Shown: piece after piece, positions 1-64,000 of the stretch
How the letters are laid out: every line of letters starts with the position of its first letter
Numbering within the stretch: position 1 is the first letter of the stretch
NCBI GenBank assembly: GCA_977016875.1
Contig: CDRNST010000011.1
Span: forward strand, 806,001 to 870,000
Direction: 5' to 3'
DNA: 64,000 nucleotides
Source of the DNA: Pavona decussata
Taxonomy: Eukaryota
Position numbers and translations under genes: made by a program
Notes under the pieces: model-generated
Seen by the model: only the letters and a program-made list of their open reading frames with translations
Told to the model about the DNA's origin: nothing
Databases searched by the model: none

Positions 1-1141
1 AATTGGTTGGCCAAAACCTAATCAATCAAATGTAGATAACAGATAAGATGAATGAAAAAACCTCCGAAGCTGATATTCTCCATCTAAAGCCTGTTTGAAC
101 CAAATACTGGACACCTCAACATTTCCAATTTTGCAATTTTTTGCAACTTGCCTCGGATGTCTTCAACACCCATGGCCAGAATATAATTTTGCCCAAATAG
201 ATTTTATAATATTTATAAACTTCAATATCTATATAAGCCCTGCTGCTAATTTAGTTTATGTGGAAAGAGTACTTTCGGAGAAATAACGAACATGGTTGTG
301 CTTGTTTTTCTTTCTTGTCAAAATGGCCGACAAGCAACATAGTAATACGACTAAGGTCTTCTTGATTATAGAACCCAAAATACTCTAACAGCAAATTTTA
401 TAAACTGGGAGAGCGGTTCTACCATCTGTATGAATTTCATTTGAATTGGTTGACATGTACTTGAGAACCAGACTCGTTTATTTTTACTATTTGAGAGTGA
501 ATTTTTCGGTTAAAACATAGACCTCAGGCCGACGTGATCAAGTGCAGTTTCCATGGCAACAAAGCACCTGCCGATCCAAATATGGCTGTTTTTTTTTTCA
601 TCCCTCCAGGTAACCTACCTCCACACAAAAAATGAAGGGGGGTTAAAAATTTTCATTTCCAACTTTGCTTCACTTTCCTGGAGAATTGCTCTTAAATCGT
701 CTTCGCTGTTGCTAACAGAATAGTTTAACTCGGCATCATCTTCCTCTGAAGCCGCGAAAACATTCAAACATTTTCAAATAGCCCAGCATGCCCCATGTGC
801 CTCCTCACGTGATTCACAAGTTCAGGGACCCGTTCCATTAGACCAGCAAAAATTCCGCAATCTTGAACCGGTTTTTTTTTTCTTGAATGGAAGGCGCCCC
901 TTATCCATAACTTGCTAGTAACGTCATAACTTTAAATTTTCGAATTTCATGACCAAGAACAACAACTTCCAAACTACGGTGAGAGAAGACATTTCTTCAC
1001 ATCAATATTTTTTAAGCCATGTCTGGTTCCATAACCTGAAATAAGCAGCGGTTATAACAAGGAGATAATGTACAAGTCTTTTATACAAATGTCTTTTGTC
1101 GCATGTTTAATTAATCACAGCGACCCAGAAATTCGGAGAAT

Positions 1142-1684
1142 CTATAGCCTGCAATCATCATACTGTAAATGCAACTTAGTTAAGACTTTTTCGTCTCTGT
1201 GGGAAATTCTGCTTCTGTGTAAAACCTCTAGCCCTGTTACCACGTCCCTTTCACATACTACCAACACATCGGCAAATAATGAAAAGTCAAATTTGTCATC
1301 AACAAAATGAACAAAGTCTTCAAGCATAAACACCTTTTTTTCCACGCCAAAAGGACCGAAGTCGAAGCACGAATATTCCATCATTATCGCCTGAGGCTCT
1401 TGGCAAAATCTCAAACAACGAGCAATATTTCTGTGGCCTTTAACACTGTTTAGAATTCCAGCTTCCTTCTGAAAGTGTCGCTTTGATTCTGCGCATTCAC
1501 CTTTCAATGTCTTGATAACAACACTGCGTTGCTCGCCAGAAACTTTGAAATCGGCCAAATAAACGGACCCAAACCTACCGCTTCCCAGCTCTTCTTTGAT
1601 CATTATGGAATTCCATGAGAATTCTGGAAGCTCTAAAGGGCGTCTTTGCTTTTCAGAGAGAGACGGAAGCTTGAAAGCCGCCAT
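1142..1684 (-). pseudogene. Truncated intronless protein kinase (N-lobe to HRD only)
   Basis: Gly-loop LGSGRFGSVY, VVIK lysine, helix-C KE, HRNI, IMMEY hinge, GLEVLH...SHRD. Homology stops at HRD (no LKPxN, no DFG). Confidence 0.85.
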
Positions 1685-2248
1685 CTCTACCCCGCGCAGT
1701 ACAAACTTTTCGAAACTTTCGCGCTCAAAATTAAATCATGCATAATTATTTCGGTCAAAGGTCAACGAATTCAAGGGAGGAGAGAAAAGAAAGGATACGA
1801 AGAACCTGTCGTGATTCTTGAGAATTTCAATAACCTGTCATAAGCAATATCAATTACCAGTTTTACCATGCAGTTCTGGTTAAGATATAATCTGTGATAA
1901 CATTTGATTTTGTGCCTGTTATGACGCGGTTAACTAACACGTGTAAAGCAATGTACGTCTTTTGGTACACAAAAACTAACGTAAGGAAAAGAACCGTGTC
2001 CCAAGGAAGCTAGCCTGCGTTACAGACGGAAAATTTACTGGCGGTATAAATTGAGTCTGCAAAGAAGGTTAAAATAGGCGATCGTCTTTTTTGACTTCAG
2101 GGGTGTGAATCAGGCCGGATGCAAGGCGCGACATGGAGGATAGTGAAAATAAAATCTATGAGTATAAAGTCGAAAGAATTTGCCATGATTTATAATAAAT
2201 CATCAAACAAATAAAATTGCTTTTGTTTTGTTTCTTTTCTTGTGACTG

Positions 2249-2343
2249 TTTACAAATCCGCGTTCTATAAGTCCTCGTTTTACAAGTCCTCGTTTTACAA
2301 ATCCAGTCCACTACAGTCCAGTCCACGAAATACAGTATTCCGT
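2249..2343. repeat. Transposon-like terminus with short tandem repeats (gttttacaagtcctc; ccagt)
   Basis: Repeated TTTTACAA(G/A)TCC and CCAGT units ending ...aaatacagtattccgt, exactly where the membrane-gene fragment is cut. Confidence 0.5.
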
Positions 2344-2624
2344 GTACTTTATCGTTTTTTTCAGGTGAGCATGCGTCGTTAACCCTTACTTGAAGACTGC
2401 AGGATGCTATATAGTTCAGGCTTGTGGCTTCTTTGTCATTGTATTCTTGGCAAATAAGCTGGTCAACAGGACGAAAATACCATTTTCGCCCCGTATTTTC
2501 CAGAGGATTGTAACCTAAAGACTGCAGTGAATTCGGGTTCTTCCAGGTTGCAATTCTCAGTCACTCCTCGTGTAAAACTGAACGCGATGTGACCAAACAC
2601 TTCTATCAGCGTCCTCCTAGCCAT
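2341..2624 (-). pseudogene. Membrane-protein family copy 1 (5' fragment, frameshifted)
   Basis: Manual translation: MARRTLIEVFGHIAFSFTRGVTENCNLEEPEFTA, 2-nt deletion, then LGYNPLENTGRKWYFRPVDQLICQEYNDKEA...VRVNDACSPE. Upstream flank resembles that of copy 2. Confidence 0.9.
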
Positions 2625-4927
2625 TTAGACTAAAGTATTGGTATAACAAGTAATATTAATATCACTATCTTTGCTGGTTTAATGGAAAGTAACAGTAAGA
2701 AAGTTGATGAGAAATGTACAGAAAAATTATATAGACCAGTCAAAAGTTTATTTATGTTACTCTTGTTGCAACCAGAGGCCCCACATTTGATCAGAAAAAT
2801 ATTTGGCCAGATATTATCAGTGTACAGGTGTTGGATACTTCAGCAAGTGATCTGTACAAAAAGTGTTTGTCATTACAGACTAGATTCACCTCTAATCACT
2901 GTAATATGTGCCATGTTTGCTCCAATTTAAAAGGGCCCGCCAAAAAGCTTGGAGGAGCTAATTTTTGTCTTACCTTCGCAAGGCACAGAACATTTTGACT
3001 GCGTTTTCAAGGAAAAAGTGGTCTACCTATTTTATTTGTTTTAAAAATGGCGAGTTTTCATTGTGTTTTGAGACGATCTTCTGCTTTTGGTTACTGTCTC
3101 TTGCAGTCAGCTATGCGCATGTGCATGCTTTGGGTCTCAAAACACCTGACAAGACATTGAATATTTTTGTTGTAGTTTAATTATTTGGAAACAAGCTAGA
3201 ATTTTCTAAGTCTAAATAACTCTAATAATGAAAGATATCGTAACGATGTTATCTCGATCTATTTATCTGTGCGAATTTCAGATCAGGCTTATTTTTTGGA
3301 AACTCAACTAAAGTAAAATATCTAAATTCTCGAAGCCATTTTATATTCAAAGTTGTAGAGTAATATCACAAACTGAAATGTTGGCGATGATGGGCATTAA
3401 ACTGAACTAGAAACTGAAACCGTCAGATCAAGTGAGGTCGATTTGCACAAATGTTATTAAGATTTTTGGTTTATTTTTAAACAGGAAGCAACGCATAATT
3501 AACCCCAGTGTTCTTGTTTCTAATCCGCCATCGACTTTACTTATTAGTTCTTATTATAAAAAAATTGCAACAACTCAACCACGTTTATAGGGAAAAGGAA
3601 TCTGGGAAATGAAGTATTCACTACCATGGAGATCAGCAAACATTTTGATACTTACAAAGGTAGCTTTATTGCTGTCTTTAAGGATTATAGTTCACAGCAA
3701 AATTTTTCCCGATATCTGATTGGTTTTAAAAAATTGACAGCAGACGTGATAGTGTTCACTCGCAGAGGGACTTGAGCAGGCCACAGAAGTCCATCCAGGG
3801 AAAGATCCCAGATTGGCAGTTCTTCTCAGGAAAAAAAGAGCTGCCTTTAATTTTTCTAATTCATTAGCAAACAGATTGCTTGCATTAAGGGTCAAATTTA
3901 TAAACTAAAAATTTTCACTTTCATTGACTTTTGTTCGGAAGAAAATTAATCTGAACAATAAAGACAATAGAATGTTTCTGTCTCGGCCCATTAGAAAGTT
4001 GACGTTTTAAACCTAGCGTCTTAGGGCTAGTATTTTTTTATTATTACTATTATTATTATTTTTTTTTTATCTTTTTTTGAGGGGCAACTATTGGCCAATG
4101 TTTTCTCGACAGAAAACTCCATTGTTTCGATAGTTGAGAGAATGTCATTAAATTTGCGTACTTTCAATAATTCATGCGTGCTGCTAATAAACCATCGGGA
4201 GCGTCTACTAATTCTAGCTCATTTATTCTTTTGACAATAATAATATAAAGAATATAATCTTTTTTATGTTATTCAGTTATTCAGAATACTCGAGTATGTT
4301 TCTAAATAAAGCACAACCAAAACAATTTAATTTTGTTTTGTACTCATCGATGGCCGTTCAAGATGCTGCATCTTTGCTTTCAGCCCTTTTTCCGAATGTA
4401 AATTTGACTCACTGCCTTGTTTAACACATTATTTTAAACTATTCCATATAATAAGTCTGCATCATTATTCTAAACGTCTTTATCCACAAGGACTTCAAAC
4501 TATTCTTCTCTATTGTGTAAACTGGTTATAGTTTGCTTAAATTTAATATCGACCGGAAAGGATGAATTTAAATGGTATTTCAAAAATTATATGCACATTA
4601 GATTACCCAGTGTACCTTAGTGGATTTTTTTCCAATCCATGATACCAACACACTTCTACAGACTAGGACACCGCGCCCGAACTCTTTTAGACCTGGCCTG
4701 GGGCCTGTTAACAAAGAGAGATCCAGCTTGCTGCCTACAAAGTAGCAATCAATAAAACTACTAATCGAGTCTCTCTGCTAAATTGGGACTCTCATGGAAT
4801 AAAGACGGTATGGAATAGCGATAAAGAAATAGAAGAAATCTGAACAATTTACGTTCTTCCTTCAGCGTTTCTTGTGTATTGCTGCTACACCTCGCTTTTG
4901 TCAACAAAAAGGCATTTTGTAAGATTT

Positions 4928-6523
4928 TTACGATTCATGAAAGCGCGCATGTACTATAATTAACAAGTGAACACTAGTCCATATAGCTATTGGCACCGCA
5001 TTTACAATTGCCACGGAAATGTGCCTCTTCCATCGTCTTCGCCAGACAGCCATCACGGCCATATTCTGGTAACGAGTTTCGATAGCTAGAGACACACTGG
5101 TGAAAAACCACTCAATCACCAACTGAACTGAGGTATGAGTAGCAAAGGATTCTAGTAAATCGGAGAGGGACTTGTTTTGTAGATAAACAAACTGATACAA
5201 ATATAAGAAGCCGTTAACAGCCACTATAGCAGTTGATTCACACCACATGCTCATGATGGTGATATCAGCCATTAGTCTCTCACGGCGAGGAGTGCGAAAA
5301 CTTCCCCAAGGAGCTGATCGTCTTTTCCACAGCGTGTGACAAATGTGATCAACCAAAACCATGGTACTTCGTTCTATGACTTCTGCAGCACCGTGAATTA
5401 TTCCAATAACCGCAATCGATTGCAAACGGCTAAGATCCGCTTGTAAAACTCGAAACGAAACCGCTAACCCAAAATACAGCGGCGCCAACAAAACATACGA
5501 AAATGCTGGATGGGTGAGGTTATGCATCCGTTGAACACAAATTCGTGAGATTACCTTAACAACGACTCCAATGAGAGGAGAAAAGAGTGCGATTAACAGT
5601 TTGCCTTCTTTGTTTTGGCTGTTATACGCTGGGTAAATTAAGGAGGCTGCAATAATGGAAATAAAGAAAGAAAAGCAACCGGGTACAATAAGTTGGAAGG
5701 ACAAAGTCAGCTTCTCTCTCCTTGACCGCGTACACACGTGATTCGTTACCAGACAGATTTGTAAACAAACACTTATCAGAAATATAACGTTGAGTGGAAT
5801 CTTTAGCGGTATTGAAATGAAGGAGTGAGATTTTTCTAAGGCTTGTAAAGTAACACGGTAAAGTGCATCGAGGCAATAAACAAGAATGGAAACTAGAACC
5901 AGTTTTCTCTTCACCCCCATTAACTGAAATGGACGGAAAAGGAAACAGAGATTTACAAAATACCACAAGTATATGAAGAAAGTAGAAATTACGCCACTTA
6001 TAGTTCTCATCCATTGCACCTGTACTGGAATCAAGTTTGCGGTCTGAAATTGACAGTTGAGTAAAGTTTTGTAGCATAAGTAAGAGATCAGGATGTATAA
6101 CAAACCAATGATAGTAGCGGTTAGAAGAGAAATCGATCCTCCAATGCACATTGATTGAGAAAGTGTACGGAGAGCGGATGGTCTAAACCGCTTCCATGCC
6201 ATGGCTCCATCTTCATCTTCCTGATCGTTATCCATTGCTTCATTTTCATTTTCCTCCACTGTACATACGTCGATAACCCTTACATTAAGTCTGCTGGATC
6301 CAAGATAGTGGTCCGAGCTACTGGCTTCTCTGTCGCTGTATTCTTGGTAAATAAGCTCTTGAACAGGATGACAATACCACTCTCGTCCTGTGCTTTCAAG
6401 AGGACTGTATCCGAACGACTCCGCGGTGAATTCAGGTTCTTCCGGGTTGTAGTGCTCTGTTACTCCCCGGGTAAAACTGAACACGATGTGGCCAAAAAAC
6501 TCTATCAGTGTACTGCCACTCAT
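4928..6523 (-). CDS. Membrane-protein family copy 2 (531 aa, ~10-11 hydrophobic segments; C-terminal tail cut by TAA)
   Basis: Long intronless ORF aligned by eye over its full length with the ORFs at 22452, 33198 and 39915. Confidence 0.9.
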   Translation of the reverse strand: MSGSTLIEFFGHIVFSFTRGVTEHYNPEEPEFTAESFGYSPLESTGREWYCHPVQELIYQEYSDREASSSDHYLGSSRLNVRVIDVCTVEENENEAMDNDQEDEDGAMAWKRFRPSALRTLSQSMCIGGSISLLTATIIGLLYILISYLCYKTLLNCQFQTANLIPVQVQWMRTISGVISTFFIYLWYFVNLCFLFRPFQLMGVKRKLVLVSILVYCLDALYRVTLQALEKSHSFISIPLKIPLNVIFLISVCLQICLVTNHVCTRSRREKLTLSFQLIVPGCFSFFISIIAASLIYPAYNSQNKEGKLLIALFSPLIGVVVKVISRICVQRMHNLTHPAFSYVLLAPLYFGLAVSFRVLQADLSRLQSIAVIGIIHGAAEVIERSTMVLVDHICHTLWKRRSAPWGSFRTPRRERLMADITIMSMWCESTAIVAVNGFLYLYQFVYLQNKSLSDLLESFATHTSVQLVIEWFFTSVSLAIETRYQNMAVMAVWRRRWKRHISVAIVNAVPIAIWTSVHLLIIVHARFHES

Positions 6524-7269
6524 TTTGATTACTGAATCAGTATAACAATTAATATTAATAACACTGTTTTAGTTGGTGCTCTTAAAGAAATTGGGGAATG
6601 ACAATTAAAATGAGTGATGGAAACTGAAATGTTCGCGTTGAGTGACATAGCATATTACCACCGAAACTGTCAATTAGTGTTATGTAATGAGAATTGAAAG
6701 ATATCAGTCTAAAGGAAAGGCATTAACAAATGACACTGAAACCTGAGATCAGAAGAAACTGATATTCAGGCGATGACCGACATGATAATTATATTCCAGT
6801 CGGAAACCGAAAACTGCTAATGAGCGCGTTTTTGACTGTCAAACCTTAAATCGATTCCACAATAATCGATTAATCGTGACTAGTTGTGAATCTTGCCAAG
6901 GAATTACAGTCAATCCACGTCACGCGTGACCAGTATTTCCGAGAATGAAATAAAAATAAATTCCTATTTGTAATGTCCGGCATTTGAATGGAATGTTGAT
7001 CTGAACATTTCCCTGAAAATCGTTCTGAAAAAGACGGATTAACTGAAAAAAAAAAGTCTCAAAATACTTGAGAAACAATATGTTATTCTTGGAATACTTA
7101 ATGCTGCAATGTAAAGAAAAATTCGTAACTTTAAACCGTCAATAAAACTAGGGAAATCTTTACGGGAACTCTGAAATCTCGTTGGCGAGGTTCAAACTGA
7201 CATGACTCCGTTGAAATTAAAAAAAAACGGTCCAGTGTGAAGTGGATTGACTGTAAAAACTAGGAGTGT

Positions 7270-7475
7270 AAACTAGGTTCATGGGACAAACATCCTGCAT
7301 ACTGCCAGGATTGGAACCTAGTTTAATGGCCTTACCTCCCACGAGTCTCCTGTAGGTTAGTGGTAGAGCATCCGAACTAGTAATTGGAAGGTCTTAGGTT
7401 CGACTCCTGATAGGAGCACTCGGAATTTTTTCCGAGTATGCCTGTGTCATTTACTAATTGATACATCATTCTCAA
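7270..7475 (+). mobile_element. tRNA-like (Pol III) repeat with an inverted 5' segment
   Basis: A-box-like tagGTTAGTGG, B-box GGTTCGACTCC, then ctcggaa-TTTTT-tccgag hairpin. Homologous to 42757-43063 and 54560-55190. Confidence 0.75.
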
Positions 7476-7559
7476 ATTCATATTTGTTTTTATTGAAATG
7501 GATAAGTTTATCCTATAGGGGCAATTTGAGCTTTTTCTGACCCAAGCGATTTTTAAAAG

Positions 7560-7910
7560 CCCGGCGGGAGGGGTTGGGGGAAGGGTGGGGTACTCCCATA
7601 GAAAGTGACGAGGATGATCGTTGGAAATTTTACCTCTAAAAGGTACCAGAATTCTGTTTTGGGGGCATGCTCTGAACACTTTTTTACCTCTAAGAGGTAC
7701 CAAATCAGTTGACAGCTGACATTTGCTTCCTTTCATATTTTTCGGCTCATTACCCTAAAAAGTACCACCACCATGCCTCTGAGAAAAGTAATTTTAGATT
7801 TCAACACCCTGAGGGGTGCCAAGCCACAAATATTAACCGCTAAAAGATACAACGATCATCCCATCAATTTTATATGAGAGTTCCCCCCCCCCCCCCTCCC
7901 AAACCCCGGG
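7560..7910. mobile_element. MITE with CCCGG...CCGGG G/C-run termini
   Basis: Inverted ends ggggtactcccatagaaagtgacgaggatgatcgtt / aacgatcatcccatcaattttatatgagagttcccc. Confidence 0.6.
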
Positions 7911-8064
7911 GATTTAAGGCGAACTTAAGGTACCAGAGTAAGTCTCTGATTGGCTAGCCAAGCCGCATAATGAGCTATGAGGACAGAATTACATCTCTGT
8001 ACGTGGAAAATGGCCCACATACAAAAATCTCAAGATGTCGACACTCAGTGGTTACAATCCAATC

Positions 8065-8520
8065 TAGGCTAACTAGGGAATACCCCGCCAATCCAAAAGT
8101 AATGCTGAAAAGGGTGGCTACGTGGCTACGCAGCTACATGGCTACGCGGCTACGTAGCTACGTGGATACGCAGCTACGCATACGAGCCGAAACAAGCGCT
8201 CTACACATGAATATACCTCGTTCTTTAATCCACGAGCCGAAACAAACGCCCTACACATGAATATATCTCGTTCTTTAATCCACGAGCGGAAACAGGAAGC
8301 GTGCTAGCGGCGTAGCCACGTAGCTGCGTAGCCACGTAGCCGCGTAGCCGCGTAGCCACGTAGCTGCGTAGCCACGTAGATACGTGGGGGAGAGGGGGTG
8401 GTGAAAAAACAAGAGTTTCACCGTGTAACACCACTTCGTGAAACTAGTCTCGTTCGCCGTTGCACACAAGTTTCAGCTAAAAGTTTCAACGTGTAACGGC
8501 GGCTTTACACTATAGTTCTC
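8065..8520. repeat. Foldback element of 9-bp (ggctacgtg/cacgtagcc) minisatellites around a ~51-bp direct repeat
   Basis: The 9-mer array at 8115-8180 is inverted relative to the array at 8305-8385. cacgagccgaaacaa...ctcgttctttaatc is repeated at 8180-8295. Outer boundaries approximate. Confidence 0.7.
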
Positions 8521-9016
8521 TGATGTGCAAACAAACGCTCTTCCACTTTAATTTTGCCAGGCAATGTCGAGCATTGCCAAACGTAAACGAACAATTCCTG
8601 ACCCCAAGCGACATTTTGGTTGCCTGCCGGGAGTAATGAGAGGTGATCATATTCGCAGACTACCGACTTGTAATCAACAGACATGACCCCGTAACGAAAA
8701 ACTTGAAGGAGCCTTACAATAAGCAAATGGCTGCCGAGTTGCAATGAACAACTACTAAGCCTGCTTTAGTAGATCTATTCTAGTCGATCATAACAACACA
8801 CTTCCTCGGACTAGGTAGCCGCGCGCGAACTCTTTCAGGACTAGGAACTGCTGAAAGAGATCCAGCTTGCTGCTTTCTAACTAACACGCATGAAATTGAC
8901 TAATCGAGTTTCATTTCTCAAAAAGGATGACTGCCCAATGTGGACAGAAATCATAGAAATCTGAACGGATTCTTTCCTCAGCGCGTCCTCTGTGTTGCTA
9001 CACTGGGTCAAGTTTC

Positions 9017-10372
9017 TCAAGAAAAAGGCATTTTGCAAGACTGGCTTTCCGATTGATTAACGCGCCCATGTACTACAACTAGCAAGGTAACACACATAGC
9101 TATTGGCACCACATTTACTATCGCCACAAATATATGACTCTTCCATCGTCTTCGCCAGACAGCCATCACGACCATATTCTGGTAACGAGTTTCGATCGCT
9201 AGAGATACGCTGGTGAAAAACCATTCAATCACCAACTGAACAGAGGTATAAACAGCAAATGGTTCAAGTTAATTAAAAAAGGACTTGTTTGTTTTGTAGA
9301 TAAACAAACTGAAACAAGTATAAGTAACCGTTAACAGCTACAATTGCAGTTGATTCAGACAACATGCTCATGATGGCGATATCGGCCATTAGTCTCTCAC
9401 GGCGAGGAGTACGAAAACTTCCCCAAGGAGCTGATTGTTTTTTCCATAGTGACAAATATGATCACTCAAAACCACGCTGCTTCGTTCTATGACTTCTGCA
9501 GCGCCGTGAATTATTCCAATAATAGCAAACCATTTCAAACGGTCAAGATCTGCTTGTAAAACTCTAAACAAAACCGCTGAGCCAAAATACAGTGGTGCCA
9601 ACAAGACATGCGAATATGCTGGATGGGTGGCGTTATGCATCCGTTGAACGCAAACTCGGGAGATTACTTTAAGAACGACTCCAGTGAGAGGAGAAAAGAG
9701 TGCAATTAACAGTTTACCTTCTTTGTTTTGGTTGTTATACGCTGGATAAATTAATGAGGTTATAGTAATGGTAATAAAGAAAAAACCAGCCGGGTACTAA
9801 AAGTTGGAAGGAAAAAGTCAGCTTCTCTCTTCGTGACCGTGTGCACAGGTGATTCGTTACAAGATAGACTTGCAATCATACGCTGGTCAGAAACAGAAGG
9901 TTGAGTGGAATCTTTTGTGAGACTGAAATGGCGGAATGAGATACCAGTAGAGCTTGTAGAGAAACACGGTATACGGCATCGAGGCAATAAACAAGAATGG
10001 AAACTAGAACCAGTTTTCTCCTCACCCCCATTAATTGAAATGGCAAAAAAGGAAAAGCAGATTTGCAATCTAGTCTACCAAACAGATAAGGAGAAAAATA
10101 GATATAACACTATTTTGAATGGTCATCATCCATTGCACTTGTAGTGGGATTGATTCAGCGGTGTGAAATTGACAATTGAGTTCCGTAAGTTATAAGTAAC
10201 ATGTCAGCATGTATACTGTACCAATGGTAGTAGCGGTTAGAAGTGGAATCAAATCTCCAATGTACATTGTTTTATAAACAGTATGAGGAATTGATGGCCT
10301 GGATGGCTTCCAAGTCTTTGCTCTATTTTTAATTTACTGATCTTCCTGTGTTTCCTTTTCCTTTCCCTGTGC
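9017..10372 (-). pseudogene. Membrane-protein family copy 3 (frameshifted, 5' domain lost)
   Basis: ORF pieces 9017-9235, 9273-9455 and 9389-9640 match the paralogs in different frames. The 3' flank 8740-9016 is homologous to the copy-2 flank 4600-4900. Confidence 0.9.
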
Positions 10373-12359
10373 AATCTGAAAGGTAATCAATTTTTGATCG
10401 TAGACGATGTCAGAAGAAAGTTCCTAATGGAAGCGATCAGCGGCACAGCACGTTGCAAGTAATATACCCAAATTGAAGAGTAGCCCGAGAGGGTGGGGAG
10501 AGTTAACCCCTGACAAGACTTATACCATTGCCAAACATCGACGTGAACGAGCGGTAAGAAATGTTTCCATTTTTTTATTTAAGCTAATAGGTGCAGCCAA
10601 AACAAACCTACTGAAATAGTAAACTTATTTTAATTTATAATTGGTCTAGACTCACAAGAATGCGAAGAGGCGAATGGAGTCTCTTACTTCTGAGACTGCT
10701 GTCTGTTGGCGAGCGGATGAAGGGCCGCAGTGACATGATAAAGCTAGTTCTTTTTCTTTCTCAATTCCACGTGTATAAATTTGGGAGTAGGCTTTCCAAG
10801 AAGAACAGATCATTCTTTTTAAAAAAGCTTCAGCCTTGAATTTGTCTGTGAAGAACGACGTAAAGAGTCAATCGAACATCTCGGTCGATTGACATACTGC
10901 TCAAAATACTGCTCAAAAGGTCGGCTTTTCTTACCTGGAAATCGAGATATTTTGAAAAATAACACACGCAACAGCTTTTCAAATGTTGTGCGGTTTTGCT
11001 TCTCTTACTACCAGACCAATTTCATCTAAAAGACAAAATGAACAAGCTTATATTCACGCCACGAAAAATGTCTCCTCAGCGGTCCGCATGTTGCTGCGAA
11101 GTAAAATTTGATGTGGTGGTTTCGTTGACAAAAGGCAAGCTTCTTGTTCATAGGAAAAGTCTTGCTTATTTACACTTCCCTTGGGCCCCAGTAAAATATT
11201 CTTTAAAACCGAAAGATTTCAAATATTTAGAAAATAGCAAGCTCCCCCAACACAAACCTCAGAGCGGAGCGAAGCGAGGCGATGCAAAGGGTCATGCAAA
11301 AACGAAGCCGTAACTAAACAAACTTAAGCCCTCAATTTCACGCATTGCATAGCTCTCGAAGAAATCTACAGTGCTAGAGAAAGGATCAAAAAACAAATAG
11401 CAACGATTCGAGACACAACATCTTGCCACAAAAACAAATGGCCGGGCCCCGCAATACAAAAACTGTAAGATAAACAACTGATGTAATTACACAGTTGAAT
11501 CCTAACAAAGATAACAACAATAGCGGTCGCTTTCGGAGGTTAAAGATTATCACACGGTTCAATCCTAACTAGAAGCTGTACTGTCACCGGACCGCGAACT
11601 GAAACGAGCCAAACTAGATCTTAATACTTAGTAAAATGAAATGGCATAAGAACGACAGCGGCTAAACAGAAACAACAAGAGGTGAAATAAACAGGCGCTA
11701 AACGCAGAACTCTAAACCCAAAATGTCCTTTGAGATCAAAATACAAAACATGCTACAGTTAAGCACATGGTTTTGTTCTATGATTATCGTACAAATCCTT
11801 CAAATCGTCATGCCAACCCGCTGTAAACATACAAGAAGCTAAATTGATCAAAAGACTGAGATAGAAGCGCTAAACATGCAAGTAGGAGTTGTGTAGGCCT
11901 TTCATTCCTATTTTACGTGCTTGATCGTCGCGTCAATCACGTAGCCAGAGTTGTAGTAAAATTCTGAATCATCTGAGTTGTACCTTTGCTCGGATTCGGT
12001 ATCAGTGTTCGGCTTTTGGGCAAAAAAATCGGCCAGAAAAACCCAAACAGCTCGCGTAGAATTCACTCCGACTCACTACTGTTTTGTTGTGTGCTTGTTA
12101 TCGAGATACCGGGTCGACGTCACAACTCACTAGTGCCAGTCCTCTAATGGCGCGGTTTTAACTTCGGAAATTGTGATTTCGATCGCGTTTTAAAAATCGA
12201 GAATAACTTCAAATCTCATTATTTTGCTTGTTTTGGCTTACTTTCTACGTCTACTTTTGAGAATGAAAGGAATTGGGTAGGGGTGATAGGCACTTTAAAA
12301 TAGGCAATAACAATTCAGCCAGTAAGATTCGCGTATTCTGACGAAATATCTAATATTAT

Positions 12360-12722
12360 TATATAAAATTTTATTAGTGGTATACCGAGTGGTAGCAAAT
12401 GGATAAAAACGGTATCCCGCCAGTGGCGATATCATTTTTATCCACACATGTGTGATATCATTTTTGACCAATCAACTCGCAGTATTTTCGCGCGCTGGTG
12501 AAGCACTTGTGGCTTTCCGAAGGGTTTTCCGCCGTTTGGCTGTCGTTAAATCTTTCGGGAGTTTTTGAGTTGGTCTTTTCGCGAGTCGAAGTTAAGTTTT
12601 TGCTAAAATGGAGACAAGCACAAGCAGATTTGTCGAGATCACAGATAAGAAACTGATCGAATCCGTAGAAGAACAAGAAAATCCCAATACAAAGAGGAAA
12701 ACTGCGTACGACGTCGAGTTGT
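12360..12722 (+). mobile_element. Crypton-like (DUF3504/KCTD1-type) remnant
   Basis: Palindromic end (tggataaaaa...tttttatcca), then METSTSRFVEITDKKLIESVEEQENPNTKRKTAYDVEL, resembling the SRF...NxNT start of Crypton recombinases. Confidence 0.6.
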
Positions 12723-12835
12723 GTGAGGGTAGTTGAACGCAGCGATGAAAGCCAGGAGTAAGCTTAATAGAACAGTATGTTCAGATTTACTTGTTACTGC
12801 AAGCCAAATTTCTAACCATATTTAATATGCCTTAA

Positions 12836-13205
12836 AGGGGAAGTATCACGCAAATTTGCTGTTATTTCAAAACGCAAAAATGTTTTACCGTCAGCAGAAA
12901 CAAGGAAATAAGTGTCAAGTTTGTTATAAATTATGACCCCAGTACAATAAAACTGCCGATTAGTGCCTCTGGCCAGAAACAGAAAAGGTCGTTACGGATT
13001 GAAACTTGAAAAATATTAGCCTAATGTTTTTCAAGTTTTCGCATTTTTGTTTCCAAAATGCACTAGAACAGATCACGAGTTGTTCCTTTCAAGAATTGAG
13101 TTGATTTCTTTCCTCTCGTCATTCTAGAATTATTTGGCAGCTGATTGAAGGTATTATTTCATCATTTTTAACAAAAGATATCAAAAACCCCATGATACTT
13201 CCCCT
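12836..13205. mobile_element. Kolobok-type MITE (TTAA TSD)
   Basis: ttaa|aggggaagtatca...tgatacttcccct|ttaa. Same family recurs at 52526, 53603 and 57019. Confidence 0.8.
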
Positions 13206-14304
13206 TTAAGTTTATACCAGGGACCTACCTGTTTATACGTTTTCTATTTATATATATTTTATTTGTGGCCTTTTCGCTTAAGTCTTACTTTGTATTGACA
13301 TAACCGCGGCCTGGTTTACGATTGATACATACAACTGACTGTAAGCTTATATACATCAATTTCAAACCTTAGTTTTTGAAACAAAGAACAAAGAAAATTG
13401 TGATTTGAAAAATATTTCACTTGTTCGCTGCGCTCACTCGTGAAATATTTTTTCAACACTCGAAGAGAAATTTCGTATCTCCGCGCGGCCATGTAATATC
13501 CTCTATATATACTAAGCTAATATCCGACGTGTACGCGCCCACAAAATTTTCTTCGAAGAAGAAAATTAAGAAGTATTCTAAAGGAAGAGGACAATGACCA
13601 ATGCAAAGTACTTATAAAGACAAGAAGTCGACAAAAAACTTAGCTTCTTTCCGTGAGCTTCTGATTCTTGTGAAATCGCTTTGGAAGGAAAAACGAATTA
13701 CGACCATGATCGCCGCCATCAATGGTCATTATTCAACACAATGTAGCAATGCCCTGGAATATGTTTATGGTGCACTGGATATTCGTCGTCCGTAGTCAAC
13801 AGATATCCTGCGATATACGTAATTTCGTGTGTCGGGAAGGAAAATGGCAAGATGAAGGTCATCTCCAGGTTTCCTAAGTACAATAAAACGGTGCTTTGTT
13901 ATGAATATCTTGAATAATAAAACAATTATCCTGTTCAATCTTGCGGAATATCCCCTGATTTTTGCCCACTCGGCCTATGGCCTCGTTGGCTTAGAGTAAG
14001 GCGATATTCCGCAGGATTTCGCAGGATACTACTCGTTATTCTTCAGAGGAAGTATCTATTGTAATAAGATCAGCTTCGAAACCGAAAACCACATGGTGGA
14101 ATCCTTTTTTGAAACTTAACTGAATATAGATTTGCCTCGAACCTTTGAATTGCGGTGAAATCACTGTCGGTTAAAAGTAACTTAGCAGAGTGTGAGTTAA
14201 GCGACATTCAGATGAATTCTTAAGGACACCATGTATTCGGAGTAAGATAGCACGCAGTTCTCTACTCCCCTTTCAAAGTTCACAATATTATAAACTAAAT
14301 TCAA

Positions 14305-15240
14305 TTTTAAGAGGACATTACGGCTTTATAATGACGGCTAGTTGGGAGGAAATATATTCCGTATTGGGCGGAGTCGCGAAGTGGCGGAGCCTAATACGAA
14401 ATATATATTCTCTCAACGCCATCATTATAAAGCCGTAATGTCGTCTCAAAATATTTAGTTTTTTTTTTTATCGCGATACAAACATTTTATTGGCGAGAGT
14501 AAACGGAAAAAGTACAAATCGTGCGCTGACTGAAAGAGAAATTCTTATCTCAGTCAAACTGTGCCCAATGTAGTCGTCCGTACACGAAATTTTCTCTGTG
14601 GCGGGTTATTTGAATTTTGGCTTTAACCTTTAGGTCAAAACAAAGAAAATGCAAAGAAAAAAAATTACAGTCCATAAAGTACCTATTATTGATAAAATAG
14701 ACGAGCTAGTAGGTTTAAACATTTTACCAGCAAACTTTATTGAAAATTTGTTTGCCGCCGCGAGATAGACAACAACATGGAAACAGTGATGAATAGACCT
14801 CACAACCAGAAGCGAGAATAAAAATAGCAACAATAACAGTACCCCAAAACGAAAAAAGAGCATTGTTATCCTAGCTTAGATGCCGAAGAGTTTAAAAAAT
14901 TTGAAATAAACCAATCGGCGAAGAATACTGTAAAAATTACCGAGTCTGCCGTTCAGCGCTTGCGCTACCGTACAAGAAGATCAAATTGACAGACCAGAAC
15001 CATGAAAGACAACAAAGCAGAGCTCTTGGAGCACCCTTTTTCTAGAGAAAAGAGACACCAGAAAAGAAACTTTCGGCGAGGAATATGAGCCAGCAAGTTT
15101 GACAGCCTACCGAAATGGCTTGAGAAGGTATTTTCTGGAGAGGCGCGAAGGTGAAAATTTCGGCATTAGAGATGATGCTAATTTAAACAAAAAAAACTTT
15201 TCGCAAAGCGAAAGCATCTCAAAGCGGCTGAAAAGGGAAG
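14305..15240 (+). mobile_element. Second Crypton-like remnant with ~145-bp terminal hairpin
   Basis: Hairpin gacattacggctttataatga...tcattataaagccgtaatgtc. Coding relic ...QSAKNTVKITESAV...GEEYEPASLTAYRNGLRRYFLE (YEPxSL...LxRY motif of DUF3504 proteins). Confidence 0.65.
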
Positions 15241-15558
15241 TAGTCCAAATAAATCAGATTCTTTTGCTTCGAAAATTCCATAATTTATTGGAATGTAAGG
15301 TCATTGTTATTTACCTTGGCCGTCTACACACTAAAGGAAAAGTCTTTTAAGTAAATTTCTCTTCATCGAATGTAAGTAATTACTCTTTTTCGCTTGCCTT
15401 CAAGAAAAAGTTGTATCCGCGGTATATGGTATACATGTTAACCACAAAACAAATATTATTAGTGTTTCTCGAACAATGTCAGAAGCTTTGTAAACTCAAA
15501 TGAACAGAAATAAACAACACCATCGAACGTCGCATGTTCATTCACAGAAGTAAAATTT

Positions 15559-15791
15559 NNNNNNNNNNNNNNNNNNNNNNNNNNNNNNNNNNNNNNNNNN
15601 NNNNNNNNNNNNNNNNNNNNNNNNNNNNNNNNNNNNNNNNNNNNNNNNNNNNNNNNNNNNNNNNNNNNNNNNNNNNNNNNNNNNNNNNNNNNNNNNNNNN
15701 NNNNNNNNNNNNNNNNNNNNNNNNNNNNNNNNNNNNNNNNNNNNNNNNNNNNNNNNNNNNNNNNNNNNNNNNNNNNNNNNNNNNNNNNNNN
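15559..15791. other. Assembly gap (N run)
   Basis: 233 N bases. Confidence 1.
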
Positions 15792-17154
15792 AGGTTCTAA
15801 TAGTCTTCATGTTGGAGTTATCGATGCGTGTGCACCAGAGGAAAACGAAGAAAGACAAGGAGATCAGCGAGATGAAGACAAAGCCATGGCGTGGAAGCGA
15901 CAGAGACCGTCTGCTCTCTGCACAGTTTGTAAATCAATGTACGCTGGAGCTTTGATTTCACTACTAGCCGCGACAATGGTTGGTGCACTATACATGCTGG
16001 CTGTTTATCTCTCTTTTAGAACGGTGCAAAACTGTCAGTTTTACCCAAGGAACTCAATTTCAATTCAAACGCAGTGGATTAGATCCATGCCTGATGTGAT
16101 TTCTTGTGCTTTTCTTTATATTTGGTTCTTTGTACTCACACTATTTCTTTTTTCGCCCGTTTCAGCTGAAGGGAGTAAAAAAGAAACTGCTTCTTGTGTG
16201 CTTTGTTACATACACTTTGGATGCAATTTATCGTGTTGTTCTACAAGCAATCGGAATATCATATTCGAACATTGCTAATGTACAAAAGATTCCCCTCAAT
16301 ACTATTTTTCTTATAAACCAATGTCTGCAAATTTATCTCTTAACCAATCACTTCTGCTCACGTTCAAGGCAAAAGCTCACTTTGTTCTTCCAAACGGATA
16401 GTACCAGGTTGTTTCTGTTTCTTTACCTTCTTTATCGTAGCCTCACTGATCTATCCAGCATACAAACAATAAAATGCGACTGGAAAACTGTTAATTGGAC
16501 TGTTCGCTCCTCTTCTTGGAATCGTCCTCAAAGTAATATCGAGAATTTGCGCTCAGCGGTTTTATAACAATGTGTTGTTGTCGGCGTTGTATTTTGGCTC
16601 CGCGCTTATCTTTCGAGTTTTACAGGCGGATCTTGAGAATTTAGAATCCATCGCTATTCTTGGAATCATTCACGGCGCTGCAGAAGTCATAGAACGAAGC
16701 ACCATGGCTGTGATTAATCACATTTGTCATATGGTTTGGAAAAGAACATCAGCTCCTTGGGGAAGTTTTCGTACTCCTCGTCGTGAGAGACTAATGGCTG
16801 TTATCGCTATCATGGGCATGTTGTTTGTCTGTTAATGGGTACTTATACTTGTATCAATTTATTTTCTTGAAAAACAAGCCCCTCTTCGATTTATTTCGGT
16901 TATTTGCTATCCACACTTCAGTATCCCTTGTAACTGAGTGGGCCTTTACAAGTGGCTCTATAGCGAGAGCCACTCGTTATCAGAATATTGCTGTCCTTGC
17001 TGTTTGGCGAAGACGATGGAAAAGACATATTTTAGTGGCGATAGTTAATGCGGTGCCAGTGGCAATGTGGACTAGTACAAACCTCTTAGTCATTGTTCAT
17101 GAGCGCTTTCGTGAAGCATCCAATGTGCCCTGTTGTAAGATGCCGTTTACTTGA
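15792..17154 (+). pseudogene. Membrane-protein family copy 4 (multiple lesions; 5' end in the gap)
   Basis: Four overlapping ORF pieces. Frameshifts near 16150, 16395 and 16828, a stop near 16470, and deletion of the THPAYSY segment. Closest to copy 5. Confidence 0.92.
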
Positions 17155-17810
17155 GAAATGACGGAAATTGAAGAATGGATTGCTGCCTGAGAGTACCTGT
17201 CTCAACGTTTACCCGGATTATCGTTTTTAATTTTGTTCTTTCAAACATTGTATCCTTTTACGTTTCTTAAGAACTGTCAATAGCGTTTGTGCAGCATCAT
17301 TGGATGACTAGATAAACTCAAAATCAGACGTTCACCACGATGCGCGTTTAGCTTATAGCAAAACAAAGCAAATTTGTGTTAATTTTTACTTTTGTAAAGG
17401 TCGGCGTTTCTCAGTGATCTCAGTAAAAGCAAAGTAATCGCATCACTGGGGGCCCCACTACGTAACCGTTGACAAAATGAAAATGAATAACTAAATCACC
17501 GAAATGTACATGGTGGGCTTTTCTTGTTCATTTTCCTACATTTTATGCAAGTCGGAATTGATAAACGGAGCAGAACTACAATCGTCGCCAAAACTCTTAA
17601 GAAGATTGCTAAGTTTTACCTCGCCTTCACTCCCCCCCCCCCTCCTCCCCCCGTGACAATGTTGAGTTTTAACTGTGAATATTTGCGTATTATTCTTCTT
17701 GGGGAATACAACATTGAAAAGGAGGATGGACGAAACGACGAACAAAGGCGTAAACGAACGTAAGTAATAAAAATTGCTATACCGGGTTTTGTCATAGGTT
17801 ACACTCTCTA

Positions 17811-20800
17811 TAGTCCATGACCCAGAGAGTGAAACCCTCCCCCCATCTCGGGAGTTTTGCAGACATGTATCATTTTAAACCTTTACCCAAGGGTATTCCA
17901 AAAATCGATGTTTGCACTTGTTCGATTGGTGGGTGTGGCCGTGCAGCGCCATTGTTTATTTTAATCAAAGTGCCACAGGCTACCCAACCCAGAATTTTAC
18001 AAACAATCTTCTTAAAAGCTATTATCCATGGAATCAACACACAAAACTACGCATACTTACTCTTCCCCATCCCCTCTGTTAGATGATACCCCCAACGTTC
18101 ACTTTTAAGCTTCAGATTTGACTACTGCGCATGTCACAAACTTCATTCAGCCTGTGCAAGGGGTATATGTAAAGTGATGTATAAAAATTACTCATGTTTC
18201 CTTGCTGTAAATAAAACAGAGCAGTTACGCACCTTTACTAGATTTAATAGATTGCAACCTCTTTACATTCATTGTAAACAATCAGTATGATTTGCTTGTC
18301 TCACTATGTAGTCACTGGCTGTGGTCCGCAACGTATCGACTATTAACTGCTACTCTTCGTGAGGTGATGGGGTCGAATGGTTACGCGTCACCATCGTCAG
18401 CAGACCATTGTGCTACAAGTAGTAAAAGTGGTTAATGTTCGTCACCCAGTTTCCCCATGTACATTTCAGAACAGATCCGCGCTTTCTAATACAGTATCAG
18501 GCATCATACTTCTGAGGAACATCGAACAGATCGGCCCTTTGTTCGAGGTTGATCAGATGTTGTAGGAGTGACTGTATCATTTCTTGTATCTTTTGACACT
18601 TCCTGAATGATAATGCCGTGAGCAGTATGTATTGTGCCTGCGCCCGCTGGCTTTTCCTCCCTCAAGTCGAAGATGTCCCAGCACAGGTGGGTGACTACGT
18701 TCATGTTTGGGCTGGAATAACACCTTCTTGTCTATCAATAGCTTTGCACCTAGCTATTTCTAGCTCAAGAACCCGCGAGTAGGAAGCACAATGGCCAAAT
18801 CGATTAATCAGCGTTAAAATCTCAGCACTGCCAGTCAAGTGCCTCAAAGTCATTCCAAGAAGTAGGTGTTTTGGCATCGTCCACTGTCCATTGGTAACCG
18901 CTTTACAGTTATCTTGGGCACACTGAAGATATCAGTCTTTGTCAACTTGCAGAACTATCTTTCTTTACGGCAAGTAAACCGGACAGAAAAATCTTGAAGG
19001 TATGGCGGTGGTAGTACGTTATCACTCACAAGAAAATCTGCTGATGGAGGCCATGGCATTTCTTCAGATTCGATGTGCGCACTTTGAATAGCTCTTCGTA
19101 AAAGTGAATGCTACCTCTTAAAGTCGCTTGGTTTTAGAAGCCGCCACTTCAAATGCCACTCCGATTGCTTCCCCCGTTTTGATGTCTGATGAATACACAA
19201 ACTCGCTTCTGTAATTTGGTTGCCAAACCTGGATTGAACTTCCAAACTGCTTAACAAACTTTAACTTAAGTTTCCCTAGTTTATTATCAGGATTATAGCA
19301 GTCAGGACTGTTTTGTAGGATGTAAGCCAGGTACCACTCACGAAGCATCGACAAACTCTCCACATTACCTCCTGATATGATTGATTTGTTAACATGCTCA
19401 CATAGATTGTCGAAAGCAGCCTTGTGAGTTGCCATCATGGCTGCCGGGGCCTCATTTGATTCCTGTTCTTTGAGGACCTCTTAGCTGTTTACTGATCGAG
19501 TGTAATTTTTACGACACGAAGCATGGTAATGCGCTTCTTTGGCGACTAAGTCAATGCCCTGTATCTTCAGCAGAATATCTCCATTTTGTTTTGTCTCTGC
19601 GGCCCTCTTTATTGAATCTTCCACTGCTTTTGTGACACCGGCTTGACTAGATGCTCCTCTTTTCCGGACTTCCGTATATGGTTTTTGTCGCAGAAGGTAC
19701 CTATCAGCTGGCATTAGGCGCGATGGTGTTGATGTCGACTTTCCTGTCAACCTGTGCCTTTTGACAGCATCCGGTCCGGGCTCCGAATTGCTGCTAGATG
19801 CCGGCTTTTTGCGTTTCACTGGTCGAAAACATTTGTGAAGCGTTGATAGCATGACCTATGGTATCCTTACCTGGCTGGTAAAAATTTGCTTGGAATATTT
19901 GAGCAGATGTCGTCTAACCTGTCTTTACCGGCCATAGACTGTCTGAGATCAGAAGCCGCTTTGATGTTTTGGAACCTTGTTCCAGACATAACAGTAATGT
20001 TTGTCTCTTTGCACATGATGGAAGGCAATGAAGTGCTACAACAAAACATTCATGCCAAGTAAACAAACAATGAAGATATGTTTTTGAACATGTACATAAC
20101 AGGTTCTTTTTTTTAAATAAATAAATGAATAAATAAAGTTTGTTTACCAGAGACCTAAAGCTTTGGATGTTTTATACAATTCTTTTGATTGTTGTTTTAG
20201 CTTTCAATAGATAAATTGGCACGATCAAGGATTTTAACTTTACAGACAGGCGTAATGGAGAAGGAGGAAAAAAAATGGAAAGGCTTTAAGGATTAAAAGT
20301 TCTAAAGCAACGAAAATCAAAAGTAAAAAGAACGTTTCCGCGAGGTGCTTCATTCATTTTGCAAATGTCAAAGAGACAAACGTTACTGTTATGTCTGAAA
20401 CAAGTTTCCAAAAAATCAGAGCGGTTTCTTATCTCTGACAGTCTAGATAGGTATAAGCTAAATGAACTTTGTGACATGCGCAGTGGTCAACTTTGAAGCT
20501 TAAAAGTGAACGTTGGGGTATCATCTAACAGAGGGGATGGTGAACAGTAAGTATGCGTAGTTTTGTGTGTTAATTCCATGGATAATAGCTTTTAACGAGA
20601 ATGTTTGTAAAATTCCGGGCTGGGTAGCCTGTGGCACTATGATTAAAAAAATAAAAAAAAAAAAAAAGAATGGCGCCGTACGGCCACACCCACGAATCGA
20701 TCAAGTGAAAACGTCGATTTTTGGAATACCCTTGGGTAGAGGTTTAAAATGATACATGTCTGCAAAAATCCCGAGATGGGGGGAGGGTTTCACTCTCTGG

Positions 20801-20811
20801 CCCATGGACTA
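17811..20811 (-). mobile_element. Academ DNA transposon, internally deleted
   Basis: ~350-bp TIRs starting TAGTCC and ending GGACTA, with a 3-bp TSD CTA. Decayed transposase on minus: DLVAKEAHYHASC, MPKHLLLGMTLRHLTGS...NRFGHCASY, WDIFDLREE..GAGTIHTAHGIIIQ. Confidence 0.85.
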
Positions 20812-20814
20812 CTA

Positions 20815-22190
20815 TATCTGATCATAGCAAGATCGTCCGACTCCAACTCTCTTCGCTTGCTAGACCCCAATCCTTTCTTCTCTAACCACTGTATTGTCTC
20901 TACTGTATTGTCTCTTGTGATTTTAATATCAACAAGCCAACTCGCAATACTGAATTAGCTCATTTAGGTAGCTCGTCAGAGCCATTATGACGTCCTTTAA
21001 GAAAGACCCGTTTCAATCGTAGCTACTGACGCGTACTCCTGAAAACATCCATGACATTGTAAGCTCTTGTAACTCTAACATGTCTAAGATGCTTGACAAA
21101 CATGCTCTCTCGTTAGACAAGATCACTAACGACTCATCCATGTGTTCCATGGTTTACCGATAGCATTAAAGCTGAAAAGTGTCGCAATCAGTCTGCTGAA
21201 TGAACTTGGAGGTATTCTAAACCTCTTCCCGGATCCATTTATTCAAGGTCAGAAGGAATTATTTAAATTTTCTCAGATTTCTCATGAAGAAGTCCTTACA
21301 GGATTATAATCAACGTTTCATCACGGAAAACATCACCAATCAGCGGAAGTTGTTCACAGCTAGTAAAAATCTGTCAAAGATTGAGCACGTAGTGATTTTT
21401 CTCCCTTATTCTGACAACTATTACACTCGCGAATAACTTTGGAAATTATTTCTGCCACAAGAATTGTTGACATTAGATCTTTGGTTCATAATGAACTATA
21501 ATGATTTTACTTACTTACCATACGGCATCAAAATTACTTTGCTGCTATTTTGCTGCATGGTTTATCTAATGATATGCACTGTCGTATACATTTGAAAGTC
21601 TTTCTGAGAAAGAAAAGGAACCTGCCAGATTCTTTAAAAAGAGAAATCTTGCGTCTACGATCCTATCCCCATTTTACACTACTCTTCATTGACTGCCTCG
21701 ATGTCATGTTGCTGTGATGAAGAAAATAATACTTCTCTTTAATTTGGCTACTCTCCAAGGTAGCTGATATATCGGATTCCAACACAGCAATCTTGTAAAG
21801 CAGTTGTAATTAGTTTTAGTTTTTAACTTAACCTTAACTGATGATTTTCCGTGTTTAAATAAAGATTTACATACATACAATGAAAAGCATAATTAGTGAC
21901 TCCACTCCTTTAAAAGAAAACTAGATCGGACCGTTAGTAATCTCTAAAAAAATATATATCCAAGCTGACCGAGTATGCTGTCCGGCTAATCAACTTCAAA
22001 AACATATGTCCTTGCACCACCTTTTCCTTTTGCTTCAATATGCTCACCGGACAAATAATAGCACTGAAACTGCGTTGTTGAAAGTAAAACAAGACTTGAT
22101 GAACGTGAATAAACGCCATGTATCGCTCCTTGTTATTATAGATCTCGGCGCCACATGTGATACCGAGTAGACCACGAGATTCTGTCGTTT
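20815..22190 (+). mobile_element. Decayed L2/CR1-clade LINE ORF2 (interrupted by the Academ element)
   Basis: Endonuclease-end relic TL(Y)LIIAR...SNH spans the Academ site. RT motifs VSNL..ISKLTE, QYAHR..STETALLKV, LLVIIDLGATCDT.VDHEIL. Confidence 0.8.
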
Positions 22191-22451
22191 ATCTACCCTG
22201 TTCACAACAGGTTTCTATCAACTTATTCTTTTCGTAGAAGTTTTACATCTGGAGGGAATTATTTTAAAAATGGTCTGGGAATTATCTATCAACTGAAGGT
22301 CTATCAACACTTTTGGTTTCTGGAATATGATGTCAATCATTGGCAGAATTTCATTTTCGTCATCCTTATAAATATCTGAGCTTATAAAGCACTTCCTCTG
22401 AAAACTGAGAAACATACACTGTGATAGTGTAGCGCTGATTCACTGATCAAA

Positions 22452-24068
22452 ATGGCTGGCAGTACACTGATAGAGGTTTTCAGTCCTATAGTGTTCAGTT
22501 TTACAAGAGGCGTGACAGAGAATTGCAATCCAGAAGAACCTGAATTCACTGAAGAGTTTTTTGGTTACAATCCTCTTGAAAGCACAGGTCGAGAATGGTA
22601 TTATCATCCTGTAGATGAGCTTATTTACCAAGAATACAGCGACAGAGAAGCTGCAAGCTTGGACTATCTAGCATCTAGCTGTCTTAATATAAGAGTTATA
22701 AATGCATGCTCACCAGTTGAAAACAGGGAAGCACTGGACGATAAGCGAGGTGAGGATAATGTCATGGCTTGGAAGCGACATCGACCATCCGCAGTCCGCA
22801 CAGTATGTAAATCGATGTACACTGGAGCTTTGATTTCGATTGTAACTGCTATTCTAGTGGGTTTTTTATATATGCTAGTCTCCTATCTCTCCTATGAAAC
22901 TGTGCACAGTTGTCAGTTCCAGCCCGTTAACACAACTTCAGAACAAACGCAGTGGATAAGAACAATGTCCGGTGTTGCCACTTGTGCTTTACTCTACATC
23001 TGGTTCTTTGCACTTCTGTTCTTTCTCTTTCGCCCATTTCAGTTGAAGGGCGTAAAAGCAAAACTAATCCTGGCGTGTAGCATATTCTATTGCTTGGATT
23101 CACTTTATCGCGTTGCTCTACAGGCCCTTGGAATATCTCATTCCCACATTTCTTACTTGCAAAAGATTCCACTTAACGCTTTGTTTCTTGTTAATCAATG
23201 TCTGCAAGTGTATTTGATAACGAATCACTTGTGCACACGATCAAAACAGAAGCTGACTTTGTTCTTTCAAATGATAGTACCAGGTTGTTTCTGCTTTTTT
23301 ACTTTCTTCATCGTAGCCTCGTTAATTTATCCAGCGTATAACAAACAAGAAAACAAAGACGGCAAACTGTTAATAGCACTGTTCGCTCCCCTTATTGGAG
23401 TCGCATTAAAAGTTATTTCACGAATTTGCGTTCAGCGGTTATGGAACATAACCCATCCGGGATATTCCTATGTCTTATTATCGCCACTGTATTGTGGATC
23501 AGCGGTCGTATTTCGAGTTTTACAAGCGGATCTAGAAAGTTTGAAATCCATTGCTTTTCTTGGAATACTTCATGGCGCTGCAGAAGTCATAGAACGAAGC
23601 ACCATGGTTGTCATTGATCACATTTGTTATGCGTTGTGGAAACGAAAATCAGCTCCTTGGGGAAGTTTTCGTACTCCTCGCCGTGAGAGACTAATGGCTG
23701 ATATCGTCATCATGAGCATGTTGTTTGAATCAACTGCTATTGTGGCTGTTAATGGCTACTTGTATTTGTATCAATTTGTTTACTTGGAAAATAATTCACT
23801 CCTAGTGTTGCTGCAGTCTTTCTCCATTCATGTTTCAGTTCAACTGGGGATTGAGTGGTTTTTCACCAGCATATCTTTAGCAATCGTGACTCGTTACCAG
23901 AATATGGCAGTCATGGCTGTTTGGCGAAGACAATGGAAAAGACACATTTTAGTGGCAATTGTGAATGCGGTACCAATGGCCTTCTGGACTAGCACTAACC
24001 TGTTAGCTGTTGTACATGGGCGGCTCAGCGAAGCATCAAATAAACCCTGCAAGATGCCGTTTACATGA
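22452..24068 (+). CDS. Membrane-protein family copy 5 (538 aa, intact)
   Basis: Full ORF from aaaATGG to ...PCKMPFT*. Confidence 0.93.
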   Translation: MAGSTLIEVFSPIVFSFTRGVTENCNPEEPEFTEEFFGYNPLESTGREWYYHPVDELIYQEYSDREAASLDYLASSCLNIRVINACSPVENREALDDKRGEDNVMAWKRHRPSAVRTVCKSMYTGALISIVTAILVGFLYMLVSYLSYETVHSCQFQPVNTTSEQTQWIRTMSGVATCALLYIWFFALLFFLFRPFQLKGVKAKLILACSIFYCLDSLYRVALQALGISHSHISYLQKIPLNALFLVNQCLQVYLITNHLCTRSKQKLTLFFQMIVPGCFCFFTFFIVASLIYPAYNKQENKDGKLLIALFAPLIGVALKVISRICVQRLWNITHPGYSYVLLSPLYCGSAVVFRVLQADLESLKSIAFLGILHGAAEVIERSTMVVIDHICYALWKRKSAPWGSFRTPRRERLMADIVIMSMLFESTAIVAVNGYLYLYQFVYLENNSLLVLLQSFSIHVSVQLGIEWFFTSISLAIVTRYQNMAVMAVWRRQWKRHILVAIVNAVPMAFWTSTNLLAVVHGRLSEASNKPCKMPFT

Positions 24069-24224
24069 CAATTGTTAGACTGATAAGAATTATCGCTTTG
24101 TTTTAATTTCCAACAAAATAACAATCATAATTTGACTATCGAAAGCCAATTTTTTTGGTAATCTTTTTCTATCAGTTCAGATCATCACAACCGGGTGGAT
24201 GTTGAATAATAGTTGAATAAAAAG

Positions 24225-24703
24225 CTGCTTCCAGGAGAGGGCACCGACCCCCATTGCAAACTTACTCAAAGTAAAGGACACAAAATATAACTTAAGGGGC
24301 ACAAACATGCTCTCATTGCCCAAAGTAAGAAACACCAAGCATGGTCTTAGGTCTTTTCGGTACTTCGCTGCAAAGACATGGAATGCGCTGCCGGACTCGA
24401 TTCGCGCCATGGCCGAGCACAAAGGAATTTTTAAGAAGTATTCGTCATGCAGCATTTTAAAATTGTTATTATCGTGGTTAGCTTTTGAAATTGTAAATTT
24501 TAATTTGTACTCACACATGTATTGTTACATGAATGATTGGATTGCCTGGATATTTTAGATTTTTAAACTCTTAGATTTTAGATTGTTAGCTAATTTTCAT
24601 CTTTCTTTTTGTTTTTGTAATTTTATCTGTTTATTTGTGGGCTTCCTGTAAAGTAGCTTTTAGCTAAGTGGAGTGCCACGTAAAATAAAGTTCTTATGTT
24701 ATT
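24225..24703 (+). mobile_element. 3' end of a CR1/L2-group LINE
   Basis: YNLRG...LSLPKVRNTKHGLRSFRYFAAKTWNALPDSIR C-terminus, T-rich 3' UTR ending aataaagttcttatgttat. Confidence 0.75.
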
Positions 24704-26019
24704 TTTCACGGTTGACCGAAATCATACTTTCCATTTTAGTGGCGTCTGATTGTTCAATCAAGCGCCGTTAAAAACCGGTAGAAATCGCGATAAATCAGCT
24801 CATAAACGAAATGAATAACAAGAAATACACTCTACTTCCCAAAAGTCGAACAGAAACCAGACTTGACTCATATCTGTAATTTAAACTGTACTGGAAGAGA
24901 CTGAAATTATGCGTTCCTAGGTCCCATGCTTCTTGATCGTGACGTTTTTTATCAACAATAACGGTTTGGAACCAAACTTTGAGTGGATGATAGGCGAAAA
25001 CGTATCAAAAAGTATGCGTATTTAAACGCATTAGTGTGAATGGGGCCTTAATAACAATCATTTCATCTGCGACCAACAACTAAAAATGGGATTCTCCGGT
25101 AAGATTCAGGCAAACAAAAAGGTATTTTTTGGACTCTCACGAGAGATCTTCACACTGCAATGATTAGCGGGAAATGAGATCAACCGAATGGAGACCTTGT
25201 AAGACGAACGCTTTCTACTTGTTGACGTAACCAAATAACAGGACAACGCCACCATCAGGGGTTTCTGTGAGATTCTCACAAGAAAGTGAGGTCGAAGGTC
25301 CTCATAAGAGTGAGACCAACGTACATACTAGTTCGATACCGGCAATGGCCCTAAAAATTCATCGTGGGTAGAAGGGGCTATTCTGTTGTTGTTTATTACA
25401 GGAAACGTAGAAACGGAGAAAACTTCGACTTCTCTCCTTCTCGTCGAACTGCCTCCTCCCATTTAGTAAGTCCGACTTCCAATAGATTTCAGTTTAAACG
25501 TCATACAATATTCACCCGGGAATAAAGATAACAAACAGCTAACAGGTATGGTAACTTTTTACAAGGGAGAGTCACGAACCACTTCCAATTATTTTTCGAT
25601 GCGAGTATTTCATAATTATTCCTGCATTTCACTGAAACTGTTAAGGAATATCATAAGTAGTTGATTTATGATATTAAAGTAGTCGTCGCAGTTGTCCCAG
25701 ACATTTGCTCATTGGAAAAAACAAATTTCCAAATCAAAACAATATTAAAACTCAGGTCAGAGTGAATCAAAGATTAAATCAGTGCTAATAGCTCAATCAT
25801 CCACTGCAGAGGCACTTTGAAACTAATTTCCACCCTGCGTAAAAGTTAATACGATGAAATGATAGAAAGAGACACAAAGAAGAATCGCGCTTTATATCCT
25901 GATCACATATGACGTCCCAATTATCGATCTGCCAGAAACTGATCATCTCCCGACCTTTGAAACTCTCTCCTCCTCCTCAAAAAGTATCTGCATGGGAAGT
26001 TAAGCTATCTTCTTTAGAG

Positions 26020-26850
26020 AAAATGTACTGGAAACTCTAACCCTTTCTTTGCCAGTATCAAGGCAGACCGACCACTATTGTGGAAAAGGTATACGGAATA
26101 TATTCTCTATCTGCAATATGAGCGAGGGCGAAATCACGCAGTTCAGTGAACAAGTAAATAGCCTTGATCCGACTAACAAGTATAAGATTACAGCTGAAGG
26201 ACCCGACACTAAAACAACGTTACTACATAAAATTAATGAACCCTTTAATCCCTAAGAGTGCCAAATGGCACATAATGCCATAACTCTTTCAATATTTGAC
26301 AGATTTCTATGAATTTTTGACACCAAGATGGTGTTGTGAAGATCTACTCATTAAAAGAAAAAAACCATAACCCCCTCCCATATATGATATGGTTGACCAC
26401 CCTCATGACTTTTCAACTTTTCCCCCCTAGACGTTGTGGGTCTTAAGACATCTCTCACATTAATGAACTTGTTGAGAACTGCAAAATAAGCTTAGTTCAG
26501 GGGTACACCTAATATACACAAGGATTGGGACGTTTTTGAACTGTAAAATTTTTACGTTTTAAGGCCATTTATCTCAAAGCCATAACTTTTCTCATTCATA
26601 ATTATATCAGTTATGAAATACACTCATGAGTAGCTTTAAAATGGTATATCATACATGGACATGGAGTTTGAAGTCTTGGATCTGGAGAAAATGTCGTTTT
26701 GCCTTAGGGGTTAAAGGGTTAAACAATTACAAAGGAGAAAGATTCACAAGTGCCTTTATTCTGGGCATGAAAAAACTCAATTCACTGAGACATTGCAACA
26801 CGTGCATTTTTCAACTTGCCATGCCCAGGGGTAAAAACGGGCTTTTTTGA
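26020..26850 (+). mobile_element. Penelope-like RT remnant split by a MITE
   Basis: PLLWKRY.., EITQFSEQVN..ITAE, and after the insertion YKGERF...ETLQHVHFSTCH. Confidence 0.65.
26241..26718. mobile_element. piggyBac-type MITE
   Basis: CCCTTTAATCCCTAAG...CTTAGGGGTTAAAGGG termini, flanked by tgaa / ttaa. Confidence 0.7.
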
Positions 26851-28629
26851 AGTTAACTCGCTCACATAGTGAATGGTAAACAGGCTTTACTGGATCGAGA
26901 ATTTTCCTTCGTTCCAGAAGCTAATTCTTGTATTACATGATTGAATTAGATTGTTGATTTCCATTTGGTTGCAGAAAGAAAACGATACCGCATATGAAAA
27001 TAGTTTATATGAACATTATATAGGATATTCCTATCCAAACACTCATACGTTTCTTGCATCGTATAAAATCGAGGCGATCTATTTTCGTTAAACCGATTCA
27101 GCTACCCAGAGAACCGAGAATCACCTACTATGGCATCCGGTCACAGTGCTGTTTGGTTGATGATTCAAAAGTACGGTTGAGTCCAGATCTAATAAAAGCG
27201 GATATCGCTTAGTTTAGTTAAGTTTGATGCATTTGTCACAACAATTACAATGACAAAAAGAGATAATAACAAAATTAACCATATATTAACTAATACTAAA
27301 TAAATCAAAAGTAAGTTGGTGGGGAGGGGGGTGAAAGGAGAAAGAAACAGAGCTTCCAATTGTGACCCAACTCCCTCAAGGTAAGATAATCTAAAATTAC
27401 AAAATAGGCAATTACACAAGTACACAGCAGACAATTAAAAACAATCACAATTAACGAATGGAGGACTGAAGGGTTTCTTTTTGTAGACAGCTAAAATTGG
27501 AGGCGATTAGTTTTAAACATAGTTAACGAATTGTTGGTTGATTTAATCTCCCATGACAAGGACCCATAGTTCAGCAGACCTAAAAAAAAAGATGATTTTG
27601 TATAATCTTGATTGTGTTCATGAATTGATTATAGTTATTGGGATCATATTTCCTAGTTCGATAACATGGCTCAAGGGAGCGCAGGAATTTTCTTGTGTCA
27701 GTAGATATAAGGCCATCCCTGGACTTGAAAAGGAACAATAGATCAAGCCAAGAGAGAATTCATCCTATCTTGATCAAGAAAATCGATCGGATAGACAGCG
27801 TCTAACGTTTTAATTTCACTTTCCACAATTCCCTTTGACTTATTTTGGAAAGTTCAGGTTGCTTAGTATATTCCTTACCTCATCAACAACATATTTAGCC
27901 TTTGAAACCATCGCGTCTTAAGGTAGCTTCCTATTGGCAATACGACTTAAATTGGAACTTTATGTCAGGTTGACTAAGCCACGGATATTCTTTTTTAATG
28001 AAAAGCTTCGTTTAAAACACACTTCTTGACTCACAGGAAATACCACCATGAGCTTCTTAAAACAACTGACATTCCAATAAACATTTTAAGTTATTTCAGT
28101 ACTCAGACAATATAATGATTTGCTAAGGCATTTGGAGAAGTCATACTACCACACTAACTTTATTTCATTCATGTAGTTATATTAAACCATGCATGTTCTT
28201 CCTCTATTCAAGAAAATTATAAAAAATAAAACTCGTTCCAACTGAAATAAATAACATACAAAAATAGATTTTTTGCTGTGACAACACCCACCACATCAGC
28301 TGAAGGACAAAACAGAAATAACCGTTCTTGGCAAAATGTCCTTCGATGATTATCAAAAGAATAGATGTTATATTTATAGTGTCGCAGAGCTAACTCTCCT
28401 CACCGCGACAGATTGGAAGCCGGTTCAGCTCCATTAAGAACTCTTTGCTTCCGTTTCATTCCTTTCCAGTTGCGGTTACTTTTCCTGTAAGTGGCAATGT
28501 CATTCCCAGCAATCATAAGGCAGGAATGTCTCCTTTATAAACACGGCGTCCTTGGGTACTGTCTACAACGTTTTTGCAGAGTCTCAGGAAAGGGAACCTC
28601 TAAAATTGAGAAAACGAAGATTGCTTGAG

Positions 28630-30244
28630 ATGAGTAGCAGTACACTGATAGAAGTGTTTGGTCAAATCGTGTTTAGTTTCACACGAGGAGTGACAGAGCA
28701 CTACAATCCAGAAGAACCTGAATTCACTGCAGAGTCTTTTGGATACAATCCTCTAGAAACCACAGGTCGTGAATGGTATTGTCAACCTGTTGATGAGATG
28801 ATTTACCAAGAATACAGCGACAGAGAAGCCACACATTTTGACTATCTTGCGTCAAGGAATCTAGATGTAAGGGTTATAAACGCATGTTCCCCAGAGGAAA
28901 ATGAAGGCTCACACGAAGAAAAGCTCGATGAAGATAGATCCATGGCATGGAAGCGGCTACGACCATCTGTTCTCCACACAGTTTTTAAATCAATGTACAT
29001 TGGAGCTTTGATTTCGCTTGTTACTGCCACCATCATTGGTATAGTATACATGCTAGTCTCTTACGTATCCTATAAGTTTGGACTCGAATGTCAATTTCAT
29101 CCAAGGAAATTGATTCCAAAACAAGTGCAATGGATGAGATGTGTTACAGGCATGATTGCCGCTGCTTTCCTTTACATTTGGTATTTTGTACTTCTTCTAC
29201 TTTCTTTTCGTCCATTTCAATTAATAGGGGTTAAAAGAAAACTGATATTGACCTGCTTCTTTGTTTATTGTTTGGATTCACTGTATCGCGTTGCTCTTCA
29301 AACATTTGGTATATCTTACTCCGTCATCACAGGCTTCCTCAAGGTTCCACTCAACGCTCTCTTCGTTATCAGTATGTCTTGGCAAAGCTATATTGTAACG
29401 AATCACTTGTGCGTACGCTAAAGAAGACAAAAGCTGACGTTTGTCGTTAAATTGATTGTTACAGGTTGTGTTGTTTTCATCGTCTATATCGCCGTAGCTT
29501 TCCTTATTTATCCAGAGTATAACAATCAAACCAAAGAAGGCAAGCTGTTAATCGCACTCTTTGCTCCTCTCATTGGAGTCGTTGTCAAAGTAATCGCAAG
29601 AATTTGTATTCAGCGGTTACATAATGTCACCCATCCAGCATATTCGTATGTCTTGTTGTCGCCGCTGTATTTTGCTTCAGCAGTTATGTTTCGAGTTCTA
29701 CAAGCGGAACTTGACAGTTTGCAATCCATTGCTGTTCTTGGAATAATTCACGGCGCCGCAGGAAGTTTTAGAACGAAGTTCTATGGTTCTAATTGACCAT
29801 GTTTGTCACATGTTATGGAAAAGACGGTCAGCTCCTTGGGGAAGTTTTCGCACTCCTCGCCGTGAGAGACTAGTGGTTGATATTGCTATCATGAGCATGT
29901 TGTCTGAATCAACTGCTGTAGTGGCTGTCAACGAATTTTTATACTTGTTTCAGTTTGTTTACTTGCAAAACAAGTCCTTTTTCGCTTTACTTCAATCACT
30001 TGTCATCTATACCTCAGTTCAGTTGGTGATTGAGTGGTTTTTCACCAGTGTATCTCTAGCGATTGAGACTCGTTACCAGAACATGGCTGTGATGGCTGTT
30101 TGGCGAAGACGATGGAAGAGGCACACTTTAGTAGGCATCGTAAATGCCGTGCCATTGGCTTTGTGGACAAGCATTAATCTTTTAGTAATTGTACACGAAC
30201 GCTTTCCTGGATCAAACCGACCTTGTAAAATGCCGTTTTCTTAA
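28630..30244 (+). pseudogene. Membrane-protein family copy 6 (full length; one nonsense codon, one frameshift)
   Basis: TAA at 29419-29421 where paralogs have TCA. Extra G near 29761 (gcaGgaagt versus gcagaagtc). Otherwise colinear to PCKMPFS*. Confidence 0.9.
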
Positions 30245-30442
30245 GTAAACGTAACAATTACCATTTTCAAACAAACAAACAAACAAACAAAAAAGAAACT
30301 AAAACTAATAAAACCTCAACGAGAGGATTTCCGTAGAAGCTGTTTGCATTAACCGGCCACGGACAGCCGGGTAAAGTAGATGGATGCAGATGTAAGATCC
30401 GGTTCAAACGTCCTGTTCTCGTATCGAACTCAATCAAATTGA

Positions 30443-30672
30443 GAAGGGGGTGAGTTTCCAAAGAAACTGTGGTGCTGCGTCGGTGAGTGGAAACGAATGT
30501 TTGGTTTTATTAACAGAGTTGATAAAGTAATCTGGCCACCGTAAAGAGCTTCGAGTGCTGATGTTTTGTGGTGGATTCGCTCTGGCGAAAGACTAACACT
30601 CGAAACGTCAGCACTCCAATCTCTTTACGGTGGCTAAACTACCTCAGCAACTCTGTTGATAAAACTAAACAT
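30443..30672. mobile_element. Non-autonomous Penelope-like end in foldback arrangement, with a degenerate hammerhead
   Basis: 30443-30566 is an inverted copy relative to 30575-30672. Core ctGGcga-aagactaacactc-GAAACGTC. Homologous to 44786-44932. Confidence 0.7.
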
Positions 30673-33197
30673 GAGGACCTTCGTTAGATCCAGTGGCCGC
30701 ACTCCCAACCTCGCCCATCTTACCCCGCCATCCCGAGCTAGTGTTCACGGCCGTTCGCTTCGATACAGCAACATACCGTGCTTGGTCAATTGCAGGACCG
30801 AACGCTATAGAAAAAGTATTTTCCTTGCACGTATGCTAACGCCCATAGTTTATAATGCTAGGTTTTTTAGACCAGCTTACCTTAAGTGTTCATTAAGATT
30901 TTTTCAAATATTTTTAAGATTACTCTTCTTTTCTAAAAATGCATGACCCAGTCCTCAGACTTTGTAAGTCTTTGGATTCTGGTAATCTTTATTACATATG
31001 TACCTTTCCATATTTGTTTTACTAGTTGAAAGAAAGTCGCAATTCACGTTTTGTAGTGTAATGATTTGGATAATAGACTTATGTTTCAGTATTTATTACT
31101 CGAGATTTTTTTAGCAGAATTAAAAGTGAATTTATCTGACTAGTTGTCAAACATTTTTACTTCAACCGATACTTTTTTCGGTCCTCTGATATTTATATTT
31201 GGTGTCTGTTAGAAGAGCGAAATAAGGACCATTTATGGGAGAGCTTGAACCCAATATCTATAACGACTACACAACAACACTCTTTACCTTCTCACGATCA
31301 GAAATAGTAATTTCCATTATTCATTTTACATTTAATTTTCGCTTATTGAAAAACAAAATACTAGAGTACTGACCGTCGCTGAACTCGAATTTGACACAAG
31401 AACACCGGATAGTCTGGAGCACTATACTCTGCACCATCTGAGTACTGTTGCCGAAGATATATATCCTGATCAGGAATGGATAGATAGTCTTTGCTAACCG
31501 CGATTGTAAAGAATTAAATTGTTGTTTTTGGTGTTGTTTATAATATCAATAGCATTCATTGCCTTTCTGGGCGGATACACCTAACTTGTCCTAAGGTTGT
31601 GATCTCTCGAGTTGGAAATTTAATCGGGATTCCGGATAAGGGAAATTAAAGGAACTTTTAAGTTCCTTTAAAAGTTCCTTTAAACTTTTTTTTAAAAGGA
31701 ACTTATGGAACTTTTAAAATTCTTGAAGTGTTTACCTTTCAGCTCGCCTTACCCCTATAGTTCGGTATTCGCTAACCTGAAACGAAATCAAAATCTTATT
31801 TGGAAACGAGTCACACCAGCCACAGTCCTTACGAGATCATTTGGGAACTCTATCTGATCAAGATTCTTATTTCGTACGAAAACTCATTCTCGTATCTTGT
31901 AAACTCAGTAGATTGTTCCGTTCATCTTCGTTTCCCTCCTGTCCCAAGTTATCTACCTGGCCCCATTAATAATAAACACTATACCAGTTGACCATATTCT
32001 CCTTTCAGCAAGATTTCACATCGATCTGTGCGTGAAAAATGAAGCAGTCCTTACAAAGCCTCTCAATTTTATAACAACTAGTACTTAAATGTCGAGAGAT
32101 TAAACGACAGTTTCCATTCAAGACGAACACAAAATGTCGGAAATAAAATCCAAATACAGTCGAACCTGTATTTAACAACAGATCAAGAGCCCATTTGGAA
32201 CAGTTTGGGTTATAATCTGCTTATGAAACCAGAGCGTGGTTAACCTGCATTCATGGACAAAAGTCTTGGTTTCTGTTTTCTCTATCGTACGTCAAGAGGA
32301 AGTCGTTGTTCCCATACTCCCTCTGCCCCCCCGCCCCTTCCACCCCATTTACAATGTTTCGCTACCCTACTTACGAGCCAACATTGATTTGGGGGGTGAG
32401 GGGGGTGGGGGATGTGGAGGGAGAAAACTTGAGTATAAGTATGAGGAACCTCCAAAACAGGCTTAAAACATCTTCCTGGTGTGAAAGCATAACAACTCAA
32501 CGTGGCGTATTCAGATTAAGATGACAGTTTCAAAATGCCTTGTATCTGGAGCCCTTGAAAACGATCGTTCGTTTCATACGAAGGGCAAAGCTGAATCTTG
32601 ACTGCCAGGTTCATTTATGATGCCATGTATAAAATGAAGAAATCCAGCAGACAATTATAGCATGCTTTTTTTAGGAAGAGCGAACAGGAACGCAGAATGG
32701 GTGTTCCAAGTTTAAAAAAAAAGCGACAAGAAAATGAAACAGTTTACACTCTTTCAGGGTTCAAAGTATAAAAGCTTTTTTTTTTTTCATTTCTAAATTA
32801 ATACTTATAAGAGTTCAAGAATAGATTTCAATATGTGCGAGACTAGCGGCTGCGAATCAAACATGTTCTCAGGAAAGGCATAGCTAACTTAACAGTGAAC
32901 GAGGTTGATACGTTTTCCACCCTTTCGCAGTTATTTTTCAGTTAAGCTATCTACTCGTGGCAGTCAATACAGTAGTAGAAATCAATGAATTGCACTAAGT
33001 CAATAAATAGAATTAAAAACGTAAACACAAAATAAAAGTCTATACTTGTACAAGGTTAATAATTTGGCGCACTGCAATAGCCCAAAAGCTACAGCGACAC
33101 TTCCGGATCGAGAAAGGATAAAAGGGAACATTTTTTGGAAGCCAAGGGCCAAGACTACAAAGCTGCAGTTCTACGATTGTAGAAATGTATTCACAAA

Positions 33198-34778
33198 ATG
33201 AGTAGCAGCACACTGATAGAGTTGCTCAGCCAAATAGCGTTCAGTTTTACACGAAGTGTAACAGAGCACTACAACCCAGAAGAACCTGAATTCACTGCAG
33301 AGTATTTTGGTTACAATCCTCTGGAAAGCACAGGTCGAGAATGGTATTATCATCCTATTGATGAACTTATTTACCAAGAATACAGCGACAGAGAGGCCAC
33401 ATGTTTGGACTATCTAACCTCTAGGCATCTTCATGTAAGGGTTATCGATGCCTGTACACCTGAGGAAAACGAAGGAACTTGGAAACGATTTAGACCGTCC
33501 GTCATTGGTACGGTACGGAAGTCGATGTACACAGGAACTCATATTTCACTTCTAACCGCTTGCTTTGTTGGTATAGTATACATAGTGACTTCTTTTCTCT
33601 GTTACAAAATTGAGCATAACTGTGAATTTCAACCAAAAGAGTTAATTCCAGTACAAGTGCAATGGACGCGAACAATTTCAAGTGTCATTTCCTGTGCCTT
33701 TCTTTACATGTGGTACTTTGCAAATGTGTTATTTCTTTTTCGCCCATTCCAGTTAACTGGGGTTAGAAGGCGACTTATCATTGTGTGTTTCCTGACATAC
33801 TCTTTGGACTCACTGTATCGCGTTGGCCTACAAACATTTGGCACATCTGCCTCCTTCATCTCAGGTTTCCAAAAGATTCCACTTAACGTTCTCTTTCTCA
33901 TCAGTGTATCTTGGCAAGTCTATTTTGTAACGAGTCACTTCTGCATACGGTCAGGAAGAAGAGAAAAGTTCATGTTTTTCTTGCAACTTATAGTTCCAGG
34001 GAGTGTTGTTTTCCTCATTTATATCACGGTAGCATCATTTATTTATCCGGAATATAACAATCAAAACAAGGAACGAAAACTGATAATAGCACTCTTTGCT
34101 CCTCTCATTGGAGTCGTTGTCAAAGTAATCTCAAGAATTTGTGTTCAGCGGTTATATAATGTCACCCATCCAGCATTTTCGTATGTCTTATTGATGCCAC
34201 TGTATTTTGGCTCAGCGGTCATGTTTCGAGTTTTACAAGCGGAACTTGACAGCTTGCAATCCATCGCTATTCTTGGAATAATTCATGGCGCTGCGGAAGT
34301 CATAGAACGAAGCACCATGGTTGTGATTGATCACATTTGTCACACGCTGTGGAAAAGACGATCAGCTCCTTGGGGAAGTTTTCGTACTTCTCGCCGTGAG
34401 AGACTAATGGCTGTTATTGCTATAATGAGCATGTTGTCTGAATCAACTGCAATTGTGGCTGTTAACGGTTTCCTGTACTTGTATCAGTTTGTTTACTTGC
34501 CAAACAAGTCCTTTTTCAATTTGCTACAGTCATTTGCAATTTATACCTCCGTTCAGCTGGTGATTGAGTGGCTTTTCGCTAGCGTATCTCTAGCCATCGA
34601 GACACGTTACCAGAACATGGCTGTCATGGCCGTTTGGCGAAGACGATGGAAAAGACATATTTTAGCTGCCATTGTGAATGCAGTACCATTGGCTACGTGG
34701 AATAGCACTAACCTATTAGTAATTGTACACGGACGCTTTCCTGAAGCCAACAAACCTTGTAAAATGCCGTTTTCGTGA
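33198..34778 (+). CDS. Membrane-protein family copy 7 (526 aa, intact, chimeric)
   Basis: Full ORF. The 5' part resembles copy 8 and the 3' part resembles copy 6. About 10 codons are deleted in the acidic linker. Confidence 0.93.
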   Translation: MSSSTLIELLSQIAFSFTRSVTEHYNPEEPEFTAEYFGYNPLESTGREWYYHPIDELIYQEYSDREATCLDYLTSRHLHVRVIDACTPEENEGTWKRFRPSVIGTVRKSMYTGTHISLLTACFVGIVYIVTSFLCYKIEHNCEFQPKELIPVQVQWTRTISSVISCAFLYMWYFANVLFLFRPFQLTGVRRRLIIVCFLTYSLDSLYRVGLQTFGTSASFISGFQKIPLNVLFLISVSWQVYFVTSHFCIRSGRREKFMFFLQLIVPGSVVFLIYITVASFIYPEYNNQNKERKLIIALFAPLIGVVVKVISRICVQRLYNVTHPAFSYVLLMPLYFGSAVMFRVLQAELDSLQSIAILGIIHGAAEVIERSTMVVIDHICHTLWKRRSAPWGSFRTSRRERLMAVIAIMSMLSESTAIVAVNGFLYLYQFVYLPNKSFFNLLQSFAIYTSVQLVIEWLFASVSLAIETRYQNMAVMAVWRRRWKRHILAAIVNAVPLATWNSTNLLVIVHGRFPEANKPCKMPFS

Positions 34779-34822
34779 ATCAAACATTGTTCAGTCTCAG
34801 AGAAAAACTGGTGAAACAATAT

Positions 34823-35065
34823 TAGAGAGATTAAGCATCGCGTTTACGGCAATTGGCAAACGCCAGGCTGAAATTTTCTCTTTGATGAAAAACAATGAAG
34901 CTTTTTTGGTTTAAGCTTATCTCCACCCAGTAGGCGACAGCTATCGAGCAAACACGAAAAAGAGAGAAGTGAGTACGAGAAATACAAGTTCATGCATTTT
35001 AGAACAAACAGCGGCTTGGCGTTTCCGTTTGGCGTTAGCAGTAAACGCGAAGCTAAATCTCTCTA
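34823..35065. mobile_element. MITE just 3' of copy 7
   Basis: TIRs tagagagattaagcatcgcgtttac / gtaaacgcgaagctaaatctctcta. Confidence 0.75.
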
Positions 35066-35499
35066 ATGCAACGAAAGGTATCGGTGTAAGTTACTTGCAC
35101 TGAGAGTGGGGTAAAGTAGATTTATGAATAACAAGGTCAAAGTTATCTCCCAGCTACTTTGGCAATGAACATGCAGTATCTCCCTCAAAAGCCTCCACGA
35201 GTACAGTATCTTTTCTGAGGCCAGTTTAAAAAACACTTCACACGTGTAGCTCAACATCTAGTCCTTGTTATTGCACGCTCATGCAGAAGTATTTAACGAT
35301 GATTACTAATTTTTTTTGCATTTCTTTATTTAGTTTCTTTTTTGTGTGCACATATAAACCAACGACCCAGCCTGTCAACCACAAAGTTTAATAACTAGAC
35401 CCTTGTAAATTTTTCGACGTTCGGGGCTTGTAGCTAGAGTTACTTCAAATGGGAAAGCACCGTTGACCTGATATATATTTCTCTATATATTATATTTCT

Positions 35500-36604
35500 T
35501 TGTCAGTCTTTGGACATCTATGTAGCGGAACTTAGGCACTGTTACGATATGTTGGTATGTAATAGACAGATATTCTTTGGCAACAGCTTCTTTGCAAAAT
35601 CCAAGCTGCCTCTTCCCATTGCCAGTACGTTTCTTGGAAGATATTCTATGTCTTCTCAAAGGAGAGGAGCCAAAAATTCCTGAATTAAAAAATATATATT
35701 TCAGGGTCTAAAAATACGTCGAGGTCAAAGATGAGCACTGGTTAACCACCAGAGTAAAACTTGACCAGTTAGTATATTTGCCATCTATTCAAAATAAAGC
35801 ATTTTGCATGTTCACAGGTTTTTATTGCACGAAATGTAGGTTTCTGACATAATTTAATTATATTGGGTGATACTTCCATTAATAGGCTACTTGGAGTGTA
35901 CCGGTGGATGGGGTAGTATATTCACAACTGGACTGAATACATTGGGGCTGCATTTTGAATAGAGTTGCTGTAGTGGGGTAAGAATATTCTGACGAGTAAT
36001 TTTTTCTTGGGGTTTGGGTTGAAAGTAGGGACCGTGAACTTGACATTTTCACAAAAGTGACTAAGATGGGGTATATAATTGGCGACGGAATTGAGTATAA
36101 TGGGGTGTTGACCCAAGTAATCCCCTTCGGGCATAATGTCTGTTTTGTTTACTTTGCATAAAATATTATGAATAGTCAGCTGAGATGTAGTCTTCGATTC
36201 AGCAGTAAATGTGGGCGGAAAGCATGTCCGTTTGAAAGCTATATTTTGAGTTATTTTTGAACATCTTTTCATCATTAAACAAAACATCTTTGCTGTCATC
36301 TGCCTACCTGCATTTGAGCTTCGGAGGACTGCGCTTCGTTGTGGAACTGTAATCCCAATCAGGGTTGATGGCCTGCTTCCTGCAGGTTCCACTTCCTACG
36401 GGTTTCACTTGCCTGGAAAATAAGATATAACGAAATAAACATCAAATTTTCAAGGATGGAGAAGCTTAAGTTGCCAGAGCTTACCCTGTTTTTACATTTC
36501 GTCTGATTGCAACGACAACTCGGGCGGAGCAATCCATGTTCGCCCCTTTGCACAAACAGTGCCCTCGTCCACGCTTCTTAGCACATGCTCCTTTACATGG
36601 GCAT
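35500..36604 (-). pseudogene. Decayed spliced gene with an N-terminal CXC-like cysteine cluster
   Basis: Across frameshifts: PCKGACAKKRGRGHCLCKGANMDCS / SCRCNQTKCKNR, then a gtaag donor near 36484. Downstream relic NVLAMGRGSLDFAKKLL. Confidence 0.5.
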
Positions 36605-37669
36605 GTTACTTATGTTGACCTGTCTCTGGCGTTCTATTGAGACGAAAATGGTAAAGTACAAGCAAAACGTTTTACGCAAAAACGTCTGAAACAAATATTC
36701 TGTTCGATCAACGATAGACCCGTAAGCATTTACTTCCTGAGGTGATCCTGGTTCAAATAATTCATCTACTTCCTTTACTTGTGCTTTCAATCAAAATACC
36801 CGGGCTTTCACTCCGCAAATTCGTTTGCGCAGCGACCAGGCAAGAACACGGCGGAAATCTCTTGTCTGGGTTTGGGAAATGCCCGATAAAAATAGTTGAC
36901 CAATGAGTGTGTGCCATTTAACAATAGCAGGATTTCAAAACAAAAATAAACGCCCGCAAAGGCTGCGGGTTTCCGCCACTTGACATGGCTTTAATGGAAA
37001 TATCGCGCTCGCGTTTCAAGCAATGCTGAAACCCTATCATCATATCATGAATCTGTATTGTGGGGTATTTTGTGAATTTTTGGGTGATTTTTGGGTATAT
37101 TTGGGAGGAGTAGTTTTTGCTAGAAAGATTGGTAAAATTAAAAGAAATAAGAAATTTTGGAGATTTAGTGAAGTTTTAAAATTGGAATTTGAAGTAAATA
37201 ATTAATACACGGATACCAAGTTAGTCCACCAGCAACCTGGGGTGCTCTTGCGTGGGTATCAATTGTCTGTTAGTGTTCCAAAAATCATTTTCTTTCATCT
37301 ATCCCTTCTTAAAACCTCTTCAAATTTCATTCAAATTTAGGTGTTTTGCTTCCTTAAGTGAATGTGGTATAGGATTTCCATCTCGTACAGGAATGAATTC
37401 AAAGCTTTGGACTGTAGCAAGGGTCTACCATGTGAACATGTAGATACTCACAGAAATTTTTTTTTCCCTGAACAGTCACGAGAACAGAGAATCAGTTACT
37501 CAACTGAATGGAACGTTTGCTTGAATTTCGACTCCAAAATGAATTCACAGCTGAAAGCTAGGACATCCAGTTAGAAGATACACTGATTAAAATTTACTGC
37601 TGAATGTGGGTGTATCAAAAAGTGAAAATTAATACTGGAAAGTCTTCAACGCAGTGGTTTGGTAGGTAA

Positions 37670-38152
37670 CTAAAGGTAAGGTAACGTCGTACTGCGAGCC
37701 TAAGTGGCCCACAGGGCCGGAGGTTAAAAATAAATAAATCACTTTATTTAAGTGTCAATGAGTGTCGATGTATTTAGGGCAGAGAACTAGTTGGGGACAT
37801 TTTCCAGATCGAATTGGAATTTAGAAGTGTTGGTTTTTGAGGAGAAGGGAAAACAGAAGTACCCGGAGAGAATCCTCACGGATCAAGGCCACGAACCAAC
37901 CGGTTAACCCGGTTTCAATAGCATGGGGGAAAAAAGAAGAGTACTTGTGCTCATCCTTGGATGAGACGCTAGTCCATCGCATTATGTCAGCGGTATACAC
38001 CCGGGTGAAGAGAGGCAATGTGGAAGAAAGTTTCTTATCTAAAGAAACAACACAGAAATGAAGACACCAACCTAGCCTAGAACCACCGACCCTCCAATCT
38101 TCCGACCATCCCATCGAAAGTCCAACGCGCTTACAACTACACCACTGCGCAT
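37670..38152 (-). mobile_element. Cluster of tRNA-derived SINE fragments
   Basis: The minus strand from 38152 starts with a tRNA-like head (cagtggtgtagttgtaagcgcgttggact...ggttctaggc), then a SINE-like core tgcctctcttcacccgggtgtata...gcgatggactagc. Other SINE-like tails lie at 37670-37895. Confidence 0.6.
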
Positions 38153-38299
38153 ACACAGAGGTTTGGTAGACAACCATTTCAAATAGTTTTAAAATTGCAT
38201 ACTTAGGAAAAAATGGAAACATACGAGTGGATTACCAACAGATCAAGAGTCAATTTTGGATCGGTTTGGGAATTGATCTGGGCTTTAAACAAGAGCGTG

Positions 38300-39420
38300 G
38301 TTAAAATCTTCATTCAGAGCCAAAAGCCTTGGGACAAGCTCCATTTTTTGTTATCTCTATTCTTACGTGTGGGGGAATCATTGTTCCCGTACCTCCCTCC
38401 CCTGCTTAAACCCATTTGCGTGGGAGGGGGGAGGGGGGTTGGTGAGAGAATACTTGAGCACAAATATAAAGAACCTACAAAAAAGCTCAATTCATCCTTC
38501 TGGTCTAAAAGCAAGACAACTAAACATCATGTATTCAGATGACCGTTTTAAAATTTCATGATGCCAGATATAAAATAAAGAAATCCAGTAGACAATAATA
38601 GCACGCTATTTCTAGGAGGAGAAATCATATAAAATTCCTAATTTAAAACAGCTACAACAAAATGAAACAGTTTACACTCTTTCGGGCTTATATTTATAAA
38701 AGCATAAATTGGTCATTTCTAAATTTACACTAACAAGGGCACAAGAATAGAATCCCAACTGGTGCGGGACAACTGGCTGCGAATCAAAGGTGTTGTTCAT
38801 AGAAAAAAATATGGCTAACTTAACAACACGAGATCGATACGTTTTTCGAAAGCCCTTTCCAGAAATCATTGTTCCCGTACCTCCATCCTCTCCTTAAATC
38901 CATTTGCAATGCTGAGTTTATTACACCAGGAGACTATTTACAAGCCTCCCGTGGTAGGGGGAGGAGGGGGGGGAGAGAAAACTTACTTTTTCTGGCCCAA
39001 GAGCAAGACAACTAAATGTCGAGTATTCAGATGAACGTTTTTAAAATTTCTTGTATCTGCAGCACCTGAAGCTTTAAAACGAATGATCTTTTCACTGGAA
39101 GGCAAACGCTGAATCAAAACCACAAGCCCTTTAAAAAGAGCTATAGCAAACCATTCATGATACCACATATCAAATAAAGAAATCCTGTCGACAACAAAAG
39201 CACGCTATTTCTAGCAAGAGCTAACATGTACGCAGACCAGTCAGAGTATGCTGCGTGTTCAAAATAAGCTACGAGAAAATGAAACAGTTTACGTTCTTTC
39301 AGCGATATAAAAGTACAATAATAGTTCTCAATACGTGTTGCGCTTTCCTAAAAATCAAACCAGCTGTTTACAGGAAGAGCATAGCTAACTCCTAACCACG
39401 ATGTTGATACGTTTTGCGGA
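38300..39420 (+). repeat. Imperfect tandem duplication upstream of copy 8; a single homolog lies upstream of copy 7 (32160-33197)
   Basis: Shared anchors aatcattgttcccgtacctcc (38376, 38864), aaatgaaacagtttac (32732, 38660, 39277) and gctaact. Confidence 0.85.
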
Positions 39421-39914
39421 AACTCTTGCTCCCCTTTCGGGAATAAGGCAACCTAATGTTCTCAATTGTTTGTTCCTTTCTACTCTTGGCTGGGAAGGCA
39501 GTATTGTATCCGGTTGGAATGAATGAATGAATGATAAAGACAAAGATTTAAACAGGATGTTAGCTGGTCATCAGCACATACAGATGAAGCAGAGTTAATT
39601 TAATACATACTTACTTTTGTCACACTGTAATATTTTATTTTACTCTAAGACACTAGCCCGTAGAACTACTTCAGATTCCAGTTTAAATAAAGAATTTTAG
39701 GACGATATGATGATGATGATGATTGATAAGATGAGGAAAACCTACACACAAAATAAAATGTCTTTGCTTGTACCAAGTTAATGTATGCGCACTACAAAAG
39801 CAATACCGAAAAAGCAATATTATGCTTCAGCGATATTTCCGGAGCAAGAACGGATAAAAGGTAAGTTTTTTTGGAGGCCAGGACTACAAAGCTGGAAGTG
39901 CCAGGTTCGTTCAA

Positions 39915-41525
39915 ATGAGTAGCAGTACACTGATAGAGGTGTTTGGTCACGTCGTGTTCAGTTTTACAAGAGGCGTGACAGAGCACTACAACCCAGAAGA
40001 ACCTGAATTCACTGCAGAGTCTTTTGGATACAATCCACTGAATAGCACAGGCCGAGAATGGTATTACCGTCCTGCTGATGAACTTATTTACCAAGAATAC
40101 AGCGACAGAGAGGCCACATGTTTGGACTATCTAACTTCTAGGCATCTTCATGTAAGGGTTATTGATGCGTGCACACTCGAGGAAAACGAAGAAACCCCGG
40201 ATGATCAGAAAGATGAAGATAGAGCCATGGCGTGGAAGCGATTTAGACCGTCCGCTATCCGAACAGTGTGTAAATCGTTGTACATGGGAGCTCTGATTTC
40301 ACTTCTAACCGCTTGCTTTGTTGGTACAGTATACATAGTGACTTCTTTCCTCTGTTACAAAATTGAGCATAACTGTGAATTTCAACCAAAAGAGTTAATT
40401 CCGTTACAAGTGCAATGGCTGAGAACAATTTCAAGTGTCATTTCCTGTGCCTTTCTTTACATTTGGTACTTTGCAAATATTTTATTTCTTTTTCGCCCAT
40501 TCCAGTTAACTGGGGTGAGAGGACGACTTCTTTTGCTGTGTTTCCTGACATACTGTTTGGACACTCTTTATCGTGTTTCTTTACAACTCCTTGGAATATC
40601 TCACTCCAAGATTTCTAATAAGGATCCACTCAATGCCCTTTTTCTAATAAGTGTGTGTTTGCAAGTCTACATTATCACGAATCACTTCTGCCCTCGGTCA
40701 ACAAAACAGAAGTTGACGCTGTTCTTCCAAATGATCGTACCAGGCTGTTTACCTCTCATTGTCGGTAGCTTAATAGCCGGAAATCTTTATCCTGTTTACA
40801 GCGAAGAAAATAAAGAAGGCAAACTACTAATCGCCATATTTTCTCCTCTCATTGCCGTCATCTTCAAAGCAATCACCCGAATTTGTGTTCAGCGGTTATA
40901 TAACATTACTCATCCAGCATATTCTTACGTTTTGTTGGCTCCACTGTATATCGGTTCAGCGGTTGTATTTAGGGTTTTACAAGCGGAACTTGACAGCTTA
41001 AGATCCATCGCTATTCTTGGAATAATTCACGGCGCTGCAGAAGTCGTAGAACGAAGCACAATGGTTTTGATTGATCACGCCTGTCACACTCTACGGAAAA
41101 GACGATCAGCTCCTTGGGGAAGTTTTCGTACTCCTCGCCGTGAGAGACTAATGGCTGATATCGCCATTATGAGCATGTTGTCTGAATCAACTGCAATTGT
41201 GGCTGTTAACGGTTACTTATACTTGTATCAACTTATTTACCTACAAAACAGTTCCCTTCAAACTTTAATACAGTCTTTTGCCGTCCATGTTTCAGTTCAG
41301 CTAGTCATTGAGTGGTTTTTCACAAGCCTTTCTCTAGGCATTGAGACTCACTTTCAGAATATGGCTGTCATGGCTGTTTGGCGAAGACAGTGGAAAAGAC
41401 ACATATTAGTTGCAGTTGTAAATGCAGTTCCATTAGCTATCTGGACTAGTAATACCCTGTTTGAAGTTGTCGGTGAACGCTTTCGTGAGTCCTTAAAGCA
41501 GACTTGCGAAATGCCCTTCACCTGA
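39915..41525 (+). CDS. Membrane-protein family copy 8 (536 aa, intact)
   Basis: Full ORF ending TCEMPFT*. Confidence 0.93.
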   Translation: MSSSTLIEVFGHVVFSFTRGVTEHYNPEEPEFTAESFGYNPLNSTGREWYYRPADELIYQEYSDREATCLDYLTSRHLHVRVIDACTLEENEETPDDQKDEDRAMAWKRFRPSAIRTVCKSLYMGALISLLTACFVGTVYIVTSFLCYKIEHNCEFQPKELIPLQVQWLRTISSVISCAFLYIWYFANILFLFRPFQLTGVRGRLLLLCFLTYCLDTLYRVSLQLLGISHSKISNKDPLNALFLISVCLQVYIITNHFCPRSTKQKLTLFFQMIVPGCLPLIVGSLIAGNLYPVYSEENKEGKLLIAIFSPLIAVIFKAITRICVQRLYNITHPAYSYVLLAPLYIGSAVVFRVLQAELDSLRSIAILGIIHGAAEVVERSTMVLIDHACHTLRKRRSAPWGSFRTPRRERLMADIAIMSMLSESTAIVAVNGYLYLYQLIYLQNSSLQTLIQSFAVHVSVQLVIEWFFTSLSLGIETHFQNMAVMAVWRRQWKRHILVAVVNAVPLAIWTSNTLFEVVGERFRESLKQTCEMPFT

Positions 41526-42756
41526 AAACGAAGATACTAAATTTATCCTAATTTAGTTCTAAGGCAATCTAAGGAGGTATAAGGAGTAATCTATAATAAG
41601 TGAATGACCATCGCAGTTATTTGCACAGCTTAAGTTGTTGCCAAGTGTAAACATGAAAAACAAAAATCAGGTTTGAGTTGGAGGATTGCTTGTGACGTCA
41701 TGGCGGCCAAGTTGGTGGATAGGAATAATAAGATTTTTCTCCTCAGCTTTGGGAGTTAACTTCCATTTTTATACGCAAACTACGTGACCAAATATTCTTT
41801 TGTTTTGTCCACCAACATGGCGGCAATGCAATCCACCTATATTCAATCCTGAATTTTTTTTCAGGGTTTCACTTCGCAACTACTTAATCTGCGTACATAA
41901 CACTATACAGAGATGATTATTTCTTCTTTTATCCGCAGTTCAAATATGTATTTCGTATATTCCACTTCCAAGGGTTATCTATGATTTCCGATTATACATG
42001 TAAATTGTCACATAACCAATAAACTCCATTCAACTCAAGCCCATACCTCTTTTATCATCTGATAATTTTGCTAATAGAAATGCTGATCTTCATATTCTCG
42101 GTTCATTTTGTTTAAAAGCTGTAAGAATTTAACTAAGAATATACCGTTTTTGTACGCTGATAGCAGTTCCTCTCTAAAGGTGGGGCGGGCAAATTGAAGC
42201 GACCGAGCAGTGCTCTTCTGGCTCACGTCACTCTTCTAGCTCTCCCGCTCTACTATCCATAAAGGGACAGCTTACAGTCTAACCATTTTGTCGTTGCCAA
42301 GAAGCCGAACAAAACAGACGATACAACGTCCTTGCAATAATGGCGCACCATTTTCAAATATCTCATTCACAAAAAGTTCCAGTTACTGGGAAAAAATGTA
42401 AAATGGTGTTCTTCTAATCTTTCAATCTTTGCAATTGGTAGTTTGCATGTGACTTCATCAAATTTGAAAAGCTAAGTGAAGCCGGTCTTTCAAGTATGTC
42501 ATTATATTTTAATAAACGATCGCAAATCTTCGCAAATGTTCTTTTTCATGCCTCAATTCTTTCCTCCATTAAATTTCTCTTCCTTGAAGGAAATGTTACT
42601 GCGTGCCACAAAACAAGTGAGCTTCCGGGAGATAAGGCCATGATTTTGTTTTTGTGTTTTATTGCTGTTCTTTTTTTTTTTTTGTTTGTTTGTTTTTTCA
42701 GCACTCCTAATCCACACGAAATCAACGAACGGGTTTCATTCGACTAATTTGTTCTT

Positions 42757-43063
42757 GAGAATGATGTATTAATCAGTAAATGACACAGGCATACTCGGAA
42801 AAAATCCGAGTGTCTGTTATCAGGAGTCTAACCTAAGATTTTCCGATTACTAGTTCAGATGCTCTACCACTGAGCTACAGGAGACTCATGGGAGCTAAGG
42901 CCATTAAACTAGGTTCATGGGACAAACATCCTGCATACTGTTAGGATTGGAATGTCAATGTGTGGAATATGCGCAATGGAAATTATGTGATGGATATGTT
43001 AAGCCTGGTGAATAAATGAGAATGATGTATTAATCAGTAAATGACACAGGCATACTCGGAAAA
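42757..43063 (-). mobile_element. tRNA-like element: one 261-bp monomer plus ~45-bp terminal redundancy
   Basis: gagaatgatgtattaatcagtaaatgacacaggcatactcggaaa at 42757 and 43018. The minus strand has A-box TAGCTCAGTGG and a degenerate B-box. Confidence 0.8.
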
Positions 43064-43154
43064 CTTGTTTTCTTCGTTACCATGCTCCCAACAACAGCGT
43101 AGCTCCTCTGCTCACTATATCAACCACATACAACCCACAATTCCTTGATTCGCT

Positions 43155-44785
43155 CTGTAGAGGCCCGCAAATGATCCCCGGACGGGAAATGATCCCCAGA
43201 TGATCCCCGATCGCCTCATCATAAATATAGAATGGAATGGACTCAAATTTGGACAGTGGATTTCAACTTTATACACAACAATTTTTTTTCTTAATAACAC
43301 TAGTCGTTATATTTAAACAATTTAAACTATCTTATATTATATTAAATATATTAAACTATCTGTATGCAAATTTCACAACTTTAAAAATTATAATGTAGCA
43401 GCTCAGTGCAAGAAAACAATTTAGTTTTAAACTGGAACATACATGCCTGTGTACATTATTTACGTACACCATTACAACGCCTAAAATGTACTCGAATTGT
43501 ACGAAATTTTTCATCAGTTTTCAAATAGGGCGAACAATACGAAACAAATTTTGACAGTGCAACTCAAAAGTGCTTAATTGGAACAGGCCAACTTACTCGA
43601 ATGGGAAAGCCTCTTCAGAGAGTACCACAATTCCGCACGCACTGATGTAGTGAGCTTTCTCCGAAGAAACCCAGCCACTCCCATCCCGAACGCATTCACT
43701 TTAGAGAATTCGTGAATCATAGTGGGTGGAAGACGCACCCTCGACGGATGTCCCCGGATTACTCGCGAGTGAGGTGATTATGTTGCCTTATCAGGTCTGG
43801 TGAACATTTTCGAAATTCCGGTTGCAGAAGGCTTATCTTTAATCTACCCAAGTAACCATAGACAAGAAGAAGCTGATTTCGACAGCATTCCTTTGGTGAG
43901 CCATGAAGCCCATCAAAGCAACTTCCATAGCCTTCAGCAAGTGGACACAAAAATAACAGATGTCAGTCGAAGAATTAAAATTGAAGTATGGAGAAGGGCG
44001 AATTACTGAAGATCAAATTTGCCTAAAATGCAGAAAAAATTGACAGCTATTCCCTAGGCGTCTATGAGGGGACAATGGTCTTCTTCAGATCCAAGCCGAC
44101 GACAGTATGTTTTGTAAAAAAAATATATATATATTAAAGAAAGACTGGGAGTCCAATCAGCGGCAAAACGAAAACGAAAGACAAAATCAACATATTACAC
44201 GATAACGTATTGGACGACCGAGGCTAAAAAGTTATGCTTAAGACTAAGATCCGATTAAGAACAAAGGCGACGATAATGGGCGAGATTTGACCGCCATCTG
44301 AGGCGCATTGACCGATTCTCCTTCCTTTTTCGAAAAACAAAAAACAAAACAAAAAAAAATCTAGCAAAAGTCCGACCCGCTCTTTAATTTTTTTTAATTT
44401 GGAAGAGTTTCGTACAATTCTTGCCCATTTTAGGCATTGTAATGGTACAAGTAAATCATATACATGCATGTTACAGTTTATAGGTAAATTGTTCTGTTGT
44501 ACTGTGCTGCTATATTATAATTTTTAAAGATGTGAAATTTGCATGCAGATAGTTTAAACATAACGACTAGTGTTATTAAGAAAAAAAATTGTTGTGTATA
44601 AAGTTGATATCCACTGTCCAAATCTGAGTCCATTCCATTCTATATTTATGATGAGGCGATTGGGGATCATTTGCGGTCCAATCTGGGGATCATTTCCCGT
44701 CCGGGGATCATTTGCGGTTTAATTTTGGGACCATTTCCGGTCCGGGGATCATTTGCGGGCCGGGATCGTTTGCGTGCCTGTACAG
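43155..44785. mobile_element. Non-autonomous DNA transposon, probably CMC/EnSpm-like
   Basis: ~350-bp imperfect TIRs (CTGTA...TACAG), subterminal aaatgatcccc repeats, 2-bp TSD CT. The superfamily is inferred. Confidence 0.8.
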
Positions 44786-44885
44786 CTCTGATGATGGACT
44801 AACGTTCGAAACGTCCGTTACAGAATCAGTTTACGGTGGCAAATTACCTTATCAACTCAGTTGATAAAACCACACGTTTCCACTC

Positions 44886-44918
<33 letters not shown>

Positions 44919-44932
44919 TGAACCTCCTTTAT
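44786..44932 (+). ncRNA. Penelope-type minimal hammerhead motif and element 3' end (5' arm displaced to ~43147-43154)
   Basis: CTGATGA-t-ggac-taac-gttc-GAAA-CGTC. Confidence 0.7.
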
Positions 44933-45753
44933 TGCCTTGTTTGCAAACCATTTTTAACTGAACAAAAATTTCGGCATAACTGTCACTGCATAACAGTATG
45001 CAGGACACATGTCACATACGAGCCTACCCTTTTCCCGTGACGTAACATACAACGAACGCTCAAGAAAGCTGAATCTACATCCCTTGTGCTATTGGCACGA
45101 GGACGTGGACAAAATGTTCTTTTTTTAAGCCGTTTAAAGGTTTAATTGATATATCCTTCTGTGGTACCAGCAATCCGTAACACAAGCAGATTTACTCGCT
45201 TAAGCGTAAATTCAAGCTTTCCACAGTCTACTGCTTGTAAATGTAAGACTGACAACCTTCCAGAAATCATCTTTTTGAAATAGATATAAAAGAGCTACAA
45301 GGACTTAGAACACTTTGGTTTATTAATTTAATATTAATTTTGACGAAATAGTCTGCTCTTCTCAATTATTTTCATGATGCTAGCGCTTAAACTATCAACA
45401 ATGATCCTGAAAATCCATGCTCGTTAAAAACCATTTGCCTACTGGTGGTAACATCATTCGCAGTCTAACTATTGCTTCCTGTTTTTGATTTAACGTACTT
45501 TCTGTATTTTACGCACTTTTTTAATGTGGCTAAATGTAATTTAGGCAAAGTTAAAATCGAGGCAAGTGCTGGTCAGCGGTGCCCGCATGGCTGGGAGATG
45601 CGGGGCCGCCACCCTACTTTTCAGGGGCGCCTGGGTTCTTACAGCTCACATGTTTGTGCCAATTCATTTCGCATCTGTTCGCTTGCCGGAGCTTGTGCTG
45701 TTTAAGTTTGTTGCTGTTTTTTCGTCCAGTTTTTCTCTTTTTACGTCTTCGTT

Positions 45754-46987
45754 ATGTCCCGAAACACCCACAATAGTTTACAGGCTCGGCTTTTCGCTGG
45801 CGACGCGTCATCTACGGCGGATGGTTCGTCGAGTATTCAATGTGAAAGTTCGCCTGCTGTTGAGACGTCTCGGCCTTCCACGCCTGCTAGTACGACTTTG
45901 GCGGCTTCAGCGGCGCCCACTTTATCGCCCGAGATGATTTCACTGATTACGCAAACGGTTCGAGCGGCCATGGCGGCCGAAAAAAATTCCTGCATCTGAA
46001 CAAGTGCAAGCGGTACCGAGTGCTGTACCGACCGCGAGTACTGGGGGCGTTCCTGCCTCAAATTCCTTAGATGCTTCGGCTGCGAGTTTCTTGGCATCGG
46101 GCGGTGCAATTCCTCTTGGACAGCCGTTACAAGGTAGGCCATCTTCTTGTGTTGTTGTCCCTTCGTTTGTGCAAACGTTCGCTGCGCCCGTCATGTCGCT
46201 TGCACCTTCGTTTACTCCGCCAAGCAATGTAATTCAACAGGCTCCGGCGCTCGCCACTCAACCCGCTTCGCTCCTGGATCAGTCGTTCGTGGTCGGGCCA
46301 GGTTTTTCTCCTGTTCCAGCGAAGCTCGTGGCTCAGATCGTGGGCGGCAAATACGTGGATTTAAGTGATCTCCTGGCCCCCAACCTGCAACAACGAGAGC
46401 CCGAACCGCAACTTATGTTTGATGGCCGACTCGTTTTGACGTCGCAACCAAAACGGCAGCGCCGTCGCATCGAGGACATTGCTAGCTGGATGGAAGCGTT
46501 TTCCATCTTTTCACTCGTACTATCTTCCAACTTTCCCCACCGTTGGAAAGATTTAACTCAATACCAGCTCCTCATTTTGCGCACACATCGCCATTTTAGC
46601 GGTAAGGTGTGGCTGAACTATGACCGAGCGTTCCGTGAACATGCGGCTGCGACAAAGTTGACCGATTGGTCTTGCATGAACGTGCAGCTGTTTAACTTCC
46701 ACGCAGCTGGCTCGTCGTCCCGCGGATCGTCATATGCCCAACCAGCTGAGGCTTCTGAGCCCTCCGGTTCCTCGTTTTCAAGTACGCTGTGCAAGTCATG
46801 GAACAGGGGGCGGTGCACGGCTCCAGTCAACCCCTGTCGCTACGCGCATCGCTGCAGTCTGTGCTCAGGTTCTCACCGGGCTATCACGTGCCATGATCGC
46901 GCCGAGAAAGCTGATCGAGGGGATGCCAAGCGTCGCGGCAGCTCGCCCACCCCTAGCCATGCTTCAAGCAAGGCCCGGCGTGATTAA
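45754..46987 (+). CDS. Ngaro gag-like ORF1 (one extra A in the run at 45980-45986)
   Basis: Removing one A joins ORF 45754 to ORF 46004. Motifs GKYVDLSDLL, WMEAF, WLNYDRAFR and the Cys/His finger CKSWNRGRC..CRYAHRCSLCSGSH....C. Confidence 0.85.
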
Positions 46988-47367
46988 TGTACTGTTGTAG
47001 CTTTGCAATTTTTTTTTCTTGCCCCAGTTTTTTCCGCGCCGCTCTGCTTTATTAATGTTGTTTCTCCAGTGGCAGGGGCCTTTTTGTATGCCACCATGGC
47101 AGTTCACTTCGATTTTAGGTTACTTGCTTCGTATTGCTTGATTTTTCACCATCTCGCTAGTTACATGTGTCTCCTACTTGTATTTCGATAGAGCCAACAT
47201 TCGCAACTGTGCTTTTGGCCTTTAGGGCCTTTGTTGGGCATCTGTACCTCATTGTATAGGGTGATTGCCAATAAAAGTTTTTTTATTTTTGGCTATTTTA
47301 TCTGTATATACCTATCTTTTTCTCGTTGGGGTTGCGTCTCCTAAGCATGTGCATTTTTTCCTTCTAG

Positions 47368-48986
47368 TGCCTTTGTGCTTCCCGCCTATCACGGTTATAA
47401 GTCCTTTGAATGTCTCAGAGTTTGCTCGGGAGTTGACAGCTCACCCCCAGCCACAGCAGGTGTCTTACGTCCTCAATGGCCTCCGGAACGGCTTTAGACT
47501 AGGGTTCCGGCCCCTTCGGAAGCTGTCCTCTGCCCGAAAGAACAAACTTTCAGCGTTCCAGCACCCAAAAATTATAGATGACTACTTGGCCAATGAGGTT
47601 GCCTTTCATAGGGTAGCGGGCCCCTTTTCACATCCCCCCTTCCCTAATTTGCATGTAAGCAGTTTTGGAGTTATCCCCAAGAAGGGCCAACCTGGGAAAT
47701 GGCGCTTAATTGTGGACCTATCGTCTCCGAGCGGCAGTAGTGTTAACGATGGCATTGACCCAGAGGAATTTGCTATGCATTACGTTAAAGTGGATCAAAT
47801 AATTCAAATGGTGGCTAAGTACGGCCCGGGAGCCATGATGGCGAAATTTGACGTTGAGGCCGCTTATCGCAACATTGCTATCCACCCAGCTGATCGTTAC
47901 CTACTAGGCCTGAAGTGGTGAGGGCAATATTACGTGGACTTAACCCTGCCTTTCGGCCTTCGCTCGGCTCCCTACATCTTTAGCGCAGTAGCGGACATGG
48001 TGGAATGGATCCTACTGAATTCACATGGCGTTTCAGATCTAATGCATTACCTGGATGACTTTATTACCGCCGGCCCCCCAGGGGCACAGCAGTGCGCCTT
48101 TAACTTACGTACGGCCTTATCCGTCTGTGGATCGCTTGGCTTACCGCTTCACCCAGGCAAATGCGTGGGTCCCGCCACTCGCATGGTGGTGTTGGGTATT
48201 GAGCTCGATTCAGAACAGCAGGCTGCTAGGCTACCAGCAGAGAAGCTGGAGGCCCTAAGAGAGCTGATTCATGCCTGGCGGTCCCGCAGATGGTGTACCA
48301 GGCGCCAGTTAGAGTCCCTCATAGGCCATCTACACCATGCCGCCAAAGTTGTTTGGCCAGGCCGCACCTTCTTGAGGCGCATGATTGACCTTCTTTGCTG
48401 CTTCCGCAAACGCGATCACCCAATTAGGCTAAACACGGAATTCCATCTAGATCTCCTTTGGTGGCACGAATTCCTTTCCGCTTGGCATGGAGTCAGCTTT
48501 TGGCTTTTCCCCGGGCTTTCAGCCGCTACGGACGTGGAAGTCACCTCAGACGCTGCTGGATCCCTCGGTTATGGGGCTTACCTTGGGAATGAGTGGTTCA
48601 GTGGCGCTTGGGGCCCATCCCAGGTCCCAGAGTCCATTGCGTACAAAGAGCTGTTTCCTGTGGTTGTCTCATCGTGCGTCTGGGGCCACCAATGGTTCAG
48701 GAAACACGTTCTGTTTCGGTCCGACAATGAGGCAGTGGTTTTCATCCTCCAGTCCAGGACCTCTAAGATCCCCGCGCTTATGCGGCTTTTGCGTAAGCTG
48801 CTTTCATCAGTGGCCCGTTTCAATTTTACCTTTACCTCGCAACACGTTCCCGGCATTCATAACCACATTGCTGACGCCCTTTCTCGCTTTCGTTGGCAGG
48901 AGTTCAGACGGTTAGCTCCACAGGCCTCGCTGTCTCCAGTTCCAATCCCGCAAAGCCTACTGGACGAATTGACCCTTCCAGCCTAG
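47368..48986 (+). CDS. Ngaro pol (RT + RNase H) with in-frame TGA at 47919-47921
   Basis: GKWRLIVDLS, KFDVEAAY, LPFGLRSAP, YLDD; RNase H SDA, KEL, SDN, NHIADALSR. Both ORF-track pieces are in the same frame. Confidence 0.92.
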
Positions 48987-49933
48987 AAGACCAGTGCCGT
49001 GAGTTCCTGATTAAGGGCCTGGCTTCATCTACCCGAAACTCCTACGCTTCAGGACAGAGAAAGTTTTACGACTTCTGCCATCAGTTGGGCAAGATTCACT
49101 CATCTGGCTCTCCCTGCCCAGCTGATGAGTGGACCCTGTGCTTGTTTGCCACGTTCCTGGCCAGGTCAGTACAGCACACCACCATTAAGGTTTACCTATC
49201 TGCAGTGCGGTCCTTGCACATCGAACAAGGCTTTCCAGATCCTCTCCTCAACTGTTTGCGACTCCAACGGGTTTTGCGGGGAATCAAGCGATCCCAAGGT
49301 GGCCCCTCCACTTCTCGGTTACCGATCACAGATCACATCATGCTGGTCATCTTTAAGTCGTTGGACCTGAGCATTCCAGACCACTGCATGTTTTGGGCCG
49401 CTTGCAATTTGGCCTATTTTGGCTTTCTCCGTTCTGCAGAGTTCACAGTTCCGAACCTTTCCAGTTTTTCCCTCGACACCCATCTGGGGGTGCCCGATAT
49501 CGCGTTTGACTCGGTGGTTGCTCCCACCTGCCTGAGGGTTAGGATAAAAGCGTCCAAGACCGACCCATTCCGAAAGGGGTGCTTTCTACACATTGGTCGA
49601 GGCTCCTATCCTTTGTGTGCCATCCGAGCATTGGTGGCGTACCTAGCTATCCGGGGAGGTGCACAGGACCCTCTATTTTTACTTTGCGATGGTCGTCCCT
49701 TGTCCCGGGTCCTTTTGACCGACTGGCTTCGCCGCATATTGTCATCCTCGGGAGTCCAAGGCAACTTTTCCAGCCACAGTTTCCGCATCGGCGCTGCCAC
49801 GGTCGCAGCACGAAATGGGGTCCCGGATCATCTCATTCAGGCTCTGGGCCGTTGGTCAAGCAATGCCTATCAATTGTACATCAGAACTCCAACAGAGTCG
49901 TTAGCTACGCTGTCTAAGCAGCTCGCAAGTTAA
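48893..49933 (+). CDS. Ngaro tyrosine recombinase
   Basis: Catalytic residues FLRSAE, KASKTD, HSFRIGAAT, GRWSS, YQLYIR. Overlaps the end of pol. Confidence 0.95.
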   Translation: MAGVQTVSSTGLAVSSSNPAKPTGRIDPSSLEDQCREFLIKGLASSTRNSYASGQRKFYDFCHQLGKIHSSGSPCPADEWTLCLFATFLARSVQHTTIKVYLSAVRSLHIEQGFPDPLLNCLRLQRVLRGIKRSQGGPSTSRLPITDHIMLVIFKSLDLSIPDHCMFWAACNLAYFGFLRSAEFTVPNLSSFSLDTHLGVPDIAFDSVVAPTCLRVRIKASKTDPFRKGCFLHIGRGSYPLCAIRALVAYLAIRGGAQDPLFLLCDGRPLSRVLLTDWLRRILSSSGVQGNFSSHSFRIGAATVAARNGVPDHLIQALGRWSSNAYQLYIRTPTESLATLSKQLAS

Positions 49934-51425
49934 GCTTCACCGGTGTTGTTCCCCTGGCCATCGGGTCAGGTTTTTTACGCCCCACGCCCCCACCCCCCTT
50001 CTGCCAGCAAGGGCGTGTGGTGGGGGTTCGACGGGCCCGCTTGCGTTTACCCTTCGTTCCTTGTAGCTGCCGTTTCTGCTCTCAGCAGCCCTGCTTTGGG
50101 GGGTTCGTGGCTCAGTGCTGCCATCAACTGGACCTGCAGCACATGGCCTATTGGTGACAGGTTGTCGTTTTCTGAAAATCCCTTTCCTCTACCGTTTGGT
50201 GCTTGTCATGGTTGTCCTGACGGGTTCTGTCAGTAGTCAACAGTTGCGTTTCCGTTTTCCTGTTCGCGGGTCCTTCGCCCTCCAAGCACTTGGAGTGCGA
50301 GGTCTGGGTGGTTGCCGCTCACAGGGTTGCCATGGTTTCGCACCTCGCTTAGCTCACTTCACCTGTGGCACCACCGGTCTTTCAGGCACCAACCCCCAAG
50401 CTCATCCACTAACGATGAGTTTAATTTAATGTTGGCCCCCATTGGCTGTTGCATTCACCCTGCCTCTGTGTAATTTAATTTCTTATTTTTGGATCCTTGA
50501 AATTAATTTTATATTTTCTTTGATGTCATATTTACTCGGAGCATTAAAATACAGAAATAAAAATACAATGAACATTGTAGATAACCTAGTTCGTCACGAG
50601 CTCAGTAGTTAGCACATAGATATCACCACATAACTGTTCCTAGCAGCATACAAGACGTGTAACACATTTATGAGGCTAGAAAATACCCCAGCTCACTAAC
50701 GGTTTTTCTGTAGAGCAGTGGTTAGAACTTGGATCATTTGAACATGATCCTTGTACTAACCAGGGCATAAACGTCCAGTCTTGAAATCAATAATATTTGT
50801 ACACCAAATAATACTAATTTCTCGTAAAACAGTCCACTTTACTATCCAACTCCACTTAGTACTGTTCGAATAACGTGCGAAACGAGTAGAAATTAATACG
50901 GCGCGATATTCGACCACTTAGTAATTTGTGCAGTACAAAACCGGTTTGGTGGTCCGGTTTGCTGGTTATTCCTACGCGCACGCTCATCTTGTATTAGTTT
51001 TACCTAATAATTCTTTACTGTTTATCAAAATTGGAAATCACTCTACTTTGATAATAAATCTCTTATTAGATGTTCATTTGGCTGTGTGGTATAGCTCTAT
51101 ATTTACTCGTTGATTGTATTAAGCCTCGCCAACACAGCACAACTTGTAAAAGGCGATACTACAGACCAAAAAGTCTAATAAGATATATGTACAGTGTATT
51201 CCACAGAAAATCTTGGCATAACCAATGAATCGCCTAGATATATGTTGAACGTCTGCCTTAGACTGAAAGGCCAACATGAGGGCGAGAGATAAATTGATAA
51301 AACCTTTTACTGTTTCCCTGAAAACTCCTTTAATTACTGTATTTGAGCTACAGTATTCATGGCAACAGATCAGTCTTGAAAAACAATAACTATGATATAC
51401 ACATCATACGGCTTGATGTAACTGT

Positions 51426-54400
51426 TTACAGTGCATTCTCCTCTTGAAGGCGTGACATGAGGTTTCTACTCTGGCACAAAGCTTGATAGAAGCTCTGAAT
51501 CTCAGCAAATGAAGACTCAATAGAGGTCAGGACCCCCACCTACAATTAAAACATAAAACAAACATGTACAGTACAACAGACAAAAAAACACCAAAAAACA
51601 CCTCGCAGATACGCTTGGAATTTCACGACAGCAACCCCCGGCCGATCAATCACATGGATCGCTCCGAACATGAACAGCAAACAGGTTGATTTAATGGTAA
51701 CCACCGTCGTTTTCCGTTTTTGCCAACTGAAGGAGAAATTGTACAGACTTGCATGGAGAAGAACAGCTAAAATTTGGTTGCTATTTAAGTGAGCCTTGAC
51801 AAGTTTCCATTTGCTCCAGTAAACACTAGCCAGGAAATCCTGACGAATGAGTTTAAACTCTGGAAGGAAAATAGAATAACTGCAGGGTTGTAAAAACTCG
51901 ACCAAAAAGGTATAAATGATCCACCTACCAGCTGGCCATCTGCCAGGGAGAACGTTCTTATCCATGAAACATTTTCTAGTAATGTTGGAAAACTGGCAAG
52001 GTTTGAGGAAATCAAAGGCAAAATCTCTGCTGTGTTCCTATTGAGAAAAAATCAAAGAATGATCATGAGACTCTACCCTGACGAAATCAACAGGGAGAAT
52101 GGACTTGAAATTCCAGAAGTTTGGATGCCTACATGTACAATCAAACAACACTACAGTTTGAATTATTTTAAGATCAAACTGCTTGGCACCGTACGGAATC
52201 TTGATGTTAATCATAAAACTAAGCAATTATCACCGTTGTCGTGTTGGAATTACTTGTGGTTATTATGAACAGGGATCAGTTGGATGGCTGTCCCTCAACA
52301 TCACTACATGCAGTGTTAAATGACGGTCACCTCAACAAATGCAAAGAGCTTTGTGGATATGTACCACCAGATGCAGCTGGCGTTACGAAAAGCATAATAT
52401 GTTGACAAATCACCAGGCCTTCTAGTCTTCTAATAGTTAGCTTTAGCATTACATTTTTACACGACCCCTCAAGCTTGTAAGCTTTAAAATTTTATTTTGT
52501 ATAAATAAAGGTCATCTATCTTTAAAGGGCAAGAATCACTGAGATTAGTGTCGTTTCAAAAACACAGAATGTTGTTGAATTAAAGGAGCACCGTCACGGA
52601 GATTTTGCTGTATTTTGACCAAAATTACTCAAACATTTAACGTAGAACTTTTTCTCTAACATGAAATTGTTCGTAGACTCGCACCGGGAGGAAAATATCA
52701 ACTGATCCTTCAATGAAGAACGAACAATAAACCTGTTTTAAGCAGTTTCTCCAAAATACACAGAAAGAACTTGAAAAAATTGGCCAATTCTTTCAGTTGT
52801 AATCCATTTCCATCCAAGCCATCCGCGGCAAAAGATAACAAATACTAGCTTATGTATTCTTGTAGGGCATTTGTTAACAATACTAAACCATTACTTTAAC
52901 ATTCCCATCAATACAAATATGTTTTTACGCTGTACGAAGGCACGCTAAAACTGGTGACACTGCCCCTTTAACAGAATAATGGTCCAGTTTTATCGAAAAG
53001 TGCCACTCCAGTGTACTGACTGAAACAAGACTGTCGTGATTGTCTCTGATCATAGATGAACTGGGTCAGAAAGGACTGCGACTTGAAAAAAGGTTAGGTC
53101 ATTTATTTTCAAGTTCTTGAATTTTCGACTTCAAAATGCACTAGAACAGATCATTAGTTGTCCCTTTCAAGAATTCATTCTATTTCTTTTGCTCGGTGTT
53201 CTAATGTTGTTTTGCAACTGAGGTATTATTGCACACATTTTAACCGCAAAAGGTCAAACTCCACGTGACACTTCCCTTTAAACTTTTTTTACTTACTTGT
53301 GATGGGCGGCATCTATCTCCAAGAATTCACCTACAAACGGTTGCTGCAGTCTGGAGATGAGTTCATCCTTTGTCTCAATGACTGCTGACAACTGGCTAGA
53401 GATCCGTTCTAACTGATGGCATCTTTGTCCTGTACATCGGTGAATAATGTTGTTACTTTGAGGAGCACATTAACGTTGTTTTGCAAAACAACACAACTTG
53501 AAATTACCAAAAGCTGTTCATGGCTGTGCATTGGCGTCAGAAATATTTGCTGGCTTCATTATTTTGAAGCTATCAAAATAATATTCCTCACAGCATTATT
53601 AAAGGGGAAGTGTCGGGGTTTTTGACCAGTTTTGTTAAAAACTTAGCTACAAATTAATTTTAGAACAACGAGAGAAAAGAAATCAACTCAATTTTTGAAA
53701 GGAACAACTCGTGATCTGTTCTAGAGCATTTTGGAAACATAAATGTGAGGACTTGATTAGCCCGACATTTTTCAAGTTTCCATCCATTCCGACCTACTCT
53801 GTCTCTGGCCAGAGGCACTAATCGACAGTTTTTAAAAATTGCACTGGGGTGATAATTTAACTAGACAATTTTGTTTTTGTTTCTGTTGACAGACAAACAT
53901 TTTTGGGTTTTGAAATATCAAATTCGTGTGATACGTCCCCTTTAAAAACAACCTAAACATCAGTTGCTATAGTGTAGAAAGCCAATTAGCAGCAGTTTAT
54001 AGTTAAATCACCCTAGAGGAATAACATTTCTCATTTGATTACAATATAATCTCTTCCTGAAAGCACAATTAGTGCTAATCAGGGAATAAATTCAACCCAC
54101 TTTGCGAGGTTGATTAGCTCACTCATTGGCACAAGCTGATGGAAGTCAATGTTTGTTAACTTGGTTCAAGAAATGGAGGAAACCAATACTGATTAGAAGT
54201 AGTTCCTGTTTGCAAGTTTAAGACGAATGAACTGAATTTATGGCAGAAAAAAACAACAACTGAGCCTACCTAGTATGTCCACATGAGTAATGTCCTTAGT
54301 TTCAGCTTCTTTTAAATGGCACTGAATTTCAAGGTTTACCTTTGGAAGTAAAAAAAGTGTGACATCAAGACAGAAATCTCTTAAATAACATTACTGTTAC

Positions 54401-57400
54401 TATTAATAATACTAGTATTTAGAACCCAAACCCAGATTCGTGTATTCTGTTGAAAAATAATTTACCTTGCACTATCTAAATCAGTCCCTGATATTTGAAA
54501 CAATTTTTATATCTTAGGAGGCGGTTATCACAGGCTATTGGCTATCTCTCAAACATAAGATCCTGCAAACTGCCAGGACTTCAATGTCAATGTGTGGCAT
54601 GTGAGCAATAGAATGACTATGATGGTATATTGTAAGCCTGGTGAATAACCTAGAAAAACAAAAACCTAGTTCCCAAAACGCCCCAATTCAGTGGTAGATC
54701 ATCCAATCTAGCAATCAGAAGGTGATAGCTTCAACTCAAGTTAAAGAGAACTTAGATTTCTTCTTTTCAAGTATGAAAAATCCTAACAGTACATGTATGC
54801 AGGATGTTTGTCACATGAACCTAGTGTTTAATAGCGGCCTCCTGCTCATGAGTCTCCTGTAGCTCAGTGGTAGACTGAACATTAATTTATTTTCATTGCA
54901 CTTAAGTAATCAGAAGGTGGTGGGCTCAACTCCTGTTCAGAGAACTCAGATTTCTTCTTTTCAAGTGTGGCAAATCCTAACAGTACTTGTATGCAGGATG
55001 TTTGTCACATGAACGTACTTTTTAATAATGGCCTTCCTCTCATGAGTCTCCTGTAGCACAGTGGAAGAGCATAAAATTTTACACTTGTAATCGGAAGGTC
55101 ATGGTTTCAACCACTGTAAGGAGAACTCAGATTTCTTTTTTCAGAGTATGCCTGTGTCACTGATTGAAATAATATATCATTCTGTATTCATTTATTCATT
55201 TATTTATTTCACCCATAGAAGTGCTCACTCAGTAAATTTCTATTATGTACCTGTATTTCACTTTGTAAACGAATGGCAAACTTAACTACAAAATACATGT
55301 AAGAGTTGTAATGCTAGGGGATTATTAGGTATGGTATTTTGACACTGTTTTGCAATTGGTTTTGTTGTATATTTTTAGTGTTTTAATGTAGGAGGGTGAA
55401 CAGATGGATTAAAAAAAATTGTCATTACATGCATGTGACTAGTGACAGTCTCCAACTGCGCAACAGAGAGAAACATCCCAAAATTAGGCTAAGATATGGG
55501 CACTTTTAAGGATGATGCCTACTACTAAAGAAGTACATGTATTTTTGTGTGACTTATGACTATGCAGAGAAAGCAGACCTTAGCAAGGGCTATTGAAATC
55601 CATAAAGAAAATTGGGGGTAACCATGCAGTTTTTAGAGATTTTTTTTTCCCAAATTGAAGCTTTATTACTGTATCTCTGAAAAATGCATTGCTACCCCAA
55701 ATATTCTTTTTGGATACCAAGAGCACATGCTTTTAAGTCCTGCTTTCTCCTCATAGTTTTAAACTGCACAAAAACACACCACCCATATGAAACCCTAGTA
55801 TCTCGAGATTTGGAGAATGTATGCGCAGTAACAAAAGTAGGCACCGTCCTTAAGTCATAAATCCTCCATACAAATTTTCTAATCTTGCACTGATTCCCAC
55901 AGTTTTGAACTGGTGCAAAATGAGAGATTTATATGGAAAAAGCTTAAAAGTCCCATATCACAGCAAAAATTGCAGCAGTGCAGTGCTATAAGGCTAGTAG
56001 TATATGTGACGCCGTGTACTTTTGTCCGTCTTCACGTTTTTAGTTGTGCTTTGTTTGTTTGTTTGTTTGTTTGTTTTGTTTGCTAAAGAAAAGTATTGTA
56101 TAAACACAGGAAAGGAAAAGGAAAAAATAAACAAATAAAAAATAGGAAAAAAATCTCTTCATAATTTTGTAAGTAGTAGATAGCTTTTGGTAACAGATGT
56201 AAAGTATTGTTAGCTGTAGACAAAGTTCATTGTAAGTCAAGTATTCTAAGCAAAGTATTGCAAGCCGTGTAGTGTTAGTAGTGTAATTTACGTCTTTACA
56301 AATGTATTACTGCTTAATAATTATGATAATAAAAAAGTGTTTTGATATTTAAAAAATACACATTAAAAGTCCCATATCACAGCACAAATTGCAGTAGGAG
56401 GTTAATATTGGGCAAGTGGAGGTTTTCATGATGTTCTTTCTTGGTGAGTCACCACTTTGGTACTCGTTATAACGGGGGGTGGGGGGGGGGGGGTACGCTC
56501 TATAATGGCCTGTACAGGGAGGCTCCGCCCAAAAGGGGTACCTTTTTCACCCTTCAGGTATATGAAAGGGTAGGGATTTCACGAGTCGAAGTATATGAAA
56601 GGGTTGGGAAATCTGTCATTTAGGTACTTAAAAGGACCTTTCCTTATTTTGCAATGGAAGGTATACAAAAGGGGTACATAAAAGGGTTAGGGGTTGGACC
56701 TCTGGGCAGAGCCTCCCCATACTGAATTTTTTTGAGTACCCCCCCCCCCCCCCGGGCATTATAATGCCAAATTTTCAAGGAAAAATTCAAACAAACCTGT
56801 GTAAATGCAAAGTAAACCAAACTAGTTGTATATGCTATATGTGATCATTAACCATTGGGGTTACCTTGTCCAAAGCTTTACCAAGTCTTGTGATTTCTCT
56901 CAGCAATCTTATCAGTGCCACTGATGGAGAGCTTGTATCTGCTTTTCTTGTGATCTCTTCAGTATTTACCTTCCTCTGCAGGACAAAAAAATTACTTACT
57001 TTGAAGAAAATGATTTAAAGGGGAGGTATCATGGGGTTTTTGACCTCTTCCGTCAAAAATGGTGAAATAAGACCTTCACTTTCCTACAAAATAATTCTAG
57101 AACATGGAGAGGAGAGAAATCAACTTAATTCTTGACAAGAAAAACTCGTACTCTTTTCTAGCGCATTTTGGAAACAAAAATATGAAAACTTGAAAAACAT
57201 TAGCCTAAGATTTTTCAAGTTTCAATCCATTCCGACCAACTCTGTCTCTGGCTAGAGGCACTAATCGACAGTTTTATTGCACTGGGGTGATAATTTATAC
57301 TAAAACTTGACAATAATTTTTTGTTTTTGTTGTCAAACAAACATTTTTGGATTTTGAAATGACATTAATTTTCGTGATACTTCTCCTTTAAGCTTTAAAC

Positions 57401-58993
57401 AAGCTTTCAAAGTGGCTATGTAGTAAGAAATAAATTATGCTTATTTTAAAGGCCTTTCAAAATGACAAATAATGGCGTTTTCTTTTCTGAATTATCTTCT
57501 CTAGTTCAAGATATATTTTGTTTTTGTTCAAAGATAAATCACAAAAGCAAGAATATCTGGGGAAATATTGAAGTGATGCTACTAAAACTTGGCATCAGTA
57601 ATGTACCTCTGATAATCTGAATTGGCAATGGCTCACACAAAGCGCTTTTGCAAGTAAAATATATCTTTGAAAGGCCTTTCAAATCGGCATAAATTATTTT
57701 CTCTTCATATGCACTTTGAGCTTACATGTATCTACATGCACTCATGCCAACTCTCCCGGATTATCCGGGAGTCTCCCGGATACGGAACGAATCTCCTAGT
57801 CTCCCGTACGGGTGACTAAACCTCCCGGATAATAGCGACTTGGCGGCTTATTTGTATAATAGGCCAGTATTTCAACTCAAATGTTCCATAAATTTAAGAA
57901 ATATTGTGTCATGGCTTCATTCCCATACCTGTTTTACCCAGTCTGCCACAAGCTTTGACGGAAACCAAAGAAAATACGCTTTTGTCATCATTGCAATATA
58001 AACGACTTTCTGATTGGATAAACGTTCAACCAATTAAAGAGCAGGACAAAAAAAGCTCTAGCGTTGTGCGAATTTTGTGCCAACAAGGTGGGAGGGGGGG
58101 GGGTAGGTGCATCAATTTTGCTTAGGGGGGATGGGAGGGTAATAAAGGGGGGGGGGGGGTGCTCAGAAGAAAAAATCTCCAGATTTCAGATCTTCAGAGG
58201 TTGGCATCATTGACATGTAGAAATAACAATATAGTCTAGTCTTTCGTTGTCTTTTCTGATATCTGGCTTGCAAATAAAATCTAGAATGCACAAAATGACG
58301 AGCAGTAAGCTTTAAGCTTAAATGCAATAGGCCTTATCACGGTTTTCGACGCCATTTTGACGGGTAGGCAAACAGGCTGGAAGTAACAGTGTTTGTATGG
58401 AAATCCGATGTCAAATAATTTTCATAAAACATCGCTTCTAAAAAATTCATGAATTCGAAACTTTTGGTACTAGAGAAACTATTTCAAGAACAAAATTGGA
58501 GGGCTGTAGCTATGACAGAGAGCGTCCAGCCGTGTTTTGAACTTTCCATACATTTGTCTGTATGGCGAACCAGCCGTGAGCTGCTGCTAAAAATAGTTCG
58601 CGGGAAAAAATACAGGGAAATGTATGGGAAGTTCAAAACTCGACTGGACGCTTTCTGTCACAGCTACATCCCTCCAATTTTGTTCTTAAAATCCTTTTCC
58701 TAGTACAAAAAGTTTCCAATTCATGAATTTTTCAGAAGCGATGTTTTATGAAAATTATTTGACATTGGATTCCGATACAAACACTGTTATTTCAAGCCTG
58801 TTTGCCTACCCGTCAAAATGGCGTCGAAAACCGTGATAAGGCCTATTAAGCTTGAATAATATAAACTTACCCTGTCGATATGGCCGCATTTTTCAGCAAA
58901 AGTTTGAATATTTTGCAAAGATCCGACGTAAATATATGTTGAAGACGGTGACCACGGATTTCCAGTATCCTCGACAAAGGATGAACGAAACAT
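51426..58993 (-). CDS. HAUS2: HAUS augmin-like complex subunit 2 (219 aa, 6 exons: 58993-58871, 56975-56865, 54339-54270, 53429-53297, 52037-51929, 51539-51426)
   Basis: All introns are GT-AG with consistent phases (0,0,1,2,0). The protein has NPWSPS, VNLEIQ...ETKDITHVDILGQRCHQLERISSQLSAVIETKDELISRLQQPFVGEFLEIDAAHHK, matching the HAUS2/CEP27 pattern as I recall it. Confidence 0.88.
52526..53277. mobile_element. Kolobok-type MITE with a second TTAA MITE (52584-52967) nested inside
   Basis: Outer ttaa|agggcaagaatcac...gtgacacttccct|ttaa. Inner ttaa|aggagcaccgtcac...gtgacactgcccct|ttaa. Confidence 0.75.
53603..53941. mobile_element. Kolobok-type MITE
   Basis: ttaa|aggggaagtgtc...gatacgtcccct|ttaa. 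Confidence 0.8.
54560..55190 (+). mobile_element. tRNA-like element: inverted leader plus three decayed head-to-tail units
   Basis: tRNA-like heads near 54690, 54851 and 55044. The segment 54560-54650 is in the opposite orientation. Confidence 0.75.
55510..55849. mobile_element. TTAA-flanked MITE
   Basis: ttaa|ggatgatgcctact...agtaggcaccgtcc|ttaa. Confidence 0.75.
56470..56757. mobile_element. G/C-run terminated MITE
   Basis: gggggggtac...gtacccccccccgg inverted ends; gggaggctccgccc / gggcagagcctccc. Confidence 0.65.
57019..57387. mobile_element. Kolobok-type MITE
   Basis: ttaa|aggggaggtatca...tgatacttctcct|ttaa. Confidence 0.8.
57742..58209. mobile_element. MITE, possibly hAT-like
   Basis: atgccaactct...aggttggcat inverted ends with ctcccgg subterminal repeats. 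Confidence 0.5.
58329..58844. mobile_element. Near-perfect foldback MITE (AT TSD, ISL2EU/PIF-like)
   Basis: at|aggccttatcacggttttcgacgccattttgacggg...cccgtcaaaatggcgtcgaaaaccgtgataaggcct|at. The arms pair over more than 200 bp. Confidence 0.88.
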
Positions 58994-59498
58994 TATATGC
59001 CGTTGTCGGCGACAATTAAACAATGAACTGACTCGCGCTTGCACAAAATAAAAGATGGCGACCAGTGGAGGTTTGTAACTCCCGCTTCATGTATCCGACA
59101 ATGGAAAACCTTCTAAATAAGGGAGGGGTGGCTTGCGCTTCCAACGGGGAACTCAGCACAAAAATAATGTTTTCCACAAATTAAAGAAAAAATTTTACAG
59201 GGAAATGAATTAATTATGAATTTTCAAGCCACACTCTAATTGACCCAAAAAATGTCTGATAAACTGTTGAATGTGTATGAGCCCAAACTTACGGGCTTAG
59301 CTTCTCCCCAAGAGTGGAGTTCAATTGAATCTTTAAAACGAGGCTTGACTGTAAACATGGCGCCCTTGAGTAATCTGTAGCAAAATTGCTCTTGTTGTCT
59401 TTTTCATCGCCTTCCTTCGAGAAATCATGCACAGAAATTTCCATGAAATGAATGGCTTAACATGATCTTGAATGAAAGACGGGGGGTGGTAAAAAAGC
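58994..59498. promoter_or_regulatory. Putative bidirectional promoter (HAUS2 / F-box-LRR)
   Basis: Divergent ATGs 505 bp apart. YY1-like aagatggcg near 59052 and aacatggcg near 59354. Confidence 0.6.
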
Positions 59499-61277
59499 AT
59501 GGCCACCGTAGAGCGAGATGGTGATCAAGGTATCGACGTGGGAATCACTTTACCATCAGAACTTTGGCTGGCTATTTTCAAGAAATTTCACCCCATATAC
59601 GATGATCTCTTTGCCCTGAGTTTAGTGTGTAAGAATTGGCTAAGCCTTATCTTCACAAATCCAGATCCTACTCTTTGGGAAAACGTCACCCTACGAAATG
59701 CGAGGAACTGCAGCTACGAAAGCAGTGTTCTCATTAGATTCAAGACCATCATCAAAAGATTTGGCCATTTTGTGAAGGTTATTCGCCTGCAAAAATGCCA
59801 CGAACTTTTCTCCGAAATTCTCCTCCTGTACGCCTCTTCTCTTTCTGTTTTGAATACACTTGAAATTGCTGGAATGTCTTGGTCTAAAAGACTTCTCAGA
59901 GAGCTGAGATGCCAGAAATCGCTGAGGAACGTCTTTTTGGAAGCTTCACTTATTCCAGATGGACTTTTTAATGAGGCTGATTTAAAGTACGTTGTTGAGA
60001 GTTTTCCTCAGATGAAAAACCTCAGCTTGCAATATTCAGTGATCAAGTCAGACTCAGTAAATGCCGTAAAGGAAGTTGTGTCTTCCAAGTACAGCAGTCA
60101 TATAACGTCTCTGCTGCTAGAGAGAGCACGGTTGGAGGCCCTTGATCTTGAAGACACTGTTAAGAAATTACAAGGACTGAAAAAATTTAGTTACGGGAAT
60201 GATCAAATTCATGGTTTGCCATCCATTCAGCAACTTCAGTTGACTTCCAAGTCACTGTCAGAAATGGACTTATTTCAGATTGGGGACTTTGCTGAGTTCC
60301 ATTTTGCATTCCCCCATCTAAAGAAGATGATCCTGAATGGATGTACCTCTGTGTGTGAACTGAACATTGATGCCTCTTCATTAAGAACACTACATCTACT
60401 ACTCTGTGTTGAGGTGCGTAACCTGAATAGAATCTCTGCAAATTCCTTGCATGAGTTGAAACTTAGAAGATGCAATGCTCTTATTCCAGCTGAACTGATC
60501 AGTCTTTTGGTTAGAAACCCAGACATCAAATCACTTGAGCTTGAGGTGTACTGGACAAGTTTACGACTAGATCAGCATTCAGCTCCTTCACTGGAAAATA
60601 TCACTATATTTGACAATGGTGAACGTTTAACGTTAGTTGACATTCGCTGTCCCAAACTGCAGTATCTGCTGATCAGAAAGTCAATGACAAGGTCCACCAT
60701 TTTAAAAGCTGTGTCAATATCTTCACGTGATGTCAACAAGGTTGTACTTAATGATGTACCATACCTTCGCAAAGTCACTATTGATGCCAACACAGTCAAG
60801 TACCTTGAAGTAAACTTTGAAAGGAGGTTGGACCATGTTAAACCTGCTGAATTTACAAAGCTGAATTTTAAAAACAGATCATGCACTGTCAAAATCAGCC
60901 ATCTTGTTTTGAAGCGGTGTAATCTCAAAGCACTAGTATTCTCCCAGTGTAATGTTCGGCATATATCCCTGGAGTATTGTAATCTTGACTGCCCTGTGAG
61001 TGATCTCATTCAACAGTGTGGTGTGGTTGAGTCACTGACCTTGACGAACTGTTATGGACCATGTCAGCTCAACTTGAGTAGTGACCATCTCAGAGAAGTA
61101 CATGTTGTCTCCTGTACGTCCCTACTAATGGATCACATCAATTTGGCTTGCCCATCTCTTGAAGTACTTAATGTTTCTGGACTGTCCTTTTTGCCAAGCC
61201 AGGAAGAGGTAGATTACATTGCCAGTAATGTCAGAGAGCTCTCTCCATTTCTTGGAACTGTTAAATTTTCACATTAG
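59499..61277 (+). CDS. F-box/LRR-repeat protein (592 aa, single coding exon)
   Basis: F-box LPSELWLAIF...LSLVCKNW...LWENV, followed by many cysteine-containing LRRs (LxxLxLxxC, CPxL). Confidence 0.92.
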   Translation: MATVERDGDQGIDVGITLPSELWLAIFKKFHPIYDDLFALSLVCKNWLSLIFTNPDPTLWENVTLRNARNCSYESSVLIRFKTIIKRFGHFVKVIRLQKCHELFSEILLLYASSLSVLNTLEIAGMSWSKRLLRELRCQKSLRNVFLEASLIPDGLFNEADLKYVVESFPQMKNLSLQYSVIKSDSVNAVKEVVSSKYSSHITSLLLERARLEALDLEDTVKKLQGLKKFSYGNDQIHGLPSIQQLQLTSKSLSEMDLFQIGDFAEFHFAFPHLKKMILNGCTSVCELNIDASSLRTLHLLLCVEVRNLNRISANSLHELKLRRCNALIPAELISLLVRNPDIKSLELEVYWTSLRLDQHSAPSLENITIFDNGERLTLVDIRCPKLQYLLIRKSMTRSTILKAVSISSRDVNKVVLNDVPYLRKVTIDANTVKYLEVNFERRLDHVKPAEFTKLNFKNRSCTVKISHLVLKRCNLKALVFSQCNVRHISLEYCNLDCPVSDLIQQCGVVESLTLTNCYGPCQLNLSSDHLREVHVVSCTSLLMDHINLACPSLEVLNVSGLSFLPSQEEVDYIASNVRELSPFLGTVKFSH

Positions 61278-61964
61278 AAACATATGGAGTACTGACTTAG
61301 GATGCAAAAAAATGAGCTTCATGTTACCTTGACAATCATACAAAGTGAACCTGTTTCTGAGAGCAAATGCAAGAAAAACATCCAGAGAAACAAGTTACCA
61401 ATGCCATCTTGTGCATTTGTAAAATGCTATTGAAAGAAGCAAATTTCTGGCTTTGACCTTGTTCAAGCAAGAAGCCAAAAAAAAAAGGCAAATGTTATGC
61501 AATAAATAGTTTTAAGGATTCAGTAAAGAATGTTTAATTTACTGGACTACATGTATTGAGTTGCCACAAAATGTAATGACCTTAATAAAAGACACAGGTC
61601 AAGCCACCTAATCTGTTTAATGTTAAGACTGAACATTAACATTGCGTCTCTGCAGCTTCATCTCCAGCCGTCCTTGGCCTGGGGTGCAACTGAATGTGAC
61701 CTCTGAGCTGACTGGGAAAGAGTGCATCATGCTCTACCCCAGGCCTCCAAGATAAAGCTCAGTTTGCTGGATTAGTGCAATGAGGGCTGGGAATGAGAAT
61801 GGCATCACCGTACTTTATAACAATGATTATTTTTACTTAATTAGTTTCATCATTAATACCAAAAGCGTTTGGAAAATCAGCAAAGATTTTCACATTCAAG
61901 AAATAGCAGTGAAACAGTCATTAAATTTCTCAAGGAAAGTAAACTTTGAAGATCTCTGTCAAAC

Positions 61965-62507
61965 GTAGCAAAGGGAGTAGTTTACAAGATCAAACGCTGC
62001 GACTACCAGGCCACTTATATTGGTGAGACCGGCAGAAATTTAAATGAACGACTGACTGAACACAAACGAGCATCTAGAAATGGTGATATTAACAATCACA
62101 CTGCTGAGCACCATTTACAAACGAGCCAGAAATTACTATCAACGACTCACTCTAGAAATCTGGTTTACTAACTTAGAACAAACGCCACTCAACCGTTACA
62201 ACTACCTGCACCATACAAACGACTTATTGACAACATCAACAGAACAGACAAACAATAGACATTTTACTAATAGACCCACGGCCTTTTGACAAACAAAAGA
62301 CGAATCGAAACGTACCAATCACTTTTTACAGTCTTCACAGTCAATAAGATCACGGCTTACTGACAAACGACCAATAACATCTTGACCTTGTGGACCAATC
62401 AGGTTAACAACCAGAGGCATATATACCACCTACTGACGTTCCACAATTCACTTAACTCTGAAGATGACTTCCGCACAGGTTGTCGAAACGTCAGTCAAAG
62501 TCACCAG
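61965..62507 (+). mobile_element. 3' end of a Penelope-like retroelement (GIY-YIG endonuclease relic plus terminal region)
   Basis: GVVYKIKRCDYQATYIGETGRNLNERLTEHKR...AEHH, then QRLTLEIWFT...PLN. Confidence 0.9.
62452..62498 (+). ncRNA. Type I minimal hammerhead ribozyme of the Penelope-like element
   Basis: ttaact-CTGAAGA-t-gac...gtc-GAAA-CGTC-agtcaa. Predicted cleavage after C62492. Confidence 0.8.
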
Positions 62508-64000
62508 TAGACCTCAATAATTGAAAAACACTTCTCCCATAGTTATTCTTACAATTATTCCAAGAATAACTATAGGAGAAGTGTTTTTTTTTTATTATTT
62601 CCATGATTGGGACAGGAGGGAGGAGAGGATAGAGGGTTTTACGGTGGTGAGGTCAATATTTAGAGCAGGCAGAAAGTACGAATAAACAAAATAGTATCTA
62701 TATATTCACAAATAATGGTAACGGGCTTCCACTGACGCATTTAAAAATCTATTGTCGATTTATCCATTGTTTGTCATTGTAATTGTCATTACATTTGCCC
62801 CAGTGATAAGAAATTTTGAATGGACATTTTGCCGAGGAAAACTTTAGATTTTCTTTTTTAAACTAATCCAATCTGAGGCGATATTTGGTATGTGTTGAAC
62901 ATTTGGAATCATGGCGCGCAACTTTTTTCACAACGCCGGTCACAGTGAAAAAGAAACCATAACAACAAAGCCTAAACAAACGGAAAATCTTCAGCTAACT
63001 CAAATCCGGAAAGAAATTATACTAAATAGGAAAAAGACCTAACCTTGACAGTTGCGAAAAGGCGGAATTAAAGCTCTCAGGGTTATATTAAGTTGACTGT
63101 TGAACAAATAAACAAACAACGGCAAACAAGACTGGCAAGACGTACCTTTTTTCTTAGTATTTCTTGGTAATTGAGGTTCTGAACAACGAGTTCAAAGCAA
63201 GATGCCGTGAAGTACGTTTTCATAAACACGTGCTGATCTTGACTTGAAATACTTTTTCTCCACACTGAACAAGAAGCGCACGCTCAAGCCTCACGTCCAT
63301 CCTGTGCGTGCTCCGTATCAATTGAACGTCTGAATGTTCTGGACGTTTAGGTCCACAGGTTGTCTTATTTTCCAAAACCCTTCCCGACTATCAGGTTTGG
63401 ATTTGTATATTATGAACGCTTTACTTTTGACTACTAAACAAAGTTTTTTTGTGTGTGTTTCTTGTTTTCTTTTTTTTTTTTTGTCTGTCACGTTTCGACT
63501 GTTCAAAAACGAATAAAAACGTGAGGACGGATTTAAGGTAAGTCAATTTTATTCAGCTATAGTTAGTAAACGATCTAGTTTATATATAAATACGATGCGT
63601 TCCAACAGAAATTCTTTCAAATTCTAGACTGCGAGCAGTCGTAATGTTTCCTTCAGATCACCCACGCAAAGTGGCCGTCAAAATTATGCAAATTAGAATA
63701 GTGGAGAGGAGGGAAGATTTATCGCGCACGCGTCCGCGCGCGCTACAGACCTAGGCCTCAGAAGAAGAAGAAGAACTGGGAGCCTGCTCGTAGTCTTTTC
63801 AAGATCGCAACGGTGGGCGATGTTGCGTAACACTACAAAAGCAAATGGTATAAAACAGTGCGTGCTACGTACTACAAGAAAAAAAAGCAACACTGAACGA
63901 AAGTACCGGCCTCAACAAGACAAAAAAGAAAAAAGGAAGAAATCATGTAAATCCTTTTATTATTGCCGAGCTTGGACTGCCTGTGATTTCCTGGAGAATC

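What the first reader, a model, noticed from the sequence alone, without database searches (positions are those of the whole stretch)
2341..41525. Eight-copy birth-and-death cluster of an unassigned intronless ~11-TM protein: candidate receptor or transporter repertoire
Seen: 4 open and 4 broken paralogs in ~39 kb. Each has a highly conserved ~90-aa soluble N-terminal domain (FSFTRGVTEHYNPEEPEFTAE.FGYNPL..TGREWY), an acidic linker, ~10-11 hydrophobic segments, a conserved basic loop (SAPWGSFRTPRRERL) and a C(K/E)MPF(T/S) tail. Divergence concentrates in TM1-TM5 and their loops. Adjacent copies are each other's closest relatives (2/3, 4/5, 6/7/8). I see no GPCR, MFS, TRP or DEG/ENaC signature. 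Inference: a lineage-expanded family that diversifies a recognition module on a constant scaffold, as chemosensory, allorecognition or symbiosis receptor clusters do.
Basis: partly seen in the sequence, partly recalled or inferred. Interest (0 to 1): 0.85.

Follow-up and report, generated by a model that had tools for sequence, protein, structure and literature searches.

The report
Coral-expanded orphan membrane protein gene cluster
This stretch of a stony-coral genome holds eight tandem copies (four of them broken) of a single-exon, roughly 11-helix membrane protein that is hugely multiplied in corals and sea anemones, has no known function, and most resembles, weakly, the TMEM16/TMC/OSCA family of ion channels and lipid scramblases.

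Summary
Eight paralogs lie at 2348-41525. Four are open, though copy 2 has lost its conserved tail. Four are broken, and copy 4 starts directly at the assembly gap. The genome has at least 41 open copies in several arrays. The family occurs across Hexacorallia (Nematostella, Actinia, Montipora, Acropora, Oculina), always annotated "uncharacterized". Pfam gives no match.

TM1-TM5 do diverge faster (identity 0.44-0.60 against 0.71-0.80). But selection is purifying throughout (omega 0.08-0.49), and no codon is positively selected. Copy 7 is a recombinant of its neighbours. RNA-type runs cover copy 5.

My best reading is a birth-and-death family of channel- or scramblase-like proteins (about 45%). 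A receptor repertoire is not excluded, but the selection data give it no positive support. The scan's other notes on this window (copy 7 chimera, invariant nucleotide block) agree with what I found.

The parts
2348..2624 (-). copy 1: fragment covering only aa 1-93, with one frameshift; the rest of the gene is absent
   Evidence: tblastn
4928..6523 (-). copy 2: open ORF of 531 aa. It ends at a premature TAA 9 codons early, and the conserved tail Cys is lost
9020..10375 (-). copy 3: old pseudogene covering aa 89-538, about 45-50% identity, 14 in-frame stops and frameshifts
15559..15791 (.). assembly gap (N) that abuts copy 4. Not filled; continuity across it is unknown
15793..17151 (+). copy 4: pseudogene covering aa 74-538, with frame changes near 16200, 16393 and 16825. 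Its N-terminus is in the gap or lost
22452..24068 (+). copy 5: open ORF of 538 aa, used as the reference. aa 1-102 is a conserved, low-confidence N-terminal region; aa 114-524 forms eleven helices
22791..23345 (+). copy 5 variable half (TM1-TM5, aa 114-298): paralog identity 0.44-0.60, omega 0.33-0.49
23355..23897 (+). copy 5 constant half (TM6-TM10, aa 302-482): identity 0.71-0.86, omega 0.16-0.42. Holds the family-wide invariant H335, P336, R355, Q358, D389, R410, R413
24069..24700 (+). probable 3' untranslated region of copy 5. Contigs of RNA-type runs continue to about 24700 and then stop
28630..30244 (+). copy 6: young pseudogene with one nonsense codon (29419-29421) and one frameshift (about 29760)
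33198..34778 (+). copy 7: open ORF of 526 aa. It is a mosaic: nt 100-650 resemble copy 8 and nt 750-1150 resemble copy 6
39915..41525 (+). copy 8: open ORF of 536 aa. It shares about 1.7 kb of upstream sequence with copy 7

Best explanation
The window holds one tandem array of a Hexacorallia-wide, coral-amplified family of single-exon polytopic membrane proteins of about 500-540 aa. The array evolves by tandem duplication, unequal crossing-over or gene conversion, and pseudogenisation.

Each protein has these parts:
- A conserved, mostly unstructured acidic N-terminal region that is probably cytosolic. Its family-wide D-x-I-(F/Y)-x-E-(F/Y) motif is modelled docking as a beta-bridge onto the TM10-TM11 loop.
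- Eleven long helices.
- A short tail, probably extracellular, whose Cys probably pairs with the conserved Cys of the TM1-TM2 loop.

The helical core is closest to the TMEM16/TMC/OSCA-TMEM63 channel/scramblase fold. I infer that the proteins conduct ions and/or lipids across a membrane. The constant TM6-TM10 half carries a conserved polar cluster, some of it on the cytosolic side (K320, R324, H335, D389, R410, R413, D417). That half would be the gating or binding core. The faster-evolving TM1-TM5 half would tune conduction, lipid contact or partner specificity.

Shown: the array, family size, taxonomic range, purifying selection, mosaicism, and presence in RNA-type runs.
Inferred: topology, fold assignment and transport function.
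For: Array and pseudogenes.

Family size: the own genome has 83 matches, including at least 41 full-length open frames in arrays on several contigs. Public data hold more than 1100 cluster representatives.

Range: Nematostella, Actinia, Actinostola, Montipora, Acropora, Desmophyllum and Oculina, all annotated 'uncharacterized'.

Models: pLDDT 78 / pTM 0.81 for copy 5, and pLDDT 85 / pTM 0.85 for the Nematostella relative at 26% identity.

No internal sequence repeat is detected (hhalign probability below 1%), as in TMEM16-type folds.

Topology: basic residues concentrate in the predicted inner loops. One Cys is conserved in the TM1-2 loop (31 of 32 sequences) and one in the tail (27 of 32). 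The tail carries an N-x-S/T sequon in 18 of 32.

Selection: dN/dS is 0.20-0.45, and 173 of 538 codons are under purifying selection.

Expression: contigs of small RNA-type runs tile 22456-24700 and leave the flanks nearly uncovered. A genuine coral metatranscriptome holds 96.6-98% identical contigs.
Against: - Foldseek gives no PDB match (E above 0.05, TM below 0.3).
- The ESM Atlas shape search returns only the family itself.
- Part of the ranking could come from unusually long helices.
- No Pfam anoctamin, TMC or RSN1_7TM signal appears in any of 47 members.
- The inferred N-in/C-out topology with 11 helices differs from TMEM16/TMC (10 helices, both ends in) and from OSCA (N-out/C-in).
- The homodimer prediction gave no verdict.
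- The RNA nature of runs X1 and X5 is a guess by the tool.
Confidence: 0.45

Rival explanations
1. It is a sensory or recognition receptor repertoire (chemosensory, allorecognition or symbiont recognition). The variable TM1-TM5 half and its outer loops bind diverse ligands, and the constant half signals, possibly as a ligand-gated channel.
For: - Single-exon genes in tandem arrays with about a quarter to a half pseudogenes and recombinant copies, as in chemoreceptor families.
- Divergence is focused on TM1-TM5 and the TM1-2 and TM3-4 loops.
- Coral-amplified tandem families are mostly membrane receptors (PMC10236652).
Against: - No codon shows dN above dS (lowest p 0.08, uncorrected), and the maximum window omega is 0.49.
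- The outer loops are very short (2-15 residues), leaving little ligand-binding surface.
- No receptor-type domain or 7TM signature is present.
- Cell-type expression is unknown.
Confidence: 0.2
2. It is a solute transporter or other membrane protein with a fold of its own, unrelated to TMEM16/TMC/OSCA. It would be distantly related to the fission-yeast predicted transporter SPCC553.12c.
For: - 13-14% of the members of two cnidarian Atlas clusters carry Pfam 38.1 PF28488 (SPCC553_12c).
- PomBase-derived tables call that gene 'transmembrane transporter (predicted)'.
- Foldseek and the Atlas find no known fold.
- Conserved charged residues sit inside helices.
Against: - PF28488 is not in the local library, so the link could not be tested.
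- The yeast protein is itself uncharacterised.
- No internal repeat typical of many secondary transporters is detected.
Confidence: 0.25
3. It is an integral-membrane enzyme, for example a lipid- or glycan-modifying enzyme. Its catalytic site would be the conserved His, Asp and Arg residues of TM6-TM9 and the loops that join them.
For: H335, D389, R410 and R413 are invariant. K320, R324, H374, E381 and D417 are nearly invariant. These lie in TM6-TM9 and the loops joining them.
Against: - Dozens of paralogs per genome is unusual for such enzymes.
Confidence: 0.06
4. The copies are non-functional repeats, such as transposon cargo or decaying retrocopies, rather than host genes.
For: - The genes are single-exon and multicopy, and half are broken in this window.
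- A DIRS/Ngaro-type retroelement lies nearby.
Against: - Strong purifying selection between paralogs.
- Conserved length and motifs from anemones to corals.
- No transposon domain in or beside the ORFs.
- Flanks are unique for copy 5.
- Copy 5 is present in RNA libraries.
Confidence: 0.02

Closest known systems
TMEM16 (anoctamin) / TMC / OSCA-TMEM63 channel-scramblase (TCS) superfamily
   Same: - Polytopic eukaryotic membrane proteins with 10-11 long, tilted helices and no internal repeat.
- They are the only natural membrane proteins aligning over the whole core of both models, and they fill the top eight of about 1000 membrane chains.
- A conserved proline kink sits in the sixth helix (A309, P313).
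- There is a conserved polar site in TM6-TM9.
   Different: - No sequence-profile similarity.
- No large cytosolic domain.
- Inferred N-in/C-out topology with an eleventh helix.
- Basic rather than acidic conserved cluster, so no evident TMEM16-type Ca2+ site.
- Single-exon genes in large tandem arrays.
- Dimerisation is not shown.
Pfam 38.1 PF28488 (SPCC553_12c), named after an uncharacterised fission-yeast predicted transporter
   Same: A minority (13-14%) of members of two cnidarian clusters of this family are tagged with it in the ESM Atlas. Both are multi-pass membrane proteins of unknown function.
   Different: The model is absent from the local Pfam copy, so coverage, score and homology could not be checked. 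Most members are not tagged. Nothing functional is known about the yeast gene beyond screen hits.
Tandemly duplicated, coral-amplified membrane receptor families (e.g. rhodopsin-like GPCRs) described by Noel et al. 2023 (PMC10236652)
   Same: Amplification by tandem duplication in coral genomes. Many single-exon membrane proteins evolving by birth and death, with pseudogenes.
   Different: Eleven helices rather than seven, no GPCR signature, and no identified ligand-binding domain. This family is not named in the passages of that paper that I read.

Membership tests
TMEM16/TMC/OSCA-TMEM63 (TCS) superfamily | Sequence-profile match to Anoctamin (PF04547), TMC (PF07810) or RSN1_7TM (PF02714) | tested here: not met
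   No such hit at E up to 10 in any of 47 family members. The PDB sequence-profile search is empty.
TMEM16/TMC/OSCA-TMEM63 (TCS) superfamily | Ten-helix core superposable on solved members | tested here: inconclusive
TMEM16/TMC/OSCA-TMEM63 (TCS) superfamily | Homodimer (TMEM16, TMC, OSCA; TMEM63 is monomeric) | tested here: inconclusive
   Complex prediction on two copies of aa 100-538 gave no verdict.
TMEM16/TMC/OSCA-TMEM63 (TCS) superfamily | Acidic Ca2+ site in TM6-TM8 (TMEM16 branch) or a membrane-exposed groove/pore lined by TM3-TM7 | not testable with these tools
   No residue-level structural alignment or coordinates are available. The conserved residues in the corresponding region are mostly basic or His.
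Pfam PF28488 SPCC553_12c | Score above the family's gathering threshold | not testable with these tools
   The family is not in the local Pfam library. The only evidence is indirect: Atlas tags on 13-14% of cluster members.
GPCR / 7TM chemoreceptors | Seven-helix core with a 7tm-type profile match | tested here: not met
MFS / repeat-built secondary transporters | Profile match, or an internal structural repeat of helix bundles | tested here: not met
   No Pfam hit. hhalign of the two halves gives probability 0.1%. Foldseek TM-scores to MFS chains are below 0.2.
Birth-and-death multigene family | Tandem arrays, pseudogenes, paralog clades interspersed among arrays, purifying selection on survivors | tested here: met

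The most novel reading that the evidence does not exclude
These proteins are a fourth, previously unrecognised branch of the TMEM16/TMC/OSCA channel-scramblase superfamily. The branch arose in, or was retained by, hexacorals and multiplied into dozens of paralogs per coral genome. It would serve as a repertoire of sensory (mechano-, osmo- or chemo-gated) channels whose TM1-TM5 half sets stimulus or lipid specificity.
Probability: 0.2. Interest if true: 0.8.

Novelty: new variant of a known kind. Interest (0 to 1): 0.55.

Why it matters
Corals and anemones carry dozens of copies of this gene per genome, and public data hold more than a thousand variants. Yet every one is labelled 'uncharacterized' and none has a recognised domain.

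If the weak but reproducible resemblance to TMEM16/TMC/OSCA is real, this would be a large unexplored set of channels or scramblases. The animals concerned depend on osmotic, calcium and membrane homeostasis for calcification and symbiosis. Nematostella offers a tractable model with at least three genes found here.

If the resemblance is not real, the family is a confidently modelled membrane fold with no solved relative. That also makes it a good target for structure determination.

Tried and rejected
- Pfam on four window copies, ten distant relatives and all 47 alignment members: nothing.
- PDB sequence-profile search: nothing.
- Foldseek against the PDB with both models: no match at E 0.001 or better.
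- ESM Atlas shape search: only the family's own cluster.
- PF28488 could not be searched because it is absent from the local library.
- Profile search with distant members returned only 15 hits because of the word filter.
- Homodimer prediction: no verdict, which is neither support nor evidence against.
- Literature searches for the Nematostella locus name, the yeast protein name and coral intronless membrane families found nothing on this family.
- Earlier scan notes, searched by words: nothing.
- A loose end at 22446 in one contig is not a splice acceptor, because no AG precedes it. So no 5' intron is claimed.
- Internal-repeat test: negative.
- Positive-selection scan: negative, but with limited power (24 paralogs, parsimony counting, recombination not modelled).
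- The assembly gap was not filled.
Full report
**The observation.**
ORF listing and translation show four long open frames that are plainly paralogous. tblastn with these finds eight loci and no more.
- c1, 2348-2624 (-): an N-terminal stub.
- c2, 4928-6523 (-): open.
- c3, 9020-10375 (-): heavily decayed.
- c4, 15793-17151 (+): three frame changes.
- c5, 22452-24068 (+): open.
- c6, 28630-30244 (+): one nonsense codon and one frameshift.
- c7, 33198-34778 (+): open.
- c8, 39915-41525 (+): open.

c2 is open but ends nine codons early, and its conserved tail cysteine is replaced.

The N run at 15559-15791 abuts c4. The first base after it is codon 74 of c4, and the missing 73 codons are not found to the left of the gap. 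Continuity across the gap therefore cannot be shown. I did not fill it. c4 is a pseudogene whatever the gap hides.

**Family size and range.**
The window is G000:C11:806001-870000 of a 602-Mb assembly. A six-frame search of that genome gives 83 matches. At least 41 are full-length frames without stops. They lie in arrays on C11 (two arrays), C171 (about 20 copies at about 50% identity), C78, C157, C214, C56 and C196. Four distant copies (30-35% identity) match only the helical core.

Public proteins include more than 1100 cluster representatives. Named ones come from Oculina, Montipora, Acropora, Desmophyllum, Nematostella, Actinia and Actinostola, and all are 'uncharacterized' or 'hypothetical'. 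The family is therefore at least Hexacorallia-wide and strongly amplified in stony corals. That fits the general picture of tandem amplification in coral genomes (PMC10236652).

**Sequence features.**
No Pfam family matches any of 47 members, and no PDB sequence matches the profile.

Alignments across subfamilies at 23-50% identity give these conserved features:
- A hydrophobic N-terminal helix.
- An acidic stretch.
- A D-x-I-(F/Y)-x-E-(F/Y) motif with an invariant Glu.
- W-(K/R)-x-x-R-P just before helix 1.
- One Cys in the loop after helix 1.
- H335-P336, R355, Q358, D389, R410, R413, D417, N484 and W491.
- A tail Cys followed by x-x-P-F.

**Structure.**
AlphaFold2 with a 47-sequence alignment gives pLDDT 78 and pTM 0.81 for copy 5. 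Residues 1-102 are mostly below 50, and eleven helices of 24-38 residues span 114-524. The Nematostella relative (26% identical) gives pLDDT 85 and pTM 0.85 with the same helix pattern. In both models the N-terminal motif forms a beta-bridge with the loop between helices 10 and 11. This would explain why the motif and N484/W491 are conserved together.

Searches for a known fold gave the following.
- Foldseek finds no PDB match.
- The ESM Atlas shape search returns only the family's own cluster.

The ranking is reproducible. The absolute scores are in the range the tool itself calls common for helical proteins, and long helices may contribute to the ranking. I therefore treat the TCS superfamily (PMC11534332) as the closest known fold, not as an established membership.

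The two halves of the core show no sequence repeat.

**Topology (inferred).**
Basic residues concentrate before helix 1 and in the loops after helices 2, 4, 6, 8 and 10. A single Cys is conserved in the helix 1-2 loop (31 of 32 sequences) and in the tail (27 of 32). The tail carries an N-x-S/T sequon in 18 of 32. This fits a cytosolic N-terminus, eleven helices and an extracellular or lumenal tail with a loop-tail disulfide. That topology differs from TMEM16/TMC and from OSCA.

**Evolution.**
A maximum-likelihood tree of 24 open paralogs from this genome shows the following.
- c8 is sister to a copy 100 kb upstream.
- c2 is sister to copies on C214 and C354.
- c7 falls in the c8 clade.
- c5 stands alone.

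Within the window, the pseudogenes c3, c4 and c6 are nearest to c2, c5 and c7 respectively.

c7 is a mosaic. Nucleotides 100-650 are 83-95% identical to c8, and nucleotides 750-1150 are 78-90% identical to c6. c7 and c8 also share upstream sequence.

Paralog identity is 0.44-0.60 in helices 1-5, against 0.71-0.80 in helices 6-10 and 0.75 in the N-terminal region.

Pairwise dN/dS is 0.20-0.45. Thirty-codon windows range from 0.08 to 0.49, highest in helices 1-5. A parsimony counting test finds 173 of 538 codons under purifying selection and none with significant dN above dS.

So the variable half is relaxed, not shown to be diversifying. The power of this test is limited and recombination was not modelled.

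**Expression.**
Several small runs flagged as probable RNA hold 64-71% of the words of copy 5. At about 130 million letters they are far too small to assemble a 600-Mb genome. Laid on 20500-26000, their contigs tile 22456-24700 at 99% identity and leave the flanks nearly uncovered. A true coral metatranscriptome has a 970-nt contig at 96.6% identity and a 222-nt contig at 98%. This supports transcription of copy 5 or its allele or orthologue. These are contigs, so strand and transcript ends are not shown.

**Verdict.**
The family is a genuine, constrained, expressed host gene family.

The only exception is an untestable hint: Pfam 38.1 PF28488, named after an uncharacterised fission-yeast predicted transporter, tags a minority of members.

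My odds for function are:
- Channel- or scramblase-like protein with a TMEM16/OSCA/TMC-like core: about 45%.
- Transporter with its own fold: about 25%.
- Receptor repertoire: about 20%.
- Membrane enzyme: about 6%.
- Non-functional repeat: about 2%.

The homodimer prediction gave no verdict and counts for nothing.

Noticed in passing
window 33198-34778 (with 28630-30244 and 39915-41525): Copy 7 is a recombinant. Its 5' third matches copy 8 at 83-95% identity, and its middle matches pseudogene copy 6 at 78-90%. This agrees with the scan note s1-489006.
   Followed up: partly
window 23538-23759 (aa 363-436 of copy 5): Synonymous divergence between paralogs drops to 0.18-0.22 here, against 0.30-0.47 in much of the rest of the gene. 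This suggests gene conversion or a nucleotide-level constraint in the constant half. It overlaps scan note s1-489187.
   Followed up: partly
window 22747-23837: One contig of run X5 joins 22747 to 23837, skipping 1089 nt. The skip is in frame, has GT..AG ends, and would remove helices 1-9. It could be an intra-ORF splice or an assembly chimera between conserved blocks.
   Followed up: no
window 4928-4960: Copy 2 carries a premature TAA and a Cys-to-Tyr change in the otherwise near-invariant tail, while its sisters on C214 and C354 keep the tail. It may be a very young pseudogene.
   Followed up: partly
window 46004-49933: A GC-rich (0.52-0.54) retroelement with reverse transcriptase and a tyrosine recombinase (Phage_integrase), i.e. 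DIRS/Ngaro type.
   Followed up: partly
window 59499-61277: A single-exon ORF of 592 aa with an N-terminal F-box and a weak pentapeptide-repeat hit.
   Followed up: no
window 1142-1684 (-): An ORF of 180 aa that matches the N-lobe of a protein kinase domain, probably an exon of a neighbouring gene.
   Followed up: no
window 17811-18151 and 20457-20811: An inverted pair of a 355-bp repeat (88% identity) lies between copies 4 and 5. One definite RNA run has contigs ending at 20811.
   Followed up: no
window 42755-43063, 7269-7475, 54557-55198: A short dispersed repeat with a 47-bp exact internal duplication. It coincides with the tRNA-like unit of scan note s1-489188.
   Followed up: no
G000:C214:29553-31172 and G000:C354:26776-28395: Two copies on different contigs differ by dS 0.025 and share the same upstream ORF extension. 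They may be haplotigs, which would slightly inflate the copy count.
   Followed up: no

Follow-up and report, generated by a model that had tools for sequence, protein, structure and literature searches.

The window that we analysed is a stretch of 64,000 nt of Pavona decussata DNA (GCA_977016875.1, contig CDRNST010000011.1, positions 806,001-870,000 of the forward strand). It contains a tandem array with eight copies of one gene family, which tblastn placed as numbered in an earlier note on this DNA, and the locus was found once in the assembly. Copies 6, 7 and 8 all lie on the + strand, and their coordinates, together with those of the flanks that we call X, Y7, Z and Y8, are collected in Table 1. 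Relative to its orthologues, copy 7 has a 36-bp in-frame deletion near 33477. A large duplicate at C11:698878 begins 41 bp past the copy-7 stop.

The family is large and restricted to corals, and consists of intronless membrane-protein genes without annotation. Neither copies 7 and 8 nor 48 homologues matched a Pfam-A family, a profile search of the PDB gave nothing, and Foldseek against the PDB returned TM values of only 0.1-0.25. VIA-align reached Z values of up to 10, to helical designs only, and the ESM Atlas gave TM values of 0.54-0.62 to one unnamed eukaryote cluster, with cnidarian hypothetical proteins as the Atlas feature matches. A literature search found no paper on this coral protein family. 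The peptide motifs quoted in the earlier note are present in the translations of the open reading frames.

Table 1. Features of the copy 6 to copy 8 region, in window coordinates
Feature	Position	Strand	Remarks
Copy 6	28630-30244	+	A-type parent lineage; pseudogene in this genome
Copy 6, position homologous to junction	29269-29277	+	
Copy 6, lesions	29419-29421; near 29760	+	in-frame stop; 1-bp insertion
X, copy-6 3' flank	30245-32171	+	partly collinear with copy-7 3' flank
X, blocks collinear with copy-7 3' flank	30291-30386, 31475-31536, 31762-31827, 31881-31937	+	profile searches
Palindromic short repeat inside X	~30430-30672		
Y7, copy-7 upstream flank	32172-33197	+	paralogous to copy-8 upstream flank
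Copy 7, whole gene	33198-34778	+	
Copy 7, copy-8-type part	33198-33800	+	codons 1-201
Copy 7, junction interval	33801-33809	+	in register
Copy 7, copy-6-type part	33810-34778	+	ends with stop codon
Z, copy-7 3' flank	34779-37360	+	blocks 35069-35126 and 35531-35603 homologous to X
Young MITE in Z	34821-35067		247 bp; starts 42 bp past copy-7 stop
Young SINE-like repeat in Z	36970-37358		~390 bp
Y8, copy-8 upstream flank	37361-39914	+	paralogous to Y7
Copy 8	39915-41525	+	B-type parent lineage; intact
Copy 8, position homologous to junction	40554-40562	+	

A two-part gene with a single junction

Copy 7 is a clean two-part mosaic, in which a copy-8-type front and a copy-6-type back are joined in register within 9 bases. 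The switch from matching copy 8 to matching copy 6 had been claimed in the earlier note, and we recovered it by sliding identity, by ranking of paralogues and by separating sites. Between 33445 and 33802, copy 7 shares 76-95% identity with copy 8 vs 60-68% with copy 6; starting at 33803 the values are 76-91% with copy 6 vs 61-75% with copy 8, except in 34250-34500, a block conserved across the whole family. Among the 30 best genome-wide paralogues, 33445-33806 is closest to copy 8 and to two near duplicates of copy 8 (87-89%; next 69%), and 33807-34250 together with 34501-34778 is closest to copy 6 (83%; next 76-79%). The copy-6 and copy-8 clades are separated by 233 sites, 84 to the left of the junction and 149 to the right; copy 7 is of the copy-8 type at 81 of the former and of the copy-6 type at 112 of the latter. 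The switch falls between a copy-8-type site at 33800 and a copy-6-type site at 33810 (maximum chi-square 110), which places the junction at 33801-33809, in agreement with the ~33803-33809 first suggested. Since the copy-8-type sites to the right of the junction are either scattered or changes in the copy-6 lineage, copy 7 has a single junction, and a search for a second exchanged tract in this gene found none.

Separate trees on either side of the breakpoint had been set beforehand as a check, and their topologies differ with full support and concordant AU tests. To the left of 33801-33809, copy 7 clusters with the copy-8 type (support 100/100), and to the right it clusters with copy 6 (support 100/99); the swapped topologies are rejected at p values of 1e-4 and 4e-7. 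Copy 6 and the copy-2 clade are sisters to the left and to the right of the junction, and since copy 6 is placed identically in the two trees, copy 7 is the recombinant and copy 6 is not. The front halves of copies 7 and 8 are 89% identical, the back halves of copies 6 and 7 are 84% identical, and the stem of the copy-7 clade measures 0.05 substitutions per site to the left and right of the junction alike.

The junction lies inside a conserved island of ~30 bp (33797-33826), which codes for the near-invariant motif LDSLYRV around residue 203, in a predicted helix spanning residues 190-213. Near the junction, the A (copy 6) and B (copy 8) types are 66-68% identical, rising to 73-87% within the 30-bp island, and this island is the only stretch of raised identity between the parents at the exchange point. 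The parents were less diverged when the exchange happened, yet already clearly distinct. Classical meiotic crossover requires far more identity than is present at this point, so the exchange may in fact have come about by a short-homology template switch. The proposal that the hybrid carries a new combination of variable loops stands insofar as variable segments were recombined; these segments are mostly predicted helices with short loops, rather than simply loops.

Flanks and the duplicated unit

The ~1 kb upstream of copy 7 had been described as homologous to the DNA upstream of copy 8, and this is borne out by the match of 32172-33165 to 38232-39894 at 71-74% identity (E down to 3e-42). Divergence (K) between Y7 and Y8 is about 0.30 over about 950 aligned columns, nearly the full length. 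Y7 extends over at least 1.5 kb in related genomes, the window having a deletion at 32172, and Y8 is internally duplicated, with 38555-38845 and 39152-39415 each matching 32612-32916.

The earlier note had cautioned that copies 6 and 7 show no visible similarity in their 3' flanks, and plain blastn of these flanks within the window indeed gave no match. Profile searches with orthologues overturn this caveat, and with it the reading that homology ends at the stop codon: X and Z share collinear blocks of about 65-75% identity, and X blocks match the copy-7 flank of a related genome at 69-75% (E 1e-4 to 5e-9). The X-Z divergence, taken from few alignable blocks, is K = 0.39-0.47. In this genome the homology is hidden by the young MITE that follows the copy-7 stop. 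We also rejected the gene end as the boundary of a mobile unit, because the point 41 bp past the stop is the end of a high-copy MITE. A retrocopy or chimeric transcript was dismissed, as there is no poly-A after the stop and homology carries on into the 3' flank and, on the upstream side, for >1 kb.

Copy 7 therefore has a 5' flank homologous to that of copy 8 and a 3' flank homologous to that of copy 6. Given this homology between X and Z, the stretch formed by the back of copy 6, the spacer and the front of copy 7 is, as judged from these alignments, collinear with that formed by the back of copy 7, the spacer and the front of copy 8. Tandem duplication of such a back-spacer-front unit is the exact prediction of unequal exchange between neighbours. 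Copy-8-like sequence runs for at least 1-1.5 kb upstream of copy 7 and then passes directly into the X-Z homology, and no trace of a copy-6-type upstream region before copy 7 was found in any genome examined, although a whole-gene duplicate of A at this place would be expected to leave one behind. An interlocus gene-conversion tract is not what we see, as neither a 5' boundary nor recipient-type upstream DNA was found. We likewise discarded the idea that copy 7 arose as a duplicate of copy 8 and had its back half converted by copy 6, because the copy-7 3' flank matches that of copy 6, not that of copy 8.

Relatives, ages and the origin of copy 7

Orthologous hybrids with the same junction adjoin copy-6 orthologues on three contigs (L047, L048 and L050) of two other coral assemblies. 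Since the junction recurs in two independent assemblies of related corals, copy 7 is not an assembly chimera, an objection raised at the outset, and the exchange predates the split of this coral from the two related genomes. The present copies 6 and 8 are thus descendants of the parents. The lesions in copy 6 differ among all three genomes. The copy-7 orthologues have dN/dS values of 0.12-0.33, and in two of the three genomes copy 7 has stayed under purifying selection; the suggestion that the chimera stayed intact while its parent decayed holds in this genome only, as copy 7 is broken on both contigs of one relative. In L050 the same pair of genes shows another 5'-end exchange, a recent one, in which the copy-8 front was replaced by copy-7 sequence as a patch with one non-homologous junction, so that such events recur between these genes.

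The two sides of copy 7 differ in apparent age by a factor of about 1.4, the copy-6 side looking the older. Synonymous divergence (dS) is 0.33 (95% CI 0.25-0.44) on the left, between copy 7 and the copy-8 type, and 0.46 (95% CI 0.37-0.58) on the right, between copy 7 and copy 6, a difference with a one-sided bootstrap p of 0.03 that becomes 0.14 once scaled to orthologue divergence. The flanks differ in the same direction (X-Z vs Y7-Y8). Ages are heterogeneous within the front half, where the 85 codons to the left of the junction (33552-33806) have a dS of just 0.12-0.20, pointing to subsequent homogenisation of copies 7 and 8 with each other.

We consider it fairly probable that copy 7 is a hybrid produced by one homology-guided unequal exchange between adjacent, diverged paralogues, A and B. 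The order A, B-front/A-back, B had been put forward as the product of unequal crossover, and it is supported by the arrangement, as copy 7 lies between both parental types on one strand, and by the homology of the 3' flanks. A and B would have been neighbouring paralogues, already diverged before the exchange, which would have duplicated in tandem the back of A, the spacer and the front of B, about 4.5 kb, leaving one in-register junction in the short conserved island that separates two variable protein segments. The hybrid would thereby have received its upstream region and first variable segment from the B type and its second variable segment from the A type. In units of synonymous divergence, the exchange would date to a depth of roughly 0.4-0.5, about double that of the deepest split among the three genomes. 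Afterwards, copy-8-type fronts would have gone on exchanging sequence, making the 85 junction-side codons look young, and copy 6 would have decayed independently in each genome.

The unequal ages could instead reflect an origin in two steps, which we regard as possible but doubtful: an older whole duplicate of copy-6 type with its 3' flank, in which copy-8-lineage sequence later replaced the first 600 bp of the gene and at least 1-1.5 kb upstream of it, through long-tract gene conversion or through break-induced copying that began in the island. The greater divergence of the A side at synonymous sites and flanks, the low dS of 33552-33806 and the comparable patch in L050 all speak for it. However, the age difference is only marginally significant and equally well explained by homogenisation after a single exchange, and two events are needed where one suffices. 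Furthermore, the copied tract must run for >1 kb through upstream DNA non-homologous to the recipient and erase the recipient's entire own upstream region exactly to the end of X. A layout formally identical to the observed one would also result if the A-B pair had been duplicated as a unit and a Lepore-type deletion, possible at any time afterwards, had fused the first B with the second A. We find this distinctly improbable, as it too takes two events, makes the same equal-age prediction as a single exchange without explaining anything more, and has left no remnant of the deleted genes. That the assembly wrongly joined two paralogues, or that the mosaic results from convergent selection on protein segments, is hardly credible, since the junction is the same in those three contigs and the signal extends to synonymous sites and non-coding flanks.

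Beyond the single exchange that we favour for copy 7, it is conceivable, although rather unlikely, that conserved nucleotide islands between variable segments are preferred in-register exchange points at which neighbours repeatedly swap front modules. If so, front modules (upstream region plus first variable segment) would shuffle as cassettes, the diversity of the array would not come from point mutation alone, and the first examples would be the two independent front-end exchanges that a single gene pair underwent in two genomes.

Comparison with known hybrid genes

In haemoglobin anti-Lepore, a gene with a beta front and a delta back lies between the delta and beta genes as the duplication product of unequal crossing over. 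The copy-7 hybrid is likewise flanked by both parental types in one orientation, has one in-register junction, and owes its 5' flank to the downstream parent and its 3' flank to the upstream one. Unlike the haemoglobin hybrid, which is a rare human allele, copy 7 is fixed, old and common to three coral genomes, and its halves do not look equally old; identity between the parents at the exchange point is about 70% in the coral vs about 93% for delta and beta. We know of no reciprocal deletion allele of the coral hybrid. Array hybrid genes also arise by non-allelic homologous recombination among the red/green opsins, CYP11B1/B2, KIR and the glycophorins. As in those arrays, exchange between neighbours yields new combinations of variable segments and later gene conversion blurs ages, but there the functions are known and the repeats highly similar, whereas the coral family is intronless and cnidarian and the exchange sits in a very short conserved island. 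Tandem gene arrays in corals have reportedly been described in a study of Porites and Pocillopora.

In the excerpted text of a study of phased Acropora assemblies (PMC12314368), non-allelic homologous recombination is the accepted model for coral gene expansions, with whole-gene gain and loss and with transposons often as substrates. The present locus resembles the expansions described in that excerpt, as tandem arrays grow by unequal exchange and some copies are pseudogenised, and the same excerpt contains no base-resolved intragenic hybrid junction in this family. Our reading of copy 7 would mean that the array grows and diversifies through neighbour exchange as well as whole-gene duplication. 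The hybrid also offers a natural experiment, in which one back half is combined with two different front halves and upstream regions, and which will be useful once function or expression is known. The kind of event is textbook, and its mechanism adds nothing beyond the globins, opsins and immune receptor arrays; copy 7 stands beside them as a clean case of a hybrid gene, datable and resolved to the base, from an unannotated coral family.

The gene family and its array

The window (C11:806001-870000, C11 being its contig) is part of a 602-Mb assembly and carries eight copies of a single ~538-codon intronless gene; the genome as a whole contains at least 80 family matches spread over several arrays. 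The closest named relatives of the encoded proteins were 'uncharacterized protein' entries from the stony coral Oculina patagonica (~65-71% identity); the top candidates included more than 1,100 scored homologues. The family protein had no match in Pfam or in a sequence search of solved structures. In an AlphaFold2 model (mean pLDDT 70, pTM 0.71), the N-terminal ~100 residues were poorly predicted, and after them came ten or eleven long helices. Foldseek against the PDB gave no assignment, and no fold was assigned from VIA-align (generic helical matches only, Z up to 10) or ESM Atlas (a single unnamed eukaryote cluster, TM 0.54-0.62). Atlas feature matches were cnidarian hypothetical proteins, and our literature search found no paper on this family.

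Gene copies, repeats and duplicated units in the window
Feature	Position	Remark
Copy 1		fragment
Copy 2	4907-6523	minus strand
Copies 3 and 4		pseudogenes
Copy 5	22452-24068	
Copy 6	28630-30244	broken
Copy 7	33198-34778	
Copy 8	39915-41525	
Unit 1	~29270-33805	copy-6 back half, copy-6 3' flank, copy-7 upstream flank, copy-7 front half
Unit 2	~33806-40558	copy-7 back half, copy-7 3' flank, copy-8 upstream flank, copy-8 front half
MITE	34821-35067	247 bp, 42-nt terminal inverted repeats
Short interspersed repeat	30430-30672	palindromic, ~240 bp; many copies at 73-80%
Short interspersed repeat	36970-37358	~390 bp; 90-94% identity in all 38 scored copies elsewhere in the genome
G+C-rich element	45521-50420	candidate Ngaro retrotransposon

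Window 34819-62505 has a segmental duplicate at 86-97% identity on its own contig, 141 kb upstream (G000:C11:698878-719132, G000 being the window's own genome). The duplicated region starts just past copy 7 and reaches at least 62505. The duplicate's left edge is the left end of the MITE, and it contains a second intact copy-8-type gene (locus L002) without copy 7. It lacks window 43157-44787 and the G+C-rich element; since the latter is also absent from the orthologous contig L050 of another coral, it is a young insertion. A different contig (G000:C56:5632491-5646954) carries a third copy-8-type gene, 92% identical and adjoined by an opposite-strand copy-3-like gene. The third gene's homology with copy 8 begins exactly at the ATG, and in locus L049 the DNA upstream of it matches window 14059-14288 instead. 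For this gene, the pattern is suggestive of an exchange with the coding sequence as its limits.

The junction within copy 7

The earlier note had proposed that copy 7 is a chimera of copies 8 and 6 with a breakpoint at about 33803-33809, and both points were borne out. By sliding identity, copy 7 is near copy 8 up to ~33800 and nearer copy 6 beyond, and the same succession was seen when the 30 best paralogues genome-wide were compared. Trees built separately on either side differed in topology with high support: to the left (33198-33806), copy 7 grouped with copy 8 and two close copy-8 duplicates (100/100), and to the right (33807-34778), it grouped with copy 6 (100/99). AU tests rejected the swapped groupings (p 1.1e-4 left, 3.7e-7 right). 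Since copy 6 stands beside the copy-2 clade in both trees, copy 7 is the recombinant, and its mosaic is real.

Across sites with a fixed difference separating the copy-6 clade from the copy-8 clade, the last of copy-8 type is 33800 and copy-6-type sites start at 33810 (chi-square 110). Copy-8-type sites farther right are private copy-6-lineage changes or scattered, so copy 7 has a single junction. It falls within a ~30-bp island encoding the near-invariant LDSLYRV motif (residue 203), in a predicted helix (190-213) flanked by variable segments (121-200 and 221-290). Around the junction the parental types share 66-68% identity, and within the island 73-87%. Very short homology guided the exchange, so a replicative template switch would fit as well as a meiotic crossover.

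Orthologues and the fate of copies 6 and 7

The locus is present in two other ENA coral assemblies, ERZ26692694 (spA) and ERZ26692669 (spB), at synonymous divergences from the window of ~0.22 and ~0.10. Locus L047 of spA carries a copy-6 orthologue and then a copy-7 orthologue, while loci L048 and L050 of spB both carry the same hybrid, with a copy-8 orthologue downstream of it in L050. With these sequences added, copy-7 orthologues formed a single clade on both sides of the junction (stem 0.05 substitutions per site in each tree); its sister group was the copy-8 type in the left tree (100/100) and the copy-6 orthologues in the right one (100/99). This places the hybrid before the splits from spA and spB. 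The earlier note had named an assembly chimera as an outcome that would refute it; the recurrence of the hybrid in both assemblies speaks against such a chimera, and the hybrid is old and no assembly artefact. In spA, no copy-8 gene was found within 8 kb after copy 7 (L047:11740-21440); partial homology to the copy-7 3' flank and copy-8 upstream flank is followed by an opposite-strand copy-2/3-like gene, so the array is rearranged there.

Copy 6 lesions differ among the three genomes, with an in-frame stop and a 1-bp insertion in the window, a different in-frame stop in spA and a 4-bp insertion in spB. Together with dN/dS of 0.21-0.49 among copy-6 orthologues, these lesions point to independent, late decay in each genome. 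Copy 7 (dN/dS 0.12-0.33 among orthologues) is intact in spA and in the window. The window copy falls 12 codons short of its orthologues; compared with all three, its first variable segment shows a 36-bp in-frame deletion at 33477. The earlier view that the chimera stayed intact while its parent decayed thus holds in the window but fails in spB, where both contigs carry a disrupted copy 7: one has an 8.4-kb insertion (L048:11386-19815, at the position of window 34547), the other a 2-bp insertion.

The duplicated unit and the origin of the hybrid

The DNA upstream of copies 7 and 8 is homologous, as previously noted (32172-33165 against 38232-39894, 71-74%), and the homology extends at least 1.5 kb with the orthologues, the window carrying a deletion at 32172. 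The caveat that the 3' flanks of copies 6 and 7 are not visibly similar held for plain blastn within the window, which gave no match, but not for a three-genome profile of the copy-6 flank, which matched the copy-7 flanks of all the genomes in collinear blocks (window 30291-30386, 31475-31536, 31762-31827 and 31881-31937 against spB copy-7 flank positions 25-885, 69-75%). The multi-copy repeats found in the two flanks do not coincide with any of these blocks. In the window, this homology is hidden by the MITE, which starts 42 bp after the copy-7 stop, is absent at the same site in spB, and has 334 candidate genome matches (92-96% identity in the 40 full-length matches that were scored). From the flank and half-gene homologies, unit 1 is collinear along its length with unit 2. 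Such collinearity is exactly what is expected if two neighbouring genes, A and B, underwent one unequal exchange, in keeping with the order A, B5'/A3', B put forward earlier.

The two sides of copy 7 differ in apparent age. Its dS was 0.33 to the copy-8-side relative (95% CI 0.25-0.44) and 0.46 to the copy-6-side relative (0.37-0.58); for the difference, the one-sided bootstrap p was 0.03, and 0.14 once scaled by orthologue divergence. Flank K was about 0.30 over nearly full length on the copy-8 side and 0.39-0.47 over few alignable blocks on the copy-6 side. Codons 1-82 cannot tell the types apart, since all show a value of about 0.45; in codons 119-203, directly left of the junction, dS between copy 7 and the copy-8 type was 0.12-0.20. 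The most economical reading is that one exchange occurred at dS roughly 0.4-0.5 and that further sequence would later have been exchanged between the two copy-8-type fronts, unable to pass the junction because homology drops there. A two-step origin, in which an older copy-6-type duplicate had its front and upstream DNA overwritten later, is a less likely alternative; no copy-6-type upstream remnant was found before copy 7 in any genome compared. Exchange between copy-7 and copy-8 fronts appears to go on, since spB holds a second, recent hybrid (L050:3753-4900, on a 12-kb contig at half coverage). There, the original first 426 bp of the copy-8 orthologue survive as a stranded fragment. After it lie 140 bp of upstream DNA and ~400 bp of coding sequence, both of copy-7 type; this tract is 99-100% identical to the adjoining copy 7 and is joined in register to the remainder of copy 8.

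NAHR has been invoked for coral gene expansions in a study of phased Acropora genomes (PMC12314368). A bounded conversion tract, by its definition, does not describe the copy-7 arrangement. Structurally, the arrangement of copies 6, 7 and 8 is that of an anti-Lepore-type hybrid. Unlike the classical cases, this hybrid is old and fixed, has low identity at its exchange point, and consists of halves with unequal apparent ages.
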